A stretch of DNA of 64,000 nt from a virus. How positions within the stretch are numbered: the stretch's first letter is position 1; every line of letters starts with the position of its first letter. Shown here one piece after another: positions 1 to 64,000 of this stretch. Location of the stretch: positions 1 to 64,000 of the IMG/VR virus record IMGVR_UViG_3300037308_000217. One strand, written 5' to 3'. Below the pieces are notes generated by a model, which was not told the origin of the DNA, searched no databases, and saw only the letters and a list, made by a program, of their open reading frames with translations. The position numbers were made by a program, and so were the translations under genes.

Positions 1-525
1 AAGCACATTTCGCGAATAGGCGTAAAATGCGATCCATCCAGAGCCCCTGAGCGAGTCCCAGAGCGAGACCCTGAGCGAGACCCTGAGCGAGTTCCAGAGC
101 GAGCCCCTGAGCGAGTCCCAGAGCGAGACCCTGAGCGAGTTCCAGAGCGAGCCCCTGAGCGAGTCCCAGAGCGAGTCCCTGAGCGAGTCCCTGAGCGAGA
201 CCCTGAGCGAGTTCCAGAGCGAGTCCCAGAGCGAGTCCCTGAGCGAGGCCCTGAGCGAGTTCCAGAGCGAGTCCCAGAGCGAGTCCCTGAGCGAGGCCCT
301 GAGCGAGATCAACGCGGATTCATACTTCTCCGCACCATCTTTCGGGGACAGTACCCAGACGACGTCGTTGACCTTGATGCCGGCGATCTCGGCCATGCGC
401 CTGGCAGCAGCCTCGGCGCGCATCCGGTCGGCCGGTACAGTTGCCGTGGCCTGCCGGAAAAAGCGATTACGGTACTCGGCGACCTTGGACTGCTGCTCGC
501 CGGTCAGTGATGTGATCTTTTTCAT
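1..525 (-). CDS. Tetrapeptide-repeat protein (xxSL)n; the C-terminus runs off the window edge
   Basis: The ATG at 525-523 overlaps the TGA of the upstream gene (ATGA). Translation: MKKITSLTGEQQSKVAEYRNRFFRQATATVPADRMRAEAAARRMAEIAGIKVNDVVWVLSPKDGAEKYESALISLRASLRDSLWDSLWNSL...GSGWIAFYAYSRNVL. The frame stays open to position 1 (175 codons). It is absent from the ORF track because it is truncated. Confidence 0.75.
   Translation of the reverse strand, partial: MKKITSLTGEQQSKVAEYRNRFFRQATATVPADRMRAEAAARRMAEIAGIKVNDVVWVLSPKDGAEKYESALISLRASLRDSLWDSLWNSLRASLRDSLWDSLWNSLRVSLRDSLRDSLWDSLRGSLWNSLRVSLWDSLRGSLWNSLRVSLRVSLWDSLRGSGWIAFYAYSRNVL
49..308. repeat. 12-bp tandem repeat, about 21-22 units (consensus GAGCGAG-NNCCH on the plus strand), lying inside a minus-strand CDS
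   Basis: Units read directly: gagcgagtccca / gagcgagaccct / gagcgagttcca / gagcgagcccct and so on, head to tail with no spacers. The minus-strand frame reads (R/W)(D/N/V/G/A)SL repeated. Confidence 0.95.
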
Positions 526-986
526 GGCTTCTCATTTTCGCCGCCCTGGCGTATGGCGGGCGGGGTGAGGACGGATCGGAGATAGACCACGTAGTCGTCG
601 GTATCGGATCGACCGATCTCAGAGAGCGAGCTAATCACGCCCTCGATCGCCTCGGTCAGCCGCGACACCTCCGAGCGCAGCTCGACCACCTCTTCGAACT
701 GCTGGCGCGCGGTGGCGAGGTCAACACGGCAGTTGCCCAAAAAGATGATGGATTCGTCCTTCTCCCTCGCCAGCGTCTCGCACTTCTCGACGTACCGCGC
801 TAACTCCTGCTGCGTGCCGGCCAATTCGGCGGCCAATGCTTCATGTGCCGGATCATTGAGCAGTCGCACGATCTTCTCGCGCAACTCGTCGGTGGCTCCG
901 ATTTGGCCGCTGACCGTGCGCCAGATGACCCAGCAGCCGCGTTCCAGATCCCAGAGCTGATCGTCACGCCATTCGTAGTGGTTCAT
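522..986 (-). CDS. Hypothetical coiled-coil protein
   Basis: ORF 522..1076 trimmed to the ATG at 986, which follows GGAGGTGGCA. The product MNHYEWRDDQLWDLERG... has a helical, heptad-like C-terminal half. Confidence 0.7.
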   Translation of the reverse strand: MNHYEWRDDQLWDLERGCWVIWRTVSGQIGATDELREKIVRLLNDPAHEALAAELAGTQQELARYVEKCETLAREKDESIIFLGNCRVDLATARQQFEEVVELRSEVSRLTEAIEGVISSLSEIGRSDTDDYVVYLRSVLTPPAIRQGGENEKP

Positions 987-1215
987 TGCCACCTCCATCT
1001 GGTTTCCACGGCCCGCGATAAAATTCGCAGACCGGCCAGGGTTGTCGTGATCGCTTCCAATGCCAGGCATGAGCACGATCTAGCCGGTATTCCCATACCC
1101 GATACCAGTGCCGTGCCGGATTGATGCCTGGACACTGGCGGTTGACCTTGCGCCGCTCCAGGCCACAGTGCACGCAGAACTCAAGGTCAATTACCGCTTT
1201 CCACCGATGTCGCAT
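964..1215 (-). CDS. Small Cys-containing hypothetical protein
   Basis: ORF 964..1230. The internal ATG at 1215 follows AAAGGAGTGGCG. The product contains CVHCG...C. It overlaps the next gene by 23 nt. Confidence 0.45.
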   Translation of the reverse strand: MRHRWKAVIDLEFCVHCGLERRKVNRQCPGINPARHWYRVWEYRLDRAHAWHWKRSRQPWPVCEFYRGPWKPDGGGNEPLRMA

Positions 1216-1234
1216 CGCCACTCCTTTCATAGCG

Positions 1235-1969
1235 TCACTTCCAAAACCAACGATCCTTGGCCGGTATCACCTTTTCCAGCGGGGCACCCGGGGCCGGCAC
1301 ATGAGCCGGCACCACCGGGGTCACGTTGACGACCGCCCGGAGCCCACTTCCCGCTGTCGTCGTGGCCATCACGTTCGCTTTCTTGAGCGCAGCGACCAAG
1401 TCCCCAGTCGTGGCCATCCATTCCGGAAACTCGGTGTAGCAAGCGCCGATCCGCCGCGGGTCGTGGGCGTCGCTCCCGCCCGTCCCCGGCAGCTCCAGGA
1501 ACATCGCCGCCCTGGCCGCTTTCTCGTTGCAGCTGACCCGCGCCAGGCTGGCCGCACATTGCCCGTTCGCCACCTCCACCCCCGCCATCCCTTGGAGCTG
1601 GAACACGCCGCCGCCCAGCGTTGACCGGTAACCGTGGTAGGGGTGGCTTGGCACCACCACACCGCCAGCCGCGTTGACCCGGTCGATCACGGTCTGCATC
1701 GGCGGGTAGAGCCCCATGGCCAGCTCCTCGACATCGACCCCGAACACCAGGACGTGCCCTTCCAGAGCGCTGTACTCGCATCCGGAAAACACGACCAGCC
1801 CCAGCGCGCGGCACGCCCGGGCAACCTCCAGCCCTTCCGCGGTATGAGTCTTGTGGTGGTCGGTAATGGCCAGGCCGTCAAGCCCGGCCGCCTTGGCCGA
1901 CTGGGCAATCTCCCAGGGCTGACCCGTGCCGTCGCTGCCCCTCGTGTGGACGTGAAGGTCAACCTTCAT
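1235..1969 (-). CDS. PHP-family metal-dependent phosphoesterase
   Basis: MKVDLHVHTRGSDGTG...AITDHH...SHP...GGSDAH is the PHP His/Asp pattern. The start was moved to the ATG at 1969, after GGGAGGTGGGCC. The ORF-track N-terminal extension is just the promoter sequence translated. Confidence 0.85.
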   Translation of the reverse strand: MKVDLHVHTRGSDGTGQPWEIAQSAKAAGLDGLAITDHHKTHTAEGLEVARACRALGLVVFSGCEYSALEGHVLVFGVDVEELAMGLYPPMQTVIDRVNAAGGVVVPSHPYHGYRSTLGGGVFQLQGMAGVEVANGQCAASLARVSCNEKAARAAMFLELPGTGGSDAHDPRRIGACYTEFPEWMATTGDLVAALKKANVMATTTAGSGLRAVVNVTPVVPAHVPAPGAPLEKVIPAKDRWFWK

Positions 1970-2023
1970 GGCCCACCTCCCTTCCAACTCTGTCGCGTGC
2001 CCCATGCTGCGACCTCCAATAAC

Positions 2024-2052
2024 AATATACGGCATTATGCCGTGCATTGCAA
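2024..2052 (-). promoter_or_regulatory. Sigma70-type promoter with a spacer palindrome (copy 1)
   Basis: Minus strand reads TTGCAA-tgcACGGCATAATGCCG-TATATT with a 17-nt spacer. It lies in a 106-nt intergenic gap upstream of the PHP gene. Confidence 0.7.
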
Positions 2053-2075
2053 CTTCATTCGACGTGATTGGCTTG

Positions 2076-2411
2076 CTACTTCCGGGGAACCGCCGTGAAT
2101 AGCTCGACCCGCACCGCCCACCCCAAGTCGGTCAGCTTGACGCCCAGCACCGCGACAAAGTCCGGGTTGTACTGCTCGATCAGCTCGCGCAACGCCGTCT
2201 GCTCGGCTACCTCCCTGGTCAGCGTGGCATCGGGTATCAGGACAGTCACCACAGCCCCGACGCCCACCGGTGGCCCCCGCGGGTCCACCTTCCGCTCGTC
2301 GATCATGTGCTCGCATAGCCCCTCGTCCGCCCACCGTCCGCATTCCGGACAGTGCTCATTGCCCTGAGCTGGGCCGCAGCTCGGGCAGCGGGTGTCACCG
2401 CAAAAGCACAT
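2076..2411 (-). CDS. Cys-rich (zinc-binding) hypothetical protein
   Basis: MCFCGDTRCPSCGPAQGNEHCPECGRW... The ATG at 2411 follows GGAAGGGG at suitable spacing. Confidence 0.7.
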   Translation of the reverse strand: MCFCGDTRCPSCGPAQGNEHCPECGRWADEGLCEHMIDERKVDPRGPPVGVGAVVTVLIPDATLTREVAEQTALRELIEQYNPDFVAVLGVKLTDLGWAVRVELFTAVPRK

Positions 2412-3195
2412 CGCCATCCCCTTCCGCCGGCTTCTCGGCCGGCTGTGCAGGTTGCTCCTCCAGGAGCGGGCGACTCCCTGTAAATCCCGCCCACAGCCTG
2501 GCTTGGATCATCTGCTCCAGCTCGAAAGTCGTCTTGTACGCACCTGGCCGGATTGGCACCTGAAATCCCCACAGCTCGCGGGCTGCCCCGACCAAAACGA
2601 GCTGAAAGAACCGGCCGTGCGGAGCGCGCTTGGAACCGTGGCGCTGGCGCTGGGTGTCGCGCCGGTAGATCCGGCAGTGCACCAACTCGTGCAGCAGCGT
2701 CCCCAGGACGGCCCCACCGTTCTTGTCCGGATCGAAACCCCGCGGCAACCGGACCACCGCCTCCCGGCCACCCCAGGCCACCCCCGTCGAGTACCCACCC
2801 CCGTAGCGCGTCCGCCCGATCGTGATGGGGGGAATCGGCTCCCAGTCGTCCGGATGGACCTTCCGCAGCGCCTGCCACATCTCGCGCGCCCAGGTCTGCA
2901 AGTCCTTCCCCTGGATGCTGTACGTCTGGGGCGCCCGCTGCTTGGCCCGCTCCTGCTCGGCCGCCTTCCGGAAAGCCTGCGCCTCCCGGCGCTGAGCCCT
3001 CGCCCGCTTGGCCTTCTCCTGGCGCTGCACCACTGCCGCCACCCGCTGAGACTCCAGGCTTGGGCACACCCGGGCGACCAGCCGGCCCGTTTTCTTGGAA
3101 CAGGCCAGGCAGAAGCGGCGCACGTCGTCGCACCGAGGCTTAGACGGCGCCAACACCCCGCGCCCGCATATCTTGCACACCCAACGCTTTTGCAT
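2395..3195 (-). CDS. SprT-like zinc metalloprotease with an N-terminal zinc ribbon (ArdC-C-terminal-like)
   Basis: HExxH motif in LGTLLHELVHCRIYRR, N-terminal CKICG...CLAC, and a basic coiled linker. Confidence 0.7.
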   Translation of the reverse strand: MQKRWVCKICGRGVLAPSKPRCDDVRRFCLACSKKTGRLVARVCPSLESQRVAAVVQRQEKAKRARAQRREAQAFRKAAEQERAKQRAPQTYSIQGKDLQTWAREMWQALRKVHPDDWEPIPPITIGRTRYGGGYSTGVAWGGREAVVRLPRGFDPDKNGGAVLGTLLHELVHCRIYRRDTQRQRHGSKRAPHGRFFQLVLVGAARELWGFQVPIRPGAYKTTFELEQMIQARLWAGFTGSRPLLEEQPAQPAEKPAEGDGDVLLR

Positions 3196-3204
3196 GGCGC
3201 ACTC

Positions 3205-3393
3205 CTACTCCTCGACCGTGACCTGGCCGATCGTGTTGCCGTTGCTGTCCCGGACCGACATGCCGGGGTTCTGGCCGCTGGCGTGCTTGACCAGCACCCG
3301 CCGCACGCCGTCGAGCACATCGCTCAGCTCCTGCGCCATCCCGTTGTCCGCGAACGCCGCGTTGTCCGTCGAGAACTCGATCGTGATCTTCAT
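3205..3393 (-). CDS. Small hypothetical protein (62 aa)
   Basis: This is the C-terminal part of ORF 3205..3942. The ATG at 3393 follows GGAGGCTGCC. Product: MKITIEFSTDNAAFADNG... Confidence 0.6.
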   Translation of the reverse strand: MKITIEFSTDNAAFADNGMAQELSDVLDGVRRVLVKHASGQNPGMSVRDSNGNTIGQVTVEE

Positions 3394-3410
3394 GGCAGCC
3401 TCCAACGGCG

Positions 3411-3857
3411 CTACCAAAGCGCCGACTTTTCCCGCATCGAAATGAACTGGCCATCCCCGACGATGACGTGATCCACCAGCTCGATCCCCAGCAGCCCCAG
3501 CCCGTCCTTCACCCGCTTGGTGACCTCGCGGTCCTCCGGGGAAGCATTCAGGTCCCCGGACGGGTGGTTGTGCACCAGCATCACCCCGGACGATCCGGAA
3601 AGCAGGGCCGCCCGCGCGATGCCCGCGACATCCACCGGGCACCGGTCGCCCGTCCCCTGGCCCACCTGGACCGCGCCCAGCAGCCGGTGGCGCTGGTCGC
3701 AGTAGAACGCCATCATGTGCTCGCAAGCTGGGGCCCCGAACAGCATGTTGAACGCTGAAACCACAGCCAGGGGCGAGTCCAGCAACGGCCGGCTCTCGTA
3801 GGGCACCGACCGATCCTTGACCAGCTGCACGCTCCAGAGTGGCCGATAGCTCGTCAT
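3411..3857 (-). CDS. radC: RadC-like JAB/MPN domain protein
   Basis: JAMM motif HNHPSGDLNASPED. The start was moved to the ATG at 3857, after GAGGGAGGCTCCC. Confidence 0.85.
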   Translation of the reverse strand: MTSYRPLWSVQLVKDRSVPYESRPLLDSPLAVVSAFNMLFGAPACEHMMAFYCDQRHRLLGAVQVGQGTGDRCPVDVAGIARAALLSGSSGVMLVHNHPSGDLNASPEDREVTKRVKDGLGLLGIELVDHVIVGDGQFISMREKSALW

Positions 3858-3868
3858 GGGAGCCTCCC

Positions 3869-4087
3869 TCACGCGGCCAGGACAGCGTCCGCCGCTTTGC
3901 TCGCCCACTCCCGCAGCCCCGTGTCGGCCAGGTCAACGTCAACCCCGCCGCACTTGGGGCATCCCCTCATCGCAGCCGACATCGCAGCCCGGACCGTCCG
4001 GAAGCGGTGCCCGCACTCCAGGCACTGCCAGTCGCACCGGTCACCCAGCCGCGCCGCCAGCCCGTCCCGCTTCCGTCCCCGCTCCAT
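3869..4087 (-). CDS. Zinc-ribbon protein (72 aa)
   Basis: CLECGHRF...CPKCGG. The ATG at 4087 follows GGAAGGGAGGCGGGTC. It is the first gene downstream of promoter copy 2. Confidence 0.65.
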   Translation of the reverse strand: MERGRKRDGLAARLGDRCDWQCLECGHRFRTVRAAMSAAMRGCPKCGGVDVDLADTGLREWASKAADAVLAA

Positions 4088-4118
4088 GACCCGCCTCCCT
4101 TCCGGAACCTCCAACCAC

Positions 4119-4147
4119 AATATACGGCATTTTGCCGTGATATGCAA
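4119..4147 (-). promoter_or_regulatory. Sigma70-type promoter with a spacer palindrome (copy 2)
   Basis: Minus strand reads TTGCAT-atcACGGCAAAATGCCG-TATATT with a 17-nt spacer. An A/T-rich stretch (TTATTTGC) lies just upstream. Confidence 0.75.
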
Positions 4148-4188
4148 GCAAATAAAGAGAGGGCGCAACAGCCCGATTTTCCGGAAGA

Positions 4189-4226
4189 TTAACGGCCCCG
4201 TTGACCGGGATTAACGGAACCGTTTA
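4189..4226. promoter_or_regulatory. Two tandem small palindromes, TTAACGG-NN-CCGTT, with starts 22 bp apart
   Basis: gaTTAACGGccCCGTTgaccgggaTTAACGGaaCCGTTta lies 45-80 nt upstream of promoter copy 2. Confidence 0.4.
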
Positions 4227-4234
4227 TCGAGGGC

Positions 4235-4423
4235 TCAGCAAAACTTTAGGCATAACTGCTCGGGCTGAGGATCGCGGGGGAACGGCAACTCCTGCTGCGG
4301 GTCGGTCATGCGGTGCCAATCGCGGATTGCCTCAGTGAACTGCTGCGCGCTCACCTCATCCGGAACTGTAAGCGCAACGGTCACGTTCTTTGGAAGGAAC
4401 TGGACTTGGGATGTGCCAGCCAT
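4235..4423 (-). CDS. Small hypothetical protein
   Basis: ORF 4235..4435. The ATG at 4423 follows GAGGTGTTCG. An alternative GTG at 4435 overlaps the dNK stop (GTGA). Confidence 0.55.
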   Translation of the reverse strand: MAGTSQVQFLPKNVTVALTVPDEVSAQQFTEAIRDWHRMTDPQQELPFPRDPQPEQLCLKFC

Positions 4424-4431
4424 CGAACACC

Positions 4432-5142
4432 TCACATCAACAGCCGCCGGTGCGCATCCAGGAACGTGTCCTGGGGCTCCCAGCGGGCAATGCGGGACAC
4501 CAGACCGCGGATAATGTCCGCTCTCACCGGGGAATCCGGTGGCAGGTCAGCGTCCCACGGTATGTCCAGAACCTGCGTCCCCATCTCCGACAGAACGCCC
4601 ACCATGCGCTCGATCTCCCGGTCCAGGGACAGCAGGTAATTCAGGTCGATTGCTTTCTCGCAGCACCGGCCAGGCCGAGCCTTGGCCCGGCTTTCGATGC
4701 GCCTGTTGGCCACCTCTGGGTCCACCAGCAGCCGCAGACAGATCGAGGGGAACAGCACCGACGCCGTCATGTCCTGGTACAGGCCGCGGTACGTCTCAAA
4801 TTCTCGCAGCGTCATCTTTCCGGAGCCCACCAGCATCCGGGCAAAGCAGGTGTCACCGTAGTAGGAGCGATCCAGGATCACCGGCCCTTGGCCGCTCAGC
4901 GCGTGCCACTGGGCCACCTGCTGCATCCGGAACCGGATGGCCAGCAGGTGGACCTGCATCGTGAGCCCCCACCTGGTCGGGTCGGCGTAGTAGTCATCCA
5001 GGTACGGGTTGCCGCTCTCCTCGTCGGGCTCGATCAGAGTCATCGCACCGGGCAGCAACTTCCCCAGCTCGGCGGCCAGGGTGCTTTTTCCGGAAGCAAT
5101 CAACCCCTCAACCGCCACCACTGGACAACGCTTACCCGGCAT
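4432..5142 (-). CDS. Deoxynucleoside kinase (dCK/dGK family)
   Basis: P-loop VEGLIASGKSTL, a DRS motif (ILDRSYYGD) and a lid region RIESRAKARPGR. The RBS is GGAGGT. Confidence 0.85.
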   Translation of the reverse strand: MPGKRCPVVAVEGLIASGKSTLAAELGKLLPGAMTLIEPDEESGNPYLDDYYADPTRWGLTMQVHLLAIRFRMQQVAQWHALSGQGPVILDRSYYGDTCFARMLVGSGKMTLREFETYRGLYQDMTASVLFPSICLRLLVDPEVANRRIESRAKARPGRCCEKAIDLNYLLSLDREIERMVGVLSEMGTQVLDIPWDADLPPDSPVRADIIRGLVSRIARWEPQDTFLDAHRRLLM

Positions 5143-5455
5143 GGGGGACCTCCAGGATGGTCGGCACCACCGTTTGCTTGGCCGCCTCGACGAAACGATT
5201 GTACGCCTCGTCGCTGAGCCGCTCGCAGGCGTGCGCCATCCGCACCTGGCCGAAAAAGTTGCCCAGCTCCATCAAGTAGGTGTGGTAGGCGCGGCGCTGC
5301 TCTCGGGCGGGTAGGGACTCGGACGGGCTGAGCGCGGTCAGGACATCGCACTGGATGCGCCGCACTTTCAAGTCGTCGAGCCTCCCCCGCAGAAAGGCTT
5401 GAACCTGGTCCTCGGTGCGGAGCGCTTCCCCTGGGTGGTCATCGAAGTAGGACAT
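5132..5455 (-). CDS. Hypothetical protein
   Basis: ORF with RBS AGGAGGGCAGC before the ATG at 5455. Third codon positions are GC-rich. Confidence 0.65.
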   Translation of the reverse strand: MSYFDDHPGEALRTEDQVQAFLRGRLDDLKVRRIQCDVLTALSPSESLPAREQRRAYHTYLMELGNFFGQVRMAHACERLSDEAYNRFVEAAKQTVVPTILEVPHAG

Positions 5456-5501
5456 GCTGCCCTCCTACCAACCACATTGCGCAGACCACCCGCCGATCGC
5501 T

Positions 5502-5771
5502 CTACGGTGGCGCCATTCCCCCGGCCCCGCCTACCCCCAGCCGGGATTGGACGCGCCGCAGCAGGGCCTCGCACTTGGAAACCGCCAGCGTGCTCCCCGC
5601 GCACGCTTGCTCTTGCAGCCGCAGGAGATCGCGCTGCAACACCACCCGTTCCTCAAGAATTTGGATGCGCTGGTGCTGGAAGTACACGGGCAACCCCCAC
5701 ATCACCGCACCGAACAGCAGGGCCAGCACTACGAACACCAGCGCCACAACCACAGGCGAGACTGCCAGCAC
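5502..5771 (-). CDS. Small membrane protein with one TM helix and a coiled coil; start uncertain
   Basis: The C-terminal part of ORF 5502..6068 reads LAVSPVVVALVFVVLALLFGAVMWGL...LQRDLLRLQEQ. GC3 is high in this frame. The candidate GTG start at 5771 has no well-placed RBS. Confidence 0.5.
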   Translation of the reverse strand: MLAVSPVVVALVFVVLALLFGAVMWGLPVYFQHQRIQILEERVVLQRDLLRLQEQACAGSTLAVSKCEALLRRVQSRLGVGGAGGMAPP

Positions 5772-5859
5772 CCCGAAATTGACCAGCGGAGCCCCTCCGC
5801 TCCCTCCAGGCTGCGCTTCCTGCCAGGGGTCGGTATCAGGAGCCGGCCCCCTCCCCGAT

Positions 5860-6159
5860 CTACTCCCTGGGGGCGCCACGGCGCGGCCGCTCCACTGGGG
5901 TCTGGTCCGCGTGGTCAACGAACCAGACCGCGACCTGGTCAAGCAGCTGCCGGTGCTGCTCCAGGTCGCGCGGTCGCAGGTACTTGCTGACGAACATCTC
6001 GGGGGTCCCATCTTCTTTCTGGCCAGGGGTCTGCCGGCTGCAAACGTAGCAGTAGGCGCGACCGCCATCCCGCCGCGCCTTGCTCGTGATCGAGGCGCTC
6101 AAATCGCCCACCGTGAGCACAGCTTCTTGCACCCAGCCGTTGTCTTTTCCGCTGTTCAT
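5860..6159 (-). CDS. Hypothetical protein
   Basis: The ATG at 6159 follows GAGGGCTGC, directly downstream of the dUTPase stop. Confidence 0.6.
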   Translation of the reverse strand: MNSGKDNGWVQEAVLTVGDLSASITSKARRDGGRAYCYVCSRQTPGQKEDGTPEMFVSKYLRPRDLEQHRQLLDQVAVWFVDHADQTPVERPRRGAPRE

Positions 6160-6166
6160 GCAGCCC

Positions 6167-6628
6167 TCAGAATCCGGTGGAACCGAACCCCCGCGGCCCC
6201 CGCACCGTCGCGGGCAGCTCGTTGACGTGCGCCCACTCTACAGCAGGCACTGCGCGGATGGCAATCTGCGCGATGCGCTGGCCGGGCTCGATCATCACCT
6301 TGTCGCCGAGCGACACCAGCAAAACCTTGATCTCCCCGCGGTAATCGGAGTCGATCGTGCCAGGTGCGTTGGGGATGACGATGCCCTGCATGGCCAATCC
6401 GGACCGCAACCTGATCTGGCCTTCGTACCCGTCCGGGATCGCGACCTCCAACCCCACGGGGATGGCAACCGGCCTCTCCCGGGGCCAAATGGCCTTAGGC
6501 TTGTCGATCCACGCGGTCAGGTCCCAGCAAGCCGATCCCGCGGTCCCCAGCACCGGGAACGGGCTGACCACCGATCCGGCCTTGGTGACCGGGTTGTCGG
6601 CCGCCCTGCACACCAGCACCGTGACCAT
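6167..6628 (-). CDS. dut: dUTP diphosphatase (trimeric dUTPase)
   Basis: AGSACWDL, GTIDSDYRGEIKV and RGPRGFGSTG motifs. The start was trimmed to the ATG at 6628, after GGAAGGGAG. Length is 153 aa. Confidence 0.9.
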   Translation of the reverse strand: MVTVLVCRAADNPVTKAGSVVSPFPVLGTAGSACWDLTAWIDKPKAIWPRERPVAIPVGLEVAIPDGYEGQIRLRSGLAMQGIVIPNAPGTIDSDYRGEIKVLLVSLGDKVMIEPGQRIAQIAIRAVPAVEWAHVNELPATVRGPRGFGSTGF

Positions 6629-7047
6629 CACTGGCTCCCTTCCGGCTTGCTGGTGGGGAAGCCATCGGGCCGGGCCGGGCACTCCCCGCAGTTGCCGTCG
6701 CACTCGGTCTGGACCGGCTCCTCGCCCTCGCCGGGCTCCTCGACCCCCAGCATCCCCAGAATCCACGCCGGCCCCAGCTGCTGGGCCAGATAGTGATTCA
6801 GGTCCCGCACCGCCTCGGTCAGCATGGCGGGGTGCTTCCGCCCGATGTCCTTCAGCCCGTTGACCAGGACCCCGGTCAGCAGACCGGAGCTGCCGCAGGC
6901 CAGCGCGTCCACACGGGCTTCCCCCTTTTTCCCCGGTTCCGCAACCACGAACAGCACCGACAAGCCGGTGCTGTCCACCACGCGCCGCAGCAACCGCAGA
7001 AATGCCGACGACTTCCGGACATCCTTGTGAAACTTGCTGCCTTCCAT
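6628..7047 (-). CDS. Hypothetical protein
   Basis: ORF whose stop is coupled to the dut start. The C-terminus contains ECDGNCGEC. Confidence 0.6.
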   Translation of the reverse strand: MEGSKFHKDVRKSSAFLRLLRRVVDSTGLSVLFVVAEPGKKGEARVDALACGSSGLLTGVLVNGLKDIGRKHPAMLTEAVRDLNHYLAQQLGPAWILGMLGVEEPGEGEEPVQTECDGNCGECPARPDGFPTSKPEGSQ

Positions 7048-7056
7048 TGTAGCCCC

Positions 7057-7431
7057 CTATTCCGCCGCTGGCGCGTCCGGAGCGGACAGGTCCAGCGGCC
7101 GCTGTTTGGTCTGGACATAGCTCTGCATCACATCGTAGGTCAACCGCTTCCCCGGGGCAGCCGCTGCCACCTTGGCGCAATGCCCCGCCAGGCACAGCAG
7201 GCCACCCCCGCAATCAACATCAACGTGGCACTCCTCGACCCCGCGCTTCACGCAGGTCGCCTCCAGCACTGCGATGCGCTCGCGCATGGCTGCGCTCTGG
7301 GTCGTGGCCACCTCAAACACCGACCTGGTCATCAAGTCGGCCTCTTTCCCACCTTGCACGCTCTTGTAGAGCGAGCCCAGCGCAGTCAGCAGCGCGGCGA
7401 TGGCGGCGATCAATGCGGCGTAGTTTTTCAT
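7057..7431 (-). CDS. Membrane-anchored or secreted Cys-rich protein
   Basis: The ATG at 7431 overlaps the methyltransferase stop (ATGA). The N-terminus MKNYAALIAAIAALLTALGSL is hydrophobic, and a CHVDVDCGGGLLCLAGHC cluster follows. Confidence 0.6.
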   Translation of the reverse strand: MKNYAALIAAIAALLTALGSLYKSVQGGKEADLMTRSVFEVATTQSAAMRERIAVLEATCVKRGVEECHVDVDCGGGLLCLAGHCAKVAAAAPGKRLTYDVMQSYVQTKQRPLDLSAPDAPAAE

Positions 7432-8078
7432 TTCCGCTCCAGTGCTGGCACTTCCGGAAGCCAGTACAGCTCGGTCGGCCCGTTGTGCCCGGCTGACCAG
7501 GTCACGAAGCAATAATCCGCGGTGTCGGTCCCCGTCGCCTCATACTCGGGGTTGGTGAACTTTGGCCGGTTGGCCAGGATGTGAACCGCGGCCGGCGGGT
7601 GCTCCCGGAAAAAGCGCGCCCGCTCAGCACTCGACAGAAACCCCTGGCGCAGCAGGAACGTCACGGTCGTCCCCAGCTCCAGGCTGCGCTGGATGAAGTC
7701 CATAGCCAGCGTGAAAGGCGGATTCCCGACGACCAGGTCAAAGGGCTGGTCAATGAAGGGGCCATTCCAATGCGTGGTCCGCGCCCAGCGCGCCGTTTCC
7801 GGAGCCAGGTAGTCGCCGGTCATCGACTCGTTGGCCTCCGGCCAGGGGCCGACGCCAGGGTCGGTGTCCACCGCCAAGATGTGCGCTTCCGGAAAGTAGA
7901 ACCGAGCCCCGCGCGTGAACTCGCCCCGCCCGGCACCTGGGTCCAGGATGAATCTCGGCGCCCGGCCCTCCCCCCAGCGCGGGATGATGATGTGCTCGAA
8001 ACATTGCTTCACCGCCCACTTGGGCGTGTAGTAGCGGTCGCCGGTCACGCTCGGGCGCTTGGCATTCTTGGCGGTCAT
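7428..8078 (-). CDS. Orphan DNA N6-adenine methyltransferase
   Basis: Motif I is ILDPGAGRGEF and motif IV is VVGNPPF. The start was trimmed to the ATG at 8078, after GGAGGCGTGCAA. No restriction partner is nearby. Confidence 0.8.
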   Translation of the reverse strand: MTAKNAKRPSVTGDRYYTPKWAVKQCFEHIIIPRWGEGRAPRFILDPGAGRGEFTRGARFYFPEAHILAVDTDPGVGPWPEANESMTGDYLAPETARWARTTHWNGPFIDQPFDLVVGNPPFTLAMDFIQRSLELGTTVTFLLRQGFLSSAERARFFREHPPAAVHILANRPKFTNPEYEATGTDTADYCFVTWSAGHNGPTELYWLPEVPALERK

Positions 8079-8401
8079 TTGCACGCCTCCAGCACTGTGA
8101 TAGTGGGCTTGCCCCTGATGCCCATCGCATAATCCTTGAGCAGCACGATCTCGCCGGCCACCGCCACCCGGTAGCTCCTCGCGCTGACCATGACCGTCTC
8201 CGCGAGCCGCTCGATGTCTGCCGGCGTGAAAGTCACACCGGGAAGCGCCAGCAGCGTGGGGGGCGCAGTAGCCCCAAACAGCTGCGCCGTGAGCGGCAGC
8301 AGTTGCACCAACAGCGAGTTGCCATCCTGCCACCGGCGCAACACGCGCGCCTGGTAGGAGCGGACTGGCTTGCAGAACAGCCTGGCGATCAGCTCTAGCA
8401 C
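8075..8401 (-). CDS. Hypothetical protein
   Basis: ORF whose stop overlaps the methyltransferase start. Confidence 0.55.
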   Translation of the reverse strand: MLELIARLFCKPVRSYQARVLRRWQDGNSLLVQLLPLTAQLFGATAPPTLLALPGVTFTPADIERLAETVMVSARSYRVAVAGEIVLLKDYAMGIRGKPTITVLEACK

Positions 8402-8739
8402 TTGCCCCCCTTGAGCGCCCCCAACAGAGCCTTGGCTATGGCAGCAAGGGTAATGCGAGAAGTATCGGTCGCCTGGCGCTCCAGCTCAGGCTGCATCGCC
8501 TCTACCACCCCCAGCACTCGGTATGCCGTCGCTTCCCGCGCCCTCTTCTCGCGGCGCGCATTGTCCTCAGCGTCCCACTTCGCATGGCGCTCAGCCATTT
8601 TCCGTTTATCGGTCGAGGGGGCGTGCTGCTTGCACCACCACTCGCCTTCCTCCAACAGACAGCCCTCTCGGCAGCACTGACGGTAGCGAGGCCACCCACC
8701 AGCATTCCACATCTGCTTACTGCACTGATTCTTGGCCAC
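8395..8739 (-). CDS. Cys-rich hypothetical protein
   Basis: ORF 8395..8751 (TTG start in the track). The GTG at 8739 follows GGAGGTCGAG. The product contains CCREGC...WWC. Confidence 0.55.
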   Translation of the reverse strand: MAKNQCSKQMWNAGGWPRYRQCCREGCLLEEGEWWCKQHAPSTDKRKMAERHAKWDAEDNARREKRAREATAYRVLGVVEAMQPELERQATDTSRITLAAIAKALLGALKGGKC

Positions 8740-8749
8740 CTCGACCTCC

Positions 8750-8789
8750 AAATAAAGGGGGAAGGGGGAAGGGGTGGCCCCCTCCCCCC
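8750..8789 (-). terminator. Putative intrinsic terminator or G/C-rich hairpin
   Basis: Minus strand reads GGGGGGAGGGGG-cca-CCCCTTCCCCC followed by TTTATTT, directly after the DUF932 stop. Confidence 0.45.
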
Positions 8790-8805
8790 TCTCGATCGCC
8801 GTCCA

Positions 8806-9882
8806 CTAGAACAGCGTGTCGAGCAGCTTACCGGCCTTGACCTCCAGCTCGACGCGGGCGTCGGTGAAGGTCTTTTCCTGGGCCGCACTCGTGAGGCCCT
8901 GGACCACGTTCCACATGGAACGCGGGTCACCGGGCTCCTGGGCCGCGCGAACCATCACGTCCTTGGCCAGGCCCTCGGCGAAGCCGCGCTGCTTGAGCCA
9001 CGCGATGGCCTCGGCCTCGGTGTCACCGACCTTGGCGCCCTGGGCGCGGTTGATCATCTCGACCGTCTGGGCCGTGCTGGCCTCCAGGTAGCCCTTGAGC
9101 GCGGGCGCGGCCTCGGCCATGAAGCGGTGCGGGCCGCCGCTGGTGTGCCGGATGCGCAGCTCCTTGACATCCTGCTGGCCCCAAATGATCCGGTTGTCGC
9201 AGACCGTCCGGTACAGGAAGGTGCAGAGCAGGAACGTCGCGGCGCCGACCTCGCTGTTGCTGATGTAGAAGCCCCGGAACAGGATCTCCCCGTTGTGCTC
9301 GATCGGGTGGGCATCGTCCACCAGGAACACGAACATATCGCGGTCGCTGGCATAGAGCGTGGTGGCCCGCTTAGGGTCCCGGGCCGCATAGCTCGACTTC
9401 GGCACCTTCCAGACCGACAGGTCGAGGTGCATACAGAGCGCGTCGATCACGTCCGCGTCCCAGATGCGGCCGTAGGTCGGGCTGGTCACCGCGCGGGCCG
9501 TCCAGAGCCCGCCGTTCTCGTCGCGCTCCAGCAGCAGCTTGGCGTCGGTCTTATCGACATTGGCCAGGCTGAAGGCCAGCGGGATCTGGGCGACCGCCGC
9601 GGGCAGCTTCCGGAGATAGCCAGCCGGCGCCCCGGCCATCGTGCAGACCTGGCCAAAGCTCCAGTTGGTCGTGATCGCCTCGCCCTTGTTGCCGTTGTTG
9701 CTCACGATCATCATGGCGCCATCCGGCTTGGCCGCGACCGTGATGTGCTCCAGGGCGACATCTTTCTGGGCGGACAGCACCTGGCGCTTGTGGACGTGCG
9801 CGGACAGCTCCTCCATCGTCAGGAACCGCTGGTCGTCGGGCCGGCTGGCCCACTGCCGCGAAACCGTCGTGTCGTTGCTCAT
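8806..9882 (-). CDS. DUF932-family protein (phage/plasmid-like)
   Basis: 358 aa. Recognised from recall of the family pattern: TTNWSFGQ, TLYASDRDMFVFL, FYISNSEVG, HTSGG. Confidence 0.65.
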   Translation of the reverse strand: MSNDTTVSRQWASRPDDQRFLTMEELSAHVHKRQVLSAQKDVALEHITVAAKPDGAMMIVSNNGNKGEAITTNWSFGQVCTMAGAPAGYLRKLPAAVAQIPLAFSLANVDKTDAKLLLERDENGGLWTARAVTSPTYGRIWDADVIDALCMHLDLSVWKVPKSSYAARDPKRATTLYASDRDMFVFLVDDAHPIEHNGEILFRGFYISNSEVGAATFLLCTFLYRTVCDNRIIWGQQDVKELRIRHTSGGPHRFMAEAAPALKGYLEASTAQTVEMINRAQGAKVGDTEAEAIAWLKQRGFAEGLAKDVMVRAAQEPGDPRSMWNVVQGLTSAAQEKTFTDARVELEVKAGKLLDTLF

Positions 9883-9945
9883 TGGAATCCCCTTTCCGGT
9901 GAGAACCGGGTTGTGCCAAGCCCGCCCCCGTGGCGGGCCTGAGAG

Positions 9946-10155
9946 CTACTTCCAAAACTCCACGGTGAAGCCGTACCCCGCCTTGCCGTCCTCGGGGAAC
10001 AGTTTGGCCATCTGGCGCCGGGCATCGTCCTCGTCCGTGGCGGCGATGTAGTGGCCCTGGCGAACCGCCGCGTCCCTGAACCCAAGGCAGCCCGGGTTGC
10101 TGTAGGGGTAGTCGCGCGTGCACCGGAACTCCCGCTTGCCGTTCGTCGTGTCCAT
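9946..10155 (-). CDS. Small hypothetical protein; first gene after promoter copy 3
   Basis: The ATG at 10155 follows AAAGGGGATCAC. Confidence 0.6.
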   Translation of the reverse strand: MDTTNGKREFRCTRDYPYSNPGCLGFRDAAVRQGHYIAATDEDDARRQMAKLFPEDGKAGYGFTVEFWK

Positions 10156-10201
10156 GTGATCCCCTTTCTGCTGGTCGCCCCTTCCGGAGCCTCACAAGAA
10201 C

Positions 10202-10230
10202 AACATACGGCATTTTGCCGTACAACGCAA
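10202..10230 (-). promoter_or_regulatory. Sigma70-type promoter with a spacer palindrome (copy 3)
   Basis: Minus strand reads TTGCGT-tgtACGGCAAAATGCCG-TATGTT. An A-rich stretch (AAAAAGTCAAAAAAGGG) lies upstream. Confidence 0.7.
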
Positions 10231-10247
10231 GTCCCTTTTTTGACTTT

Positions 10248-10676
10248 TTAGTGAGGGAGCGAGAACGGGTCTGCGAAGCCCAGCATCCCCGGTCGGCTGG
10301 CCCACGGGCGCACCTTGATGTAGGCGTTCTGCCGGATGGCGTCCTCCAGCGTCAACGTCTTGGACCCTCCTCCGGACGCACCGATGGCCAGCTCGGGGTC
10401 CAGCAGCAGCTCGACGTGGATGGCGGTGTCGGTCCCCCAGAACACCAGGCAGCCCCGGTCCGGAATGGAAGTACCTGGGAACCGTTGGCGCAGTGACTCA
10501 GCCGTCCAGTCCCCGTCCCGCGGCAGTAGCCCGACGCTCTTGAGTACCTCGACCACCAGGCCGCTGCAATCGAAGCCCGCCAGCGGGTCGTCGCCTCCCC
10601 ACAAATACGGTTTCCCCAGCCACCGCATCGCCAACTCGATCGCCAGCTCGCGCTTGTCCAGCATTTTGTGCTCCAT
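10248..10676 (-). CDS. NlpC/P60 family cell-wall peptidase (candidate lysin)
   Basis: GKPYLWGGDDPLAGFDCSGLV holds the catalytic Cys, and a downstream His sits in AIHVEL. The alternative ATG at 10664 has the better RBS. Confidence 0.8.
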   Translation of the reverse strand: MEHKMLDKRELAIELAMRWLGKPYLWGGDDPLAGFDCSGLVVEVLKSVGLLPRDGDWTAESLRQRFPGTSIPDRGCLVFWGTDTAIHVELLLDPELAIGASGGGSKTLTLEDAIRQNAYIKVRPWASRPGMLGFADPFSLPH

Positions 10677-10766
10677 CTGGTAGGTGGTTTTCCGGAATGG
10701 AAGTATCTAGGTTCTACCCGCAAAGCAACGCTGGCTACGGTGCTCGCTTGCTACAGCATTGGAAAC

Positions 10767-11771
10767 CTAGCCCACCAGCAGCGGCCACAGGCACAGTACC
10801 AGCGGCCCGGAATCGAGGCGCAATGGGCTCCCAGCCGGCCCCAGGCAAACCCCGACCCTGGGCGTCCGGATGGCCTTGATCAGGGAAGCCAGCACCTTTC
10901 CCGATACCCAGATGTCCATCGGAACCCCTGGGGGCTCGCAAGGCAGGTCGATCGACAGCGGGGGCGGTTCACCGGCCACGGCCAGGGTGAGCCCACTCGC
11001 GCCCGCGTGGACCCGCACCCCCTGCACCGAGCCCAGCTTCTTCACCTGCTGGACCGCCTGGGCCAGCCGCTCGGTATCGACCGACATGCTGACGTAGGGG
11101 TGGACTTCCGGAATGAGGTTGGTGTCCGGGAACTTCCCCGGCGGCAGCAGCGTTGCCCAGCGCTTTTCCTCGCCCACGCGGGCGTAGAAGCGGCCGCCGT
11201 CGATTGCCAGCGCCACGTCCCCGGTCGGCCACCGGCTGAAAATATCTTTCGGGATGATGTGCGTCCCCTCGAAACCCAGCGCCACGCGCGCCTGGGTGAA
11301 CACCGTGGTATCGGTCGCCTCGACCCGGTCCGGGGCGACCCGCACCCCCGCCAGCGACCCCATCCAAGACGGCCCACAGAAGCCCGCGATGGCCAGCACC
11401 GCCGGCCAGTCCGGGCAGTACCGCCACCCGGTCCGCGGCGGTTCCGGAAATAGCGGGGAGTCCGAACCAGGCTTGGACGTGATTTCCTTGGTGGCCAGGC
11501 CGGCCGTCACCCGCAGAAACCCGTAGCCGCTGCCCTCCTCGATCTCGACCGCGGCCGACGCCGGGGCTGGCAGCAGGAGCTTGCTCAGCGCATCAACGGG
11601 CAACGCCCGGTACGGCAGCACCTCGTCCACCCCGATCGACATCCCCAGCTGGCTGTTCTGGAAGCCTACCCGGGGTCTTTCATCGGTCGCTACCGAGGCC
11701 GGCACCATCACGATCTGGTCATCGTTCCCGGCCATCCACAGCAGCCGGCGCAGCGCCTTTTCGAGCTTCAT
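10767..11771 (-). CDS. DNA polymerase III beta sliding-clamp-like protein
   Basis: 334 aa after trimming to the ATG at 11771 (ATGA coupling). GKFPDTNLIPEV resembles the DnaN G-x-FPDY-xx-VIP motif. It sits in the replication module. Confidence 0.45.
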   Translation of the reverse strand: MKLEKALRRLLWMAGNDDQIVMVPASVATDERPRVGFQNSQLGMSIGVDEVLPYRALPVDALSKLLLPAPASAAVEIEEGSGYGFLRVTAGLATKEITSKPGSDSPLFPEPPRTGWRYCPDWPAVLAIAGFCGPSWMGSLAGVRVAPDRVEATDTTVFTQARVALGFEGTHIIPKDIFSRWPTGDVALAIDGGRFYARVGEEKRWATLLPPGKFPDTNLIPEVHPYVSMSVDTERLAQAVQQVKKLGSVQGVRVHAGASGLTLAVAGEPPPLSIDLPCEPPGVPMDIWVSGKVLASLIKAIRTPRVGVCLGPAGSPLRLDSGPLVLCLWPLLVG

Positions 11772-12058
11772 TGAATCCCTCTCGGGGGTGGCATGGTGCA
11801 CGCCACGATCACATTGTCGGCCGGCTCCTGAGCCCTGGCCATGGCAACTTCCCGCTGGACCATCGCCTCGACCAGCGACTCCGACGCCTGCCGGCAACCG
11901 TCCGCATTGTCAATCCAGCAGCCGACCGCCCTCCACGCAATCGCCAACGCAACGGGCTCAGGGTACTCGGCCAGCATGTGGCCGACCTTGGCCGACAACT
12001 CTCGGGCCAGGTCGCTCATTCCATCCAGCACCGGTCCATCAATCCACATGGTTTTCAC
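11768..12058 (-). CDS. Hypothetical protein
   Basis: ORF whose stop overlaps the clamp start. Confidence 0.55.
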   Translation of the reverse strand: MKTMWIDGPVLDGMSDLARELSAKVGHMLAEYPEPVALAIAWRAVGCWIDNADGCRQASESLVEAMVQREVAMARAQEPADNVIVACTMPPPRGIQ

Positions 12059-12689
12059 GGCACCACTCCCGCGCCCGGATAGTCAGGCCGAACAGCCAGC
12101 TACGATCCGGGCCAACACCTTTGGCAAGTCGAACCTCCAGATGAGACAGGAGCGTATCATCTGGCAGCCCACGGCGTAAGAACCGAACCATCGCCAGCTG
12201 TTGGCGCAGATCGGATGGGAGTAGCAAACGAGCGCACAGGCGCCGGTAGGCCCAGTAGCACCGCCGGCAAAACCCCAGCGCAAATGGTGGCTGGTCCGCG
12301 GCCGCGCACCAGCAACAGGAATACCGGTGATGCCGCACCGACCAGTAATCGTGTCGCAACCACCGGCATAGATCCTCGACCTGCTCCTCGGTGATGATGT
12401 ACGGCCCCGTGGCACTGAGCCGGTGCCACTTCTGCCCCAGCGCCTCCTGGGCGCGCTTGAGCTGCTCGACGCTGTACCCGGTCCGGGTCGCCACTCCCGC
12501 CCGCGTGTACGCCCCCCGGGTGAAGCTGCTGCTGCCAACTTCTCGCCTCAGCTTGGCCCGCAACGCAGCCATGGTCCGACCGGGGAACCGTTGTCGAAAC
12601 CAGATCCACCCGTAAGCCCCAACCCCGGTGAGCAGGTCGAGCCGCTCGCGCTTGCCCCACGGCCTAACCCGCTTTCGGCGCCTTCGCAT
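12039..12689 (-). CDS. Hypothetical protein with a Myb/SANT-like N-terminal motif and a Cys/Trp-rich centre
   Basis: WGKRERLDLLTGVGAYGWIWFRQRFPGRTMAALRAKLRR has W..E..L...W....PGRT spacing. A CCWC...CRRC cluster follows. Confidence 0.5.
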   Translation of the reverse strand: MRRRRKRVRPWGKRERLDLLTGVGAYGWIWFRQRFPGRTMAALRAKLRREVGSSSFTRGAYTRAGVATRTGYSVEQLKRAQEALGQKWHRLSATGPYIITEEQVEDLCRWLRHDYWSVRHHRYSCCWCAAADQPPFALGFCRRCYWAYRRLCARLLLPSDLRQQLAMVRFLRRGLPDDTLLSHLEVRLAKGVGPDRSWLFGLTIRAREWCRENHVD

Positions 12690-13413
12690 CGCTGTCCCCG
12701 GTCACGTCCTTGGCAGCCTCCAGCGCCTGCTGCTGCCGGTGTTGGCGCTTCTCAAGTAGGAACAGCGCAGCCTCCCTGGCTTCATCATCGGACACGTCCA
12801 GCATCGCTGCGGTCGGCGCCAACCCGATGCTCGGCGGCGTGATCGCCTGGCTCTCGGCAATCTTCATCCGGAGCCCGTCGATCTCGGACGACAGCATCCG
12901 GATGGCATTGGCGACGCCTTCCCAGCTCCCGGCGGGGACCAGGTTGTTGATCAGCTTGTTGATGCCGTTCTCCCAGACGATTTCCAGCTTCCGGAGTTGG
13001 TGCATACGGCCCTGGGTCAGCTCCTCGGCGACTCTCCGGATGACCAGCTCGTCGGCCATCCGCCAGTATTCCGCTCGGCGCTCAGTCCAATGGTCCTCGG
13101 TAGACCATGCCCGCAAACTGTGCCCGGACACGTTGACGAACAGCGGGAACTTTCGCAGCTCGGCCAGCGAGCATCCGTTGGGGTCGGTGGCGTAGTAGAG
13201 CGCGGCCAAGTGGCGCACCAGGTACTCGGGCGGATGCGCCCCCGGCTTGGCCACCTGCTTGACCGCCTTGCCGAACACCCGCTGGAAGGGCTTGGCGTAG
13301 ATCGCGGCCGCGTCCTCGACAATCGCCTGCTGGGCACCGGCGATTTCCTTGTCCATCTTGGTCAATTCCGGACTGGGGTGCATCCGGGCCGGGGTGCGCT
13401 TCTTAGCCACCAT
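12664..13413 (-). CDS. Hypothetical protein
   Basis: ORF 12664..13455 trimmed to the ATG at 13413, after GAGGCGAGCGC. Confidence 0.6.
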   Translation of the reverse strand: MVAKKRTPARMHPSPELTKMDKEIAGAQQAIVEDAAAIYAKPFQRVFGKAVKQVAKPGAHPPEYLVRHLAALYYATDPNGCSLAELRKFPLFVNVSGHSLRAWSTEDHWTERRAEYWRMADELVIRRVAEELTQGRMHQLRKLEIVWENGINKLINNLVPAGSWEGVANAIRMLSSEIDGLRMKIAESQAITPPSIGLAPTAAMLDVSDDEAREAALFLLEKRQHRQQQALEAAKDVTGDSDAKAPKAG

Positions 13414-13744
13414 GCGCTCGCCTCTGGTGGATGCCCTCCAGCCGGATAGCGGCATCCATCCGCAACTTGTCCACGATCACGCCGATGACCTGCTGGATTT
13501 TATCGTCCGGGATGCCCTCCAGCTCGGGGCACCGCTCGACGTGAACCTTGGGCAGCATCCCGCCCTTGATGTGGGACGATGCCCCGATCTTGCTCGCAAC
13601 GCTGCCAGCGATGCCGGCGATGCCCCCCAGCGACCAGGTCACGCCCACCTTGTCCATGGGAATCCGGAGGAGCCCCGCCGTTTTCAGCCGCATCAACTCG
13701 CTCAGCTCCAGCAGCACCGATTGCTCGGTCAACAGGATCATCAT
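13403..13744 (-). CDS. Hypothetical protein
   Basis: The ATG-ATG at 13744 follows GGAGTGACC. It is the C-terminal part of ORF 13403..13891. Confidence 0.55.
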   Translation of the reverse strand: MMILLTEQSVLLELSELMRLKTAGLLRIPMDKVGVTWSLGGIAGIAGSVASKIGASSHIKGGMLPKVHVERCPELEGIPDDKIQQVIGVIVDKLRMDAAIRLEGIHQRRAHGG

Positions 13745-13746
13745 GG

Positions 13747-14310
13747 TCACTCCAACGTCCCGGTGATGGTCGCCACCCGGACAGCCTCCTGCATGGTCAG
13801 GTAGGCGTAGGCCGCCGCGTCCGCCAAGTGCTCTTGCTTGGTCGCTGGCGTCGCCTTGATCACTTCGTCGAACCGGTCGAGCGTCTCGCACATCATATCC
13901 TCAACCATCTTCTTGCTGGCATCCTTGGGCAGGCCCAGCGCTCTCCGGATGTCGAGCGGCATGTAGGGCTGCACGATCGCCTTGCGCGACATCACCGCGC
14001 AGCAGGCCAGCGCAAAGCCCATGCTCGCCTTCCAGGCGCTGCCGCCCTGGCGCTTGTAGGGGGTGTAGACCTCGATCCCGACCAGGCCGGGCTTCCAGGC
14101 GTCCAGGAACTTGGTCACCTCGTCCCACAGCTTCAGGAGCCGGCGCTGGTCATCTGCGCTCACCCGCAGGCCCCGCAGCTCTTTTTTGGTCCCGCGGTCG
14201 GTGCCGACCAAGGTGGCGCCCAACAGGTACAAGCTGCCGCCGGGGTTGCGGGCAATCGCCACCATGCCCATCGTCGCAAAGCCAGGGTCGATCCCAGCAG
14301 TCGTGATCAT
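13747..14310 (-). CDS. ruvC: RuvC-like Holliday junction resolvase
   Basis: AGIDPGFATMG (first catalytic Asp), VGIEV, and QEHLADAAAYAY (C-terminal acidic motif). Confidence 0.8.
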   Translation of the reverse strand: MITTAGIDPGFATMGMVAIARNPGGSLYLLGATLVGTDRGTKKELRGLRVSADDQRRLLKLWDEVTKFLDAWKPGLVGIEVYTPYKRQGGSAWKASMGFALACCAVMSRKAIVQPYMPLDIRRALGLPKDASKKMVEDMMCETLDRFDEVIKATPATKQEHLADAAAYAYLTMQEAVRVATITGTLE

Positions 14311-14801
14311 TTCTGGACTCCGTCCGGAGAATTGGCGTCAAGGCGCACCTCCAGCGGGGCAGGCGTGGGCTCGGCCCCTGACACCACCGAGATCGGCGCA
14401 CAGGGAATACTGGGATGCTCCGGGGGAGCTGGGGGCTTGGGGTGCGTCATCTCGTCGATCTCCCGCAGCAGCCGGGTCGCTTCCGCGGTGGACAGCTTCT
14501 CGACCCGAACGAACTCGACGTTGTGCGTGATGATCATCACCGGGCGCTTGAACGCCTCCATCGCCTGGTCGCGGACCATCTTGGCCGACGCCGTGGTCAA
14601 CGTCTCCGGAACCGACACGATCAGGTAGTCCCCGATCTCGCCCTCGACGAAGGTGTCAGGTCGAGCCTCCAGAGTCTTTTTCTCCTGGTCCCGGAACAAC
14701 GGCGTGAACCGGTACACGCCTCCCGCGGCTGCGCGGCGCTCGCTGCGGTTTCGCTGGCGACCCGGTGCCCTGGGGGCCACTCGACGCTTGCGGTACGGCA
14801 T
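14307..14801 (-). CDS. Hypothetical protein
   Basis: The ATG at 14801 follows GGGGAGGTTCCAA. It overlaps the 3' end of the SbcC-like ORF by 146 nt. Confidence 0.6.
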   Translation of the reverse strand: MPYRKRRVAPRAPGRQRNRSERRAAAGGVYRFTPLFRDQEKKTLEARPDTFVEGEIGDYLIVSVPETLTTASAKMVRDQAMEAFKRPVMIITHNVEFVRVEKLSTAEATRLLREIDEMTHPKPPAPPEHPSIPCAPISVVSGAEPTPAPLEVRLDANSPDGVQK

Positions 14802-16911
14802 TTGGAACCTCCCCGGCCTTCACCAATATCGGGGAAGGCGGATTTTCGGCGGTCAGCCACTGGCTGCGCCCGCCTTGTTTGACCACCCGGACGCGCTTGT
14901 CGAACTGGTCAGCAAAGTCCGGGTCATGCTCCACAACGAAGATGTCCGGCTTGCTCTCCCGGAGCTGCCGGAGCATCCCCACCACCGCCTCTTTTCCGGA
15001 ACGGTCCAGATGCCGGAACAGCTCGTCCAGGATAAGCACATCCCAGCGCCTGGTCGCCCGCTTGGCCACCATCTCGGCCAGGCCAAAGTCGATCCCCAGG
15101 CTGACCCGCTGCCGCTCGCCCCCGGACCAGCTCCGGTAAGCGCGCTCTATCATCTTGCCGTCCTCATACCGGAACACGCGGATGTCCACCGCATTCTTGA
15201 CCGACTTGCTGGACCTGAGCGCGACCTGGGTGACGAACTGGACCATCATGCTGCCGCCGGTCAGCATCCCCACCCAGCGGTTGGCCGCGTCGGTGAGCTG
15301 CTGGAGCTGCATGTCCAGGATGTAGCTCTTGAGCCCCTTGGGGCCGAGCGCCTCGACCAGGTAATTCATGTAGCGGGAGTCCAGCACGCGCTGATCCCAG
15401 GCGGCTGCGGCCGCATCCACCTCCGATTGGAGCGCTACCAGGCGCGCTATCTCCTGCGCCAGCTGGCCCGCGTAAGGGTTGGGGGGCAACGCCCCGCCCT
15501 CCAGCGCCGACAGCTCCCGGTTGGCCTGGGTCAGGTAGGAGTGCGCCATCTCCTGCGCCCGCAGGTTCTGCGCGCACTGGGCCACGGCCTGCGCTCGGGC
15601 CAGAGCACTATCGGATGCCACCTTGGCAGCCGCCTCCTCCCACCCGCGCAGCCCACTGGCCAGCGCTTCCCGGTCGCCCTCCCAGGCTTTCAGCAGCTTG
15701 TCGTAGGCCCGGCCGCTCTCGGCCATCCGCATCTGGGCATGGGACAGCTGGGTTTGCAGCGCGGTCATCTCCGCGTCCTGCGATTGGTAGACACTCTCCA
15801 ACGCCGGCAGCTCGGCCTCCAGCCGCGCAATCTCCCGGGCCAGGTGATCTCCGGAAAGGGGCCGGCCGCACGTCGGGCAAACCGCCCCGACCTGGCCCTT
15901 CAGCGACCGCAGCTGCCCCCGCGCCATCTCGACCTGGCTCTGGATCGCTCCAGCTTTCTTGGTCGCCACGGCGACATCGCCGCTGAGCTTCCGGATTTCG
16001 TTGGACAACTCGGTCTGGTCCGGCGGGACCGGGCGCTTGCTGGCGTGCGCCTCGACAGCTTGGCGGCACTTCTCCAGGTCCGGGCTCGGGGGCTGGACCG
16101 GGAGCGGCGCCTTGAGCTGCGCGAGCTGGGCCTGCAAATCCGGAATGGGGGCCGCGTGGAGCTGCTTGGCCAGACCCGCGATGTACTCAGTCAGCTCGGT
16201 TATCCGCTTGGCGATGCGCGCTCGCTCCTCCGCTTCCCAGCCCGCAGCAGCCGTCTCCAGGGTGACCTTGTTCCTGGTGGCCTCCTCCAGCCGGCCCGCC
16301 AGCACCTCCTGGTCATGCCCGGCCGCAGCGGCCGCGGTCTGCGCCGCAGTCGCCTTGAGCTTGGCCACTTCCAGCATCCGGTCGATCTCGTCCAGCTGGA
16401 GAATGCGGGTCAGGATGTCGAGCCGGTCGGCCTGGGTGGCGTCCGCGAAGTTGAACCGGTCGGTCTGCCCGCGCAGCACCGCCGCATGGAACACTTGGCG
16501 GTCGAGCCCCAGCAGCTGCTCCAGGCGCCGCTGCGTCTCGGCCACGTCCAGCGTCTCGATCTCCTCGTCATAGTCCGGTCCGGACATGTGGACCTTGAGC
16601 GACGTTTCGCCCTTCCCGCGCACCCGCTCGACCCCGATGCCGTGCCCATCTTCGTCAAGCCACACTTCCACCCGGGTCTGCCGGGCATCCTTGTTGATCA
16701 CCGAATCGACGTGGTCGCCGCGGGGCACCTTCCCGAACAGGCACCAGTCGATCGCATCGAACAGGGTAGACTTTCCGGACCCGTTGCTGTTCGCACCCGG
16801 GTCATCCTGGTTGACGCCCTCGACCAGGACCATCCCCTGCCCGGACATCGGCACCGTATGCTTGCCCGCCCAGCTGCCGAAATTCTCGATCTCGACAGTG
16901 ATGATCTTCAT
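14656..16911 (-). CDS. sbcC: SbcC/Rad50-like ATPase (T4 gp46 analogue)
   Basis: Walker A GANSNGSGKST, a long coiled coil with a CPTCGRPL zinc hook, signature WSGGERQRVSL, and Walker B VLILDE. Confidence 0.9.
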   Translation of the reverse strand: MKIITVEIENFGSWAGKHTVPMSGQGMVLVEGVNQDDPGANSNGSGKSTLFDAIDWCLFGKVPRGDHVDSVINKDARQTRVEVWLDEDGHGIGVERVRGKGETSLKVHMSGPDYDEEIETLDVAETQRRLEQLLGLDRQVFHAAVLRGQTDRFNFADATQADRLDILTRILQLDEIDRMLEVAKLKATAAQTAAAAAGHDQEVLAGRLEEATRNKVTLETAAAGWEAEERARIAKRITELTEYIAGLAKQLHAAPIPDLQAQLAQLKAPLPVQPPSPDLEKCRQAVEAHASKRPVPPDQTELSNEIRKLSGDVAVATKKAGAIQSQVEMARGQLRSLKGQVGAVCPTCGRPLSGDHLAREIARLEAELPALESVYQSQDAEMTALQTQLSHAQMRMAESGRAYDKLLKAWEGDREALASGLRGWEEAAAKVASDSALARAQAVAQCAQNLRAQEMAHSYLTQANRELSALEGGALPPNPYAGQLAQEIARLVALQSEVDAAAAAWDQRVLDSRYMNYLVEALGPKGLKSYILDMQLQQLTDAANRWVGMLTGGSMMVQFVTQVALRSSKSVKNAVDIRVFRYEDGKMIERAYRSWSGGERQRVSLGIDFGLAEMVAKRATRRWDVLILDELFRHLDRSGKEAVVGMLRQLRESKPDIFVVEHDPDFADQFDKRVRVVKQGGRSQWLTAENPPSPILVKAGEVPNAVPQASSGPQGTGSPAKPQRAPRSRGRRVPVHAVVPGPGEKDSGGST

Positions 16912-17957
16912 TTGGTCGCCTCCAGCTGAAGGGTCCGGAACTCCCCGACCAACCGGTCAGGGTCCAGAGCCAGCTCGTCCCCGGCGCGCAGCTTGAGCAG
17001 CGCCATGAAGTAATCCTCCAGCGTTGGCCCCGCCGCTGTGGACGCCTGGACCTGGAGCCGGGGAGCCAGCGCCGTCACCCGATGAGTGATGGTGTGGTGC
17101 TCGACCCCGGCGGTCTTGAGAACCAGAGCGATGTCCCCCAGGTGCGCGCCTTCCGGGACCTCGACCTGGACGATGTCACCAGCCTTCACCCCAGCCAGCT
17201 CCACCGCCTGCTGCATCTCCCCCATCGTCGCTGCCGCGAACTTCCAGTAGCGCGGCCCCAGCACGACCGGGTAACTGGCCAGCCCTGCCTCCTCCGGAAT
17301 CAGGACGCGCTTGAACTCGTTGCTCTCGCCCGCGTCAACGTGGTAGGGGCTGCCGACATACACGATCTGGCAGCCGCCATCCGGTTGGATCACGCCGACG
17401 CCCTGGGGCCGGTGGTAGTGCCCCAGGATCACCCGCTTGAACGGCGCGAGCGCCGCCATCGGGATGCCCTCGGTCATCTCCCCCAGGCCCGCGACCTGCG
17501 CGCCGATCACCCCGAAATGCCCGAACAGGAGCGTGCTCGCCGGGTGCCACAGGCTTCCGGAGAAATGCTCGATCGCCTCCAGCTGCTGCGCGCGATCCTT
17601 CCGGTACGGCACCCAGAAGCCCAAGTCGTTTACGGTGGGCTCGGAGTAGACCAGCACCTTTGGCGCTTCCAGGGACTCCAGCGCATTCCGTCCCTGCACA
17701 TCCACCTGGTCATGGTTTCCGGACAGCAGGTGAACCGTGAAGCCCTCGGCCGTCACGCCCTTCCAGAAATCGCGGACGACGTTGAGCAGCCAGACCGGCA
17801 GCGCGTGCCGCACCTTCCAGAAGTCGCCCAGACACGCGATGTGCCGGCACCCGTAGGTCCGGGCCATCTGGACCAGCTCGGGCAGCACTATCCGGAGCAC
17901 CAGGTCCGCGTTGCTCTCGCACAGGTGCAGGTCGGCGAACAGCAGCATCCGGTCCAT
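16908..17957 (-). CDS. sbcD: SbcD/Mre11-like nuclease (T4 gp47 analogue)
   Basis: Calcineurin-type phosphoesterase motifs FADLHL, LGDFW, SGNHD and GHYH. Confidence 0.9.
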   Translation of the reverse strand: MDRMLLFADLHLCESNADLVLRIVLPELVQMARTYGCRHIACLGDFWKVRHALPVWLLNVVRDFWKGVTAEGFTVHLLSGNHDQVDVQGRNALESLEAPKVLVYSEPTVNDLGFWVPYRKDRAQQLEAIEHFSGSLWHPASTLLFGHFGVIGAQVAGLGEMTEGIPMAALAPFKRVILGHYHRPQGVGVIQPDGGCQIVYVGSPYHVDAGESNEFKRVLIPEEAGLASYPVVLGPRYWKFAAATMGEMQQAVELAGVKAGDIVQVEVPEGAHLGDIALVLKTAGVEHHTITHRVTALAPRLQVQASTAAGPTLEDYFMALLKLRAGDELALDPDRLVGEFRTLQLEATK

Positions 17958-18196
17958 CAGTCTTTCCTCCCCCGCTTGCGCGAAGTTGTGCCGAAATGCC
18001 CCGGCACTTTCTGCCCGTTCGACAGGATCGCCGCCGGCTGAAATCCGGAAACCGCGCCCAACTTGGCCGGCAGCGACATCTGCTTGACCATCTTGCCGCC
18101 GCAGCTCGGGCAGACCACGTCGAGATCCTCACGCCGGCTCACCGGCCAGTCCCGCAGCTCCTCGCCACACGCGCACTTGTAGTCGTAGATTGGCAT
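17957..18196 (-). CDS. FmdB-family zinc-ribbon protein
   Basis: MPIYDYKCACGE...CPSCGG. The ATG at 18196 is coupled (ATGA) to the upstream stop. Confidence 0.75.
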   Translation of the reverse strand: MPIYDYKCACGEELRDWPVSRREDLDVVCPSCGGKMVKQMSLPAKLGAVSGFQPAAILSNGQKVPGHFGTTSRKRGRKD

Positions 18197-18456
18197 CAGC
18201 TTTTCCCCTGGTACGCCTTCCAAGTTTCCTTCCAGATTCTCCGCTGCTCCGCAGCCTCATGGGTGTCGATCGCCGCACGCCACTGAATCCACCGGTCAGC
18301 TGCGAGCAACCGGACTTGCTCGGCCTTGAGCTTGACCCCGCAGCCAGTGGACGCCGCCAGCATGATCAGCTGGTAGGGGGAGGACGCCTGGCGAAGGGGC
18401 TCCACCGGCTCCATATCGGTCACAATCGGACCCATCTTGGCTTCCATCACGACCAC
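18196..18456 (-). CDS. Hypothetical protein
   Basis: ORF in operon context with stop-start coupling. Confidence 0.5.
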   Translation of the reverse strand: MVVMEAKMGPIVTDMEPVEPLRQASSPYQLIMLAASTGCGVKLKAEQVRLLAADRWIQWRAAIDTHEAAEQRRIWKETWKAYQGKS

Positions 18457-18665
18457 CCCAGCTGGTTGGCCTTCCAGAGCGGGATAACCAGGTTGCCCGA
18501 CTCGCCCTCAGCCGACTTGAGCCAAACTTCTGAGTCGTCATCAATCAGGCTCTCAGGCACCCACTGCTCGTCTCCCTCATAGCAAAGCAGCAGCGCCTTG
18601 GTCGTTTTCCGGACAACCATAACCTCGCCCCTCCACTTTTCATTACCCCCTGCCCCGCGATTCAT
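18447..18665 (-). CDS. Hypothetical protein
   Basis: The ATG at 18665 follows GGAGGATAA. An alternative internal ATG also has an RBS. Confidence 0.5.
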   Translation of the reverse strand: MNRGAGGNEKWRGEVMVVRKTTKALLLCYEGDEQWVPESLIDDDSEVWLKSAEGESGNLVIPLWKANQLGWS

Positions 18666-18874
18666 TTATCCTCCGGAAGATGCTCCAACAAATAGCTGAT
18701 GTACCACTGCGCTTTTTCCAAGTCCTCGCGATAATGCCCCTTATGACGCGCCCTGCTCAGATACTTAATTGCGTTACCCAGGCAAAAGTCCTCGTGTAAC
18801 CCCTGGTCACGCAAAAATTCAATCACCTCGATTTTGCCCTGATTGTAATGCGCAGGATGGTCCACTCGATTCAC
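18662..18874 (-). CDS. DUF3310-family phage protein
   Basis: HPAHYNQGKIEVIEF...GNAIKYLSRARHKG...DLEKAQWY matches the family pattern as I recall it. Confidence 0.7.
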   Translation of the reverse strand: MNRVDHPAHYNQGKIEVIEFLRDQGLHEDFCLGNAIKYLSRARHKGHYREDLEKAQWYISYLLEHLPEDK

Positions 18875-19989
18875 AGCAAACCCCCTAAGGATGGCGGATT
18901 GGCGATCTTGTACGCCTCAACCAAGCGTGGAAATAGCTCTGGGATCTCGGCCACCTTTTCCCTGAGCCCCACCCAACCCCGAAACTTCACCAGACCGATG
19001 TCACCGCCCAGATCGACGGAATCCCAAGCGCCCTGGCTATGCGCTATGAACTTAGCCCCCACCAACGTCTGGTAGATCGACCAAACATTGTCAGCACCCA
19101 GCCCGTGTAGGAGAGCAATACGCGCCTCACCCGGGGGACCGAGTCGATTCTTGATCAACTTGACCCCAACCTCCCGGCCAACAACAACCCCATCACCGGC
19201 TTTAATCTGGCCGGCATTGAACAGCTCCATCCGAATGGATGTAGCCAAGCGCAGAGCTTCACCCGCGTAAGTCTCCCTTTTAGGGCCAGGTGCGCCACCG
19301 AAATGCTGGATCTTCTCGTACTGGTGGTTGCACACGACCAGCGCGATCTTGGTGTTGCCGATGCGCCCGGCCACCTGGCGGCACGCCTGGCGCATGACCT
19401 TTGCCGCGGACGCAACCGTCGCCTCCCCGATTTTCTTGCCCAGCTCCTCATTCGTGCTGGTCGAGCCCAAGGCATCCCAACCGATGGTGACCGGCGAATC
19501 CGGAAAGTTGGTGCGCCAGAAATCACAGGACGCAAAAATCTTGTTGACCACGTTCTCGATGCTCAGCTCGGACGGGTCGAACTGGATGACCTGGAGCTTG
19601 TCCGGATCGACCCCCAGCCGGGTCGTGTAGACCGTGTCCCGCGCGGCCTCCGAATCGACCAGGATGGCGTAGCCTCCTATCCGCTGCGTTGACCCGAAAA
19701 TGGAGTCCAGGACCGTGCTCTTGCCGATGTGGTTGGGGCCGAACATCTCGGTCACCCTCCCGGCCGGTATCCCGCGCCCGCCCAGGAGGGTGTCCACCGC
19801 CAAGATGCCTGTCGGGATGAACAGCTTGACGGTGGACATCACCTCGCCCGAAAGCGGCAACACCTGCACCTCGACATCCCCGCTGCCAGACTTCGGGCTG
19901 ATAGCCAGCCGGTACTCTGCCAGCGGGTCACGCCTGGACGGCTTCTGCGCCCGACTCACGGGCTGCCGCTTAACCGGGGTCCGCTTCAT
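18871..19989 (-). CDS. RecA-superfamily recombinase (UvsX/RadA-like)
   Basis: GIPAGRVTEMFGPNHIGKST is a Walker A motif in RecA-like context. The gene is adjacent to the SSB-like gene. Confidence 0.75.
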   Translation of the reverse strand: MKRTPVKRQPVSRAQKPSRRDPLAEYRLAISPKSGSGDVEVQVLPLSGEVMSTVKLFIPTGILAVDTLLGGRGIPAGRVTEMFGPNHIGKSTVLDSIFGSTQRIGGYAILVDSEAARDTVYTTRLGVDPDKLQVIQFDPSELSIENVVNKIFASCDFWRTNFPDSPVTIGWDALGSTSTNEELGKKIGEATVASAAKVMRQACRQVAGRIGNTKIALVVCNHQYEKIQHFGGAPGPKRETYAGEALRLATSIRMELFNAGQIKAGDGVVVGREVGVKLIKNRLGPPGEARIALLHGLGADNVWSIYQTLVGAKFIAHSQGAWDSVDLGGDIGLVKFRGWVGLREKVAEIPELFPRLVEAYKIANPPSLGGLL

Positions 19990-19992
19990 CGC

Positions 19993-21465
19993 CTACTTGC
20001 CCGCCAGCCGTGCCTGGAGCTGCTGCAACTCCTGCGGGTTGGCCACCTGGGGCGCCTGGGCCGGGATCGGCGGTGGCGGGGGCATGGGGATGGCCCCTGG
20101 GGCCTGCTGGGGCGCCTGGGGCATCTGGGGCGCAGGCATCGCCTGCTGGGGCTGGTAGCTGACCGGTGGCGGCGCGCTGGGTGCGGCCGGCAGCGGCATG
20201 GGCATCGGCGGCTGCGGGGCCTGGGGCACCGGCGCCTGCTGCTGGTAGCTGTAGGGCTGCTGCATCGGTGGTGGCTGCGGCGGCTGGGCAAACGCCCCGT
20301 ACTCGGGTGGCGGAAATTGCAACTGCTGCTCCTCGCTCGGTGGCGGCTGGTAGCCATAGGTCGGCTGGGCCGGCGGCTGGGGCATCCAGGGGGTCTGCGG
20401 CTGGGCCTGGGGCTGCGGGTAGACCGGCATCCCCATCCCCGGCGCCGTCTGGTAGGGCAGCGGGGGAGCGGCCGGCTGGATCGTGTTGGGCATCTGCTGG
20501 GGCACCGGCATCGAATTGAACGGCTGCGGCGCCGGCTGCTGGTACTGCTGCGGTTGGTACTGCTGCGGCACCTGGACCGACATGCCCCCCGTGATCAAGC
20601 CCATGTCCAGCGCGGCCATGTGGCGCTCGCTCTCGGTGGACACCCGCAGGAGCTGGGTCAGGTCCCACAGGTTGGACAGCGCTGGCCAGAACTGCTGGGG
20701 CAAGGGCTCGGGCGGCAGATCGACCGCCGAATACTCCACATCCATAGCGCTGCCGCCCGTCTTTTTCTTGGCAATGATCCACGGATTGCCCAGCTGCGGG
20801 TGGACGCAGTCGGTGATGCTGCGGTGCTTGAGATTGCAGACGGTCAGGAACGCCTGCTGGAGCGAGTAGCTGCACGACAGGATGGCCGGGCGGAACTTGC
20901 CGTCCTCATAGATGTGCAGCTGCGGGAAGTCGAGCAGCACGACCTGGTAGAGCCACTTCCGCCGGTTGCGGCCGAAATCCTTGGCCCGCTTCACCACATT
21001 CGGGTCCGGATGGCCTTCCGCCATGATAGCCGCTTGGCAAATCTCGCAGGTGTCCCGGCCCGGGCAGCCGACCGACATCCCGCGCGGGTAGCGCATGGAC
21101 TTCCAGTAGTGCCACTCGCTCAGGACGAACAGCGGCAGCCCTTCCGGACGCCAGCTCGGGAGCATGTAGACGCGCTGGCTGCCCTGGTAGCCGGCCGGGA
21201 CATCCTTCCAGTCCTTTTCCCCGCGGGGTCCTGGGATGTCCGCGTAGCGCACCTCCAGCCCGTTGACGCGGCCGCCCTTGGACCCGACCGACGCCTGGAA
21301 CTGCCGCTGCGCCTCGGCCGGATTCTGCGGCATGTAGAACTGGGGCAGCTGTGCCGGTGGGGGCGGCATCTGCACCAGGTTGCCCTGGGGGTAGGCCGGC
21401 TGCTGCGGTCCGCCCTGTTGCGGGATTGGCGGGTACTGGGACGGGAACTGCGGATTTTGCGACAT
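19993..21465 (-). CDS. gp32-like ssDNA-binding protein flanked by long P/Q-rich low-complexity regions
   Basis: The core WHYWKSMRYPRGMSVGCPGRDTCEICQ...RRKWLYQVVLL resembles the T4 gp32 zinc site (H..C..CxxC) followed by a YWANILVV-like strand. About 55 N-terminal and 200 C-terminal residues are P/Q-rich. The ATG at 21465 follows AGGTGAAAACG. Confidence 0.55.
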   Translation of the reverse strand: MSQNPQFPSQYPPIPQQGGPQQPAYPQGNLVQMPPPPAQLPQFYMPQNPAEAQRQFQASVGSKGGRVNGLEVRYADIPGPRGEKDWKDVPAGYQGSQRVYMLPSWRPEGLPLFVLSEWHYWKSMRYPRGMSVGCPGRDTCEICQAAIMAEGHPDPNVVKRAKDFGRNRRKWLYQVVLLDFPQLHIYEDGKFRPAILSCSYSLQQAFLTVCNLKHRSITDCVHPQLGNPWIIAKKKTGGSAMDVEYSAVDLPPEPLPQQFWPALSNLWDLTQLLRVSTESERHMAALDMGLITGGMSVQVPQQYQPQQYQQPAPQPFNSMPVPQQMPNTIQPAAPPLPYQTAPGMGMPVYPQPQAQPQTPWMPQPPAQPTYGYQPPPSEEQQLQFPPPEYGAFAQPPQPPPMQQPYSYQQQAPVPQAPQPPMPMPLPAAPSAPPPVSYQPQQAMPAPQMPQAPQQAPGAIPMPPPPPIPAQAPQVANPQELQQLQARLAGK

Positions 21466-21496
21466 CGTTTTCACCTGTCCTGTTGGGTTGGTCGTT

Positions 21497-22027
21497 TCAC
21501 ATCGACAGCATCGGGGAACCGTCCTCAGCGGACCGCCGCACCGACGCGCGCAGCATTTCTTTCTTCGCTCTGAAACCTTCCAAAACCGCGTGAGCGGCGT
21601 TGAAGCTCTCCTCCAGATCGTGCAGCCGGCGCTGGTGCCCCGAGTATTCCGGATTCGACCGATAGTTGGCCTCGATCGCGGCCTCGGTCGGCTTTTTCCA
21701 GTCCCTCGCCGGCAGCTTGGTCGCCGGGTCCACCGGCGGGGTCAGCAGCTTGGCCGTGAGCACCTCGCGCCAGACGCGGTATTCCATCTCGCCGCGCTGC
21801 CATGCCTTGCGCGCCCGCGCCTCCATGATGCCCCAGTGCGTGATCTCGCCCGACACGCGGGCCACCTGGGCAGCCAAGTCCACTTCGCTGATCATCGTGG
21901 TTTCGACGATCTGGGCCGACACGGTCAGCAGCTTCTTGACGCTTCCGTCGTCATTCACCCCGTACAGGTCGAACGGTTGCTGGTGCTTGCTCACATAGCC
22001 CGAAAAATTCTGCGCGTCCTTGGCCAT
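21497..22027 (-). CDS. Hypothetical protein; a recombination-mediator role is suggested by position only
   Basis: 176-aa ORF between the polymerase and the SSB-like gene. No motif was recognised. Confidence 0.5.
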   Translation of the reverse strand: MAKDAQNFSGYVSKHQQPFDLYGVNDDGSVKKLLTVSAQIVETTMISEVDLAAQVARVSGEITHWGIMEARARKAWQRGEMEYRVWREVLTAKLLTPPVDPATKLPARDWKKPTEAAIEANYRSNPEYSGHQRRLHDLEESFNAAHAVLEGFRAKKEMLRASVRRSAEDGSPMLSM

Positions 22028-22036
22028 CCCGGCCTC

Positions 22037-24844
22037 CTAGATTTTCAGCGGTTTCTTCTCGGCCCAATTCGTTTCGGTGTACTCCACCGATGCGACAATC
22101 GGTGTCGGATTGAACTCGGGGTAGCTTTCCATCATCGCCTTAATCGCGCCCACCGACTCGACGATGTGGTCAGCCGGAATGTCGATCTGGATTTCATCGT
22201 GAACGGTGTTGACCAGCAGGATGGGCGAGCTGGTCGCCTTGGCCCACTTCCAGATCCGGACCAGGCTTTCCTTGGTCAGCTCAGCAGCAGTCCCTTGGAT
22301 CAACGAACCGATCGCCTGGCGCTCAGCGCGGCCGCGCTTCCAGTACGACAGCGAGCCCAGATCCGGAATGCGCCGCGGCCGGCCAAACAGGTTGAGGAAC
22401 TGGCAACCATTCAGCCGGCAGAACTCCCAAAAGTTTTTCCGCAGCTCCGCGATGCCGTGGTACTTCTGGAAAAACGTATTGAGGTATTTAGCCGCTTCAT
22501 CCACCGAGAGGCCCGCTTGCCGGGCAAACCCGGTCTCGGTCATGCAATAAGAATTACTGACGATCTTACCTGCTACAGTGAACCTGTGGCGGGGACCTGC
22601 GTCGAGGAGATCAAATACTCGCGTCTTTTTCGCCCCATGCGCTCGCTGGTATTGAGCAAATTTTCGGCTTGGGTGACCAACCTCAGATTCTCCGGAGAGT
22701 AGTGTCCCTCGTTGTCGATCCGTTCGAAAACCAAACCTTTGAAATCCGCATCCGGATACTTCTCCAGCGCCCACCGAATGAAATGCTCCCGCGATCTGAA
22801 AAGCACCTTGATCCCGCGCCCCTTGTACCGTTTCGATGAAATGTGAGTATCCCTCTCGCAACGCTGCACCATAGCATCGTATCGTCTCCCCAAGATGCCC
22901 GCCCTCCGATCGCCATACTTCCCCTGGCAAGTACAATTCCGAGATAGACCCCTCTTGACGTTGTCCAGAATTGCCCATTTTGTGATCCCGCAAACTACGC
23001 AGGTCATCTCGATAAAACGAGTCCTCCTCCCCTGGCGGCCAACCGGCATCCATTCCCATTTTCCGGTCAAACGCAGAGTACCCAATGGGAGTTTCGCCAA
23101 CCGCTCCAGTAGCAATTTTTCCGGAATATACCTGGGATGCGATTTTCCAGATCGGTACAAGGTCACCCCCCTCGGTGTAGACCTCATGCTCGGGGGTTGC
23201 TACCAGTCCGTCACACTCGATAACGTCACAAACCCCGCGGCATATCAAACCGGCGTGCCTCACCCAAGCTACCCCATCCCATAGCAAATGCCTATCCTTA
23301 ACCTGCTCGATAGGCACCAAGCCCTCATCGGTCAAGACAGACTGCCCTTCTGCAATGCACAAACCGAAATTCACAATTTTAGCCCGGCGCCGGTAGACCT
23401 TGTCATCGGACCCCCAGACCTCCATCGCCGTGCGGCTGTGGATGTCCCCGCCGGTCCGGTACACCTCCATCATCACCGGGTCGCGGCTGTAGAACGCGAG
23501 CACGCGCAGCTCGATCTGGCTGTAGTCGAAAAAGAACCGGGGCATCCGGGGGCCGCGCACAACGAACAGCCGCCGCACGCTGTAGGGGTCGATCCCCCCA
23601 TCGGCCAGGGGCTTGCCCGTGGCCTCCAGCGCGCGGTCGTTATCGTCCGAACTGAAATTCTGGAAGTTGGGGTTGCGGCAGCTCAGCCGGCCGGTATTCG
23701 TCCCGACCTGCTGGAAATCACCGTGCAGCATCCCATCGTGGCCGACGCGCGCCAGCAGGCTGCTGGTGTAGGTCGTGTCGATCTTGTGCGCCTCGCGCCA
23801 CTCCAGAATCTGCAACAGCACCGGCCAGGTCTTACCGAACTCGACCAGCACTTCTTCGTCCACCGCCAGCTTGTCCGCCAGCACCGCCGGCCGCCCCTCA
23901 TGGTTCGCAGCGCGCACCTCTTTTTGGCCGGCCTTGGTCAGCTTGGACAGCGGAACATTCAGGGTCTTGAGCAGGTAATCGCGCAGCTCGTCATCGCTGG
24001 CCAGGTTGAAAGGGAGCTGCATCTGCTTTTGCAGCTCGTCTTTCCGGAATCGCACGCGCTCGCTGAGCTGCTGGAGGTACACCAGGTCAACCGGCAGCCC
24101 GTTCTCCTCAGTCTCGTGCAGCACTCGGGTCAGGTCCATCTCGGTTTGCCACACGCGCGAGTAGGTGCGCGAGATGGCATGGCGGCCCTCATAGAACTGC
24201 CAGAGCCGCATCGCATAATCCACGTCGAAACAAGCGTACAAGCCCGCGACGTTGATGGGGACGTGGCTGTAGCCGACGCGCGACTTGTACTCGTCGAGCC
24301 CAGTGCCCATCGCCTTTGCGCCAGCCTCGACCCAGCGGTCCAGGCTGTGCTTGTTTTCCTTCGCCTGCGGGTCCCCCAGGTCCCGGGACGCCCGCTCCTC
24401 CAAGGTCGCCGAGTTGTTCTCGTCGTGAAACCTGGCCGCGATCATCGTGTCGTAGCGAGGCCCCAGGACCGCCCAGCGCTCCCTGGCAGCAAAATGCTCG
24501 TCGAACTTGATGTTGTGAGCGATCTTGAGCTGCTGGCTCCGGAACAGGTCGTTGACCGCCTGCCAGACCTGGTCCAGGGGCAGCTGGGGCTCACCGGTCA
24601 TGTGTCGGAAGGGGATGTACCAGCAGTGCGTTTCCCCTCCGGATGGCATCCAGCCCAGGGCAATCCCGCACGCTCGGGCATCCCGGTGCCAGGCCAGTCC
24701 GGAAGTCTCAAAGTCGAAGGCGAAAGCGGGAGCCGCGAGCAGCTCGGCCATGGCGGCCCGCAGCTGTTCCGGTGTCGTGACCAGCGCCTTACCGGGGGGG
24801 AAGGAAGTCGAGTAGGCGACCGCTTTTGCCTGAGCTGCCTGCAA
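22037..24844 (-). CDS. polA: Family-A DNA polymerase (3'-5' exonuclease plus polymerase domains) interrupted by an intein
   Basis: Exo motifs FDFETSGL, HNIKFD and YACFDVDY. Pol motif A is FFDYSQIELRVLA, motif B is RRRAKIVNFGL//SYCMTETGFARQ, and motif C is NTVHDEIQI. The TTG start at 24844 follows GGAGGGCTTTC. Confidence 0.9.
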   Translation of the reverse strand: MQAAQAKAVAYSTSFPPGKALVTTPEQLRAAMAELLAAPAFAFDFETSGLAWHRDARACGIALGWMPSGGETHCWYIPFRHMTGEPQLPLDQVWQAVNDLFRSQQLKIAHNIKFDEHFAARERWAVLGPRYDTMIAARFHDENNSATLEERASRDLGDPQAKENKHSLDRWVEAGAKAMGTGLDEYKSRVGYSHVPINVAGLYACFDVDYAMRLWQFYEGRHAISRTYSRVWQTEMDLTRVLHETEENGLPVDLVYLQQLSERVRFRKDELQKQMQLPFNLASDDELRDYLLKTLNVPLSKLTKAGQKEVRAANHEGRPAVLADKLAVDEEVLVEFGKTWPVLLQILEWREAHKIDTTYTSSLLARVGHDGMLHGDFQQVGTNTGRLSCRNPNFQNFSSDDNDRALEATGKPLADGGIDPYSVRRLFVVRGPRMPRFFFDYSQIELRVLAFYSRDPVMMEVYRTGGDIHSRTAMEVWGSDDKVYRRRAKIVNFGLCIAEGQSVLTDEGLVPIEQVKDRHLLWDGVAWVRHAGLICRGVCDVIECDGLVATPEHEVYTEGGDLVPIWKIASQVYSGKIATGAVGETPIGYSAFDRKMGMDAGWPPGEEDSFYRDDLRSLRDHKMGNSGQRQEGSISELYLPGEVWRSEGGHLGETIRCYGAALREGYSHFIETVQGARDQGAFQIAGAFHSVGAGEVSGCGFQRFGFRTDRQRGTLLSGESEVGHPSRKFAQYQRAHGAKKTRVFDLLDAGPRHRFTVAGKIVSNSYCMTETGFARQAGLSVDEAAKYLNTFFQKYHGIAELRKNFWEFCRLNGCQFLNLFGRPRRIPDLGSLSYWKRGRAERQAIGSLIQGTAAELTKESLVRIWKWAKATSSPILLVNTVHDEIQIDIPADHIVESVGAIKAMMESYPEFNPTPIVASVEYTETNWAEKKPLKI
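22553..23359 (-). mobile_element. Intein (269 codons, polymerase residues C496-N764) inserted in motif B
   Basis: Block A CIAEGQSVLTDEG, block B LVATPEHEVYT, block F RVFDLLDAGPRHRF, block G FTVAGKIVSN followed by +1 Ser. Removing it restores NFGL-SYCMTETGFARQ (compare NFGLIYGMSAFGLARQ). Confidence 0.8.
22573..23187 (-). CDS. HNH homing endonuclease ORF nested inside the intein in a different reading frame
   Basis: 204 codons offset by 1 nt from the polymerase frame. Motifs: CVVCG...CTCQG, GRRYDAMVQRC...YKGRGIKV and ERIDNEGHYSPENLRLVTQAEN. Local GC is about 50-55 %. The true start is uncertain (weak RBS at 23187). Confidence 0.7.
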   Translation of the reverse strand: MRSTPRGVTLYRSGKSHPRYIPEKLLLERLAKLPLGTLRLTGKWEWMPVGRQGRRTRFIEMTCVVCGITKWAILDNVKRGLSRNCTCQGKYGDRRAGILGRRYDAMVQRCERDTHISSKRYKGRGIKVLFRSREHFIRWALEKYPDADFKGLVFERIDNEGHYSPENLRLVTQAENLLNTSERMGRKRREYLISSTQVPATGSL

Positions 24845-25049
24845 GAAAGCCCTCCAGAAATTCCTCAGCGTCCAGCTCGACGATCCCAGGCTCAGCGACA
24901 GAACTCTTGCGGCGGACCAGCTTGACCCAGACCTGCCCGCTCACCGACCACCGCAGCAGCTGATAGATCGGGCCGCGGTCAGTCTCGATCAGCGGTGGAT
25001 ACCCCGGCCAGTCAACCTCGGTGGCCTGGCGGGTATCCAGGTTGATCAC
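24789..25049 (-). CDS. Small hypothetical protein
   Basis: The GTG at 25049 overlaps the upstream TGA (GTGA). It is the C-terminal part of ORF 24789..25304 and overlaps the polymerase start by 56 nt. Confidence 0.35.
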   Translation of the reverse strand: MINLDTRQATEVDWPGYPPLIETDRGPIYQLLRWSVSGQVWVKLVRRKSSVAEPGIVELDAEEFLEGFLAGSSGKSGRLLDFLPPR

Positions 25050-26116
25050 CCATCCGCGCCGAACCACCGCTGGGCGCTGTAGTTGGGCATCTCCCGGAAC
25101 TTCCCCGGGATGACCTCCCCCGACTGGTCGCGCACAGGAAACCGGCTCACGCCGGCTTTCTCGCAGACCACCTTGTAGAGCGTCGGGTAGATCGCCCCCG
25201 TGTCCAGATCCTTGTACCCGCGCGCCCCCACCTTGATTCGGACCACCGACCCGTCCGCCATCGGGCGCTTCAGGACTTGGCCGGGCTTCAGCGACCGCAC
25301 CCACGGGCTCCTCGCCCGTTCCCGATCGAAAGGGTCCGCGGCGCTCTCTCCATTCGACGAACGCTTGGGAGCCGGTGCCTTGGCAGGCTTCGCAGCGGAC
25401 TTTGCCTTGGCCTTTTTCACAGGCGCCTTTGCCTTGGCAAGCTTGGCAGGCGCCTTTGCCCGTAAAGGGGCCTTCCCCTTCGCCTTGGCCTTCGGCTTGG
25501 ACTTCGCCGGATGCTCGATCTGGACCTCCACCTTTTCCTCCATCGGCCCGGCACTGGACTCGGGCTCGGCAGCGGGCGCCTCCACTGGCGCCACAGGATC
25601 AACAGCACCCGCAACCGCGGGGTCGCCGGTAGTTGGATCATCGTCCACAGCGGCAGCCGCGATCTCCTCCGGAGTCAGGGCCTGGACCTCACCCTGCTGC
25701 TCGACCACCAGCTTGATGGTCGGCCGCTTGCGCTCGACCTTGGGCGGGGTCGAGCCCCGCAGCGCAACCACCACGCTGTCCGGATGGATGTCGAGCGCTT
25801 CCGCGATCTCCTTGATGTCCACTTCCCGGGTCATGCCGGCCTTGACCAGCAGGTCGTTGAACACTTCGAAATAGTCCCGCCGGCAGTGCCGCTCGGCATC
25901 GCAGCCCGCGCAGCCCGCGCTGCCGCAGCCGTCCCACATCTCCCCGTAGCACTTGGGCAGCTTGCCCCCGATCGACTTCACCAGCTCCTCGATCGGTTGC
26001 AGCGGCCGCTCTGTCTCGGCCACGGCGCAGACCGCCTCCAGCTCCTCGGCGGTCGTATCGGACGTGAACGGCACCCCCAGGCGCCGCGCTCGTTGCTCCA
26101 GAGTCTCCCGGGTCAT
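25046..26116 (-). CDS. DNA-binding-type protein with a histone-H1-like K/A/P-rich repeat region
   Basis: The N-terminus LEQRARRLGVPFTSDTTAEELEAV looks SAP/Rho-N-like. The central stretch is KSKPKAKAKGKAPLRAKAPAKLAKAKAPVKKAKAKSAAKPAKAPAPK. Confidence 0.6.
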   Translation of the reverse strand: MTRETLEQRARRLGVPFTSDTTAEELEAVCAVAETERPLQPIEELVKSIGGKLPKCYGEMWDGCGSAGCAGCDAERHCRRDYFEVFNDLLVKAGMTREVDIKEIAEALDIHPDSVVVALRGSTPPKVERKRPTIKLVVEQQGEVQALTPEEIAAAAVDDDPTTGDPAVAGAVDPVAPVEAPAAEPESSAGPMEEKVEVQIEHPAKSKPKAKAKGKAPLRAKAPAKLAKAKAPVKKAKAKSAAKPAKAPAPKRSSNGESAADPFDRERARSPWVRSLKPGQVLKRPMADGSVVRIKVGARGYKDLDTGAIYPTLYKVVCEKAGVSRFPVRDQSGEVIPGKFREMPNYSAQRWFGADG

Positions 26117-26132
26117 GGCTACCTCCTACCTC

Positions 26133-26636
26133 TCATATTTCGCAGGTCGCCCGGACATCGCTGGCAAACGCGCTTTTCCGGACTCGATCACGCAATTTGT
26201 AGAGCGCTCTGGAGTCCCGGTCGTCGCAGCCGGCCAATGCCGGCAGGTCCGCCCCGTTGTCGAGCACCAGGCGCAGGCCCTCGCGCGCTTCGTACCGGCT
26301 GGCCGGGTCCCCGCTCGCTTCCGGTGGGGTCCAGCCCAGCCCCTCCCAGTCCCAGACCCGGGCCGCCAGCTGCCTCCGCAGACGCTCCCGGGTGGACCGG
26401 AACCTGGATGCCGAGAACACCGCCCGCCGGATTGCCCCCCGGACGTAGCGGATTTCATCGACCTCCCCGCCTCGGTGCTCCCGCTGGAAGCGCATCGAGG
26501 CCAGCCAGGCCACGGTCATCAACATGTTGCGGTAGTCGTCTTGGCTCCGCGCTTCCCCGTCGATCGACATCGACCGTGGCGCCAAACGACGTGCCCAGGC
26601 CCCAACCAAGTCCTCCCACTTTTTTAACGTGTCCAT
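26133..26636 (-). CDS. Hypothetical protein (possible transcription regulator; weak)
   Basis: 167-aa Arg-rich ORF immediately downstream of an operator-only palindrome copy. No firm motif was recognised. Confidence 0.5.
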   Translation of the reverse strand: MDTLKKWEDLVGAWARRLAPRSMSIDGEARSQDDYRNMLMTVAWLASMRFQREHRGGEVDEIRYVRGAIRRAVFSASRFRSTRERLRRQLAARVWDWEGLGWTPPEASGDPASRYEAREGLRLVLDNGADLPALAGCDDRDSRALYKLRDRVRKSAFASDVRATCEI

Positions 26637-26679
26637 TTGATCCCCTTGTTAGTGAAATTGTTACACTTTCGGTCCACCA

Positions 26680-26694
26680 ACGGCATATTGCCGT
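26680..26694. promoter_or_regulatory. Palindrome ACGGCATATTGCCGT with a TTGCGG -35-like box but a degenerate -10
   Basis: The spacing to the TTGCGG box is the same as in the four full promoters, but the -10 position reads TTGGTG. It lies in the 109-nt gap upstream of 26133..26636. Confidence 0.5.
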
Positions 26695-26745
26695 CTACCG
26701 CAAAAGAACTACCGTCAAGTTAGACGCACGCGAAGATGCCCACTA

Positions 26746-26997
26746 TTAAAGGGTTTTTCGGATCGCATCGATCATCTTGGCGAACTCATCCTCCAACCGG
26801 TTGATCACCGACTCGCGCCGCCGCGTGGGCAGCAAAGGCGCCAGCTCGATCAGCAGCTTGAGCGCCGCCACCGTGATGAAAGCGTTGCGGGGCACCCCCA
26901 GGAACCTGGCCACCTCGTCGATCAGGTCCCACGACCGCCTGGGGATTCGCATGTCGGTTTTCACCCGCGGCCCTATGTCTAGCCCTCGCCCTGGCAT
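26746..26997 (-). CDS. Ribbon-helix-helix (CopG/Arc-type) DNA-binding protein
   Basis: MRIPRRSWDLIDEVARFLGVPRNAFITVAALKLLIE shows the beta-strand, helix, helix pattern. Confidence 0.6.
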   Translation of the reverse strand: MPGRGLDIGPRVKTDMRIPRRSWDLIDEVARFLGVPRNAFITVAALKLLIELAPLLPTRRRESVINRLEDEFAKMIDAIRKTL

Positions 26998-27006
26998 CCG
27001 ATCCTC

Positions 27007-28023
27007 CTACACCGCAGCCAGCCGGCCCGGGCTCTCACCCGCCGGCATCGGTGCGGCCGCTCTGAGTTGAGCCAGGTACTCGCGGGGCAGCGCGCCCGGG
27101 TCATAGCCTGGCGGGACGGTCACGATCCGCGCATCGAAGAACTGGGACAGGAACGGCAGCGTGGCCTGCATCTCGGCCGCCGCGTCCGAATCCCACATCA
27201 AGTCGAGCGAGCGCACCCCCGCCTGCATGAGCTTCGCGACCTGGAGCGGGGTGATGCGCTTGCCGAACGTGCAGACCGCGCTGGCCCCGACGTGGATGGC
27301 ATCGATCGGCCCCTCGGTCACGGCCACGCGGTCGAAAAAGCGGGCTCGGTCGAGGTTGAACAGCACCTGGTCGCTGGTCGCCGTCCCGGGCTCCCGCGGG
27401 GGATTGAGCGACTTCCGGAAGCCCGGGTCATTCGGCGCGTCCCACATCGCTCGCCCCTGGTAGTAGACCAAGATGCCGTTCTCAAAAACGGGGAACATCA
27501 AGCGGCCTCGATAGCGCCCCCGGTCGCACCAAAAAAGGCCGAAATCCCGCACGTCGTCGAACCCTATCCCACGGTTTACCAGATACGGCATATTGCCGTC
27601 AACAAATTTTTGGACCCCTTCCGGATAGGGAATGGCGACGGGCACTTGTGGATTGCCAATCGCATCGGCCATGAGGTCAGAACACGCAATTTTTTGCAAG
27701 TCCGCCGCGGACCACCAGGACCCCGCGACCAAATGGCTCAGCACTTGGTCGAGCGTCCAGTGCTCCAGCAGCACCAGGAGCGTGGCCAGGTTGCCCGCCC
27801 CGTCGGTGGTCAGGCGCTTTCCGAACTTGTCCGGCGGGGTCTGCCGCAGGCAGTGCCAGCAGTGCCACGCCCTCTTCTCGACGTTGACCACCAGCTTCTG
27901 CTTGCCGCACCGCGGGCAAAGCAGCTCCCACTCGTCACGGGTCGTACGCCGGCCCCCGCGCTCGATCAGGTAGCCCTGGAGGTCGAACCGCTGGAGCAGC
28001 GTTTGGAGCAGGCCGTGGTCCAT
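27007..28023 (-). CDS. dnaG: DnaG-like primase (zinc finger plus TOPRIM)
   Basis: CPRCGKQK...HCWHC zinc finger, TOPRIM VAVTEGPIDAIHV, and DLMWDSDAAA. Confidence 0.85.
   Translation of the reverse strand: MDHGLLQTLLQRFDLQGYLIERGGRRTTRDEWELLCPRCGKQKLVVNVEKRAWHCWHCLRQTPPDKFGKRLTTDGAGNLATLLVLLEHWTLDQVLSHLVAGSWWSAADLQKIACSDLMADAIGNPQVPVAIPYPEGVQKFVDGNMPYLVNRGIGFDDVRDFGLFWCDRGRYRGRLMFPVFENGILVYYQGRAMWDAPNDPGFRKSLNPPREPGTATSDQVLFNLDRARFFDRVAVTEGPIDAIHVGASAVCTFGKRITPLQVAKLMQAGVRSLDLMWDSDAAAEMQATLPFLSQFFDARIVTVPPGYDPGALPREYLAQLRAAAPMPAGESPGRLAAV
27585..27599. promoter_or_regulatory. Palindrome ACGGCATATTGCCGT inside the primase CDS (operator-only copy)
   Basis: The 15-bp palindrome is an exact match to the copy at 26680. 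No -10/-35 boxes are present at the usual spacing. Confidence 0.35.
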
Positions 28024-28026
28024 GGG

Positions 28027-29430
28027 TCACCCGACGTGCGCCTGCTGTGGCTTCCCCAGGAACGGAATCCCCGCCCCGCTGTTCCCCATTGATGGGCTGA
28101 CCAGGCCGTCCTCGTGCCACACCAGCATCCTGCTGGGGTCGTACCGGACCGCCATGAGCTTGTTGGCGGCGTTGTCACGGTACAGCTCGGCGTAGAGCCG
28201 GGCGATCTTCGCCTGCGTTTCGGACACCGTGCTGTTGATCGAGCCCACGAAGTCGAAAACCCGGACCTTTTCGATGCAGTCCGAAATCTGCCGGGCGTGG
28301 ATGACGTGGGGCTTGTACTCATCGCCATCGCCCGGGCGCTGGGCCTGGCTCGCACTCCACAGCCCGTAGCCCCGGTTGGCCAGCAGCTTGAGGTCCCGGA
28401 AACCCTGCTTTTGGTGTTCGTACTCGTTCTTGGCCCCGCCCCGGGCGCGCAGCAGGTCCCCGTAGTCCACGATGATCAGGTCGGGGACCCAGCCGTCGTG
28501 GTCACGCAGGTCTTTCAGCTCGGACTCGATCTCCCGGGCCGTCACGTCCCACTTGTCGGTGAACGCCCGGACCACGACCAGGTCGCGCATCCCCTGGTAG
28601 CGAGCCTGCATCCGGTTGAAGTCAGATTCCGGAACGCGGCCCATCTTGATGTCGTTGTAGAGCACCCCGGCGAAGCTGGAATCGTACCGGGAGCACATCT
28701 GGCGCAGAGAGCCCTCCAGGCCGATGTGCAGCACCTTGCGGCAGCTCAGGGCCGCGGACACCCCCAGGTTGAGCAGGAGCGTGCTCTTGCCGCCCTTGTA
28801 GTAGGCGACCCAGACCCCGGCCTCCCCGCGCCGCAGCCCGCCCCCCAGGATGTCGTTGAGCCAGGGAAACGGGCTCGGGATGACATCCGAGAATGGGTCC
28901 GCCGACTGGATCTCAGCCATGCGGGACGCGAAATCCTTGGCCAGCCAGCTCCGGTCCACCGACCCGAACTTGATGTTGAACACCGCCTCCAGCTTGTCGA
29001 ACATGAAGCGGTAGGCTTCCTCGACCCGGCCCGCATTGAACAGCTCCCGGGTGTCGGTGAACGCCGAGACGAACACGTTGCGCCGGATGAAATCCAGCAC
29101 GCTGTCCCGCAGCCAGCCCTCGTCATGCAGCGAGGCAGCAGCCACCTGGTCGAGCATGGCCAGGTAGAGCTGCTGCATCTTGGGGTCCACCGACCGCCGC
29201 GCCTCGTTTTGCAGCAGGCGCAAGGTCGGCGTGAAGCCGTACTGTTGGGAGTAGCGCTGAGCCACACCCCAGGCCCAGACCAGGATGCCATTCTCGAAAT
29301 GCTCGGGCCGCAGATAGCCACCGACCTGGCGCGCAAACGCCTTGTCCTCGCACAGCAAGCGCAGCAGCGCTTTCTGATACTCGGTGTCGAACGGAAATCG
29401 TGGCGCGCTAACGGGCTGCCGGCCCCCCAT
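28027..29430 (-). CDS. dnaB: DnaB-like replicative helicase
   Basis: Walker A VAYYKGGKSTLLLN, Walker B LIIVDYGDLL, and a RecA-like C-terminal domain. 467 aa. Confidence 0.85.
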   Translation of the reverse strand: MGGRQPVSAPRFPFDTEYQKALLRLLCEDKAFARQVGGYLRPEHFENGILVWAWGVAQRYSQQYGFTPTLRLLQNEARRSVDPKMQQLYLAMLDQVAAASLHDEGWLRDSVLDFIRRNVFVSAFTDTRELFNAGRVEEAYRFMFDKLEAVFNIKFGSVDRSWLAKDFASRMAEIQSADPFSDVIPSPFPWLNDILGGGLRRGEAGVWVAYYKGGKSTLLLNLGVSAALSCRKVLHIGLEGSLRQMCSRYDSSFAGVLYNDIKMGRVPESDFNRMQARYQGMRDLVVVRAFTDKWDVTAREIESELKDLRDHDGWVPDLIIVDYGDLLRARGGAKNEYEHQKQGFRDLKLLANRGYGLWSASQAQRPGDGDEYKPHVIHARQISDCIEKVRVFDFVGSINSTVSETQAKIARLYAELYRDNAANKLMAVRYDPSRMLVWHEDGLVSPSMGNSGAGIPFLGKPQQAHVG

Positions 29431-30037
29431 GCTGATCCCCTGTCATGGCCAGTTGCTGCACCACCTGTTCCCACGTTACCCGCCCCTCGCGCAGCGCTAC
29501 GATGTCGAAGTTGGCGCACTTCCGGAGCCTCTCCCGGCACTCCCCAGCCACCGGGCACTTCTGGCAGACCAGACTTTTCGGATGCCAGCCGTAGGTGAAG
29601 CTCAGCGCCACCATGCACTCCGCGGCCGCCCCCTGCTCCGCGAAATTCTGCTTCTGGATCTCAGCCCCGGGCACCACGTCCCGGTTGGGATTCACCTCAC
29701 TGATGGCCGGCTGGGGTGGTGCTGCCCGGACCAGCTGCTCGTGCATGGGAAGCGACCCCTTGGCATCGTAGACCTTCCGGGATGCCGGCCCACCGCACAG
29801 CTGGTTCCACCTGGGGGCGAACAGGAACCGACGGGAGTAGAACAGGGCCGCCAGCCACCGCCGCGAGTCCAGGCCCTCCTGCTCGCACCACGTCTCCATG
29901 GCGTCGAGCGCCTTTTCCCGGTCCGGGGTCATCTTGGGCGACCGGACCGCGTGCTCCTGGCGCATCCGCTTGACGTTGTGCGTCTCGGCCCAGTAGGCCA
30001 GGTAGTCCCCGAACAGAACTGCCGCCCCATACTTCAC
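29408..30037 (-). CDS. Hypothetical protein
   Basis: ORF 29408..30160 trimmed to the GTG at 30037, which overlaps the TGA of the mini-ORF (GTGA). The C-terminus contains CQKCPVAGEC. Confidence 0.55.
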   Translation of the reverse strand: MKYGAAVLFGDYLAYWAETHNVKRMRQEHAVRSPKMTPDREKALDAMETWCEQEGLDSRRWLAALFYSRRFLFAPRWNQLCGGPASRKVYDAKGSLPMHEQLVRAAPPQPAISEVNPNRDVVPGAEIQKQNFAEQGAAAECMVALSFTYGWHPKSLVCQKCPVAGECRERLRKCANFDIVALREGRVTWEQVVQQLAMTGDQHGGPAAR

Positions 30038-30126
30038 TGCCCACTCCGCTTCTTGATCACGACGTAGAGCACCCAGGCCGCCACGATGACAGCCCCCACG
30101 ATGATGATCGGGTCCTGCCAGCTCAT
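30034..30126 (-). CDS. 30-aa single-pass membrane peptide (too short for the ORF track)
   Basis: MSWQDPIIIVGAVIVAAWVLYVVIKKRSGQ. The ATG overlaps the upstream TGA (ATGA) and the stop overlaps the next GTG. Confidence 0.5.
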   Translation of the reverse strand: MSWQDPIIIVGAVIVAAWVLYVVIKKRSGQ

Positions 30127-30491
30127 TGCGGTGGCCTTTCCAGCGACCATTTGGGGTCACGATTGCTGGCTAAGCCGATCAGGTAGCGGATGCACCGGTC
30201 CAGCTCCTCGATCTCCAGCTGGTCGGACTTCATCACCGGCACCTCGACCTTGCCCAGCACGTCGGTTTCCTCGACCCGCACCCGGCCGCTCGGCTGGCAC
30301 CGCCGGTGGTCCCGGTAGCAGTTGATGATCTCGATCAGGGCCTCGACCCCGGCCGGCCAGGGCAGGGCCTCGACCAGGTCCAGCGCATCGAACACCAGCC
30401 AGCGCCGGCCGCTGGCCTCCAACCATTCGCGCAGGTGGCTGGGGTCCTTCATGGCCGTCCGGACCGCCTCAGCGGTCAACGTGTCGATCAT
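30123..30491 (-). CDS. Hypothetical protein
   Basis: The ATG at 30491 follows AGGAGCGCACCG. Confidence 0.6.
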   Translation of the reverse strand: MIDTLTAEAVRTAMKDPSHLREWLEASGRRWLVFDALDLVEALPWPAGVEALIEIINCYRDHRRCQPSGRVRVEETDVLGKVEVPVMKSDQLEIEELDRCIRYLIGLASNRDPKWSLERPPQ

Positions 30492-30774
30492 CGGTGCGCT
30501 CCTGTTGCCCCAGTCGGATTCCCGGCAACCCCAGCTTCTTCTGGATCGCCAGGCTAGCTACTCGGGCTATCCGGTCGTCAATCATCTTCTTCGGATCATC
30601 GGCTGTGATGTCCCGCAAAATGGCCTCAGCCGTAGCCAAACGAACCTGATCCCGGAAATTCTCCCCCAAGACTTTCCGGAGTCGCCTTTGGGCAAACCAT
30701 AGCGTCACCCCAAAGCCGATCAGGGTCGAGAGCATCGTCCCCAGAATGTGCTGCCACAGAGGAATCTCGATCAT
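30469..30774 (-). CDS. Small membrane protein
   Basis: The ATG at 30774 follows TGGAGTTACT. The product has the TM segment ILGTMLSTLIGFGVTLWF. Confidence 0.55.
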   Translation of the reverse strand: MIEIPLWQHILGTMLSTLIGFGVTLWFAQRRLRKVLGENFRDQVRLATAEAILRDITADDPKKMIDDRIARVASLAIQKKLGLPGIRLGQQERTDDRHVDR

Positions 30775-30783
30775 AGTAACTCC

Positions 30784-30825
30784 AAAAAAGACCACCGGGC
30801 CGGGGGGATCACCGACCCGGTGGCC
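30784..30825 (-). terminator. Rho-independent terminator
   Basis: Minus strand: a 14-bp stem GGCCACCGGGTCGG / CCGGCCCGGTGGTC (two G-U pairs), an 8-nt loop, then TTTTTT. Confidence 0.75.
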
Positions 30826-30863
30826 GACCCTACCCGCCACTGGGGGGACAGATCAGAGCAGGG

Positions 30864-31193
30864 TCACGACTGGGGCATCGGCGGGGGCATCCCGCCGGGG
30901 GGCACGATCTCAACCATCCGCTCACCCGGGGGGATCGGGCGCTGGGTGACCTCGACGCGGATGTGGACCCCATCCTGCTCGTCGGTGACGTAGAGCTGGC
31001 TGTTGTCCTTGTCGTAGGCTTCCAGGGTCTGGAAATCGACCACGACTTCGTTGTTGGTGCCGTACTTCCGGACCATGGCGATCAGGAGCTGCACCATCGG
31101 GGCCATCTGGGTCCGCAGGTCGATCATCTCGTCCTCCAGCTGGTGGACTCGACCGACCGCGACTAGGAACTTCTGGTTCTGTCTGGCGTCCAT
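30864..31193 (-). CDS. Hypothetical protein
   Basis: The ATG at 31193 follows AGGAGGAAAC. The C-terminus is proline-rich. Confidence 0.6.
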   Translation of the reverse strand: MDARQNQKFLVAVGRVHQLEDEMIDLRTQMAPMVQLLIAMVRKYGTNNEVVVDFQTLEAYDKDNSQLYVTDEQDGVHIRVEVTQRPIPPGERMVEIVPPGGMPPPMPQS

Positions 31194-31234
31194 GTTTCCT
31201 CCTACCCTTTCATATTCCCCAACCCGGTCCGGTG

Positions 31235-32782
31235 TCACCAAGCGAGTGAAGAAATCCGCCGGTACAGGTCCACTTCGGACTCGGCCACGTCCACCTGGAA
31301 CGTCGGCTCCTCATAGAACAGGCGCAGCCGGTCCTGCGAATGCTCCATCAACTTCCGGTGGTGCCGGTCGGCGAAGTCCACCAGGAGCGCCCGCTTTTTC
31401 CCGGGGGTCGCGGTGCACACGCGGTAGCTGAACTGCCGCAGCGTCACCGCAGCGTGCTCGCCCCGGGCGTAGACCAGCGCGTCGGCCTCGGGGATGTCGA
31501 TTCCTTCCCCGATCAGGCTGGTGCCGATCAGGATGCCGACCTCCTGGCCCTCCTGGAAGGATGCCAGCACCGCCTGGATGATCGGCCGCGGCCGCTGGGC
31601 GTGGATGAACTCGACCCTGTTGAACTGGGCACCGCGGCGCTTCTGCAAGGTCAGGTCGTCGCTGAGCGCTCGGGCAACCTGGCGCCCCTGCTCCCGGGTG
31701 CCCACCAGCACCAGCACCCGCCGGCCCTGCTCATGCAGGTAGCGGGCGATGCGCGCGACCAGGAAATTCCGGTCCTGGTTTTCGTGGATGCCCGCGCGCC
31801 CGTGGCCCTGCGTGAAGCCCATCCCCGACACCCCGCGCAGGTGCTTGGTGTCCACCGGGCAGAACAGCACGTTGGTCGGCACCAGGTAGCCGCGGTCCAG
31901 CATCTCCCGGGCCGTCACCCTGAAAATGGTATGGGACAGGAGCGCGTGCATCGCCATTGCGTCGGTCCCGCTCCGGAAAAACGTCCCCGTCATCCCGTAG
32001 CGGTAATAGATGTGCCGGCAGAACGCGAAAATCTGCTTGTAGGACGCCGAGGCCGCATGGTGGAACTCGTCCACCAGGATGACCTGGCGGGTTTCGTAGA
32101 ACTCGGCCGGCAGCATAGCCGCAGTAGCCGCGGTGCAAAGTACCACTGGCGATTTCCGGGATGGTTCCCAGTTAGAACCGATCAGATGGAAGGCGTAGTT
32201 TGCCCCCAGGAAACTCTCAAACACCGACAACGTCTGCGTCACGATGCCATCGGTGGGGGCGATGTAGACGGTCGGCAACCCCAACTTCCGGACCAGCTCG
32301 ACCGCAATCCTGGTTTTTCCGGACCTGGGCGGCATGTCCAGAACCCCCTGGCCGGAGTCGATGGCTTCCCGGACAGCCTCCTCCTGGTAGTTGCGCAGGG
32401 GAATGGTGGCGGGCTCAGGCAGGCCGTCCTCCGGGCGGACCCGTTGGTCCCGGACCTGGTAGGGGATGCTCCAGCTGGTGAGCAGGTTGGAAACCTGGGC
32501 CAGGAGCCCTGTGGGAAACCAGGGGAGAATGGTCTTGGGGATGTGGAGAAGCCTTACCCAGCCATCCCAGGTGATGTCCTCGCCCAGGTAGGTGTGCCCC
32601 TGCTCTTTTGCCTGGGCAATCTGGGTGGGGAAACGAAGGCAGCGATCGAGAGCCTGGAGGATGTTGGGGTCTGCTCCGGATACCTGGGTGCGATCGTTCT
32701 CGACCCAGAGCATGACCTGCGAAAGCGGTGGAGGGGTGGAAGTTTCAATTTTCATCTTTAGAGTATCTACTTCCATATACAT
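31235..32782 (-). CDS. Superfamily-2 DNA helicase (ResIII / UvsW-like)
   Basis: Motif I is MPPRSGKTRIAV and motif II is ILVDEFHHA. A helicase C-terminal domain contains LIGTSLIGEGIDIPE. Confidence 0.8.
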   Translation of the reverse strand: MYMEVDTLKMKIETSTPPPLSQVMLWVENDRTQVSGADPNILQALDRCLRFPTQIAQAKEQGHTYLGEDITWDGWVRLLHIPKTILPWFPTGLLAQVSNLLTSWSIPYQVRDQRVRPEDGLPEPATIPLRNYQEEAVREAIDSGQGVLDMPPRSGKTRIAVELVRKLGLPTVYIAPTDGIVTQTLSVFESFLGANYAFHLIGSNWEPSRKSPVVLCTAATAAMLPAEFYETRQVILVDEFHHAASASYKQIFAFCRHIYYRYGMTGTFFRSGTDAMAMHALLSHTIFRVTAREMLDRGYLVPTNVLFCPVDTKHLRGVSGMGFTQGHGRAGIHENQDRNFLVARIARYLHEQGRRVLVLVGTREQGRQVARALSDDLTLQKRRGAQFNRVEFIHAQRPRPIIQAVLASFQEGQEVGILIGTSLIGEGIDIPEADALVYARGEHAAVTLRQFSYRVCTATPGKKRALLVDFADRHHRKLMEHSQDRLRLFYEEPTFQVDVAESEVDLYRRISSLAW

Positions 32783-32961
32783 CTGATCCTCTACCCGAGG
32801 TCAATCATACCCCCATCCCCCTTGCCGCTCAGGGGAAGCGGGTCATTGGGGGATGAAATTGTGGGGGAGGAGCTACCGCCGGGCGGGCGATAGCCCTATT
32901 GATTATATTGCGTGAAGGCCCCCTGGCATCGCCCACTTCCCGAAAAAATCTTGATTGCGGT

Positions 32962-33459
32962 CTACTTCTGAGAGGTTGCGCCCAGCAAGTCCACGGCCAG
33001 CCAGCCGACCCCCACCACCGCTGCAACCGTGATCGTGGCGGTCGCGGCAGCCACGAACCACGGCTCCCGCCAGAACGGCCGGTCCAGCGAGTCGTCGATC
33101 TTGCTCCGGAGTATCCGGAGTTGCTCCGCGTGCATGTCCTGGTCGATCTTCCGGAACGCCTTTTCCTTCGCCAGCTCGATCTCAGCCAGCTGCGTCGCTC
33201 GGGACAGCTCGATCACCAGCCGCTTGTCGCAGAACTCGGCTTTCTGGCCCAGCTTGATGGCCAGCTCGGTCGTGAGCACCTGGCCGTCGAACGGGGCCAG
33301 CTCGCCTTTCCGGATGGGCGTTGCGCACAGCTTGGGGTCGTCCGGGTCACACTCCGGAACCGGGTCCGCTCGGGCGCTGGCTGCCAGCGCGCACAAGATA
33401 GCGAGCGAGAGCACCAGGGTCCTTCCGGAGTTGCTCAGCCTCTTGCTTCTGCTTTGCAT
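32962..33459 (-). CDS. Envelope protein with an N-terminal signal peptide and a C-terminal TM helix (spanin-like candidate)
   Basis: The ATG at 33459 follows GGAGGCGTTGG. The N-terminus is MQSRSKRLSNSGRTLVLSLAILCALAASARADP and the C-terminus is WFVAAATATITVAAVVGVGWLAV. The gene starts 113 nt inside the preceding gene, in another frame. Confidence 0.5.
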   Translation of the reverse strand: MQSRSKRLSNSGRTLVLSLAILCALAASARADPVPECDPDDPKLCATPIRKGELAPFDGQVLTTELAIKLGQKAEFCDKRLVIELSRATQLAEIELAKEKAFRKIDQDMHAEQLRILRSKIDDSLDRPFWREPWFVAAATATITVAAVVGVGWLAVDLLGATSQK

Positions 33460-33724
33460 CCAACGCCTCCAGCGCCTCTCGGTGCTCGGCCTCGACCTTG
33501 GCTGCCGCCCGCTCAGCACCCAGCTCGGCCTTCCACCGGAGCGCTTCAGCGGCCGCGCTGCTGGCTTCCAGCTCGGCCTTGGTCTGGTCCAGGAACGCGC
33601 CCCGGTCCCGGACCCGTTTCGAGAACACGGCGCCGATGATGACGCCCGCGATGAAGAGGGGGATGTACCAGTGGGCCTTGAGCCACGCCCACGCCAGCTG
33701 AAACCTACCCGGCGACGGGGGCAT
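33347..33724 (-). CDS. Membrane-anchored coiled-coil protein (i-spanin-like candidate)
   Basis: N-terminal TM HWYIPLFIAGVIIGAVF followed by a charged helical region. The RBS is GAGGTGGCCG. Confidence 0.45.
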   Translation of the reverse strand: MPPSPGRFQLAWAWLKAHWYIPLFIAGVIIGAVFSKRVRDRGAFLDQTKAELEASSAAAEALRWKAELGAERAAAKVEAEHREALEALDAKQKQEAEQLRKDPGALARYLVRAGSQRPSGPGSGV

Positions 33725-34028
33725 CGGCCACCTCTGCTGGAGCCGGCGGTGCCTCGGGGGCCTTCCGGGCCGCCAGGATCTCCTTGGTCGTCTGGACCAT
33801 CTTGCTGCCCAGGTTGTAGCCGGCCAGAGTCAGCAGCATGGAGAACATGTCCCCCGGCAGCCCCTTGCCCTCGGCGCCCCCCAGGAACGGCGCCCACATC
33901 CAGAACGCCAGCCCGAACAGGATCAGGAATGCCAAGCGGCCCAGGCTGACAAAGGCGCCCTGGCCATTCTCACCGCAGACCAGGCTTCCACCGTACTTCC
34001 AGATCGCGCTCTTGATCGTCTCCCACAT
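33705..34028 (-). CDS. Holin-like small membrane protein
   Basis: The ATG at 34028 follows AGGAGGCTTGTG. It has 2-3 hydrophobic segments (LAFLILFGLAFWMWAPFLG, MFSMLLTLAGY) and a charged tail. Confidence 0.45.
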   Translation of the reverse strand: MWETIKSAIWKYGGSLVCGENGQGAFVSLGRLAFLILFGLAFWMWAPFLGGAEGKGLPGDMFSMLLTLAGYNLGSKMVQTTKEILAARKAPEAPPAPAEVADAPVAG

Positions 34029-34041
34029 CACAAGCCTCCTG

Positions 34042-36321
34042 TCAGCTCGGGGACATCTCATGGCACTTCCGGTTGAGCGGCTCGATGTAGCCCGCCATCC
34101 GACCTTGCAGCGACCGGGATGTCGCCGTGACTGCGCTGCGGTGGTAGTGAATCCACAAGTCGTGCGTGGCGCGCTCGATCATCACCTGGACCTGCCCGCT
34201 GCTCTCGCGGATGGTGGCGGTGGCCACACCTTCCACATCGCAGTACCCCGCGACTGGGGTGTCCAGGGTGCCATCGTGCTTACCATGGTGCACTTGGAAG
34301 TTGGACAGCGCTGCTGACCCCCCGACCAACACCTGGCCCAGATTCAGGACAATCCCGATGGCGCTGGTGTAAGGGGCAGTGGTGCTGTGCGGGACGTAGT
34401 TGGACACATCCACATCCGGATTGGCGGCAGTCAGGTCCGTATCTTCGATCACATGGTCAGCGAGAGCCCCGCCCAGGTGGTCGTCAATGAAAACGATGTC
34501 TCCGCTGCGCGCAAAGGGCAGGATGTACTGGGTGCCCGCGGAGACGTAGCGGTAGTAGAACGACCCGACGAAAACATAGTCCTCTCGGGCATAGGACCCT
34601 TCCGGAGTCTCCGCAGCCGCCAGATGGCCGAACTCGGGCGGATACATGCTGAGCATACAGTAGGCGAGGCCGGGCCGGCAGAACGCCCAGCACCAGCGGT
34701 TTCCGGACGGCGCACCTCCAGACAGCCAGTTGGCTGCACTGGTCACATCGACCAGGCCAGCTGCGGTCAGCTCGATCTTCTTGCCGTTGGCGAAACCGAC
34801 GCCCCTGTTGATCTTGATCTTGCGGCCGGGGTTGTTAATACCGTCGTTCCGGACGTAGCTGACCGCCAGCCCGTTGACCACCCAGCTCTCGTGATTCCCA
34901 TCGACCCATTGCTTGAGGTGGTAGAAGTCCTCGCCATTCAGCCACTGCATCGTGCCTGTGGCATCGGCCAGCCCTTCCTTGCCCCCGCTGGTCCCGTCCT
35001 TGCCCGCAGCCCAGCGGCGGACCGATGACCCGACCCCCCAGACGAAGGTTTCGAGCAGCTTGTTGGTCTTGTCCCAGCGTGTGTAATCGTAGGACGGTGC
35101 CCAGTCCAACAGGGGATTTCCGGAAGTGTAATCGCAGTGCACCGAGAACTCGAAAGCGCCCAGCTCATTGCCGTAGGTCGTGCCATAGCCGCGATCGAAA
35201 TTCATATTCCGGTGGCCATAGATCGCATACTGCCCCAGCTCAAACTGAGTCTGGCCTGCGGCCTGGAATTTCATGCGGCTCGCGGTGCCGTTGCTGTAAT
35301 ACTCGACCCAACCCGAAAAGCTGTCCCCCTCGCTGGTGAATAGCTGCTTGAACGTATCGCCCGTGTACTGGTGGCGGACTCGATTGCGGCCGACGTTGAG
35401 AACCTCCAACAGCGCCGACACGCCATCGTAGACGTGGAACGCCCAGGTGAAATTGGCCCGGTCGTACCGCAGCTTGTTGTTGTCGCCATCGCCTTGCAGG
35501 TCACCGTAGCCGGTCGAGAACTTCATACAGAAGTTGGGATCGCCCACCGCCGCCGTGTCCGGAGCCGCGGCTGCCTCGAAACCGACGTTGATGCCCGTCC
35601 GCCAGCTGCACTGGTCGAAACCGGCCTCCCACCACTTCGTCGCTCCACCCTTGACCTCTTGGAAGGTCTTGCGGACCATGTCGCAGAACGTCCGGAAGTC
35701 CTGGATGCCGTAGAGTGCGCGGTCGCTGTTGCGGTCGGTCCCACTGCCCCAAGTCGGACTGTAGGAGGTGGCGACCCGGCCCTCGAAATAGAAGTTGCGG
35801 TCATCGGTGATGGTCATTGCCGGCAGCACCACTTCACCGATCTTGAACCACTCACCACCCGGGTCCAGAACCTCGACCCGCAGCGACCAGTCCGCCTTGT
35901 AGCGGGTGGCGATGACCTGGGTGTACTCGGTGCCAGCGCCGGCCGGATTCCAGAAGATGCGGCTGCCGTTCTCGGCCGCGACGTGATCGAACTTGATGTA
36001 GATGCCATAGGTGCCCGCGGCGAAGCCGGTCAGGTCCAGGATGCGCAGCGCCTCGCCCTCGGCCGTGATGTACGCCTGGCGGATCTGCGCCCCGACCCTG
36101 CACGGCAGGATGGCAGCGCCCCGGGTCACCTGGAGCTGACTGCCCGCCGGATTGGTGATGGCGAAGCCTCTGACAATCCAGGATTGCTGCACCCCGGGCT
36201 TGGTCAGGAGCTGATCGACAACCTGGCGTCCACTCTCGACGACGGATTCACCCGCCGCAAACTCGAAATCCTCCAGGTCAACGCGCTCGTTTTCCTGCAC
36301 CCGGATAATGCTCGTCGCCAT
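34042..36321 (-). CDS. Tail fibre or baseplate-distal structural protein
   Basis: 759-aa ORF at the distal end of the tail module. No enzymatic motif was recognised. Confidence 0.6.
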   Translation of the reverse strand: MATSIIRVQENERVDLEDFEFAAGESVVESGRQVVDQLLTKPGVQQSWIVRGFAITNPAGSQLQVTRGAAILPCRVGAQIRQAYITAEGEALRILDLTGFAAGTYGIYIKFDHVAAENGSRIFWNPAGAGTEYTQVIATRYKADWSLRVEVLDPGGEWFKIGEVVLPAMTITDDRNFYFEGRVATSYSPTWGSGTDRNSDRALYGIQDFRTFCDMVRKTFQEVKGGATKWWEAGFDQCSWRTGINVGFEAAAAPDTAAVGDPNFCMKFSTGYGDLQGDGDNNKLRYDRANFTWAFHVYDGVSALLEVLNVGRNRVRHQYTGDTFKQLFTSEGDSFSGWVEYYSNGTASRMKFQAAGQTQFELGQYAIYGHRNMNFDRGYGTTYGNELGAFEFSVHCDYTSGNPLLDWAPSYDYTRWDKTNKLLETFVWGVGSSVRRWAAGKDGTSGGKEGLADATGTMQWLNGEDFYHLKQWVDGNHESWVVNGLAVSYVRNDGINNPGRKIKINRGVGFANGKKIELTAAGLVDVTSAANWLSGGAPSGNRWCWAFCRPGLAYCMLSMYPPEFGHLAAAETPEGSYAREDYVFVGSFYYRYVSAGTQYILPFARSGDIVFIDDHLGGALADHVIEDTDLTAANPDVDVSNYVPHSTTAPYTSAIGIVLNLGQVLVGGSAALSNFQVHHGKHDGTLDTPVAGYCDVEGVATATIRESSGQVQVMIERATHDLWIHYHRSAVTATSRSLQGRMAGYIEPLNRKCHEMSPS

Positions 36322-36328
36322 GTTGTCC

Positions 36329-39300
36329 TCACACGAACTCGACTTCGCAAATCACGCCCGCAACCGTGAGCTGGTCGAGGTAGTAGATCAGGAAATGCCA
36401 GGGTTTGGCCAGGTACAGCGGATAGTAGTCCCACCCGGATGGCACCTCGGGCGTGTTCTGGACCGTGGGGTCCCGCAACAGCTGGGCGCTGTAGACCTGC
36501 GTGGCCTTGACCGCCAGCACGCGCAAGTAGGACAGGGTGGTGATGGGCAGCGGATTCCGGAGCGTGAGCGCCGTGCCCGCGAAGGACCCCGCATGGGACA
36601 GCACCCAGTCCAGCCCGGTTTCGTTCTCAAAAGCCGGGTGGACCTGCCAGTCCAGGTCGGGCTCAGAGGCAAACGACGCCCCGAACACCTCGCAGATGTT
36701 GGTTTCCTCGGGGACCTGAGTGGCCATGGTGGCCATATCTAGCAGGGTGCCCGGCTTCAGCAGCTTGGTGATGGTCCAGGAGCCGTTGTTCCCCAGGCTC
36801 GACCCGCTGAGCTGGAGCACCTTCCCCAGGTCATCCGGAAATCTCAAGCCAGGCCGGTCCAACACCACGCGCAGCGGGTTTGCGGAGTTGACCGTCGCCC
36901 CGTGCCGCAAGATGCCCTCGACCCGCACGACCTGGTTGCTGACCACCTCAGCAATCCGGAAGGACCCGTTTGCGTTGCCGCCATCGGCGTTGGCCACGAC
37001 CGACCCCTGGACCTCAAAGGTCTTGCCCACGTCGAGCGACGCATTGAAGGACCCCGGGATGCCGGTGTCGAACCGGGTCGGCCAAGTGTACTGGGTCACG
37101 CCAGCGCTGCCGCGGGTCGCCCAGTAGTCGGTCAGGGTCTTGGCCCCAAAGTAGACCGCCTTCACGTCGAGGATCGGTGCTGCCGGTAGCGCTGCCGCCA
37201 GATTGCCGAACTCGACCTTGTGGTCGGTGGTCGTGGGGAACGCCGTGTAATCCCGGTCCAGGATAGAGACTTCCCACCCGTTGAGCACCAGGCGGACTTT
37301 CCCCCTCGCGGTTTTCTTGAAACCAACCTCGAAAAATGCTGACCCCCTCAGCGCTGTCAGCTGCGTTCCAATCGCAGCCCCGGTGAACACGTCAATGAAG
37401 CCCAGGGAGTAGTGCGTGGCGTCGATGTGCGCGACCCCCAGCGCGATAGCCCGCTCGGTGTCGTGCATGGCCAGGCAGATTTGCCGGCGATTGGAGGGGT
37501 CCAGCGTGCCCGCCAGTGGGATCTGCATGACCATCGAACAGCAGGCTTCGCTCTCGGGCTGGATGCGCGCCAGGTGCCTGTAGTAGGCCGGCCCGACCGA
37601 TTGGATCTCGGTCCACTGGCCGGGGAGCTGGGTCACCTCGGTCGCCTCATTGGCGCCCTGGAAAGCCCACAGCTGCGTCCCTGGCGGGGTCTGGGTGGGG
37701 TACTCGATTTCGTAGTCCGCAGACGGCTTGGCAGACCTGCAATCGGTGTCCACCAGCTCGTCCTTCCAGCGGACCCCGCCCACCCCCAGCGGCGTATCGG
37801 CCACCGTGATGGCATCGTCGGCTGTGGCCGGCGCCATCTCCCCGCCTTCCAGGTACGACTTGCCCACCGGGCTCGCGCTGACCATGAGGGACTGCGGGAG
37901 CAGGATCTTGACCAAGCAGGGGTTGTTGATCAAGTCCTCGACGATCTCGAAATTCCCAACCCCCAGCAGCTCGGTCAGGAGCTGCTCGATCGACCAGATG
38001 GTCCCCCTGGGAGCGTAGGCCAGGGTCTTGATGATTTTCCGGAAGTCGTCGTCGCCGACTCCAGCGGCTCGGTTGATACCCAGGTTCCGGCCAACCGCAT
38101 CCAAGTCGGAATCCCCGGCGTACTCCACCAGGAACGCCCGCCGCAGCTGGTCGAGCCGGCTCCAGCTCTTGGACAGGTCGAGCACACCCGCGCCCGCCTT
38201 GTGCAGCTGTCGGATGCCCGGGATCACCGCACCGTTGTCCAGGTAGTAGATCCCGGTCAGGGTGATCGGGGTCTTGCCCGTGTAGCGGTAGGCGATGCCG
38301 TCGATCCCGACCTTGCCCGCGGCCGGCCAATCCAGCGTGGTTTCCACCCGTAGGGTGGTCGCGCCCGCAACCTCCGGGTCCGTCAACCGGGTTGCCCGGA
38401 TGCCGCCGAGCATCTCGCCGATGGTCGAGGTGTAGCCGCGCAGGAATCCGAAATCCTTGACCGAGAGCAGCGGCCCCAGCGAGGTCGTGAAGGACCAGGG
38501 GTAGGACGCCGAAAGTCCGGAATAGTCCTCGATGTAGATGCTGCACGCGACGGTGGCGGCCGCCGTGAAGTCCGGATGGGTGACCTCGCAGTGCCACCCG
38601 TTCACGATAGCCGTTGGGGTCAGCCCGAAACCCGGCTGGGCCACGCCGTTCACCACCGCCGGCACGCTCTCGATGACGACATCCAGAGTGGCCAGGTCGA
38701 TTCCGGAGCCGGTGTCGATCAGGTTGAACTCGACCACGCGGTCGAGCAGCACGTTGGCACCGGTCGGCGCAACCCCGGTGATGATGGGGGCAGTCGAGTC
38801 CTCGGTTGTGAAGGACCAGGACAAGCTCGCCGGATTGCCCGCCACGTCCTGGGTCTGCACGCTCACCAGGAAAGGGGTCAGATCGGCCAGATTGCCGTTT
38901 TTCTTGATCCAGAACTTGTACCCCGGGAAGGACTCCGGAGGGGCTGTCAGCACGGTGATGTAGCTGGCAGCATCCCAACCCGCCTGGAAGCCATCGTCTG
39001 GGGAGCCGGTGCCGTCCCAGTCGTAGACCGTGACCCCGTTGACCTCGACCACGGTGTTGACCAGGTCGATTCCGGAGCCGTCATCGGTGGCCTTGAACTC
39101 GATCCAGCTGCCCACCGGCACGTCGATCCCGGTCGGGGTGTTGGCGAAGATGGTCGGGTTGACGCTGTCCTCGGTCTGGAAAGACCAGGAGAACTCGGCC
39201 ATGACGTTGGGGAGGGGAGCCAAGTCCTGAGCGTTGACCTTCACGGGGATCGAGACGTAGTTGGGCAGGTCGGTTGCGGGGTTGATGGTCACCCGCCAGG

Positions 39301-39538
39301 TGCCCCCACCGATGTCGGTAATCGACCCGGAAAAGCCGGCCTGGAAAACCCCACCCAGGACGGCAGCCACGCCATTGACGGTCACGCCGATCGAAGCCGT
39401 ATCCACACCCAGCTCGTCATCCCAGAGGTCGATGACGATGTCGGTGTCCCGGGCGACGCCCACGCCCGTAGGCGAATGCGCTGTCACCGCAGGCGGGGTG
39501 ATGTCGGTCGAGAACTCGCCGAAAAAGAGGTCGGACAC
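36329..39538 (-). CDS. Large fibre/baseplate protein with three N-terminal Ig-like (Big_5/SbsA-type) repeats
   Basis: Three modules of about 110 aa each contain PTG...V...GSGID/VD...V.VNGV and end in SWSFxTED. The GTG start at 39538 follows GGAGTAGCTCC. Confidence 0.65.
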   Translation of the reverse strand: MSDLFFGEFSTDITPPAVTAHSPTGVGVARDTDIVIDLWDDELGVDTASIGVTVNGVAAVLGGVFQAGFSGSITDIGGGTWRVTINPATDLPNYVSIPVKVNAQDLAPLPNVMAEFSWSFQTEDSVNPTIFANTPTGIDVPVGSWIEFKATDDGSGIDLVNTVVEVNGVTVYDWDGTGSPDDGFQAGWDAASYITVLTAPPESFPGYKFWIKKNGNLADLTPFLVSVQTQDVAGNPASLSWSFTTEDSTAPIITGVAPTGANVLLDRVVEFNLIDTGSGIDLATLDVVIESVPAVVNGVAQPGFGLTPTAIVNGWHCEVTHPDFTAAATVACSIYIEDYSGLSASYPWSFTTSLGPLLSVKDFGFLRGYTSTIGEMLGGIRATRLTDPEVAGATTLRVETTLDWPAAGKVGIDGIAYRYTGKTPITLTGIYYLDNGAVIPGIRQLHKAGAGVLDLSKSWSRLDQLRRAFLVEYAGDSDLDAVGRNLGINRAAGVGDDDFRKIIKTLAYAPRGTIWSIEQLLTELLGVGNFEIVEDLINNPCLVKILLPQSLMVSASPVGKSYLEGGEMAPATADDAITVADTPLGVGGVRWKDELVDTDCRSAKPSADYEIEYPTQTPPGTQLWAFQGANEATEVTQLPGQWTEIQSVGPAYYRHLARIQPESEACCSMVMQIPLAGTLDPSNRRQICLAMHDTERAIALGVAHIDATHYSLGFIDVFTGAAIGTQLTALRGSAFFEVGFKKTARGKVRLVLNGWEVSILDRDYTAFPTTTDHKVEFGNLAAALPAAPILDVKAVYFGAKTLTDYWATRGSAGVTQYTWPTRFDTGIPGSFNASLDVGKTFEVQGSVVANADGGNANGSFRIAEVVSNQVVRVEGILRHGATVNSANPLRVVLDRPGLRFPDDLGKVLQLSGSSLGNNGSWTITKLLKPGTLLDMATMATQVPEETNICEVFGASFASEPDLDWQVHPAFENETGLDWVLSHAGSFAGTALTLRNPLPITTLSYLRVLAVKATQVYSAQLLRDPTVQNTPEVPSGWDYYPLYLAKPWHFLIYYLDQLTVAGVICEVEFV

Positions 39539-39542
39539 GGAG

Positions 39543-39785
39543 CTACTCCAGCCAGATAGTGCCTTCGGCCCCAGTGGTGCCCGGCGTACCGCCCGCAGCG
39601 GTCACGGCCTGGTCAAACCGCGCCTGGAGCGTGTTGACCTCCGGATGAAACCCCCGCACGTCCAGCACGGCCCCGGGCGCGATCGAAACCACGCTTGCGG
39701 AAAGGTCTACTTGCTCCCAGATCGCGAGCAAGTCCAGGCACAACGCGCGATCCATACCGTTGTGGATCTTGTACGCCACCATCAC
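39543..39785 (-). CDS. Small structural-module protein
   Basis: 80-aa ORF coupled to its neighbours. Confidence 0.5.
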   Translation of the reverse strand: MMVAYKIHNGMDRALCLDLLAIWEQVDLSASVVSIAPGAVLDVRGFHPEVNTLQARFDQAVTAAGGTPGTTGAEGTIWLE

Positions 39786-41173
39786 AGCCTCCCGTAGGCC
39801 CTATCGGCAAGGTCAGCGACCAAAACAGCCGTGCCGTGCGCAGCCTGCTCGACCAGGACATCGCCCGGCCGCAGTCCAAGAGTCGTGGTCAAGGTCGTGA
39901 ACCACGGATAGGTTCCGCCGGCTTGGGCGTGGTCATCGTTGGCAGTGGTCCAGGAGCCGGATTCAGATACCACCCAGGTCTGCCGGATGGTAAACACGCT
40001 TCCGGAAGCCCCTGAAATGATGTAGACCCCGTTGTAGTTGGCGGTCCCTGAGATCGTGACCATAGCCCCATTGGCCAGGCCGTGTGCTCCGGCAGTTGTG
40101 ACCTGCAAATACCCCCCACCCGAATCGGAAAACGACAGGATGGACCCGCTGGCCCCAGCCAGGTAGGGGATGGTGGAGCGCCACTTGACGGGGACGGAAG
40201 TGCCGTTGACCACGATGGCCGATGATGCCTTGTCCCCCCAGATGTGCCGGATGCCCACCATGTTGACGAAATTGGACTTGAGCCCGTCCAGGCGCTCCTG
40301 GCTCAGGTAATGGTTGTAGGTGCCGTCATAGTACCCAAACCACACCTTCCCCGCAGCGTCGAACCCCCAGGACACGTTCCCGGCCATGATCGTCGAGGTT
40401 GGCCCCAGCCCTTCCGGGATGACCGTGCTCTCGATAGTGATGGCCCCTGCGCTCGCATTCCAGTCCGCCACTGACCCAGCCACCCCATTCAGCGCCACCA
40501 GGCCGTACCCCGCGAAGGGCACCGCATTGGCCGTCACGACCAGGTGCCTGGTATTACCGGTCTGGTCGGTGAAGGCGATCGGGAATCCCGGGGCTGCCGC
40601 TTCCCGGCATGAATGCAGGAACACCGGGGATGCTCCCACACGGAGGGGCAGGGCAACGCCCGCGTTGTGCGAGTGCACGCCCAGATACCGGAAAATGTGG
40701 GGCGCTTTCTGGACATCGTCTTGCAGCGACAGGGCGTAATTGGGGGACGACAGCAGAGGTGAGTCGGTCCCCGCGATCCCTTTCCGGAATCGCAGCCCTG
40801 CGCTGCGGACGTACAGGAACAGCAAGTTGGGCAGCAGCGCTGGAGCCTGCCCCTGCTGGAGCAGCGTCGTGTCGGTGACCAGCACGCTGCTGGCGAAGTT
40901 GAAGATGAAATACTTGACCGAGTCCTGGGTGGAGTAGAACACCGCCACTTGGTCGGCGGCAGCTTCTGCGATGTCGAAAGCGGTCACATAATCGGCCGCA
41001 ACCGGCAGCTCAAACGACACGGCCAAGTCATGCCGCTGCGCAATGAACTTGTTGCCCGCCGGGGTGTCGATCGTCCAGACTGCAAACACCTTGCCCAACC
41101 CAGAGCAATAGATCCCGTGGGGGATCAGCGCTCCGGAGCGGCTCGACAGCTGGGCTGGGGTCGTCAGGGCCAT
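39782..41173 (-). CDS. Structural protein carrying a G-x-V-x-I-x-GT-x-x-YNG-x-Y module
   Basis: 463 aa. It contains ANGAMVTISGTANYNGVYIISGASGSVFTI, a module shared with the 1853-aa protein. Confidence 0.6.
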   Translation of the reverse strand: MALTTPAQLSSRSGALIPHGIYCSGLGKVFAVWTIDTPAGNKFIAQRHDLAVSFELPVAADYVTAFDIAEAAADQVAVFYSTQDSVKYFIFNFASSVLVTDTTLLQQGQAPALLPNLLFLYVRSAGLRFRKGIAGTDSPLLSSPNYALSLQDDVQKAPHIFRYLGVHSHNAGVALPLRVGASPVFLHSCREAAAPGFPIAFTDQTGNTRHLVVTANAVPFAGYGLVALNGVAGSVADWNASAGAITIESTVIPEGLGPTSTIMAGNVSWGFDAAGKVWFGYYDGTYNHYLSQERLDGLKSNFVNMVGIRHIWGDKASSAIVVNGTSVPVKWRSTIPYLAGASGSILSFSDSGGGYLQVTTAGAHGLANGAMVTISGTANYNGVYIISGASGSVFTIRQTWVVSESGSWTTANDDHAQAGGTYPWFTTLTTTLGLRPGDVLVEQAAHGTAVLVADLADRAYGRL

Positions 41174-41174
41174 G

Positions 41175-44100
41175 TTACGCCGGTTCCTTCAGCGTGACCT
41201 GGCAGCGGACGAAACGGGTCTGGATGTCCCGCCGCCGGCAGATTTTCCACATGAAGTTTTCGCTCAGCGGGATTTCGTCCTCATAGACCTCGATCACCGT
41301 CGATGCCCCACTGGAGATGCTCTTGATCTTGAACCACTTGCGGTAGGTGGCATTCACCGATCCGTTGTAGAGCAGGAGCCAGTCCGCGCCGGTGTACTTC
41401 CAGCTTGCCACCACAGGGCTGATCGTGACGGTGTCATTCCAGCCGTCGCCATCGGTATCGGCTCCGGATGCGGCCGTGCGGGACCCCGCATCTTCGCCGC
41501 CCACGGTGAACTGCGCTCCATCGGCTACCGCCAGGATGCCGTAGAACTCATCCATGCCCGCATTGAAACCGGTGTCGAAGTTGGCGCTATTCACCCACCA
41601 GCTGTCGTCACGGTACGGGGTATGAAACTTGGTGAAGGGCCGTTCGATCTTGAAGTGGCTAGCGACCGCCAGCGGGATGCTGGGGGAAACCACTTGGAGG
41701 AAACCGCTATTCACGTCCTTGATCTCATAGGACATGACCGTCAGCGGCCGGCCCAGGTAGGGGAAAACGGTGGTCGCGTCGTCAAACCGGAGGAAATCCC
41801 CGGGACCGAAATTTGCGACTTGGTACGGCACGCTGACCTGGCCCTTATCCCAGGTCCCGGTCTGGCTCGACACATAAGCGGCCCCCACCTCAAACGAAAC
41901 GCCGGCCACGGCATTGACCACAGCGTACTGGCCGTTGTAGTTGGTGGTGCCCGTGACAGTGACCGCATCCCCGTTGACCAGGGTGTGCCCCGCCGAATTG
42001 AATACCGCCTGCCCGCCATTGTCGGTGACCGAAGTGATGCTTCCGGTCGCCAAGCTGGAGAACGTCCGATCGACAGTGATCCGGGTGCCGGTCGTCTGCC
42101 CCGTGATCGTCATCCAGCCAGTGTAACTTCCGCCCGTCACTTGGGCGCGGGGGCATCTGATCTTTTTCCCGACCCATGCGATCAGGAAATTGGTCGATGT
42201 GGATTCGACGATGCTGGTGCCCGCGTAAAAGCGCACGACGGGGAGGCTGCTCTCGAAAATGGTTTCACCGGACACGCTGAGCAGGTCGGTGAAATTCCCG
42301 TAGCCGTTGGCGACACCAGTGGCATTCGCCACGGAGTCGAACAGGATCGCCCGGGGCTCGACACGGCACGCCAGGTAGTCGGGATCATCCCGATCCGATG
42401 GCATGAGTGCCGCAGGAGCCAAGGGCACGAAGCTGCTGTCGAATAGGGCCATAGTAGCGGGCTGGGCATAGTAGCCACCCACCGCATTCGGATTCTCCCG
42501 GTGCACCTTCCAGAAGCAGCGCCGCCGCTGGTGCTCGGGCAATGCCCTCAGATCGAAGATAATGGCCCGGGAAGCGCTATTGTCCGCAGGCCCCCAGTTT
42601 TGTGACCACGGATTCAACCCATGAGAATCGAAATACACGCCAGGATCGATGTACCCAGTTGCTCCGGACTTCTCGACCGGATCGTTGGCCGCCACGCCGT
42701 TGAATGCCTTGGTTTCCCTGACCAGGTCCCAGGTCTTGCCGTCGCGCGACGAGTAGAGCTTGTAGACCATTGACGGCATGAAGTAACCGGCATTCACGAA
42801 GTAGTTATCGTAGGAGACGTAGCCAGTCGCGGGGATGTTGCGCAGCCGCCATGCCAGATCGTTTTCATCGGCGGACCACACCGAGTCCAGGATCACCGTC
42901 GCGCTGGGGGAAGCCCCATCCAGAGCGGTGATAACCTTGGCCGTGTTGTTCCCCCCAGTAGCAGCGCCCTCGATCCGGATCGTTTTCCCCACGTCGGCGC
43001 TTGTGAAGATAGCGCCCTCATTGGCAGTCGCCTTGCCCACACCGGTCACGTTGAAAATGTCCAGGCCCGTCACAGCTCCAGACGCTTTCGCGTACTCGTC
43101 ATGGATGCGCAGCGTCACCGCATAGTGGGGGTTGGCGGGGTTGTTGAGCAAATGGGTGGAGAAATTCACCCCATAGTTGGTCTGGCCAGTGGCATTGTAG
43201 TGAGTTGCTTCCGCGATCCCGCGAACTGGGACAGGCCATGCCTGATCGTTGGCGTCATCAACGTAGCCGCCATCCCACCCGCCCACCATATTCCAAAGTG
43301 ATCCTATACCGCGTACCGGCTCGTCCAGCCGCAAGACCGTGGGCCTGGAGTGGCTGTCGATCTCATAGTGCGCAGTCATCGTGTTGTCTTTGATCCGACC
43401 CAGCGCAGCGACGAACGTCATGTTCTCGTCGATGACAAACTCGTCCGCTTGTGCCGTGCCCCCTCCCTGCTGGTCAAAGCGTGCAAGCAGCCCACATTCC
43501 ATCTCCATCGGGAAATCGTGCACCCGCTTGGTTCCGTGGCCGAGCCAGCCATCGCCGGGGACGTTTTCCGCATGGGGGCCACCAGCTGCATTCCGGAAAT
43601 CGCAATCTGCCCAAGTCTGATTCAGCGGGGCCATTTTCCAGCCCAATGATGTACCTCCCCAGCGGTAGGAAACCCAAGGCCAACAGGTGAGCATTCCCCC
43701 ATTTCGGGCTAGGACGGCATCGATGGTATCGGAGTTGAAATACCCCGCTACAAATTCAGTGGCGAGCCCCAGGCTGTCGAACTCGCTGGATAGGAGGGCA
43801 CTCCCGATCCAGCCGGGCCAGTATCCATCGGGGCTAACGGGGACAATGGCGCCTCCCACATAGCACGTCCCGAAATAGGTGGTGTTGACGGGCTTGACAT
43901 CGGTGAAGATTCGGCCGTAGTACGGTGAGCCTGGACCGTTGTTGGACGACCTCCAGAAGATGTATATCTGGCCCGTCTTGGGTTCTTGGATGATTCGGGG
44001 GCCATTAAGAGTCGCGCCCCCGGTCGGTACCACCATCGCAGTAGGCCAGTTGTTGGCTCCGACGCTCCTGTGGTAGCGGGTGATGGAGGGGGTAGCCCAG

Positions 44101-46736
44101 TTGTAGATGCGCGTGAAATACTGTTCGACGCTGCACCCCGCGCAGACCCAGACGTTGTCGTGAAAGACGCTGACCCCAGACCCGTTGACGTTCGGCATCT
44201 TGGTCACGGTCACGGCATGAGGAGCGCTGAAAGTGTAGCCCCCACCCAGCGCTGCATTCAGGATCTCGGAAACCTTGTCCGACGAATTGGGATCAAACCT
44301 CACAACACCCGTGCGGCCCTGGGGAATCCAGTACAGCTTGCCGGTGCTGTCATAGTCGGCCGGGGTCGGGACATAGGTTTCCGTCGTTGGGTCCGAGTTG
44401 GTCGGGATGGTGTTGGTAAAGTAGCAGTCCGCGTGCGGAGCGCTGAGGGCGCCTTTCTTCATCTGCAACCCGGTCTGCGGACCGGGAATGTAGGGAGAAC
44501 CCGCCAAGGTCAGTTGGTTGTTGCTGTCCACCGAGGCGACCAGAGCTTTGACCTCGCCGGCCTCCCCATCCTCGAAAGTGATCCACTCGCCGGCCACCAC
44601 CTCGGCCAGCAGATTGGCATTAAGGGCCGGATTGGTCACGGTGACGTTGTCCGCAGCCAGATCCCAGGAGTCGGTGCCCGTGAGCACGGTTTTCTTGTGG
44701 ATGATCTTCCAGGTCGCCCCGCTGTCCTCGGTGTACGCCAAACCGCCCGATTGCACGCCGTCGCTCCCAAACAGAATCCAGACGCGACCAGCCACATAAT
44801 CGCAGACCACGCCCCGGGCATTCTTGGACGGCATTCCCAGCGAGCCCATGCTGGCTTGCTTGCCCCACTTCGCCGTGCAATCGGGGTAGCGGGCATTCCC
44901 GCCGGGAGCCGGGTCGATCTGGTAGACGCAGTAGCCGACCGCATCGACCGCGTCATTGGTGGTGACCCAGAGTTTGCCGACATTGTCCACCGCGATGTCC
45001 CGCCAGTGTATGATTCCGGAAGGCATATTCGTGATGTCATTGTCGGCGTAGGGGTAGTCGTACCCCTCGTTGCACAGCTCTTTCCACCGGAGCAACCCAT
45101 AAGGGGCGTAAGTCGTGTTCTCCTCCCCCAAATCGAAGATCGCCCACCGGCAGGCTTGCTGGTCGTGGATAGACCGCATTGCGGGCCGCTTGTGGAGGGT
45201 GGTCGAGGCCAGCGCCTGAATCCGCTCGGTCATCCCAGTGAGATAAAGGTCGAACCCAGTGAGAGGGCTCAGATTCGGGCTCCAGGTGCTACCGTGGCTG
45301 TACCGACGACGCCGGAAAAAGTATTCCGCGATCGGTCCAGTCCGGACTTCCCAGTAGCAGCTTCCGGACGAAAAGCTCTGGTGGATGGTACTGGCATCCG
45401 TCTGCGCGCGGCCTGAGCTGACCCCAGTGATCAGGAAAATCCCAATCGAAGTCGGCGCGGAGTTATCCCAAACTGCAATGTACTTATTGATGTCATTGGT
45501 CGTGAACTGGTAGAAATTGTCGCTCACCTCATTGGAATTGAGCGTGGAGCCTGACTTTTTCCCCTCGATGCTCCCTTCCCGCATCTCCCAGGTCAGGCTG
45601 GACTCAGCGGCCAGCAAACGACCGCAGAAACCGAACTCGGCTGCAACGTAGGCGCCGACGATCTGGAAGGACGCAGTGGCCTGGTCCGCATTGACGACCG
45701 TGTACGTCCCATTGTAGCTGGTAGTGCCGGTGATGACGACCTGGTCACCATCTTTGAAGGTGTGGCCAGAGAATACCGTGGTGCCCGGGAGCAAGACATT
45801 CAGCTTGCCGCCTCCGGCGTCATTGACTTGGACGTAGTAGGTGGACAAGGTTGCAATGCCGCCAGCCACCGCTTGAATGAAGAACGTGTTGTTGTTGACC
45901 GAGTTGGTAGCGTCCTTGACCTTGACCTTCCGCCCTACGTCGGCAGACGTGAACGTGTAGCCGCTATCCGAAAATTGGTTTGTCGCTGCGATGGTCCCGG
46001 TGTCGGTGTACGTCGCCAGAATCGGCTGCCCAGTACCACCGCTTTTGGTGATGTAGACCTGATAGGCCATCGTATAGCTGCGGTTCTCCGGAGGGCTGTA
46101 GACCCCCTGCATCGTCAGATTGCCCTGCGACACCGCCACCTGGCCCGACTCATTGAAAAACGCTGAGCGTCCGATCGGGTGCTTGAAAACATTGCCGATC
46201 GTGGTCCCAGGCAAATCAACCGAGGTGATCAGGGGCCTGCCGAAAGTGGATGCTGGGAAATTGCCGACCGTATTGGGGTCAAACCAGCTATCCAGGTGGT
46301 AGACCGCCAGATTGGCTATATTGTAGGAGGGATCTGCCATCGCCACATCTTGGCCGGCCACCGGGTTATTCCATTCATAAGTACGGAACGTCTCAAAATC
46401 CCGCACTTTATAATCCGGGCCATTTCCAGGAGTGATCCAGGGCTCTCGGTAGGTGCTGTCATTCTGCTGGAGGTAGTAATGCAGTGGATTCCACAGCATC
46501 AGGCTGCGCTCTTTGTAGTAGCGCATTCCGGAGAATCGGTTGAACCCCATGCTGGCGAACAGCTGAGCATAGTAGGGCATCGTGCCGGTGTAGACCAACC
46601 CATTGAACAGCCACGTTCTGATAGCCGCTTGGGGCGCTGCGTTGATGGGGCAGAACACGGCATCGTCCCCCACCCTGAGCGTGGCATTCCCAAACGAAAC
46701 GACAGCGGCTTTGGTCTGCGGGGATTTCATGGTCAC
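41175..46736 (-). CDS. Giant (1853 aa) tail fibre / receptor-binding protein with Asp-box (BNR-like) motifs
   Basis: Asp-box-like motifs HGSTWSP, DSGATWKI and RDGKTWDL suggest a beta-propeller. Two YNG modules are present (GDQVVITGTTSYNGTYTVV and GDAVTVTGTTNYNGQYAVV). Confidence 0.65.
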   Translation of the reverse strand: MTMKSPQTKAAVVSFGNATLRVGDDAVFCPINAAPQAAIRTWLFNGLVYTGTMPYYAQLFASMGFNRFSGMRYYKERSLMLWNPLHYYLQQNDSTYREPWITPGNGPDYKVRDFETFRTYEWNNPVAGQDVAMADPSYNIANLAVYHLDSWFDPNTVGNFPASTFGRPLITSVDLPGTTIGNVFKHPIGRSAFFNESGQVAVSQGNLTMQGVYSPPENRSYTMAYQVYITKSGGTGQPILATYTDTGTIAATNQFSDSGYTFTSADVGRKVKVKDATNSVNNNTFFIQAVAGGIATLSTYYVQVNDAGGGKLNVLLPGTTVFSGHTFKDGDQVVITGTTSYNGTYTVVNADQATASFQIVGAYVAAEFGFCGRLLAAESSLTWEMREGSIEGKKSGSTLNSNEVSDNFYQFTTNDINKYIAVWDNSAPTSIGIFLITGVSSGRAQTDASTIHQSFSSGSCYWEVRTGPIAEYFFRRRRYSHGSTWSPNLSPLTGFDLYLTGMTERIQALASTTLHKRPAMRSIHDQQACRWAIFDLGEENTTYAPYGLLRWKELCNEGYDYPYADNDITNMPSGIIHWRDIAVDNVGKLWVTTNDAVDAVGYCVYQIDPAPGGNARYPDCTAKWGKQASMGSLGMPSKNARGVVCDYVAGRVWILFGSDGVQSGGLAYTEDSGATWKIIHKKTVLTGTDSWDLAADNVTVTNPALNANLLAEVVAGEWITFEDGEAGEVKALVASVDSNNQLTLAGSPYIPGPQTGLQMKKGALSAPHADCYFTNTIPTNSDPTTETYVPTPADYDSTGKLYWIPQGRTGVVRFDPNSSDKVSEILNAALGGGYTFSAPHAVTVTKMPNVNGSGVSVFHDNVWVCAGCSVEQYFTRIYNWATPSITRYHRSVGANNWPTAMVVPTGGATLNGPRIIQEPKTGQIYIFWRSSNNGPGSPYYGRIFTDVKPVNTTYFGTCYVGGAIVPVSPDGYWPGWIGSALLSSEFDSLGLATEFVAGYFNSDTIDAVLARNGGMLTCWPWVSYRWGGTSLGWKMAPLNQTWADCDFRNAAGGPHAENVPGDGWLGHGTKRVHDFPMEMECGLLARFDQQGGGTAQADEFVIDENMTFVAALGRIKDNTMTAHYEIDSHSRPTVLRLDEPVRGIGSLWNMVGGWDGGYVDDANDQAWPVPVRGIAEATHYNATGQTNYGVNFSTHLLNNPANPHYAVTLRIHDEYAKASGAVTGLDIFNVTGVGKATANEGAIFTSADVGKTIRIEGAATGGNNTAKVITALDGASPSATVILDSVWSADENDLAWRLRNIPATGYVSYDNYFVNAGYFMPSMVYKLYSSRDGKTWDLVRETKAFNGVAANDPVEKSGATGYIDPGVYFDSHGLNPWSQNWGPADNSASRAIIFDLRALPEHQRRRCFWKVHRENPNAVGGYYAQPATMALFDSSFVPLAPAALMPSDRDDPDYLACRVEPRAILFDSVANATGVANGYGNFTDLLSVSGETIFESSLPVVRFYAGTSIVESTSTNFLIAWVGKKIRCPRAQVTGGSYTGWMTITGQTTGTRITVDRTFSSLATGSITSVTDNGGQAVFNSAGHTLVNGDAVTVTGTTNYNGQYAVVNAVAGVSFEVGAAYVSSQTGTWDKGQVSVPYQVANFGPGDFLRFDDATTVFPYLGRPLTVMSYEIKDVNSGFLQVVSPSIPLAVASHFKIERPFTKFHTPYRDDSWWVNSANFDTGFNAGMDEFYGILAVADGAQFTVGGEDAGSRTAASGADTDGDGWNDTVTISPVVASWKYTGADWLLLYNGSVNATYRKWFKIKSISSGASTVIEVYEDEIPLSENFMWKICRRRDIQTRFVRCQVTLKEPA

Positions 46737-47422
46737 ACCTCGACGAACGTGAGACGGTAAACGACCTCAAAGGTCTGCGTATTGGACTGGTAGATGTCGC
46801 TCGACAACTTGGTCGCCGCCAAGCCATGCCAATAGCGGCAGTAGGTATATGAGGTGGCCTGGTCGTTACTCACCCCCAGAGACACGATCCGGATTGTCCT
46901 CCCTGGCGCTGCGGGAGCTGCGAACGTGTAGCTGTAGGTCCAGTATTTTCCGGTGTAATTGATGGAGGCAGTGAGCACCGATGACGCGCAAGTGTCAGCA
47001 TAAGTAGCCACAAAGGCAGACCACATCTCATGGATTGGCTGGTTGTGGTTTGACAGAAAGATGCGGCAGGCATTCGAGAGGTTTCGCGGACTGTATTGGT
47101 AGTAAAACCAGTATTTCCAGAACGTGCGGAGCACGTCATTGTGCTGGGAATGCTGAGCGACGATCTCACCGGGCGCAACGGGCACGGCGGGGATGAATAA
47201 ACCCCGCTTCGCGTTGCACGCAGGGCACGAGTAGATTTGCAGCGCTGCATCCCACTCCAGCCGATCCCCGCACGCCCTGCATCGGGGCAGCTCACGAGTA
47301 GCGCACTGCACCCAGCCCTTGACCTGTGGCAGGATGGTGCCCCCGCCAGCTTTCCGGAAAAGGTCGAAAACTTGCGAGGCTTTGAGCGCGCCTTCCGGCG
47401 GGGCGATGTGCGTCAAATTCAT
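46733..47422 (-). CDS. Structural-module protein with a zinc ribbon
   Basis: CRACGDRL...CPACN. It is ATGA-coupled to the giant ORF. Confidence 0.55.
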   Translation of the reverse strand: MNLTHIAPPEGALKASQVFDLFRKAGGGTILPQVKGWVQCATRELPRCRACGDRLEWDAALQIYSCPACNAKRGLFIPAVPVAPGEIVAQHSQHNDVLRTFWKYWFYYQYSPRNLSNACRIFLSNHNQPIHEMWSAFVATYADTCASSVLTASINYTGKYWTYSYTFAAPAAPGRTIRIVSLGVSNDQATSYTYCRYWHGLAATKLSSDIYQSNTQTFEVVYRLTFVEV

Positions 47423-47431
47423 TTCCAGCTC

Positions 47432-48712
47432 CTACGGTCCAATGGGCGGGAATGAGCTGTCCATCCAGACCAGCTCTATCCCGCTTCCGGAGAATTGACA
47501 GTTGAGGGCTTGGGGGGCACTTAGCTTCACCGGCGGGTACGTCACATCGGTTTCCAGCTCATTTACCCCACCGCCCCCCAGCGCAACCTGGAGGTGCTCA
47601 GCGACACTGTTGGCGCCGAGCAAGGTCTGCGCACCCGCTACTTCCGACCGGGTCACATTGGAATGCCGGTTGTAATCCGGGTTACCCAAGGAATCCTGGG
47701 CAATCCACATCCAGTATTCCGGAATCACCGCGTAGGACGCCCCTGGGGTGATGGCGTAGTCGGTGAACTCGACGTAGTCGGTTCCGGGGGGCATGGGGGC
47801 GAAGCCGAGCACATCGGGGACCCCGCCCCAGAACTTGACCACATGGTAGCCGACCAGCAGCCAGCTCTCCAGGGTCTTGGTGGGCCGGAGAATGCGCAGG
47901 GTCACCGTCGCCTCATTCAAGGTGCCGGACACGATCCCAGGCGCAGGCGCCGCATCATAGGGCGCCATGTGCTCTACCTCCCCCGAACCGGAACCGCCCA
48001 GCGACACACTGGCATTCTCGATCTGGAATTTCTTGATCGGCGGGTAGGAAACATCGGTGGCCACCTCACCCGCGCCGGCCCCACCTATATTCGTCCGGAC
48101 CGCCGTGTCCAGGTTCCGGAGCTGGGACTGCGTTGCGGGGGTGTCCCCGGGGTCAGCCTCCATCCAGTAGATCAGGCCGTGTCGGACGAAATAGATGATC
48201 ACCTTGGCCCGGGTTTCGTCGTAGACCAGGCCCACTTGCTTCCCAGGGACCGTCAATACTTCCGGACCACGGGGGTCCAGCACCTGGAGGTAGACGTTGC
48301 CCGGACCGTCGAAAGCCGGGGGCAGCCCTGTACCGTCGTCCAGGTGCGTGCGGGCTGACCACCAATAGGTAGACGCCTTGATCATCCGGGGGACCCCAAG
48401 GTCACCCGTGGTCGTCAGCCGCTCCATCCCCACCCGGAACTGGTAGTCGAGCGTCTCGGACGGCGCCTCCGCGTGAACTTGGTAGAGGGCGCCGATCGTG
48501 AGCGGGGCCGGCGGCGTGCAGACCAAGCGATACCCGCCCGCGTGCGAGATGTAGCGCCCGCCCCAGGGGCTGTGGAATCCGGAACCACTGTCCCAGACCA
48601 CCGACCCGTTCACCTGGACCTCGGTGGGGGCCGTGGTGAAGTCGAGCATGAGCTGCTGGTTTTGGTCTACCAGCTGGTCATTCGCAGTTGGGGCAACGGC
48701 AGTGATCGTCAT
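47432..48712 (-). CDS. Baseplate/fibre protein with an Ig-like N-terminal domain
   Basis: MTITAVAPTANDQLVDQNQQLMLDFTTAPTEVQVNGSVV resembles the Big_5-like modules of 36329..39538. Confidence 0.55.
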   Translation of the reverse strand: MTITAVAPTANDQLVDQNQQLMLDFTTAPTEVQVNGSVVWDSGSGFHSPWGGRYISHAGGYRLVCTPPAPLTIGALYQVHAEAPSETLDYQFRVGMERLTTTGDLGVPRMIKASTYWWSARTHLDDGTGLPPAFDGPGNVYLQVLDPRGPEVLTVPGKQVGLVYDETRAKVIIYFVRHGLIYWMEADPGDTPATQSQLRNLDTAVRTNIGGAGAGEVATDVSYPPIKKFQIENASVSLGGSGSGEVEHMAPYDAAPAPGIVSGTLNEATVTLRILRPTKTLESWLLVGYHVVKFWGGVPDVLGFAPMPPGTDYVEFTDYAITPGASYAVIPEYWMWIAQDSLGNPDYNRHSNVTRSEVAGAQTLLGANSVAEHLQVALGGGGVNELETDVTYPPVKLSAPQALNCQFSGSGIELVWMDSSFPPIGP

Positions 48713-48715
48713 CGG

Positions 48716-49123
48716 CTACACCGGCGGCGGCAGCCGGTCTAGGCTGCGCGGTCCTGTTTTCCAGCGTGGCGGCAAAACGGAGCGCATCGCGAACGTCGAG
48801 AGGTAGTGGCTGGCCAGCATGACCGTGAGCACTGCCGACAGCAGCACGGTTTCCACCGTGTCCACATCCCGGACCAGGACGTTGTGGCCGCTGGCGGTGT
48901 CGAGGCACGGGCTGTAGACGACCAACTTGGTCGCGGACTGGGGGTAGCAGTCGATCCCCTGCCCCGGCACTCCGGAGTAGCAGGGGGCATCCGCAGTGGT
49001 GCCGGTCAGGCCGATGTGGACCCGGTGCCGATGCCCCAAGGCAAAGGTGCCGGTCAGCTCCAACCGGTGCCCGCCGTCGTAGGCGACGTAGAGCGGGCTC
49101 AGAGCCGTGACCGTCAACGCCAT
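48716..49123 (-). CDS. Small baseplate-module protein
   Basis: 135-aa ORF immediately downstream of the baseplate J-like gene. Confidence 0.5.
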   Translation of the reverse strand: MALTVTALSPLYVAYDGGHRLELTGTFALGHRHRVHIGLTGTTADAPCYSGVPGQGIDCYPQSATKLVVYSPCLDTASGHNVLVRDVDTVETVLLSAVLTVMLASHYLSTFAMRSVLPPRWKTGPRSLDRLPPPV

Positions 49124-50511
49124 CAGATCACCTGGATGTTGGCCGACGTGGTCCGGGCCAGCTGGTTGTCCAGGATCGTTACATCAGAAGTCGGGGCACT
49201 GAAAGACGCATTCATCACGCCCTGCACGGCCATCACCCGCTCGACCAGCTCATAGAAGATGACATCGCCCGAAATGGCCAGGCCGTTGATGTAGGTCTTG
49301 ATCGCCTCGCTGACCTGGCTCCGGACGGTGTCCCCGTCGTAGCCCTCAGCGATGAATAGGGCGACACCCACGTTCTGGAGCAGCACCTGGGGCACCTGGC
49401 AACGGACGATCACACCGGCCGCCCTGTAGCCCGGGTAGGTGGTCCGATCGGCCGGGTCGCCGTCCACGATCTTCTGCGCCAGCGCCACCAAGCCGGTGGC
49501 GTAGGTGTAGGTCGCCAGCACGATCTCGCCCGCGGTCAGGGCCGGGTCGAACACCACCTGGCCAGTCGCCTCATTCAGGGCGTAGTCGGTGCCCGGCGCC
49601 AGCACGCCACGGGTGCTGCTGGTCAGGATGCAGGCTGGGGTCAGGTACACCGGCTTGTTGTCCAGGTAGAGCTGGGTTTCGCCGCCGATCGCGCCGCCCC
49701 CGGTCATGTCCTCGCCGGTCGCAGTCGCGTACTGCTCAGCCGTGCCCTGCCCATCGTCGATGTAGAGGGTGACGTAGCCGCGGTTGATGGGGTCCTCGAA
49801 AGCCGTGGCGAACTTGATCTCGGCGCCCGTGACCGGGTCCACCGCCCCCAGCACCGCCGTCTCCAGCGACAGGATGGTGCTGCGGGCCAACGACGCCACC
49901 CAAGCCTTGAGCCGCTTCCGGAAAGCGTCGTCGCTCTCGCGGTCCGCCCCGTACAGCGTCGGGTCGATGTTGGTCACCTCGGTCACGCCGGCCGGCTTCT
50001 GGTCGAACTTGATGATGGTGCCCGCGGCCACGTTCCCATCGGCCCCGGCCTCGACCGCGACGACCGTGGCCGAGATGTCCCGGCCAACCCCGTGGCCCGG
50101 GACCAGCTCGGGGCTGGTCGGGGCGATCGTGGCGCTCACCGTGGTCTGGAACATCACGCCGCTGGCCGTCTTGACCTTGGTTCCGGAAGGGATGGTGGTG
50201 CTACCGACCGTGCCCGTCCGGCTGAAAACCACTTCTCCAGTGGCCTTGGAGGCCGTCAACCGGGGCAGGGTGCCCGGCTGGATGTCCTTGGCGCGCTCGT
50301 CCAAGTCCTCCCCGGTCGCGCGGTCGATCGAGAACAAGTCCTTGAGCAGCAGCATCTGATAGCCCTGCTCGGCCATTTGCCGACAAAAGATGGCCAGCAG
50401 GTGCTTGGCAATCGACGTGTCCGAAACATCGCTGAGCCCGGTGCGGGCTACCAGCATGGACAGCGCTTCGCTCAGCAGTTGTTCGTACTGGGGGATGGTT
50501 GGTTGCGGCAT
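49123..50511 (-). CDS. Baseplate J-like protein (P2 gpJ / T4 gp6 class)
   Basis: 462 aa. The N-terminal pattern YEQLLSEALSMLVARTGLSDVSDTSIAKHLL...ATGEVVFSR, its size, and its position after the gp25-like domain support the call. Confidence 0.6.
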   Translation of the reverse strand: MPQPTIPQYEQLLSEALSMLVARTGLSDVSDTSIAKHLLAIFCRQMAEQGYQMLLLKDLFSIDRATGEDLDERAKDIQPGTLPRLTASKATGEVVFSRTGTVGSTTIPSGTKVKTASGVMFQTTVSATIAPTSPELVPGHGVGRDISATVVAVEAGADGNVAAGTIIKFDQKPAGVTEVTNIDPTLYGADRESDDAFRKRLKAWVASLARSTILSLETAVLGAVDPVTGAEIKFATAFEDPINRGYVTLYIDDGQGTAEQYATATGEDMTGGGAIGGETQLYLDNKPVYLTPACILTSSTRGVLAPGTDYALNEATGQVVFDPALTAGEIVLATYTYATGLVALAQKIVDGDPADRTTYPGYRAAGVIVRCQVPQVLLQNVGVALFIAEGYDGDTVRSQVSEAIKTYINGLAISGDVIFYELVERVMAVQGVMNASFSAPTSDVTILDNQLARTTSANIQVI

Positions 50512-52443
50512 CTATGCTCCAACGGTCGTGTCCAGGCTCAGTGGCTGCGCAAACCCGCGCACCTCAGCCTGGATGTCAACCAGCAGCTGGTCTGTGGTGC
50601 CCTCCGGCTGGGTCAGCTCCACGTCCCGGACCGATGCGATGCGCCCATCGGCGGCAATCGCCTCAGAAATCCGGAAGCGGAGAATCTCCAGGTCGGCCGG
50701 CGCCAGCCCCAGAGCGATGATGCGCCGCATTCCCACGTTCCGGTACAGGATGTCAGTCCCGCGCTCGGTCCGGAGAATCGAGGTCATGGCCTGCTTGAGG
50801 TTGTCGATCCCCGACCGGGTCTGCACGTCCAGCCGTCCGGAATCGAGGTCAATCGGCACCTCAAACTGGCCGTCCGGTTCCTCGACCAGGGCGATGTCCC
50901 GCCCCAGCAAGTGCACCGGCGCCGGTTCCGTCCGCTTGACCCCCAGTACGGGCTGGGGCAGGGACTCAGTGGCCGGCTGTGAGAAGTTGGGGATGATGAT
51001 CTTCTCGCCGATGCCAAGCACACCGTCCAGAATCTCGTCATCGCTGCGCCGCTCGACCGCGGCCGCGCTCGCCTGCTCATTGACAAAGGGGGGCCGCAGC
51101 CCGTTGGCGACCGCAATCACTTCCCACAGGCGCGCATCACCCAGGAATGCGGCCGCCAGGTTGACCAGGGTGTCGCCCTGGGCAACTTCGTACTCCCGGA
51201 CGCCAGTGTACCGCGGATAGACCCGCTGCGCGCCTAGGTCGCCCTGAGCCATCTTGACCTCGCCTGGGGTCATGGTGGTGCCCAGGCGGCCCACCTCGGT
51301 CAGGGATGCCGGGGGGTCCGCAGCTTCTGCGGTCGCTGTCTCGCTTGCCGTGGCGGTCAGGAGCGGGTTGCGGGCCTCGCTGCGCTTCCGCAGCTCGATC
51401 TCGGCCGGCGTCTCAAACGCTTCCGGATGGGACGCCAGCAGGGACAGCCCCTTGATCATGGCGACCAGGGCGTGGTTGACGAAACCCTTGGACAGGTCTG
51501 TCCAGGCCACCGGGATGGCCTGCGCCGCCGACACCGTGGAAACCGCGTTGTCGATCATGTCGAGCAGCGCCGAGGTCACGGCCAAGGGCGATTGGATGAG
51601 GTCGGTGGTGCCGTCCAGAAAGTCCTGGGCCGCACCCATCACGCCGTTGCAGCCGTCCACGATCTTGGCGATGTCGGTGATCACGCCCTTCAGCTCGCCC
51701 TGGAGCCGGGACAGGTCCAGGAGCCCACCGGCCAGGATGTCGATCCCCGCCTTGACGCACGGCCGCAAGTCCTTCAGCAGCTTCAGGACGGGGTTGTCCT
51801 CCTTGTCCCAGGCCACGGTCAGCTGGCCGGCTGGCGCAACCGCCAGCAGCTCGATGTTGTACTGGTACAGCTGGCTGCCGGCGCTCCGCTCCAGCTCAAA
51901 CCGCTGGGGGACAACCAGCCAGCTTTCCTGGTCGCGGGGGTTGTGGAAGAACAGCTTGGTGCCCCCGGCCGTGGCCGGATTCTTCTTCAGCTGGCCGTAG
52001 GTCCGGAAAACCGCGTCCTGGAGGTACTGGAAATGCCGCTGGCCGCTCAGCTTGTCCGCGACCGCCGACATCAAGGTGCGGCTCCAGTCGCGCTGGTCGG
52101 GGGTCAGGGCGTTGAGCGCGCCCGTGCCCGTGCCTTTCAGGTCCCGCGGCGCCCAGCCGGTGTGGCCGCGCAGCCGGATAGTGCGCTGGACGATGCCGTT
52201 TTCCTCGACGTACAGGCCGCCGCCCTGGGTGGGGGTGGCCTCGACCGTGAAGGGCTCCCCCATGCTGTACCCCTGGGGATTGACCACCAGGGGGAACGTG
52301 AACTCGGTCTGGGCGGCCCCCCGGGCAACCTCCGGGGGGACGTGCAGCTCGAAAAAGTACAGCATTTTCTTGAGGAAATTCCGATCACCCGTGACCGCCT
52401 GCCGGTTCAGCTCGGTGACGTAAGCCATGAGGGAGTAGGCCAT
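50512..52443 (-). CDS. Baseplate protein: N-terminal domain, LysM domain and C-terminal gp25/GPW-like wedge domain
   Basis: LysM: YEVAQGDTLVNLAAAFLGDARLWEVIAVANGL. C-terminus: GIDNLKQAMTSILRTERGTDILYRNVGMRRI...ISEAIAADGRI, which is gp25-like. Confidence 0.6.
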   Translation of the reverse strand: MAYSLMAYVTELNRQAVTGDRNFLKKMLYFFELHVPPEVARGAAQTEFTFPLVVNPQGYSMGEPFTVEATPTQGGGLYVEENGIVQRTIRLRGHTGWAPRDLKGTGTGALNALTPDQRDWSRTLMSAVADKLSGQRHFQYLQDAVFRTYGQLKKNPATAGGTKLFFHNPRDQESWLVVPQRFELERSAGSQLYQYNIELLAVAPAGQLTVAWDKEDNPVLKLLKDLRPCVKAGIDILAGGLLDLSRLQGELKGVITDIAKIVDGCNGVMGAAQDFLDGTTDLIQSPLAVTSALLDMIDNAVSTVSAAQAIPVAWTDLSKGFVNHALVAMIKGLSLLASHPEAFETPAEIELRKRSEARNPLLTATASETATAEAADPPASLTEVGRLGTTMTPGEVKMAQGDLGAQRVYPRYTGVREYEVAQGDTLVNLAAAFLGDARLWEVIAVANGLRPPFVNEQASAAAVERRSDDEILDGVLGIGEKIIIPNFSQPATESLPQPVLGVKRTEPAPVHLLGRDIALVEEPDGQFEVPIDLDSGRLDVQTRSGIDNLKQAMTSILRTERGTDILYRNVGMRRIIALGLAPADLEILRFRISEAIAADGRIASVRDVELTQPEGTTDQLLVDIQAEVRGFAQPLSLDTTVGA

Positions 52444-52488
52444 GGCCCAGTAGGCTGCCAGGAATCAGGAACAGTGGCAACCCCTGGG

Positions 52489-53703
52489 CTAGGCCGCCCG
52501 GGCTTCGGTTTCGATCTTGGTCGGGACGCAGCGGCTCAGGCAGGTTTCTTTCACGCCCTGGTACTCCCCGTGCCGCTTGACCGTCCCCTTCACCAGGTAG
52601 GTCCCGCCAATGTCCAGGCCCACATTCCGGCTGGAAGCCCAAACGAACCGGTGGCCGGCGGCATCCGTGAAGCGGTAGAACGTGGTGACCCCGAAATCCC
52701 CCAGCCACTCGTGCTGGCCGGTCAGGGTCAGCGTCCAAGTCTCGCGCTTCCCCACCGTCCCCACCCAGTCGTTGTTGACCCCGGCCTTGGCCGCCTCAGC
52801 CGCCGCAGCCTTCGCCAGGACCCGGTTGTGGGCGTTGATCATGCTGGCCGCGAGCCCGCTGGTCTGGGCCGTGGTGACCCCGACTCCGGAGAGCACCTTC
52901 AGGTCGTGCTCGTAGGAGTTTTTGGGGTCGAGGCCAGCCGCCCACGCGAGAGCGGCCGCAGCCGCCGCCTCGTGTTTCGCGGTGGGCTCGACTTCCCGCT
53001 TCCGGAGCGCCTCGCAGACCCTGCACACCGGCTTGGTGCAGGTCAGGAGGTGGAAGGCGTCATCCGCGGTGGCTGTCGTGCCGTCCATCCGGTCCCGGGC
53101 CGTGGCGCGCGACACCCAGCCCCAAGCGCTGGTCAGGGCCGCCACCTGGGACAGGAACAGTGGCATCGGAAGGACCCAGGGGGTGTTGGCCAGGCCGCCC
53201 TCGCCCCACTCCTCCCCGACCGCGTCCGGAATCCCCATCAGGAAGGTGGCCAGCTGGGCCAGGTCGCCCGGGTCATCGTGTCCCAGGAAGTCCGCCAGGC
53301 ACTGCCGGCCCACCCGCTTGATCTCCCCGCCCTCGTGCCGGACAACGAACGTGTCGTGCCGCTGCCGGACTTTCTGGCAGTGGTCGCACTCCGGTCCGGA
53401 ATCCCACAGCTCCGGCGGCACCGTCTCCCCGGGGACCTCCCGGACGATGGCCGGCCCCAGGTCGAAATTCAGGACCCCGATCAGGCTCCAGCCGGCCAGG
53501 CTGGGGGCCTCACCATTGACCTCGACCGCGACCAGGGGGAGCACCTCGTTTTTGCGGAAGGGGTGGGGGCGGGACCGCTTGACATCCAGAACCTGCCGCC
53601 AGGCGAAGGGCGTGCCGCACTTCGCGGCAGCCTTTTCGATCCGGGCCATCTTTTCCGCAAACCGGGGGAGGTTCGCTTCCGGAATCAGAAAACTTGCCCA
53701 CAT
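52489..53703 (-). CDS. Unknown protein (404 aa) with its own promoter inside the baseplate operon (moron-like)
   Basis: The ATG at 53703 follows GAAAGGAGGCGCGCG, 27 nt downstream of promoter copy 4. It contains CDHC...VGRQCLADFLG and a C-terminal beta-rich (OB-like) segment. Confidence 0.7.
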   Translation of the reverse strand: MWASFLIPEANLPRFAEKMARIEKAAAKCGTPFAWRQVLDVKRSRPHPFRKNEVLPLVAVEVNGEAPSLAGWSLIGVLNFDLGPAIVREVPGETVPPELWDSGPECDHCQKVRQRHDTFVVRHEGGEIKRVGRQCLADFLGHDDPGDLAQLATFLMGIPDAVGEEWGEGGLANTPWVLPMPLFLSQVAALTSAWGWVSRATARDRMDGTTATADDAFHLLTCTKPVCRVCEALRKREVEPTAKHEAAAAAALAWAAGLDPKNSYEHDLKVLSGVGVTTAQTSGLAASMINAHNRVLAKAAAAEAAKAGVNNDWVGTVGKRETWTLTLTGQHEWLGDFGVTTFYRFTDAAGHRFVWASSRNVGLDIGGTYLVKGTVKRHGEYQGVKETCLSRCVPTKIETEARAA

Positions 53704-53729
53704 CGCGCGCCTCCTTTCCTCACAAGAAC

Positions 53730-53758
53730 AATATACGGCATTTTGCCGTAACATGCAA
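53730..53758 (-). promoter_or_regulatory. Sigma70-type promoter with a spacer palindrome (copy 4)
   Basis: Minus strand reads AAAATAAAG-TTGCAT-gttACGGCAAAATGCCG-TATATT. Confidence 0.75.
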
Positions 53759-53802
53759 CTTTATTTTGGGCAAGGGAGGTTTCGTCACAGGGGCAGGTTG
53801 TT

Positions 53803-54294
53803 TCAGAGTACGGGGAAGGTAACCGGCGGGCCGGCGGTGTTGATGGCGATGCCGCCGAGCCCAGCCGATGCGTGCTGGACCGCGGCAATAGCTGCGGTAG
53901 CATCGACCTTGGACAAGCTGCCCGCCACGTTGGCGACGAATACCGGCAGCAGCGCGGCCAGGAGCGTGGCCAGCCCTGGGGGTGGGGTCACCGAGGCCAG
54001 CGGCGGGGCCAGCGGCCAGATGGCGACCGCAGCCAGTGAGATGCCGCCCCAGTAAGCCGCCAGTGACGCGACGTACAGCGCTGGACCGGCTCCAGGCGCC
54101 GACATCCCGGCCAGCGCCGCTTGCATCGCCAGCCGGGCCGGCTCGGTCGTGCCGGGCACCACGGGCACGCCCGCAACCGTGGCCCCCTGGAAGTAGTTGT
54201 CCCAGGCCGTGCTGAGATTCTCGGCCGCCACCAGCTCGTCGAGAGTTTCGACCAGGGCAGCCAGCTCGGATGCGAGAACGCTTTGGTCGAGCAT
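53803..54294 (-). CDS. Ala/Leu-rich hypothetical baseplate-module protein
   Basis: 163-aa ORF directly after the spike gene. Confidence 0.5.
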   Translation of the reverse strand: MLDQSVLASELAALVETLDELVAAENLSTAWDNYFQGATVAGVPVVPGTTEPARLAMQAALAGMSAPGAGPALYVASLAAYWGGISLAAVAIWPLAPPLASVTPPPGLATLLAALLPVFVANVAGSLSKVDATAAIAAVQHASAGLGGIAINTAGPPVTFPVL

Positions 54295-54295
54295 G

Positions 54296-55330
54296 TCACA
54301 AGTCCGGAGTCTTGAGCTTGCTGCTCTTGATGGTGGGGTCCCACGGGGGCACGACCAGCACAGGCGCGGCCGGGCCGCTCGGCCCCCAAGCGGTCGGGTG
54401 GACGTGCGGGTTGTAGGTTTCCAGCGCCGTTTTCAGGTTGCCGTACAGCGTTTCGAGGTGCTCGCTGATCGTCATGCTGACCGCGCCATCACCCAGCGTC
54501 GCTTTGGCGTTGGCGTCCTTCCCCTCGATCTTGAGCGCGGCCCCCGCTTCGATCACCAGCTCCAGCAGCGCCTTGGTGATGGCCAGCTCGGTCACTACCT
54601 GGGGGCTCGCCGGGTTGCTCATGTCCATCAAGGTGACGACGTACTGGGCATCCTGGGGCAGCGTGTGAAACTGGCTTCCGGAGCCATCGGTGGGCGGCGC
54701 CTTTTCCTTGCCGTTGGGCTCCAGCTCACCGGCGTTGGCCTGGGTCGTATCGACCACCCAGTCCCCGTTGTCGGCTACCCCGTAGAATACGCCGTGGTGT
54801 TTCCAGAAGTCCGGATCACCGTCCACAGCTTTCAGGCGCATCCGGTTGCCGACCGCCTTGTCCTCGTTGCCCACGTCGTTGGCCGGGTGCGGCAGCGCGC
54901 CCAGGATGACCGGCCGCGTGTGCGTGCCGTCCAGAAAGCCAACCAAAACGTGGTCGCCATCGACGTTGGCCAGGTTGGTGCCCTTTTCGATGTCCAGGGT
55001 CCCACCGGTGATGTCGAATGACGCTGCCCGGGGCTTCCAGATGCGGCCGCTGTGCAGCCCAGACCGGTCCTGGACCACCGGGACCGCCCGCAGCAGCTGG
55101 TAGCGGATGCTGGGCTGGCCGCTGTAGACCACCACGTCGCAGTAGACCCCGATCGCCTTGTCCTCGGGGGGCACCGGCGCCGCGTCGTCGTCGGTGACGT
55201 AGGTGGTGACGACCACGCCGCGGAGCATCAAGCCGCGCGGGTTGCCCATGTCCTGCTGACTCCGCTTGTGCGGGATTCCGGATTGCAGCAGCGTGCCGGT
55301 GCCGGTGACCCGGCTGGTCAGCTCTTTCAT
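54296..55330 (-). CDS. Baseplate spike (gpV / gp5-OB / VgrG-like)
   Basis: GDHVLVGFLDGTHTRPVILGALPH is the typical spike OB-fold motif. The position after the hub gene also supports the call. Confidence 0.65.
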   Translation of the reverse strand: MKELTSRVTGTGTLLQSGIPHKRSQQDMGNPRGLMLRGVVVTTYVTDDDAAPVPPEDKAIGVYCDVVVYSGQPSIRYQLLRAVPVVQDRSGLHSGRIWKPRAASFDITGGTLDIEKGTNLANVDGDHVLVGFLDGTHTRPVILGALPHPANDVGNEDKAVGNRMRLKAVDGDPDFWKHHGVFYGVADNGDWVVDTTQANAGELEPNGKEKAPPTDGSGSQFHTLPQDAQYVVTLMDMSNPASPQVVTELAITKALLELVIEAGAALKIEGKDANAKATLGDGAVSMTISEHLETLYGNLKTALETYNPHVHPTAWGPSGPAAPVLVVPPWDPTIKSSKLKTPDL

Positions 55331-56805
55331 GGGACCCCCGCGCTCACCGGGTAATCCACACCGGGCTGGGCCTCTGCTCCTGGAGCGTAGTCGAATGCCT
55401 TTTTGCCCAGCGCCCGCAACAGGGAGTCATCGGTCCCACGCCAGCCGCGGGTGATGCCCCCGGTCGTCCGGATACCCTGGCCAAACGCCCAGTTGTGCTG
55501 GATCGACTCGATATAGTACGTCTCCTGATCCTCCTCCCCGTACTGGCCGGGAATCCGGAGTCGCCCGCCCACGCGGATGTCGGGGCGGCCCACGCCTGTC
55601 GTGAACGTGCCGTTGAGCAGGTAGGGGTTAAGGCAGTACCAGTCGCGGACGCGCTCCCGCAGCTGCTCGGCCACGGCCGGGTCCATGCTGACATAGGACG
55701 TGGTCAGGTCGAACCGGCGCAAGCCATGGGCTTCAATGTCGTTTTTGTCCCACAGAGGGGCATTCAAGTCGATTGAGCCGCTGCCGGCTGTGCCTTGCAG
55801 GATCAAGGGCGAGACGAAAAAGGCGTTGTACCGCTCCAGCCCGCTGCGGCCGGTGCTCAGGTCGCGCAGCTGCTGTCGCGGGATGGTGTAGAGCGGCAGC
55901 GAAAACCAGGGGGAGTCCTTCCCCGCGTCCAGCCGGGGGAAGGGCCGGTCACGCAGCGTGACGACCATCCGCGACGATTGCGGAGTCAGCTCGGCCTCAT
56001 TGACCTGGTCGATCGCCTGCGCGGGCAGCAAGTCCGCCCACAGCTCGCAAAACATCGGGTCCGACCACTCCCGGGCCAGCGCCCAGCAGTTGCCGTCCGG
56101 AAGCAGGAAATTGGCGCTGGCCGCAATGCGGTGGGGCTGCCGCTTCTGCCCGGGCGCCACGTCGGTCCGGAGATCGAAGTTGGTCACCAGGGTCGGGCCA
56201 GTCGTATTGGGCATCTCCTCCGGTATCGTCCAGTTGGCGCGGCCGCGATCCCCGAACTCCTGGAGAAACCCCTTAAGAATCAGGTCTACCGCCTCGTCGA
56301 TGGCCAGCTCCATGATGGTGTTGGGGCCGGTCATCAACTTGTAGGCGAACGTGCCCGCGACATTTTCCGACGTGAACCGATTGAACCAGATGGGGGTCAG
56401 CTCCCAGACCTTGGTGAAGTCCCGGCCAGTGATCGAGATAACCTCGGTAGTGGCGCCCGACCCACCCACTGCCAGGTCCCTCCGGATTTCATCCACCATC
56501 CCGCGCATGACGTGCCAGCGCCGGCCGTGCCGGGTGAACGTGATGTCCACCCAGTCGTCATCCACGACCTTGTCCAGCAAGTCCTCCCAGCCCTTGGTTG
56601 GCTTGGCGGCCAGGCTCCAGGTTCCGGAACCGGCCGACAGACTTTTCTGGGTCTGGACCGACAGCAGACACGGTCGCTGGTCGCCCAGGCGCTGGCCCGT
56701 AAACTCGCTCATGCCCGCGCTGAGCAGCACCACCGGGTCGGTGCCCCGATGGTAGATGGTGACCTCAGCGGATGATGTTTCAGAGCCCTGGAAGGATGGC
56801 ATCAA
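55327..56805 (-). CDS. Baseplate hub / gpD-like tail protein
   Basis: 492-aa ORF between the tape measure and the spike. The call rests on position and size only. Confidence 0.45.
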   Translation of the reverse strand: MMPSFQGSETSSAEVTIYHRGTDPVVLLSAGMSEFTGQRLGDQRPCLLSVQTQKSLSAGSGTWSLAAKPTKGWEDLLDKVVDDDWVDITFTRHGRRWHVMRGMVDEIRRDLAVGGSGATTEVISITGRDFTKVWELTPIWFNRFTSENVAGTFAYKLMTGPNTIMELAIDEAVDLILKGFLQEFGDRGRANWTIPEEMPNTTGPTLVTNFDLRTDVAPGQKRQPHRIAASANFLLPDGNCWALAREWSDPMFCELWADLLPAQAIDQVNEAELTPQSSRMVVTLRDRPFPRLDAGKDSPWFSLPLYTIPRQQLRDLSTGRSGLERYNAFFVSPLILQGTAGSGSIDLNAPLWDKNDIEAHGLRRFDLTTSYVSMDPAVAEQLRERVRDWYCLNPYLLNGTFTTGVGRPDIRVGGRLRIPGQYGEEDQETYYIESIQHNWAFGQGIRTTGGITRGWRGTDDSLLRALGKKAFDYAPGAEAQPGVDYPVSAGVP

Positions 56806-59033
56806 TCAAATCCTATCGAGTGCTTCCGGACCCAGTCGCGCATCGCGTCGATCAGTGCCGGCAGCTCCACCGTGATCTGCTCGACCTTTTCGGTCAGCTT
56901 GGTGATGGTTGGGCCGATGTTTTTGGTGAAGGTATTGTTGACGTTGGCCGTGGCGCTTTCCATGTTCTGCGCCGCAGTCAGCATCTGCTCACCAGCAGCC
57001 AGTTGCTTGTTCTGGATGGCGGCCTGGCGTTGCAGTGCGGGGGCGGCTTCTTTCATCAACTCGGCCACGTTGCCCAGCAAGTCCTCGGGGCCTTGCATCC
57101 CCTTGACGCGCTCAGCCAGGATCTGTTGCAGCTTGGCCGTGTCCTCGGGGGTCGCAGTTCCCTCCAGATGCCGCTGCACCATCCCCGACTCTTGCCATCC
57201 CATCTTGACGCCCCAGCCGGACAGCGCTTGGCGCAGACCGAGCTGCCCCAGCTCACCACCACCGGACGCCTGGACGATTTTCCGGAAAAAGTCGGTCATC
57301 TGCTCGCCGCCAAAGCCGCCCTGCTCCAGCTGGGTCATGCTCTTGACGTAGCCCCCGACTCCCCCACCCTTGAAGCCACCCAGCGTCTGCATCGCCAGGA
57401 TGTCCATCGGGCTCTGGATCATGCCCCGGCCGGCCAGGCCCTGAGCAGCTCCGGAAACCGCAGCCCCGACTGCAAAGCCGCGGGTCGCCCCCAACCCCAT
57501 CCCGGATGCCGCCCGGCTCATGTCCCCGATGCTGACTGGGTTGATCGGCATACCGGTCTGCTGGAATTGCTGGATGCCGGCGGCCATGATCTGCATGTAC
57601 TCGGGCACCTCGCTGCCCCGCAGACCCATCTCGACCGCATCCGACAGCGACTTGGTCATCGCCTCAGCGGCATTCATGCCACCCATGCCCGCGATACCCC
57701 CGCGGCGTGCCCCGCGCAGGAAGGCTCCGGAGACTTCCGGGCCAACCCCATACCCCGTTTGCGCGGCAAACCCGGTCTGGATCATCCCCTGGCGCCGCAT
57801 CTCCGCGAACGTGCCCCCACCGGCCTGGGAGATCGCCCCCGCCGCCTGGAGCGACTCGATCGCATTCATACCGGCGTACTGGCGCCCAGCACCCCGGATC
57901 ACCTCCTCGATCCCGCCGCGGTAGAACTTCGCCTTGGTCGCTTTCTCGGCTGCGGCCATCCGCCCCTTGCGGACCCCCTCAGCCTCACGCGAAAACTCCA
58001 GGACTGCCTGGCGCTCAGCCTCCCCCTGGGTCAACCCCCGGGGGGTAGGCCCGCCGGCTTCCGCCGGCATGTGGGCTATGGTGGTTTCGGACTGAGGCAT
58101 CAACTGAAGCCCAGGGGCCGACAGCCGCGCTGCTCGCTCCTGGATCGACATCCCCTTGTTGGACACGGTCTGGCGGCCAGCCGCAGCTCGGGCCGCCTCG
58201 ATCTGCCCCGCAGTCGCCCGCTGCGTGAAAAAGCCCTTTTCCATCCCGATCTGAGGCAGCAGCTCCCGCAGCGCCGTTTGTCGCTGGAGGGCCATCCCGG
58301 CAAAGCCGGCCGTGGCCTGGAGCTGCCCCGCCAGGACCCCGCCAATGAGCGGGATGCCCTGCGCCGCAGTGGCCAGACCCTGCATCCCCTGGAATGGCGT
58401 TTGGGCCATACCGCCCAGGATCGTCTTGGGACGCTCGTAGAGCATCCCCCGGGCTGCGCCACCGATTGCAGCGCCGGCCGCCTGCTGGAGGGCGCCTGGG
58501 CCTCGCTGGATAAGATTTCCGCCCGGGACTGCCCCCTGGAGCAAACCCTGGAGGAAAGCCCCCCGGGACAGGATCACCGCCTGTTGGTAGCGGACAATCT
58601 CGCCCGCTTCCTTGCGGTGCTCCTGATTCAGCGATTTCAGCTCAAACCGCGTGTTCCTGATCTGGTTTTGGACCCGCTTGAGGTTGTCCGCGAACTCGTT
58701 GTAGGCGTCGCTGCCTTTTTTGACCTTTTCCAGCTCATTCAGCGTGGCGTTTTGCTGCTTGGCCAGATCCGCGAGGCGCTGCTTGAGGGAGATGACATTT
58801 TTCTGGAAAATGGCCGCTTCGGCCGACATCTTGGGGAAGCCGGCCGCTGCTCTGAATTTCTGCCAGAACGTGCCGTAGCGCTGACCCTGGCGCATCAGCA
58901 GCTCGAACCCCTTGTTCTGGTCCGCGACCGCCTTGCTGGCCGCCGCCCCGAATTTGGTGATTTCGGTCTGGGTTTGGGTGAGCCCCTTGCCCCTTCCCTC
59001 GACGACCAGGCTGACTTTACGTTCCACGGTCAA
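56802..59033 (-). CDS. Tail tape measure protein
   Basis: 743 aa, A/G/Q/M-rich and helical. It lies directly downstream of the chaperone pair. Confidence 0.8.
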   Translation of the reverse strand: MTVERKVSLVVEGRGKGLTQTQTEITKFGAAASKAVADQNKGFELLMRQGQRYGTFWQKFRAAAGFPKMSAEAAIFQKNVISLKQRLADLAKQQNATLNELEKVKKGSDAYNEFADNLKRVQNQIRNTRFELKSLNQEHRKEAGEIVRYQQAVILSRGAFLQGLLQGAVPGGNLIQRGPGALQQAAGAAIGGAARGMLYERPKTILGGMAQTPFQGMQGLATAAQGIPLIGGVLAGQLQATAGFAGMALQRQTALRELLPQIGMEKGFFTQRATAGQIEAARAAAGRQTVSNKGMSIQERAARLSAPGLQLMPQSETTIAHMPAEAGGPTPRGLTQGEAERQAVLEFSREAEGVRKGRMAAAEKATKAKFYRGGIEEVIRGAGRQYAGMNAIESLQAAGAISQAGGGTFAEMRRQGMIQTGFAAQTGYGVGPEVSGAFLRGARRGGIAGMGGMNAAEAMTKSLSDAVEMGLRGSEVPEYMQIMAAGIQQFQQTGMPINPVSIGDMSRAASGMGLGATRGFAVGAAVSGAAQGLAGRGMIQSPMDILAMQTLGGFKGGGVGGYVKSMTQLEQGGFGGEQMTDFFRKIVQASGGGELGQLGLRQALSGWGVKMGWQESGMVQRHLEGTATPEDTAKLQQILAERVKGMQGPEDLLGNVAELMKEAAPALQRQAAIQNKQLAAGEQMLTAAQNMESATANVNNTFTKNIGPTITKLTEKVEQITVELPALIDAMRDWVRKHSIGFD

Positions 59034-59437
59034 CGCTCCTGCTTTTCGTCCAGGTTGGGCATCTTGCCCTCAGCCCACTCCCGTTCCCATTTGTCGATCA
59101 GCGGGTCCCCGGTGCTGCTGCCCTCCGGACGCGGATTGAGCACATCATCCAGCTTGGCCAGCGCCGTCGTCAACCTGCGTCGCCCCTCCGCATTCAGATC
59201 ATCGTCCTCCAGCTGGCGCTCCAGCTCCTGCTGCCGGGCCAGGACATCGTCCCACCACTCCCGCTGCAAGTCGCCCAGCGTGCGGGATTGGTACAGCGGG
59301 TGGTTGGGCGGGAGCGAGTATTTTCCCGACCACCACCGCGCGAGCATCGCTTCGATGTCGTCAAACTGACGCTGTGCCAGATGCTTCTGGTTCGTCCCAT
59401 CCGAAAAACGTAGCCTCGTGCGAGGCCACCTCCTCAT
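59030..59437 (-). CDS. Tail assembly chaperone, frameshift-extension ORF (T / E'-like)
   Basis: It overlaps the preceding ORF by 77 nt, has no RBS before its ATG, and its stop is coupled to the tape measure start. Confidence 0.55.
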   Translation of the reverse strand: MRRWPRTRLRFSDGTNQKHLAQRQFDDIEAMLARWWSGKYSLPPNHPLYQSRTLGDLQREWWDDVLARQQELERQLEDDDLNAEGRRRLTTALAKLDDVLNPRPEGSSTGDPLIDKWEREWAEGKMPNLDEKQER

Positions 59438-59849
59438 AAAGCCGGTACAGGATGCGGGTGTCCTTCAGGCTCCGGAGATCCTTGGCCCAGTCCGGACGCT
59501 CGGTGCCCAGCGAGAACTCCATGTGCGCGATCATCAGGTTGATCTCGCGGGTCATCTCGTCGAGCGACGCCATCGGGAGTCCGCCCGCGAGCTGGGCGCG
59601 CATCAAGCCCGCCGCCCCGCGCTGCGCGATGGTCAGGATCTTGTTGGTGAAGGACCCCGCCCACCGCCGACCGCGCGAGTCGGTCCAGTCGAAATCGAAC
59701 GGGTACACATCCCTCAGCTTGGGATCGTCGGGGTCCGCCTTGGGCGCTGGGGCGGGAATTGCCGCTTTCTCGGCGGCTTCCCGCAGCTGCTCGGTGTCGG
59801 TCATGGCCAGGTGCGTGGGGTTGGACAGCTTCTCGATCGGATTGGACAT
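59361..59849 (-). CDS. Tail assembly chaperone (G / E-like)
   Basis: 162-aa acidic ORF with RBS AAGGGAGGCATCCA. Its position between tube and tape measure supports the call. Confidence 0.6.
   Translation of the reverse strand: MSNPIEKLSNPTHLAMTDTEQLREAAEKAAIPAPAPKADPDDPKLRDVYPFDFDWTDSRGRRWAGSFTNKILTIAQRGAAGLMRAQLAGGLPMASLDEMTREINLMIAHMEFSLGTERPDWAKDLRSLKDTRILYRLYEEVASHEATFFGWDEPEASGTASV
59404..59408 (-). other. Candidate recoding site: T5 run (ACG-TTT-TTC-GGA) allowing a +1/-2 slip into the extension frame
   Basis: tRNA-Phe on TTT (59408-59406) can re-pair on TTT (59407-59405). The next codon, TCG, is in the frame of 59030..59437. Confidence 0.4.
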
Positions 59850-59910
59850 TGGATGCCTCCCTTGACCCGGCAGCCTGCCAGGGTTGGCAACGCTAGATCA
59901 AGGGCTGGCG

Positions 59911-59959
59911 GAAAAAGGCTGGGGACCGCAGCCGGGGGGGCGGAACCGCGGTCCCCAGC
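59911..59959 (-). terminator. Rho-independent terminator downstream of the HNH insert
   Basis: Minus strand: a perfect 12-bp stem GCTGGGGACCGC / GCGGTCCCCAGC, an 18-nt loop, then C-TTTTT. Confidence 0.75.
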
Positions 59960-59997
59960 AGAACCATGTTTTATTAATATCCGGAAAGGTGGAATTG

Positions 59998-60507
59998 TCA
60001 ATGCGCTTCGCTGTAAATGTAGGTCAGAGGGGCATCGGTTTTGTGATGGTATTGGTGGCAAGCCTCACAATGGAAAAGATGCAGATTCGGGATTTCGTTA
60101 TTTTGCCCATTGCCATCTTTGTGGTGGACGCGCTCCCGGCGAGTAAGGGGACGGCCAATAGTTTGCTCCATCAAAAACCGGTGAAGCCTCTGGAATTTCC
60201 CGTTATGGCAGATGAATCTATAGGTAGCCCGCTGCCCCCCTTTCCAGAAATGGCTACTTTCCCCCGTGATGCTCTGTCTGTAGCATTCGCGCGAACAGTA
60301 TTTGGCGACCGTTAGCTTACTCTGAAAAGGTTTACCGCATTTTGCGCAAACGAACCCATATCGAGTCACGTTCCCCTTGTTCCAAGGGGCTACCCCATTT
60401 TTTCTGGGATTGCGCCCCGGCATCCGGATGTGGTGCCCGTGGACAAATTGTTTTTCTGGCGATGCAACGCGCTGGCCACAACCGCAGAGACAGATCGGGT
60501 TATCCAT
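59998..60507 (-). CDS. HNH homing endonuclease
   Basis: HHKDGNGQNNEIPNLHLFHCEACH plus several CxxC pairs. GC is lower than in the flanks. The ATG at 60507 follows AAGGG (the ORF track uses the TTG at 60513). Confidence 0.8.
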   Translation of the reverse strand: MDNPICLCGCGQRVASPEKQFVHGHHIRMPGRNPRKNGVAPWNKGNVTRYGFVCAKCGKPFQSKLTVAKYCSRECYRQSITGESSHFWKGGQRATYRFICHNGKFQRLHRFLMEQTIGRPLTRRERVHHKDGNGQNNEIPNLHLFHCEACHQYHHKTDAPLTYIYSEAH

Positions 60508-60556
60508 AGACAACCCTTTTATCGGGGCATCTTCGTCCTGTCAAGGTCTATAAACG

Positions 60557-61006
60557 TCAGACCTCGCTCTCATCTTTTATCCGGATGGCCACGAAGGTCA
60601 CGTCCTCGCCCGTGATCGTGCCGCGGTCGATCGTCCAGTTGTGCGACTGCACCTTGACCCGCTCGACCGTGCAGATGGTCTTGCCCGTCTTGGTGTCCTC
60701 GATCGTCGCCACCATCTCACCGACCAGCAGCACGTTCCGGAGGTGCTCGTCGCTGTTGGCGCCGGCAGACGGGAAAAACCCGTGGCTCTTGAGAGTCTCC
60801 CCGTAGAGCCGGAACAGCCGCGCCGAGAACTCGACCGCGTACCGAATCGGGACGTGCTCGTCCACTTCGATCATGTCGAGCACTTCCGCCGGCTGGTACT
60901 CGACCGTTTCCGCCAGCGTCACGCCCTGTGCCCAGCCGATCTTCACCCCATTGAGTGAGAAGCGGGCGCGTGCCCCAGTGATGTACCGACCTTTTTCGCC
61001 CGGCAT
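60557..61006 (-). CDS. Tail tube protein
   Basis: 149-aa ORF immediately downstream of the sheath gene. The call rests on position and size. Confidence 0.6.
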   Translation of the reverse strand: MPGEKGRYITGARARFSLNGVKIGWAQGVTLAETVEYQPAEVLDMIEVDEHVPIRYAVEFSARLFRLYGETLKSHGFFPSAGANSDEHLRNVLLVGEMVATIEDTKTGKTICTVERVKVQSHNWTIDRGTITGEDVTFVAIRIKDESEV

Positions 61007-61018
61007 CTTGCCCTCCTA

Positions 61019-63328
61019 TCAGGCCGCGGTCTGGCGCACCGTGACCAGGTGCAGCGTCGATTTGACAAAGTTGATCGGGATGACCGGGGCCATCTCCACC
61101 GAGACTTCCAGCACGTCCACGACCAATTCCAGGAACAGCGAGCGGTACATCACCAAGGCTCCGGAATCGACCAGGAGCCCCAGGGTGTTGACCGCAACGC
61201 CCTTGGCCGCGTTGATGGTGCCGGCGAAGCCACGCTTGCCGACCGCGGTTTCCATGTTCGTCCGGAAGTTGAACGCGGCGTAGTTGACCGCCTGGTTCAC
61301 GCTGCCTTCGCAGAACGCGATGTTGTCGCTCGACAGGTGCGTGGTGACGTTCCGGACCCAGCGGCGGCCGACGCCCTCGACGTTCTCCATGAACAGCAGG
61401 CCGGCCTGGACCATCTCCTCGCTGTCATCGGTCGGATTCCAGGTGCTGTGCTGCTCAAAACCGAGCACGTTGCCGTACTTGAACGTGAGGCTCGTGCCCA
61501 CCGCGGGGGCGCCCGCCTGCATACCGGCCGCGAGTGCAGCCTGGAAGGGCGGGGTGAACGTCTGGCGCTCGCCGGCCGTGTTGTAGCGCGGGATGCCCTG
61601 CGCGCAGGCCCGGATGTGCCGGGTGTTGAGATCGACGATCTGCGCCTTCACCTCGGTCTTGGTGGCGTAGCCGGTCATCGGCGCGTCCATGATGCCGACA
61701 AAGCCGTCGCGCTCGCTACGCCCGATGCCGCACATGTACGCGCAGTGCGCGTCCAGAGCCGCATGGATGGCCGGGTCCGGAGTCAGCACGACCACGCTGT
61801 TGACCCGCGCCCGCTTCAGCCAGTTGAGCGCCAACTGCCACTCGGTCGTGGTGGCCGAGCCCTCGCTGCCTCCGGTCAGGAACACCGGAATGGTCGTGTT
61901 GCTCGGGAAGCCGCCCTTGGCGCCGGTGGCTTTCTCGGCCTCGACCAGCTGGCTGCTGCTGTTGAGCCAGTACAGGATGGCGTACAGATCCGCCTTGAAG
62001 CCGGGGGCGGTCGGGTAGAAACAGCTCACCGCGGCCGGGCTCACGTCCAGGTCGGTGACCGCAAAGTTGGTCTGGCCGGTCACCAGGGTCATCGTGAAGC
62101 CGTAGGTGATCGTGCTGATCACGACCTGGCGGCTGTTGAAGTAGTCGGCTGCCTTGGTGATGGTGTTCTGGACCGCACCCAGGCTCTTAGCCGCGGTCGC
62201 GGACAGGGTGACCGTCCGGGCAGCCTCGACCACGCCCAGGGCCAGCAGCGTCACCTCGGTCCAGGTCGCCGTGCCGACCACCGGGGTCGTGCCGGCCAGG
62301 GTCAGCTTCTCGCGCTGGACTGCGCCGGTCAGGCCCTTGCCCTCGACGATCAGCGCCTTGGTCGAGGCACCGTCCGCGGCCACGGTCAGCACACCGCCGG
62401 CAACGAACATCGCCTGGCCCGAAAGCAGACCCGGGGTGGTGCCGGCGACGATCGACACGATGGTCGTGCCGCCGCCGCTCGGGGCCACGGTCACGGTGCC
62501 AGCCGCGCCGGTCGCCCGGGCGCCGAGCACTGCGCTGAAAACCTGGGTGCCCACGACGACGGTGGTGCCATTCAGGGTCAGGGACTCCTTGACTGGCAGG
62601 CCGCCACCATCCAGGCCCCACAGCTCGACGACCTGGTTGTCCGCGATGTTGCTGCTGGACACCTGGACCGCGATGGGGGCAACCGGCTGGGTGCCCAGGG
62701 CGCCATCCTGGCCAGCATCCGCGCGGGTGCCGGCGCAGGTGATGTCCCCGTTGGCCGCAACCGCCGCGGTCATGGTTTCCCAGCCGTTGGCGTTGCCGCG
62801 GTAGCCCAGGGTGAAGATGTTGTCGCCGCCGATGGCTTCCACCGACTCGACCTGGTCCTCGAAAGTGACCGTCACCTGGCGCGCAGCGCCGGGGGGATCG
62901 GTGTCCTGGATGGCGACCTGGATCTGGCCGGTGAACGCGCCAAAGTCGCGGCTCCGGATGATCAGGCTGTCACCGTAGGTGTTGGAGAAGGTGGCCTCCG
63001 ACTGGGTCGCCGGATTCACCTTCATGGCCACCACTTCTTGGGCGCCGGCCTGGATGTCGGGGTCCTTGCTCGGGGCGAACAGGATGTCGCCCACCTCCCG
63101 CAGGTCGCCGCTCCGGAACATCTGGCGCAGCTTCTCCGGATTGGTGAATCGCAGGATGTCGTCCACCGATTCGATTTCGGTCACCGGCAGACCGCCCTCC
63201 GCAGTCCCCAGCACCGCCACGATGCCGCTGGCCCCCAGGCCGACGCTTTCGAGGCTCGACGCATCCACCTCGCTGTAGCTGCCGGGAACGTGGATCACCC
63301 GCCCGTTGAAGAAAATACTGGTGGCCAC
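61019..63328 (-). CDS. Contractile tail sheath protein
   Basis: 769 aa. The N-terminus HVPGSYSEVDAS resembles the sheath PGVY motif, and the tube gene follows. The GTG start follows AGGAGGTGTCTA. Confidence 0.75.
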   Translation of the reverse strand: MATSIFFNGRVIHVPGSYSEVDASSLESVGLGASGIVAVLGTAEGGLPVTEIESVDDILRFTNPEKLRQMFRSGDLREVGDILFAPSKDPDIQAGAQEVVAMKVNPATQSEATFSNTYGDSLIIRSRDFGAFTGQIQVAIQDTDPPGAARQVTVTFEDQVESVEAIGGDNIFTLGYRGNANGWETMTAAVAANGDITCAGTRADAGQDGALGTQPVAPIAVQVSSSNIADNQVVELWGLDGGGLPVKESLTLNGTTVVVGTQVFSAVLGARATGAAGTVTVAPSGGGTTIVSIVAGTTPGLLSGQAMFVAGGVLTVAADGASTKALIVEGKGLTGAVQREKLTLAGTTPVVGTATWTEVTLLALGVVEAARTVTLSATAAKSLGAVQNTITKAADYFNSRQVVISTITYGFTMTLVTGQTNFAVTDLDVSPAAVSCFYPTAPGFKADLYAILYWLNSSSQLVEAEKATGAKGGFPSNTTIPVFLTGGSEGSATTTEWQLALNWLKRARVNSVVVLTPDPAIHAALDAHCAYMCGIGRSERDGFVGIMDAPMTGYATKTEVKAQIVDLNTRHIRACAQGIPRYNTAGERQTFTPPFQAALAAGMQAGAPAVGTSLTFKYGNVLGFEQHSTWNPTDDSEEMVQAGLLFMENVEGVGRRWVRNVTTHLSSDNIAFCEGSVNQAVNYAAFNFRTNMETAVGKRGFAGTINAAKGVAVNTLGLLVDSGALVMYRSLFLELVVDVLEVSVEMAPVIPINFVKSTLHLVTVRQTAA

Positions 63329-63364
63329 TAGACACCTCCTTTAACGTGTGGTATCCTTGAGCCC

Positions 63365-63898
63365 ATGAGAACTCGCGGCCCGACACGCTTGCTCTGGAAA
63401 CCCGATCCTACTTGGTTTTGGTCCTTTGTCGATAAGCAAGGCCCGACTTCCAAATTGGGCACTGCTTGCTGGGTATGGACGGGGCATCGTGGCCGCTATG
63501 GATATGGGCACGTCATCCCGACAACTAGAAAATCCAGAAAGGAACATGCTGTACTTTCGGCCCACCGGGTAGCTTGGGAGCTGGAAATAGGCCCCATCCC
63601 CCCCGGCCGACTGGTCTGCCACCACTGCGCCAACAGGGCTTGCGTCCGCCCCTCCCACCTGTTCTTGGGAGATGATCAAGCCAATTCCGACGACAAACTG
63701 GAAAAGGGCCGCGGTCGCTGGGCTCATGGCGAAGCGCAGCATCTTGCCAAACTGACCGAAGATGCGGTACGCCAAATCCGGAAGGAAAGAAACTGTCCGG
63801 ACCCAACCCCCCTGAAGGATCTCGCCGCCCGCTACAACGTGAGCCTGGTGGCGATCAGCTGGGCGGCATTGGGCCGAACCTGGAAGCATGTGACCTGA
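63365..63898 (+). CDS. HNH homing endonuclease (the only plus-strand gene)
   Basis: CWVWTGHRGRYGYGH...AHRVAWELEIGPIPPGRLVCHHCANRACVRPSHLFLG..ANSDD is a typical phage HNH pattern. GC is lower than in the flanks. Confidence 0.8.
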   Translation: MRTRGPTRLLWKPDPTWFWSFVDKQGPTSKLGTACWVWTGHRGRYGYGHVIPTTRKSRKEHAVLSAHRVAWELEIGPIPPGRLVCHHCANRACVRPSHLFLGDDQANSDDKLEKGRGRWAHGEAQHLAKLTEDAVRQIRKERNCPDPTPLKDLAARYNVSLVAISWAALGRTWKHVT

Positions 63899-63902
63899 TC
63901 TC

Positions 63903-64000
63903 CTACCGAACCGGTTGGCTGCCGAACTCTGCCATTGCCTGTTTCCAGGCGGACATGGGCCGCGGGCACAAGCCATTGCGCTTGGCCCAGGACCGAAACC
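63903..64000 (-). CDS. 3' end of an upstream structural gene (partial)
   Basis: The frame ending ...MSAWKQAMAEFGSQPVR-TAG (stop at 63903-63905) has high third-position GC. It is truncated by the window edge. Confidence 0.35.
   Translation of the reverse strand, partial: FRSWAKRNGLCPRPMSAWKQAMAEFGSQPVR

Follow-up and report, generated by a model that had tools for sequence, protein, structure and literature searches.

The hexameric palindrome TCCGGA ranks first in over-representation among all 4096 hexamers in the window, the whole stretch of 64,000 bp of phage DNA analysed here, and its excess is a DNA-level signal that is independent of coding. An exact count gave 166 copies (2.59 per kb), compared with 21.6 expected from base composition, which reproduces the 0.34 per kb of the original prediction. 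An order-1 model predicted 23.9 copies, with simulations giving 24.6 ± 4.8 and a maximum of 45, and a maximal-order Markov model predicted 72.2 (observed/expected 2.30). TCCGGA was also first among the 180 hexamers of the same composition, with 166 copies against a median of 19 and 79 for the second-placed hexamer, and it was present in every 4-kb bin (6–16 copies). The excess ranged from 4.4-fold when codon usage was taken into account to 7.7-fold. Over-representation had earlier been claimed from counts made by eye, 27 copies in positions 1–11500 and 11 in positions 39960–46600; the exact counts are 28 and 12, and over the whole window the excess is larger than first stated. A further 9,976 bp (L121), assigned to the same phage by 0 mismatches across an overlap of 10.66 kb, contained 26 copies against 3.4 expected; the total sequence is 64–74 kb. 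Start positions from the exact search are as follows.

TCCGGA starts, part 1: 1422, 1781, 2344, 2726, 2849, 2967, 3594, 3997, 4101, 4180, 4359, 4819, 4926, 5089, 6398, 7014, 7076, 7453, 7798, 7888, 9609, 10183, 10371, 10459, 10691, 10865, 11107, 11443, 12867, 12897, 12990, 13035, 13367, 13663, 13944, 14323, 14605, 14995, 15850, 15990
Part 2: 16139, 16579, 16774, 16934, 17293, 17556, 17718, 17891, 18044, 18608, 18672, 19499, 19601, 21005, 21143, 21648, 22255, 22362, 22691, 22751, 23120, 24043, 24538, 24638, 24698, 25668, 25779, 26177, 27414, 27620, 28628, 29521, 30458, 30675, 31067, 31972
Part 3: 32287, 32318, 32675, 33105, 33114, 33150, 33309, 33353, 33424, 34415, 34601, 34702, 34848, 35119, 35558, 35691, 36556, 36834, 36955, 38038, 38516, 38571, 38702, 38934, 39071, 39640, 40001, 40783, 41132, 41463, 42663, 42974, 43592, 45015, 45341, 45363, 46087, 46527, 46888
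Part 4: 47353, 47486, 47718, 48094, 48115, 48261, 48578, 48971, 49320, 49917, 50182, 50670, 50769, 50836, 51422, 52002, 52885, 53001, 53225, 53395, 53678, 54303, 54677, 54810, 55277, 55467, 55554, 56096, 56166, 56481, 56623, 56825, 57281, 57450, 57726, 59124
Part 5: 59471, 59491, 59980, 60423, 60580, 60736, 61160, 61261, 61351, 61776, 62953, 63112, 63135, 63777, 63796

Genes were called with our own GC3 and codon-likelihood caller, which yielded 59–61 genes, 58 of them on the minus strand, at 90% coding. A codon-preserving shuffle had been proposed as a check on the original prediction, and the excess stood: shuffles that kept both the protein and the codon usage produced 32.9 ± 5.2 in-gene copies (maximum 50) against the 147–148 observed (z about 22). 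Codon permutation gave an expectation of 20.8 copies in genes, and a shuffle that additionally forbade 76 depleted hexamers gave 26–37. As had been claimed, the motif was enriched in all three codon phases (46/59/42 copies, compared with 4.0/18.9/10.0 in the synonymous shuffle) as well as outside genes, where 5.3 kb of uncalled or non-coding DNA contained 12 copies against 1.7 expected, or about 7-fold. Ser-Gly pairs were written TCC-GGA in 46 of 145 cases, while GGA accounts for 8% of Gly codons. The protein sequences are not reshaped by the excess, and only synonymous and non-coding positions are affected. The synonymous, codon-permutation and avoidance-constrained shuffles support the earlier view that the cause lies at the DNA level and is not a codon or dipeptide artefact.

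The same genome shows extreme avoidance of other palindromes. In the window, 33 of the 64 hexamer palindromes occurred at most once. Type IIS words were missing too, GAAGAC and GAGACC among them. Type II restriction weighs heavily on this phage, whose DNA is not generally modified, and the TCCGGA excess does run opposite to the expected trend, as had been noted. It is not a side effect of this avoidance, since the avoidance-constrained shuffle reached only 26–37 copies. Known Type II enzymes recognise TCCGGA (BspEI, Kpn2I, AccIII), and BspEI is blocked by N6-methylation of the last A of the site from overlapping Dam sites. An abundant palindrome in a restriction-purged phage implies either that its sites are protected or that no cognate enzyme is encountered.

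TCCGGA extends weakly and symmetrically to TTCCGGAA, of which the window holds 29 copies against 0.69 expected. At synonymous positions, T preceded the motif in 43% of cases (background 10.5%) and A followed it in 39% (background 6.3%). The two flank preferences were mutually independent, with 27.8 copies of TTCCGGAA expected on that basis and 29 found. Extensions to 7- and 8-mers were about as numerous on the coding strand as their own reverse complements. No enrichment of half-sites was seen, TCCGG followed by a base other than A and CCGGA preceded by a base other than T both being at or below expectation. This strand symmetry of TCCGGA and its extensions points to recognition on double-stranded DNA.

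We then considered where the copies lie. Synonymous change could create TCCGGA at 368 positions, and 148 of these (about 40%) carry it, with equal use of reachable positions in the replication and structural modules. Spacing was exponential, that is, random at short range (CV 0.90), and spacing analysis across the window revealed neither regularity nor clustering. The densest local cluster was the following.

33105..33156, minus strand: TTCCGGAA, 28 bases, TCCGGA, 3 bases, TCCGGA, inside ORF 32962..33897 (minus strand)

The sequence around this cluster is a single open reading frame with a hydrophobic C-terminal segment at its end, and we rejected an intergenic array here because the cluster lies within that frame. 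Taken together, the use of about 40% of reachable positions, the random spacing, the unreshaped proteins and the lack of conservation of positions described below show that the pressure depends on the density or copy number of TCCGGA and not on particular positions. A role as a packaging signal, raised in the original prediction, fits poorly with this random, genome-wide placement.

Two relatives, L036 and L031, which lie on separate branches of the tail-sheath tree and each adjoin sister phages that do not have the excess, share the abundance of TCCGGA together with the same T/A flanks. The excess was absent in about 25 other relatives, and those without it have the same number of TCCGGA-reachable positions as this phage. 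Against L031, where synonymous sites are saturated, 7 of 13 TCCGGA positions were shared, with a baseline of 59%; against L036, where they are unsaturated, 14 of 20 were shared. Individual sites are thus not conserved beyond the baseline in the L031 comparison or beyond shared ancestry. The excess arose independently in two phage branches, which fits a mobile or host-borne determinant of specificity. In another relative (L021), GAGCTC and TGGCCA were over-represented in place of TCCGGA.

The window encodes one candidate for an enzyme that could protect these sites.

7428..8078, minus strand: candidate orphan DNA N6-adenine methyltransferase, 216 aa, with motifs YYTP, LDPGAGRGEF and GNPPF

This ORF, which itself contains TCCGGA at 7798 and 7888, matched PHROG 799 ‘DNA methyltransferase’ at 2.1e-33 and no Pfam or NCBIfam family, and a profile of 22 of its homologues matched M.TaqI at 3e-8. 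Its AF2 model (pLDDT 89) is a single Rossmann domain, and the best PDB matches were the catalytic domains of M.TaqI and M.BseCI (TMq about 0.6). The order of motifs, YYTPKW (N-terminal motif X), LDPGAGRGEF (motif I, FxGxG) and GNPPF (motif IV, (D/N)PP(Y/F)), is the same as in those two enzymes, and G118, N119, P120 and P121 are invariant in the 22 homologues. M.TaqI and M.BseCI differ in being 421 and 579 aa long, whereas the matches to the present model cover catalytic domains only and it includes no separate C-terminal target-recognition domain. Sequence and model together make it credible that the ORF is a gamma-class N6-adenine DNA methyltransferase core. A homologue with 55% identity occupies the syntenic place in the TCCGGA-rich L036. 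However, at least 10 phage contigs with neither the TCCGGA excess nor any other hyper-abundant palindrome carry homologues at 42–49% identity, which leaves the link between this methyltransferase and TCCGGA unsupported, and a family-motif scan of IMG/VR matched no copy in the TCCGGA-rich 110-kb contig L031. The earlier suggestion of an N6A methyltransferase thus holds as regards an M.TaqI-type core; as a protector the protein is a candidate whose family does not track TCCGGA.

We tentatively favour the possibility that TCCGGA is a HIP-like iterated palindrome targeted by a TCCGGA-specific methyltransferase; in this reading, methylation, the enzyme responsible and the manner in which copies accumulated are all inferred. 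Pressure on double-stranded DNA would hold TCCGGA, with a weaker outer preference towards TTCCGGAA, at high density throughout the genome. The most likely agent would be a TCCGGA-specific DNA methyltransferase, either the M.TaqI-like protein of the phage acting on the terminal A, or a host enzyme. Methylation would render the ~270 TCCGGA sites per genome harmless to restriction of the BspEI/Kpn2I type, and protected copies would accumulate outside genes and at synonymous positions by one of two methylation-coupled routes. The first would be selection for densely marked DNA, as a self mark or for strand or repair discrimination. The second would be a repair bias in which methylated sites decay slowly, as in the ratchet model of Elhai. 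A cyanobacterial precedent exists: alternate HIPs are found together with a methyltransferase that has the matching specificity, and a ratchet driven by methyl-directed repair has been put forward for HIPs (Elhai 2015, PMC4390886).

We also considered a simple VSP-type (Vsr-like) conversion drive, which predicts depletion of one-step neighbours and a Vsr-like nuclease. No Vsr-, MutH-, MutS/L- or restriction-endonuclease-like proteins were found among about 50 window proteins, and the transition neighbours were not depleted (TCTGGA 50 against 33 expected, TCCAGA 27 against 21), TTCGGA and TCCGAA being at about 1x expectation. These results are not what such a drive predicts. Two further considerations count against the methylation reading: we know of no system that explains how dense methyl marks would benefit a phage, and, to our knowledge, methyltransferases and restriction enzymes do not show outer T/A flank preferences this large. 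We are somewhat doubtful of a further proposal, that TCCGGA/TTCCGGAA is a maintained identity or protection code, its dense and probably methylated marks being read by a phage or host protein and having arisen convergently in at least two branches. Such a reader protein would tell phage DNA apart or shield it, for instance from processive nucleases or translocating defence systems.

It is unlikely that TCCGGA became abundant non-adaptively, through a mutation or repair process that the host shares and with no function in the phage. On this view a repair pathway acting on phage DNA would create TCCGGA preferentially, or slow its mutation, so that it accumulates where selection allows. The restriction of the effect to synonymous and non-coding positions, with proteins untouched, and the lack of conservation beyond shared ancestry are consistent with this, and a slow-decay sink predicts the normal levels of one-step neighbours that were seen. 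TCCGGA-rich stretches in scattered bacterial genomes, among them Planctomycetota, Bryobacteraceae, Leptospirillum and gut Clostridia, found alongside others in unrelated phage contigs, suggest that such genome signatures exist in cells; however, these bacterial and viral loci are a biased sample, picked for containing a cluster, and many are partly due to codon usage. Moreover, the phage has polymerase and recombination genes of its own for replication, a bias that fills 40–59% of reachable sites would be exceptionally strong, and no repair enzyme of such specificity is known to us. This explanation overlaps with the ratchet version of the methylation reading.

A Chi-like signal, by which TCCGGA would attenuate a nuclease or promote recombination, seems to us quite unlikely. 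The reader could be a host enzyme of the RecBCD/AddAB type or phage machinery of the SbcCD/UvsX type, and a palindrome could be read whichever end of a linear or broken genome the enzyme entered, giving protection after restriction and feeding recombination-dependent replication. A signal for which more is better, anywhere, accounts for the random spacing, unconserved positions and equal use by modules, and independent flanks are expected if the two orientations are read separately. The recombination set of the phage (SbcC-like, SbcD-like, RecA/UvsX-like and RuvC-like genes) and the heavy restriction pressure on it also agree with such a role. Against this, every Chi known to us is asymmetric and orientation-biased, whereas TCCGGA is a perfect palindrome with strand-symmetric extensions, and for a Chi-like site to be strictly palindromic would be a coincidence of 1 in 64. 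Phage Chi content is known to track recombination strategy, but, according to the abstract of the same survey, host Chi should be dispensable for phages that encode recombinases themselves (PMC3784561).

Equally hard to credit is the idea that an abundant dimeric protein of the phage or host binds DNA at these copies and would coat or organise it, for example as a nucleoid-type protein, a roadblock to translocating defence enzymes or a titration sink. The 6-bp core, strictly palindromic and with weaker T/A preferences that add at its flanks, resembles the energy profile of a dimeric site. In many unrelated IMG/VR contigs, TTCCGGAA is present in three copies at 21-bp spacing within 16-bp palindromes (for example ATTGTTCCGGAACAAT), so that phage proteins reading TTCCGGAA-centred palindromes evidently exist, and about 30 of the proteins encoded in the window could be placed in no family. 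However, no candidate binder was found among the window proteins, the sites are neither regularly spaced nor clustered, and we know of no phage or host protein that needs ~2.6 specific sites per kb. A dimeric binder alone also leaves the tolerance of so many restriction-type palindromes unexplained.

Finally, a coding artefact, a side effect of palindrome avoidance or an RNA-level signal is extremely improbable: nearly all genes lie on one strand, so each copy is also present in mRNA, and codon usage alone lifts the expectation from 21 to 33, but all shuffles gave 21–37 against 147–148, effectively refuting the artefact, non-coding DNA and all three phases are enriched, and nothing in an RNA or translation signal would call for the reverse-complement symmetry seen on the coding strand.

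Restriction pressure is generally expected to deplete phage genomes of short palindromes, and this genome combines both extremes, with 33 palindromes erased and one held at ~40% of its theoretical maximum. Sequence-specific forces beyond restriction avoidance can thus shape a large share of phage synonymous sites, with implications for codon-usage models, k-mer-based host prediction and genome recoding. If TCCGGA is indeed a methylation-linked mark or protection signal, it would point to a new way for a phage to label or defend its DNA, and the HIP1 question would gain a small experimental system with recodable sites in which knockout of a single enzyme is possible. If it is an identity code, the phage would likewise provide a tractable model for this decades-old problem.

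Comparison with known systems places TCCGGA in the sequence class of restriction-site avoidance, that of 6-bp Type II-like palindromes (Rusinov et al. 2015, PMC4687349), of which this phage shows textbook avoidance in 33 cases, whereas TCCGGA departs with the opposite sign. With Chi it shares frame-independent scatter of over-represented oligomers in coding DNA, where count matters over position, and a bearing on whether linear DNA survives (Bobay, Touchon and Rocha 2013, PMC3784561); Chi differs in being read on single-stranded DNA and about 10 times rarer. Local arrays offer another comparison, both the TTCCGGAA-centred ones of other phage contigs and operator-, iteron- or centromere-like arrays in general. 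The TTCCGGAA arrays have the 8-bp core in common with this phage, but each is one locus with three copies regularly placed 21 bp apart, compared with single copies placed at random genome-wide here. The closest known analogue, as the original prediction had proposed, is cyanobacterial HIP1 (GCGATCGC), whose sites are conserved between diverged genomes and distributed periodically at the 10–90 kb scale (Xu, Lawrence and Durand 2018, PMC5861425). TCCGGA differs from HIP1 in belonging to a virulent-type myovirus and not to cellular genomes, in having a 6-mer core with only a partial 8-mer extension, in its greater density (2.6 per kb), in positions that are unconserved in a saturated comparison, and in coexisting with the near-total removal of 33 other hexamer palindromes. 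Like HIP1 and the alternate HIPs, it is a short, GC-rich palindrome that is hugely over-represented (PMC4390886, PMC5861425), and it likewise occurs in every reading frame as well as in intergenic DNA at roughly one copy or more per kb, combines a methyltransferase- or restriction-like core with an outer extension and belongs to a set of lineage-specific palindromes. By analogy, the TCCGGA excess thus resembles the unexplained iterated palindromes of the HIP1 type, here in an uncultured phage purged of restriction sites.

The hexamer TCCGGA occurred 166 times in the window (2.59 per kb), each 4-kb bin holding 6-16 of these, compared to 21.6 copies expected from composition, 24 under an order-1 model (simulated maximum 45) and 72 under a maximal-order Markov model. 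It was the most over-represented hexamer, and no other among the 180 of identical composition was as frequent (166 copies against a median of 19). The counts made by eye in the original prediction were nearly exact, each being one short of the true values of 28 copies in positions 1-11500 and 12 in positions 39960-46600. The motif extended by outer T/A flanks, TTCCGGAA, was present 29 times against 0.7 expected, and a further 10 kb of the same phage, outside the window, contained 26 copies of TCCGGA against 3.4 expected. Literature searches for over-representation or methylation of TCCGGA gave nothing relevant. In the literature searched, and to our knowledge, no phage has been described with an iterated palindrome this strong.

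Synonymous codons were shuffled within each gene, keeping the protein sequence and the codon usage of that gene. The genes contained 147 copies of TCCGGA against 32.9 ± 5.2 in the shuffles (maximum 50), and the codon-aware ratio of 4.43 was the highest among all 4096 hexamers. Copies were distributed over the three codon phases as 46, 59 and 42, where the synonymous shuffle predicted 4.0, 18.9 and 10.0. TCC-GGA was used in 46 of the 145 Ser-Gly pairs, though GGA makes up only 8% of Gly codons; 59 of the 86 possible xTC-CGG-Axx sites and 42 of the 112 possible xxT-CCG-GAx sites were used, and 148 of the 368 positions able to carry TCCGGA without a change in the protein did carry one. The 5.3 kb of non-coding or uncalled DNA contained 12 copies where 1.7 were expected. 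A codon or dipeptide artefact was ruled out by the synonymous and codon-permutation shuffles and by codon-pair tables. With all three phases and non-coding DNA enriched, the DNA-level origin of the excess, as originally predicted, was borne out.

Other palindromes were avoided to an extreme degree. Thirty-three of the 64 hexamer palindromes were present in at most one copy in the window where at least 3.5 were expected, examples being CTGCAG (0 against 34 expected) and GGGCCC (1 against 70 expected), and GTCGAC, GCATGC, GAGCTC, CTCGAG, GGATCC and GACGTC were also among those avoided. Words of the Type IIS type were missing or nearly so (no GAAGAC/GTCTTC, and a single copy each of GAGACC, CTGAAC and CTCGGG), CTAG stood at 0.09x, and the set of avoided palindromes differed in part from relative to relative. 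The excess of TCCGGA could not be produced as a by-product of avoiding other words, since a shuffle forbidding 76 depleted hexamers yielded only 26-37 copies. A general liking for tolerated palindromes was also rejected: only TCCGGA (4.4x), AGCGCT (2.2x) and TGGCCA (2.0x) exceeded expectation, the others being at about 1x. By the codon-aware measure AGCGCT (32 against 14.4) and TGGCCA (65 against 32.6) were raised in the window far less than TCCGGA, and TGGCCA was mildly high in many relatives as well.

Neither half-site, TCCGG[not A] or [not T]CCGGA, exceeded expectation, and the TCCGGA core acts as a single unit. Outside the core there was a weaker, symmetric flank preference, with T at -1 in 43% of copies and A at +1 in 39%, also when these were third codon positions (background there 10.5% for T and 6.3% for A). 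The two flanks were independent of one another, the 29 copies of TTCCGGAA comparing with 27.8 expected on that basis. Counted on the coding strand, each 7- or 8-mer extension and its reverse complement had similar frequencies (for example, TTCCGGA 61 and TCCGGAA 69), a symmetry predicted by recognition of duplex DNA and not by an RNA or translation signal. Spacing was indistinguishable from random (exponential; CV 0.90, KS p = 0.18) and the largest gap was 1721 bp against about 1900 expected, which contradicts regular spacing or gap avoidance. The replication half (37%) did not differ from the structural half (43%) in the fraction of sites used, nor did genes of low GC3 from those of high GC3, indicating no dependence on gene class or GC3. 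The sole dense cluster, at 33105-33156, lies within an ORF, and an apparently 'intergenic' cluster at 33105-33309 was found to be inside ORF 32962..33897 instead. This minus-strand ORF was missed by a GC3-based caller, has a hydrophobic C-terminal segment and may encode a lysis or membrane protein; downstream of it, within 32800-32960, are a TATAAT-like box and a GC-rich hairpin, CCCCTGAGCGGCAAGGGG.

The window, of high GC content (64%), belongs to an uncultured tailed phage whose tail is contractile; nearly all genes in it are on the minus strand. PHROG and Pfam searches identified, besides the feature listed below, baseplate J, baseplate and hub proteins and an NlpC/P60 lysin; a family-A DNA polymerase, SbcC- and SbcD-like nucleases, a RecA/UvsX-like recombinase and RuvC; and a DnaB-like helicase, a primase-like protein, a deoxynucleoside kinase and RadC.

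61019-63328: tail sheath (PHROG and Pfam searches)

No tRNA genes were found in the window, and no Vsr-, MutH-, MutS/L- or restriction-endonuclease-like proteins were detected among its ~50 proteins. At positions 40-310, a 12-bp tandem repeat of ~22 units, CCCTGAGCGAG(T/A) alternating with variants of CCCAGAGCGAG, sits inside a minus-strand ORF running off the left end and presumably codes for a 4-residue repeat. There was no DNA match to the window among GenBank phages; at the protein level, myoviruses of Pseudomonas, Bordetella and Aeromonas, about 92 kb in size, showed only ~30% identity. The same phage was recovered as IMG/VR UViG_3300043175_000041 and as the 86.8-kb Logan contig SRR12687343_10961, the latter with 0 mismatches across a 10.66-kb overlap. 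About 35 relatives, with 45-61% tail-sheath identity and contigs of up to ~110 kb, were present in IMG/VR and JGI metagenomes. No closer relative for gain/loss analysis, above about 61% full-length tail-sheath identity, was found in these collections; a few short partial tail-sheath matches reached 65-69%.

The codon-aware test was applied to about 27 related loci, among which only three genomes showed a strong excess of TCCGGA: the window, the syntenic L036 (logan SRR32903016_19059, 32.5 kb; ~65% amino-acid identity; 31 copies against 6.7 expected) and L031 (IMGVR_UViG_3300045974_000806, 110 kb; ~43% identity; 55 against 9.4). Apart from L021, described below, the remaining loci showed nothing beyond a z of ~5. 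In the tail-sheath tree the window grouped with L002, L003, L007 and L009, and L031 with L027, whose TCCGGA stood at 0.2x. Since the window and L031 are on separate branches, the trait arose at least two times, or was lost many times. The flank preference was stronger still in L031 (T at -1 71%, A at +1 53%; 24 of 62 copies being TTCCGGAA), and its avoided palindromes were partly unlike those of the window. A different iterated palindrome was observed within the same phage group: in L021 (IMGVR_UViG_3300017989_000445, 1-16519, 45% GC) TCCGGA was absent altogether, GAGCTC (32 against 5.1, z 13) and TGGCCA (19 against 5.6) were in excess, and CTCGAG and CAGCTG were hyper-abundant too.

Orthologue alignments showed ~90 reachable positions in each genome, equal in enriched and non-enriched relatives, so that the proteins have not been altered to accommodate TCCGGA sites. 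The used fraction was 43% in the window, 36% in L036 and 59% in L031, compared to ~4% in other relatives. Between the window and L031 synonymous sites were saturated (identical codons 54% against 52% expected), and the 7 of 13 TCCGGA positions shared equalled the baseline. The window and L036 shared 14 of 20 positions, which shows little beyond common descent because synonymous sites in this pair retain ancestry (66% against 52%). There was no positional conservation of TCCGGA beyond shared ancestry. Taken together, the used fractions and the sharing data indicate a pressure on density, and not on particular sites.

The protector of the motif suggested in the original prediction was the product of the following ORF.

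7428..8078, minus strand: candidate DNA N6-adenine methyltransferase, 216 aa, gamma-class motif order YYTP, LDPGAGRGEF, GNPPF

It matched PHROG 799 'DNA methyltransferase' (2e-33), and a profile of 22 homologues gave M.TaqI as the best PDB match (3e-8). An AF2 model (pLDDT 89) superposed on the catalytic domains of M.TaqI and M.BseCI with a TM of ~0.6. The ORF matched no family in Pfam or NCBIfam and lacks a separate recognition domain. Sequence and model together make it a credible DNA N6-adenine methyltransferase, and this part of the prediction stands; the proposed link to TCCGGA was unsupported by comparison across contigs bearing homologues. L036 keeps a homologue at the same place. Homologues with 42-49% identity were present in L039-41, L400-404 and L406-412, none of which was TCCGGA-rich and several of which had zero copies. 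In IMG/VR, a motif pattern specific to the family matched eight contigs, that of L031 not being among them. A correlation of the methyltransferase family with the motif was rejected, as only L036 was TCCGGA-rich across the P0003, P0017, P0005, P0011 and P0007 contigs and the family-motif scan. The syntenic methyltransferase region of other relatives, searched with DUF932 and SbcC proteins as queries, gave unrelated or single matches only. A link of the motif to the 7428..8078 orthologue itself is possible. One phage (L402/L403; 10275-11273; 5233-6231) carries a small N6A homologue together with a C5 cytosine methyltransferase (PF00145), and has no hyper-abundant palindrome despite both methyltransferases. 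In L404 (Logan SRR17165164 contig), an unrelated phage bearing a methyltransferase homologue, an intein containing a LAGLIDADG endonuclease splits the large terminase gene at 10989-13847.

Cluster scans returned many bacterial and viral loci, and among the matches listed some were TCCGGA-rich over the whole 8-15 kb. These came from gut Ruminococcus, Lachnospiraceae and temperate phages resembling theirs, Planctomycetota, Bryobacteraceae and Leptospirillum; high-GC Proteobacteria and Actinobacteria among the matches listed were at background level outside the selecting cluster. The loci carry an ascertainment bias, and codon usage accounts for part of the excess in low-GC genomes. What they show is only that the window phage is not alone in being rich in TCCGGA, and they do not point to its host. 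Host identification from cluster-pattern scans of genome and viral collections was confounded by a 21-bp-spaced array of TTCCGGAA, and tetranucleotide similarity tracked GC content only. The array is a separate recurrent element of many unrelated phage contigs, with three copies of TTCCGGAA exactly 21 bp apart, often within 16-bp palindromes such as ATTGTTCCGGAACAAT.

L333, L354, L418, L422, L447, L414, L356 and others: 49-bp element (IMG/VR contigs, many from sample 3300045988)

It resembles the operator, iteron or centromere arrays bound by dimeric DNA-binding proteins. Another IMG/VR contig, L364 (9.3 kb, GC 31%), contained 34 copies of TCCGGA where 0.5 were expected, and in 21 cases the copy was extended to TTCCGGAA. 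Its longer consensus, approximately TCTTCCGGAACAT, lacks symmetry, and the copies are found both within small genes and between them, on either strand. The element repeated here is probably of a different kind.

These results demonstrate that duplex DNA throughout the genome is under strong pressure, of the density type, for a restriction-type palindrome; the phage is otherwise intolerant of such palindromes, and the origin is convergent. Simple VSP drive was rejected, as the transition neighbours of TCCGGA were not depleted. A purely mutational or repair signature common to phage and host is an unlikely source of the excess. That the motif is a Chi-like bidirectional signal attenuating a nuclease is improbable. 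The 21-bp-spaced arrays indicate that proteins reading the TTCCGGAA core exist. It is similarly doubtful that the copies in the window serve to bind a dimeric DNA-binding protein present in abundance. Readings as an artefact or as an RNA-level signal are essentially excluded.

We rank first, tentatively, the possibility that TCCGGA is a methylation-linked element of the kind represented by the highly iterated palindromes (HIPs) of cyanobacteria, on account of the likeness to HIPs and of their methyltransferase precedent. The recognition enzyme would be either the M.TaqI-like protein of the phage or a host enzyme, and copies may have accumulated via selection for dense marks or through slow decay of protected sites. 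The HIP-like character proposed in the original prediction is supported, the excess being confirmed and robust, and the HIP family is the nearest known phenomenon to the TCCGGA of the window. In cyanobacteria, alternate HIPs occur together with methyltransferases whose specificity matches, and a ratchet driven by methyl-directed repair has been put forward (PMC4390886), while the conservation of HIP sites argues for selection (PMC5861425).

Follow-up and report, generated by a model that had tools for sequence, protein, structure and literature searches.

Four promoters of an uncultured phage share a TacA-type palindromic operator, with a phage-encoded ribbon-helix-helix protein as its candidate reader

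The palindrome ACGGCAWWWTGCCGT (ACGGCA-N3-TGCCGT) occurs in six exact copies—at positions 2029, 4124, 10207, 26680, 27585 and 53735—in the 64-kb window, the whole stretch of DNA that we analysed from a phage genome of ~110.4 kb. The sequence strongly supports the view that four of these copies lie in sigma-70-type promoters (P1–P4) that share one operator for one DNA-binding regulator. We propose that this regulator is an 83-residue ribbon-helix-helix (RHH) protein encoded by the phage, which would bind the 15-bp dyad, occlude P1–P4 and probably regulate its own gene. We put the probability of this reading at roughly 60%.

The number of copies is far in excess of chance. The expectation is 0, no copy appeared across 100 dinucleotide shuffles, and tolerating 2 mismatches adds matches at background level only. 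A further 10 kb past position 64000, bringing the DNA inspected to ~74 kb, contained no extra copy. The original prediction listed four copies; those four are real and the total is six, the copy at 26680 having been noted in passing and that at 27585 lying within the primase gene. To our knowledge, the sites do not fit the LexA, Fur, CRP/FNR, NrdR or MerR boxes or the sigma-54 -24/-12 element. The four promoter sites are:

2024..2052, minus strand: promoter/operator P1, TTGCAA-atg-ACGGCATAATGCCG(T)ATATT, ahead of GGAGG and the gene for a PHP-domain protein (ATG 2005)
4119..4147, minus strand: promoter/operator P2, TTGCAT-atc-ACGGCAAAATGCCG(T)ATATT, upstream of a Zn-ribbon gene (ATG 4087) and RadC block
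10202..10230, minus strand: promoter/operator P3, TTGCGT-tgt-ACGGCAAAATGCCG(T)ATGTT, upstream of a 69-residue protein gene (ATG 10155) and a DUF932 gene
53730..53758, minus strand: promoter/operator P4, TTGCAT-gtt-ACGGCAAAATGCCG(T)ATATT, upstream of the gene for a 404-residue protein (ATG 53703) and baseplate genes

All four have the 29-bp minus-strand architecture that was originally described: TTGCrn, three nucleotides, then the 15-bp palindrome overlapping TATrTT. The -35 hexamers for the copies at 2029, 4124, 10207 and 53735 are TTGCAA, TTGCAT, TTGCGT and TTGCAT, respectively, and the final T of the palindrome also begins TATATT (or, at 10207, TATGTT). The hexamers lie exactly 17 nt apart, as had been claimed, and within the 16–18 nt of sigma-70-type promoters. 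They match the sigma-70 consensus at 3–4 of 6 positions at -35 (against TTGACA) and 4–5 of 6 at -10; a promoter scan for 9 of 12 consensus positions reports P1 (2029) only. Conservation runs on downstream as (T)ATrTTGTnnTTGnGAGG, so that the sites are nearly identical across about 45 bp, and a Shine-Dalgarno sequence and ATG follow each one, in keeping with the claim that each precedes a gene block with a ribosome-binding site. Three of the four sites clearly have the A/T-rich tracts reported upstream of the -35 hexamers. The sites are not the sole AT-rich islands they were said to be; others lie at 18809–18852, 22461–22585, 26617–26674, 32729–32796, 45458–45521 and 59956–60106.

Near-identity over this length raises the question of whether the sites arose recently by duplication of a single strong promoter cassette, in which the dyad was simply carried along and regulates nothing. 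The assembly of a relative breaks within one copy of the element, as expected of a repeat. We nevertheless consider this very improbable. The relative, with 64–84% protein identity, keeps elements at orthologous positions (P2 corresponds to L014 15692 and P3 to L014 9911), and between orthologous sites the dyad is invariant while the flanks have diverged. Moreover, the copies at 26680 and 27585 retain the dyad without a -10, and relatives with a different -35, loop and -10 still have the dyad core.

The same composite arrangement of -35, palindrome and -10 has 187 matches across public genomes and metagenomes. At 97 of them, an open reading frame with a TacA-type R-L-E-A-R strand lies within about 260 nt downstream, and 100 loci hold a reading frame that matches a hidden Markov model (HMM) built from those R-L-E-A-R proteins. 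Three proteins from these loci were tested against Pfam and match TacA1 (DUF1778) with E values of 2e-16 to 3e-29. Where enough downstream sequence was available, an open reading frame of at least 140 residues with a GNAT-like motif came next in 38 of 72 loci. Judged by sequence, then, about 100 cellular loci use this layout as the autoregulated promoter of a TacA-type RHH antitoxin, and such tacA promoters occur in many phyla.

The likeness extends to a characterized operator. The KacA operator crystallized in PDB 5ZGN is AAATGTACGGTTATTAACCGTACATGA, that is, ACGG-N7-CCGT, and KacA contacts its bases through R8, D10 and R12 (PMC6698736). The phage sites are predicted operators of this class, a GTACGG-N7-CCGTAC-type palindrome placed over a core promoter. 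They share with the operators of TacA, KacA and AtaR—antitoxins of type II toxin–antitoxin systems with GNAT toxins (PF08681, formerly DUF1778)—both the core ACGG-N7-CCGT (KacA, GTACGGTTATTAACCGTAC) and the position over the core promoter. The cellular tacA consensus, TTGC..tGTACGGCAattTGCCGTAT, agrees with the phage 29-mer at nearly every base.

The two copies outside P1–P4 bracket the gene for the proposed repressor:

26133..26636, minus strand: gene for an Arg-rich 167-residue protein, the first gene downstream of S5
26680..26703, minus strand: operator S5, TTGCGG-tag-ACGGCAATATGCCGT, without a -10 hexamer, between the RHH gene and the 167-residue protein gene
26746..26997, minus strand: gene for the 83-residue RHH protein, the proposed operator-binding repressor (from profile and model)
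27007..28023, minus strand: DnaG-type primase gene, which hosts S6; the RHH gene follows directly, its ATG 9 nt after the primase stop codon
27585..27599, no strand assigned: intragenic operator S6, located within the primase coding sequence and 588 nt ahead of the RHH start codon

The RHH stop codon is 51 nt before S5 and the 167-residue protein gene begins 44 nt after it, bearing out the earlier observation that an operator copy precedes that gene. S5 is kept in L013 and L005, and its counterpart in L200, L203, L227, L228 and L204 is a full promoter. S6 is read in the frame xxC GGC Axx xTG CCG Txx. Its position is kept in L013, L203, L227, L228 and L042 despite amino-acid changes, and in L005 with 1 mismatch; the same codons are used in six lineages, and the amino-acid changes leave the arms intact.

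The operator accompanies the RHH gene in distant phages. L200 and L203 were fetched by their RHH protein only, and each contains 2 CGGCA-N3-TGCCG sites where ~0.03 are expected. In both, one site lies within a TTGACA/TTGCAA...TATTGT/TATATT promoter 64–166 nt past the RHH stop codon. The IMG/VR loci L227, L228 and L204 show the same order of RHH gene and operator-promoter, so that in distant relatives such a promoter is found ~60–170 nt downstream of the RHH gene, often with another site inside the primase gene. The gene beyond the RHH gene and operator differs in these relatives (one encodes a DUF2924 protein), yet the operator persists. One distant locus with the RHH family, L202 (GC 41%), has no CGGCA-N3-TGCCG palindrome. 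Other searches for relatives returned little: 25 kb compared with GenBank phages by megablast gave no match, no tblastn match to the DNA polymerase exceeded 30% identity, no close relative was present among the 50,697 GenBank phage records searched, and IMG/VR scans with a 22-nt motif, a baseplate-region protein and the primase gave no useful relatives. The phage sequence contains no tRNAs and no Rfam families.

The palindromes might instead act mainly as RNA, with intrinsic terminator hairpins ending the upstream operon and the adjacent hexamers restarting transcription, so that no dedicated DNA-binding regulator is needed. A scan does flag three of the four promoter sites as terminator-like (6–9-bp stem, 3-nt loop, T-rich tail ATATTGTTCTTGT), the RNA folds range from -9.6 to -13.2 kcal/mol in free energy (z-scores -0.9 to -2.9), and TTTTT follows the S5 equivalent in L005. 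However, the stems are short and the tails are interrupted rather than clean U-tracts. Conservation of the arms is of sequence, beyond mere pairing, rather than by covariation: they are always CGGCA/TGCCG across distant phages while the loops vary. The same dyad is found in cellular tacA promoters, a class known to be protein-bound, and S6 lies inside an essential gene, the primase, where termination would be harmful. We regard a terminator function as quite unlikely.

What, then, is the 83-residue protein? Its predicted β-strand is R11-V-K13-T-D15-M-R17-I-P. The K-T-D-M-R portion is invariant across three phages in which the adjoining protein is only 64% identical, and RVKTDxR(L/I)P is conserved through a 51-member family. 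A profile of that family matches MazE6 (E = 1e-4) and CopG (E = 3e-4) over the strand-helix-helix core; a profile of three sequences already matches MazE6 at E = 0.011. The AlphaFold2 monomer (pLDDT 82) has an extended segment at residues 1–19 and helices at 20–33, 37–55 and 58–82; a monomer is unable to form the strand. For this model Foldseek ranked Arc first, with TacA2 and AtaR also among the top matches, none of them significant (E ≥ 0.84). Searches of Pfam and PHROGs gave no match for this protein or for its 167-residue neighbour. By its profiles, the 83-residue protein is a member of the RHH (CopG/Arc/MetJ) superfamily and belongs to an unannotated family. CopG of plasmid pMV158 and MazE6 of M. 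tuberculosis are its closest solved structures by sequence profile; their base-reading strands (R-L-T-I-T and K-T-A-I-S, against K-T-D-M-R in the phage) and their operators are different. A Pfam scan of 56 small phage proteins for helix-turn-helix or other DNA-binding domains returned zinc ribbons only.

The strand comes closer to that of the TacA proteins, with the pattern basic, acidic, Arg in each case: R8-I-D10-L-R12 in KacA, R-L-E-A-R in the TacA-like proteins and K13-T-D15-M-R17 in the phage. KacA and the phage protein have the acidic and Arg positions in common, and the first position is Lys instead of Arg. Beyond the strand there is little resemblance. Pfam TacA1 (PF08681) gives no match even at E up to 10, hhalign aligns the RHH core only (E = 0.0015, probability 17%), and our local TacA HMM scores 1.1 bits. 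By HMM the protein is not a member of the TacA family, its C-terminal helix is different, and because the profile similarity is so weak the common operator may reflect convergence. Other features also set the phage system apart from TacA modules. There is no adjacent GNAT toxin gene, and no GNAT or acetyltransferase toxin gene among the 56 small and 20 larger proteins scanned in the 74 kb inspected. The operator stands at no fewer than four operons and two non-promoter sites, rather than at one self-regulated operon, and the phage that carries it is large and apparently virulent.

That the phage protein lies outside the TacA family leaves room for a different reader. The operators may be bound by a chromosomal TacA or TacA–TacT of the host, which would repress the phage promoters or be sensed by the phage, the phage RHH protein having no part or a competing one. 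TacA-family proteins have been shown to bind this operator class, and the cellular tacA promoters have an identical arrangement of -35, dyad and -10 in many phyla. On the other side, phages of 52–64% GC, presumably with different hosts, carry the operator together with the RHH gene, and conservation of the elements within the phage lineage is difficult to square with a target of host defence. Furthermore, in a scan of genomes from 185,579 species, no genome had more than one composite-motif place, so no host regulon is visible. We judge host reading alone to be unlikely; a host TacA or TacAT complex with matching specificity could occupy the sites in place of the phage protein or alongside it.

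The original prediction offered a second binder, the Arg-rich 167-residue protein (26133–26636), which might be sigma-like or another kind of transcription factor. Its gene lies directly downstream of S5, and it is predicted to be all-helical. However, it has no recognizable DNA-binding domain and no Pfam or PHROG match, only two homologues were found among 5.8 billion proteins, and its AlphaFold2 model is unusable (pLDDT 51). In distant relatives other genes, such as that for the DUF2924 protein, take its place and the operator is kept. We find recognition of the element by this protein scarcely credible; because its gene is the first downstream of S5, it is a likely target rather than a binder. 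We also considered the RHH and 167-residue proteins as a toxin–antitoxin pair and rejected this, since the operator separates the two genes instead of preceding both, and relatives do not conserve the downstream gene.

The prediction of one shared regulator, with the RHH protein as a candidate, thus finds support in the cellular TacA promoters, the KacA operator, the RHH profile and the co-occurrence of gene and operator, all of it drawn from sequence comparison. By analogy with KacA, AtaR and TacA, two RHH dimers would insert their β-sheets into two ACGG(CA) half-sites one helical turn apart. At P1–P4 the dyad occupies the spacer and extends by one base into the -10 of what would be a host sigma-70-type promoter. 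Because it covers the spacer and the start of the -10, a bound protein would block RNA polymerase. The alternative originally raised, a phage factor redirecting the polymerase, has nothing that speaks for it. Repression would place the PHP nuclease, Zn-ribbon/RadC, DUF932 and baseplate blocks under a single negative control. S5 and S6, on either side of the RHH gene, probably provide feedback on that gene and govern read-through to the genes that follow, possibly as a roadblock or through a loop of about 0.9 kb. Some observations count against RHH repression: the -35 hexamers are weak (3–4 of 6), and S5 has no -10 in this phage. It is also hard to see what timing a single repressor would impose, as P4 precedes baseplate genes whereas P1–P3 precede DNA-metabolism genes.

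Phage-encoded RHH repressors have a precedent. Arc and Mnt of Salmonella phage P22 are RHH repressors of immI, and act as a dimer of dimers on a palindromic operator overlapping a sigma-70 promoter. The proposed system would be analogous to these in having a phage-encoded RHH protein, a palindromic operator over a sigma-70 promoter, and repression. The operators are unrelated, however, and Arc and Mnt serve one small divergent promoter region of a temperate phage rather than a dispersed multi-promoter regulon. No sequence similarity of the 83-residue protein to Arc or Mnt was detected. The dispersal has its own parallel in temperate actinophages, in which helix-turn-helix immunity repressors act at dispersed sites: the gp71 stoperators of L5 and the conserved inverted repeats of phiC31. 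There, as proposed here, a short operator recurs at many promoter and non-promoter positions, including within transcription units, and has one phage-encoded reader. The differences are the type of binder—helix-turn-helix there and RHH here—and, in our phage, a perfect dyad and no integrase or immunity module in view.

The 29-bp element and its small repressor would make a compact orthogonal promoter/repressor pair for synthetic biology. For an uncultured phage family of ~100 kb, the analysis offers a testable transcriptional wiring, in which a small RHH protein acts with dispersed operators in host-type promoters, and it defines a new RHH family, one that neither Pfam nor PHROGs models, with a predicted DNA target. 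The operator of the widespread TacA/KacA/AtaR antitoxins is also present as a putative regulatory element in phages. This raises the question of whether phage regulators and toxin–antitoxin defence modules can read one another's promoters. As a speculation to which we give low odds, the phage RHH regulon and host TacA–TacT modules share one operator code and for that reason cross-talk during infection, the phage element being a captured, toxin-less derivative of toxin–antitoxin autoregulation that was turned into a multi-promoter switch. If so, the phage RHH protein may bind the host tacAT promoter and alter antitoxin supply and the abortive-infection response; conversely, host TacA or TacAT may bind P1–P4 and silence the phage operons as a defence.

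The 15-bp palindrome ACGGCAWWWTGCCGT is present in six exact copies in the 64-kb window (2029, 4124, 10207, 26680, 27585 and 53735). None was found in 100 dinucleotide-preserving shuffles of the window, and allowing two mismatches in the dyad arms adds matches at chance level only. The ten further kb past position 64000 hold no additional copy. The coordinates originally given for four putative promoter/operator sites of shared architecture (P1–P4) are correct, and two additional dyads (S5 and S6) bring the count from four to six:

2024-2052, minus strand: promoter/operator site P1
4119-4147, minus strand: promoter/operator site P2
10202-10230, minus strand: promoter/operator site P3
53730-53758, minus strand: promoter/operator site P4
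26680: S5, dyad in the 109-nt gap between the 83-aa gene (26746-26997, minus strand) and the 167-aa gene (26133-26636); TTGCGG-N3-dyad is kept, without a -10 hexamer
27585: S6, dyad within the DnaG-type primase gene (27007-28023)

The minus strand is the coding strand for almost all window genes. On this strand P1–P4 read as an A/T-rich tract, TTGCAA, TTGCAT or TTGCGT, 3 nt, the dyad, and a -10 hexamer (TATATT or TATGTT) that starts on the last T of the dyad; the hexamers are 17 nt apart. Next come a conserved tract, TTGTnnTTGnGAGG, a Shine-Dalgarno sequence and an ATG. Because the -35 hexamers match TTGACA at just 3-4 of 6 positions, only the 2029 site among the four passes a 9-of-12 consensus scan. 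P4 precedes the baseplate operon and P1–P3 precede DNA-metabolism operons. These sites had been described as the only AT-rich islands; that was wrong, as others are present in the window. After the tail-tube gene lies a gene-free 707-nt gap of lower GC (59850-60556), which no Rfam family matches, and at 59973-60001 (minus strand) there is a near-consensus sigma-70-type promoter without a dyad: TTGACA, ~17 nt including TCCGGA, then (T)ATTAAT.

The element has cellular counterparts. Scanning the composite motif TTGC-N5-ACGGCA-N3-TGCCGTAT against 185,579 species genomes and a metagenome collection gave 187 matches, in 65 and 114 stretches respectively. An ORF with the N-terminus ..TARLEARIS.DLH..LKRAAELQGRTMTDFVV.. 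follows within about 260 nt in 97 of the 187, and 100 loci hold an ORF matching an HMM built from those motif-adjacent R-L-E-A-R proteins. Three representatives match the Pfam family TacA1 (PF08681, formerly DUF1778; E = 2e-16 to 3e-29), the nearest solved structures are the DUF1778 antitoxins KacA and AtaR, and an ORF of at least 140 aa with a GNAT-like motif lies downstream in 38 of the 72 loci having enough downstream sequence. Taken over 78 distinct cellular elements, the consensus TTGC..tGTACGGCAattTGCCGTAT is essentially the phage 29-mer. About 100 tacA-type antitoxin genes (L021-L199) have this consensus 8-30 nt before the Shine-Dalgarno sequence, in genome records from Alpha- and Betaproteobacteria, Terriglobia, Planctomycetota, Desulfovibrionaceae and others.

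The DNA in the KacA-KacT-DNA crystal (PDB 5ZGN), AAATGTACGGTTATTAACCGTACATGA (PMC6698736), has an ACGG-N7-CCGT core and spacing identical to those of the phage dyad. The mutated operator OP1* of Klebsiella TacAT, written GTggAGCATTTGCTccAC in a 2026 preprint, shares its overall form. Because the tacA-promoter matches and the KacA operator core agree, the phage dyad can be assigned by sequence to the TacA-class ribbon-helix-helix (RHH) operators, with promoter placement exactly as in tacAT operons. A host TacA or TacAT might then bind it instead of a phage protein, which we consider unlikely; none of the 185,579 species genomes has the composite motif at more than one place, and hence there is no sign of a host regulon with several sites.

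By sequence profile, the 83-aa phage protein is an RHH protein. An exhaustive search for its family returned 53 cluster representatives of 59-92 aa (consensus RVKTDxRLPxxL...LGxPKNAFFxLAA), and the family profile matches MazE6 (E = 1e-4) and CopG (E = 3e-4). The AlphaFold2 monomer (pLDDT 82) has an extended N-terminus, then helices 20-33, 37-55 and 58-82; its best Foldseek matches, Arc, TacA2 and AtaR, are not significant. KacA contacts bases through β-strand residues R8, D10 and R12, and the R8A and R12A substitutions each eliminate binding (PMC6698736). The KacA strand R8-I-D10-L-R12 and the phage strand K13-T-D15-M-R17 have the acidic and Arg positions in common, whereas CopG and MazE6 lack them. 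Profile comparisons ruled out membership of TacA1 itself, and no GNAT toxin was found among the window proteins scanned. Across three related phages the protein is 82-95 % identical, with the segment GPRVKTD(M/L)RIPRRSWDLIDE invariant; the neighbouring 167-aa protein goes down to 64 %. That Arg-rich protein had also been proposed as a binder, but nothing positive supports it, and it is the least probable reader of the dyads.

The element also occurs at orthologous positions in a relative from another sample series, whose DUF932 protein shares 84 % identity with that of the window and whose 165-aa protein shares 64 % with its counterpart there. One copy, TTGCCAtttACGGCAAAGTGCCGTATAGTTGTTCT, precedes DUF932; a second, TTGCACtatACGGCAAAATGCCGTATATTG, comes after the dNK/62-aa genes, and the contig stops there; a third lies between the RHH and 165-aa genes. 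Pairwise identity is focused on the A-tract, TTGC, dyad and TAT, the flanks having diverged. Two independent assemblies of the relative stop inside the element (L014 15692-15712, L016 6489-6509), the outcome expected if short-read assembly fails at a 45-bp repeat; copy counts from fragmented contigs may therefore be too low.

Protein identity was the sole criterion for fetching three distant RHH-family phages (L200, L202, L203). In L200 (112-kb contig, GC 59 %), where ~0.03 CGGCA-N3-TGCCG sites are expected, there are two, both arranged TTGACA-N4-dyad-TAyTGT and one lying 166 nt past the RHH stop codon. L203 (87 kb, GC 52 %) also has two: TTGCAAacaCCGGCATTATGCCGGTATATT, 64 nt past the RHH stop, and one within the primase gene, 588 nt ahead of the RHH start codon, a distance identical to that in the window. 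No such site occurs in L202 (GC 41 %). A DUF2924 (PF11149) gene lies near the RHH gene in all three (L200 10484-11104, L202 10387-11232, L203 12465-13751), first downstream in L200 and L202 and about 2.2 kb further on in L203; in the corresponding place the window has the 167-aa and 356-aa proteins, neither with a Pfam match. An IMG/VR scan with a looser pattern gave 29 matches, a chance-level number, of which three (L227, L228, L204) have an RHH-family gene with a dyad-promoter about 60 nt past its stop codon. The L204 strand is R-L-E-V-R, as in TacA.

The primase-internal dyad recurs in L227, L228 and metagenome loci L042/L087; in near relative L005 one arm base is changed. Across six lineages its codons read xxC GGC Axx xTG CCG Txx with varying residues (D/T/C, N/I/T, M/V/L), suggesting that the DNA itself is under constraint. 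A terminator scan did flag three of the four promoter sites, with moderate folding energies, but the arm sequence is conserved beyond mere pairing and one copy is intragenic, making an RNA hairpin or terminator improbable as their main role. Passive duplication of a promoter cassette is very unlikely, being contradicted by the dyad-only sites and the deep conservation. The RHH protein gains support as candidate binder from its profile matches and the gene/dyad co-occurrence, and the predicted palindromic promoter family with one common regulator from its operator class and conservation.

The window belongs to an uncultured myovirus-like phage with replication and recombination genes (family A DNA polymerase, DnaB helicase, primase, RecA, SbcCD) and structural genes (Phi812-type tail tube, baseplate J, tail-tube/sheath initiator proteins). 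Proteins identical to the window's are encoded by a 110,400-bp contig and by two Logan contigs (86.8 kb and 23.2 kb) from a single run, so the window is about 58 % of the genome. No close relative was found among GenBank phages and IMG/VR. The palindromic hexamer TCCGGA is ~8-fold over-represented (166 sites, within genes and intergenic, against ~22 expected from base composition and 72 under an order-4 Markov model), and for the octamer TCCGGAAG the count is 48, with 2.6 expected. The close relative (L005, L014) has the same TCCGGA excess, whereas the loci showing enrichment do not include the more distant L200, L202 and L203. Candidate explanations are a host signature, a methylation site and some other recognition site. 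The polymerase gene (22037-24844) has a 267-aa insertion (22553-23353, minus strand) missing from the relative's 647-aa polymerase, with boundaries NFGL/CIAEGQSVLTDEGLVPIEQV and ...KIVSN/SYCMTE and a GC of 54 % versus 64 % for the window. The insertion resembles an intein; the Pfam results list neither an intein nor an endonuclease domain. Just past the DUF932 gene (8761-8791, minus strand), a strong G-run/C-run hairpin, GAGGGGGGAGGGGG-CCA-CCCCTTCCCCCTTC, with a T-rich tail is probably the operon terminator, and a similar pair is at the same place in the relative (L014 about 11085-11135).

We propose that the phage RHH protein would occupy both half-sites, probably as two dimers, and at P1–P4 would cover the spacer and the upstream edge of the -10, excluding RNA polymerase. 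Repression is the more likely effect, rather than activation, given the operator position and how TacA-class and other RHH proteins behave. The two operators bracketing the RHH gene, 905 bp apart in the window and 891 bp in L203, may act by roadblock or looping, feeding back on RHH expression and controlling transcription that runs on into the genes for the polymerase and the 167-aa and 356-aa proteins.

The evidence supports a system of RHH repressor and TacA-class operators, distributed across several promoters plus two sites that are not promoters. Its carrier appears to be an unannotated, toxin-less RHH family in large phages.
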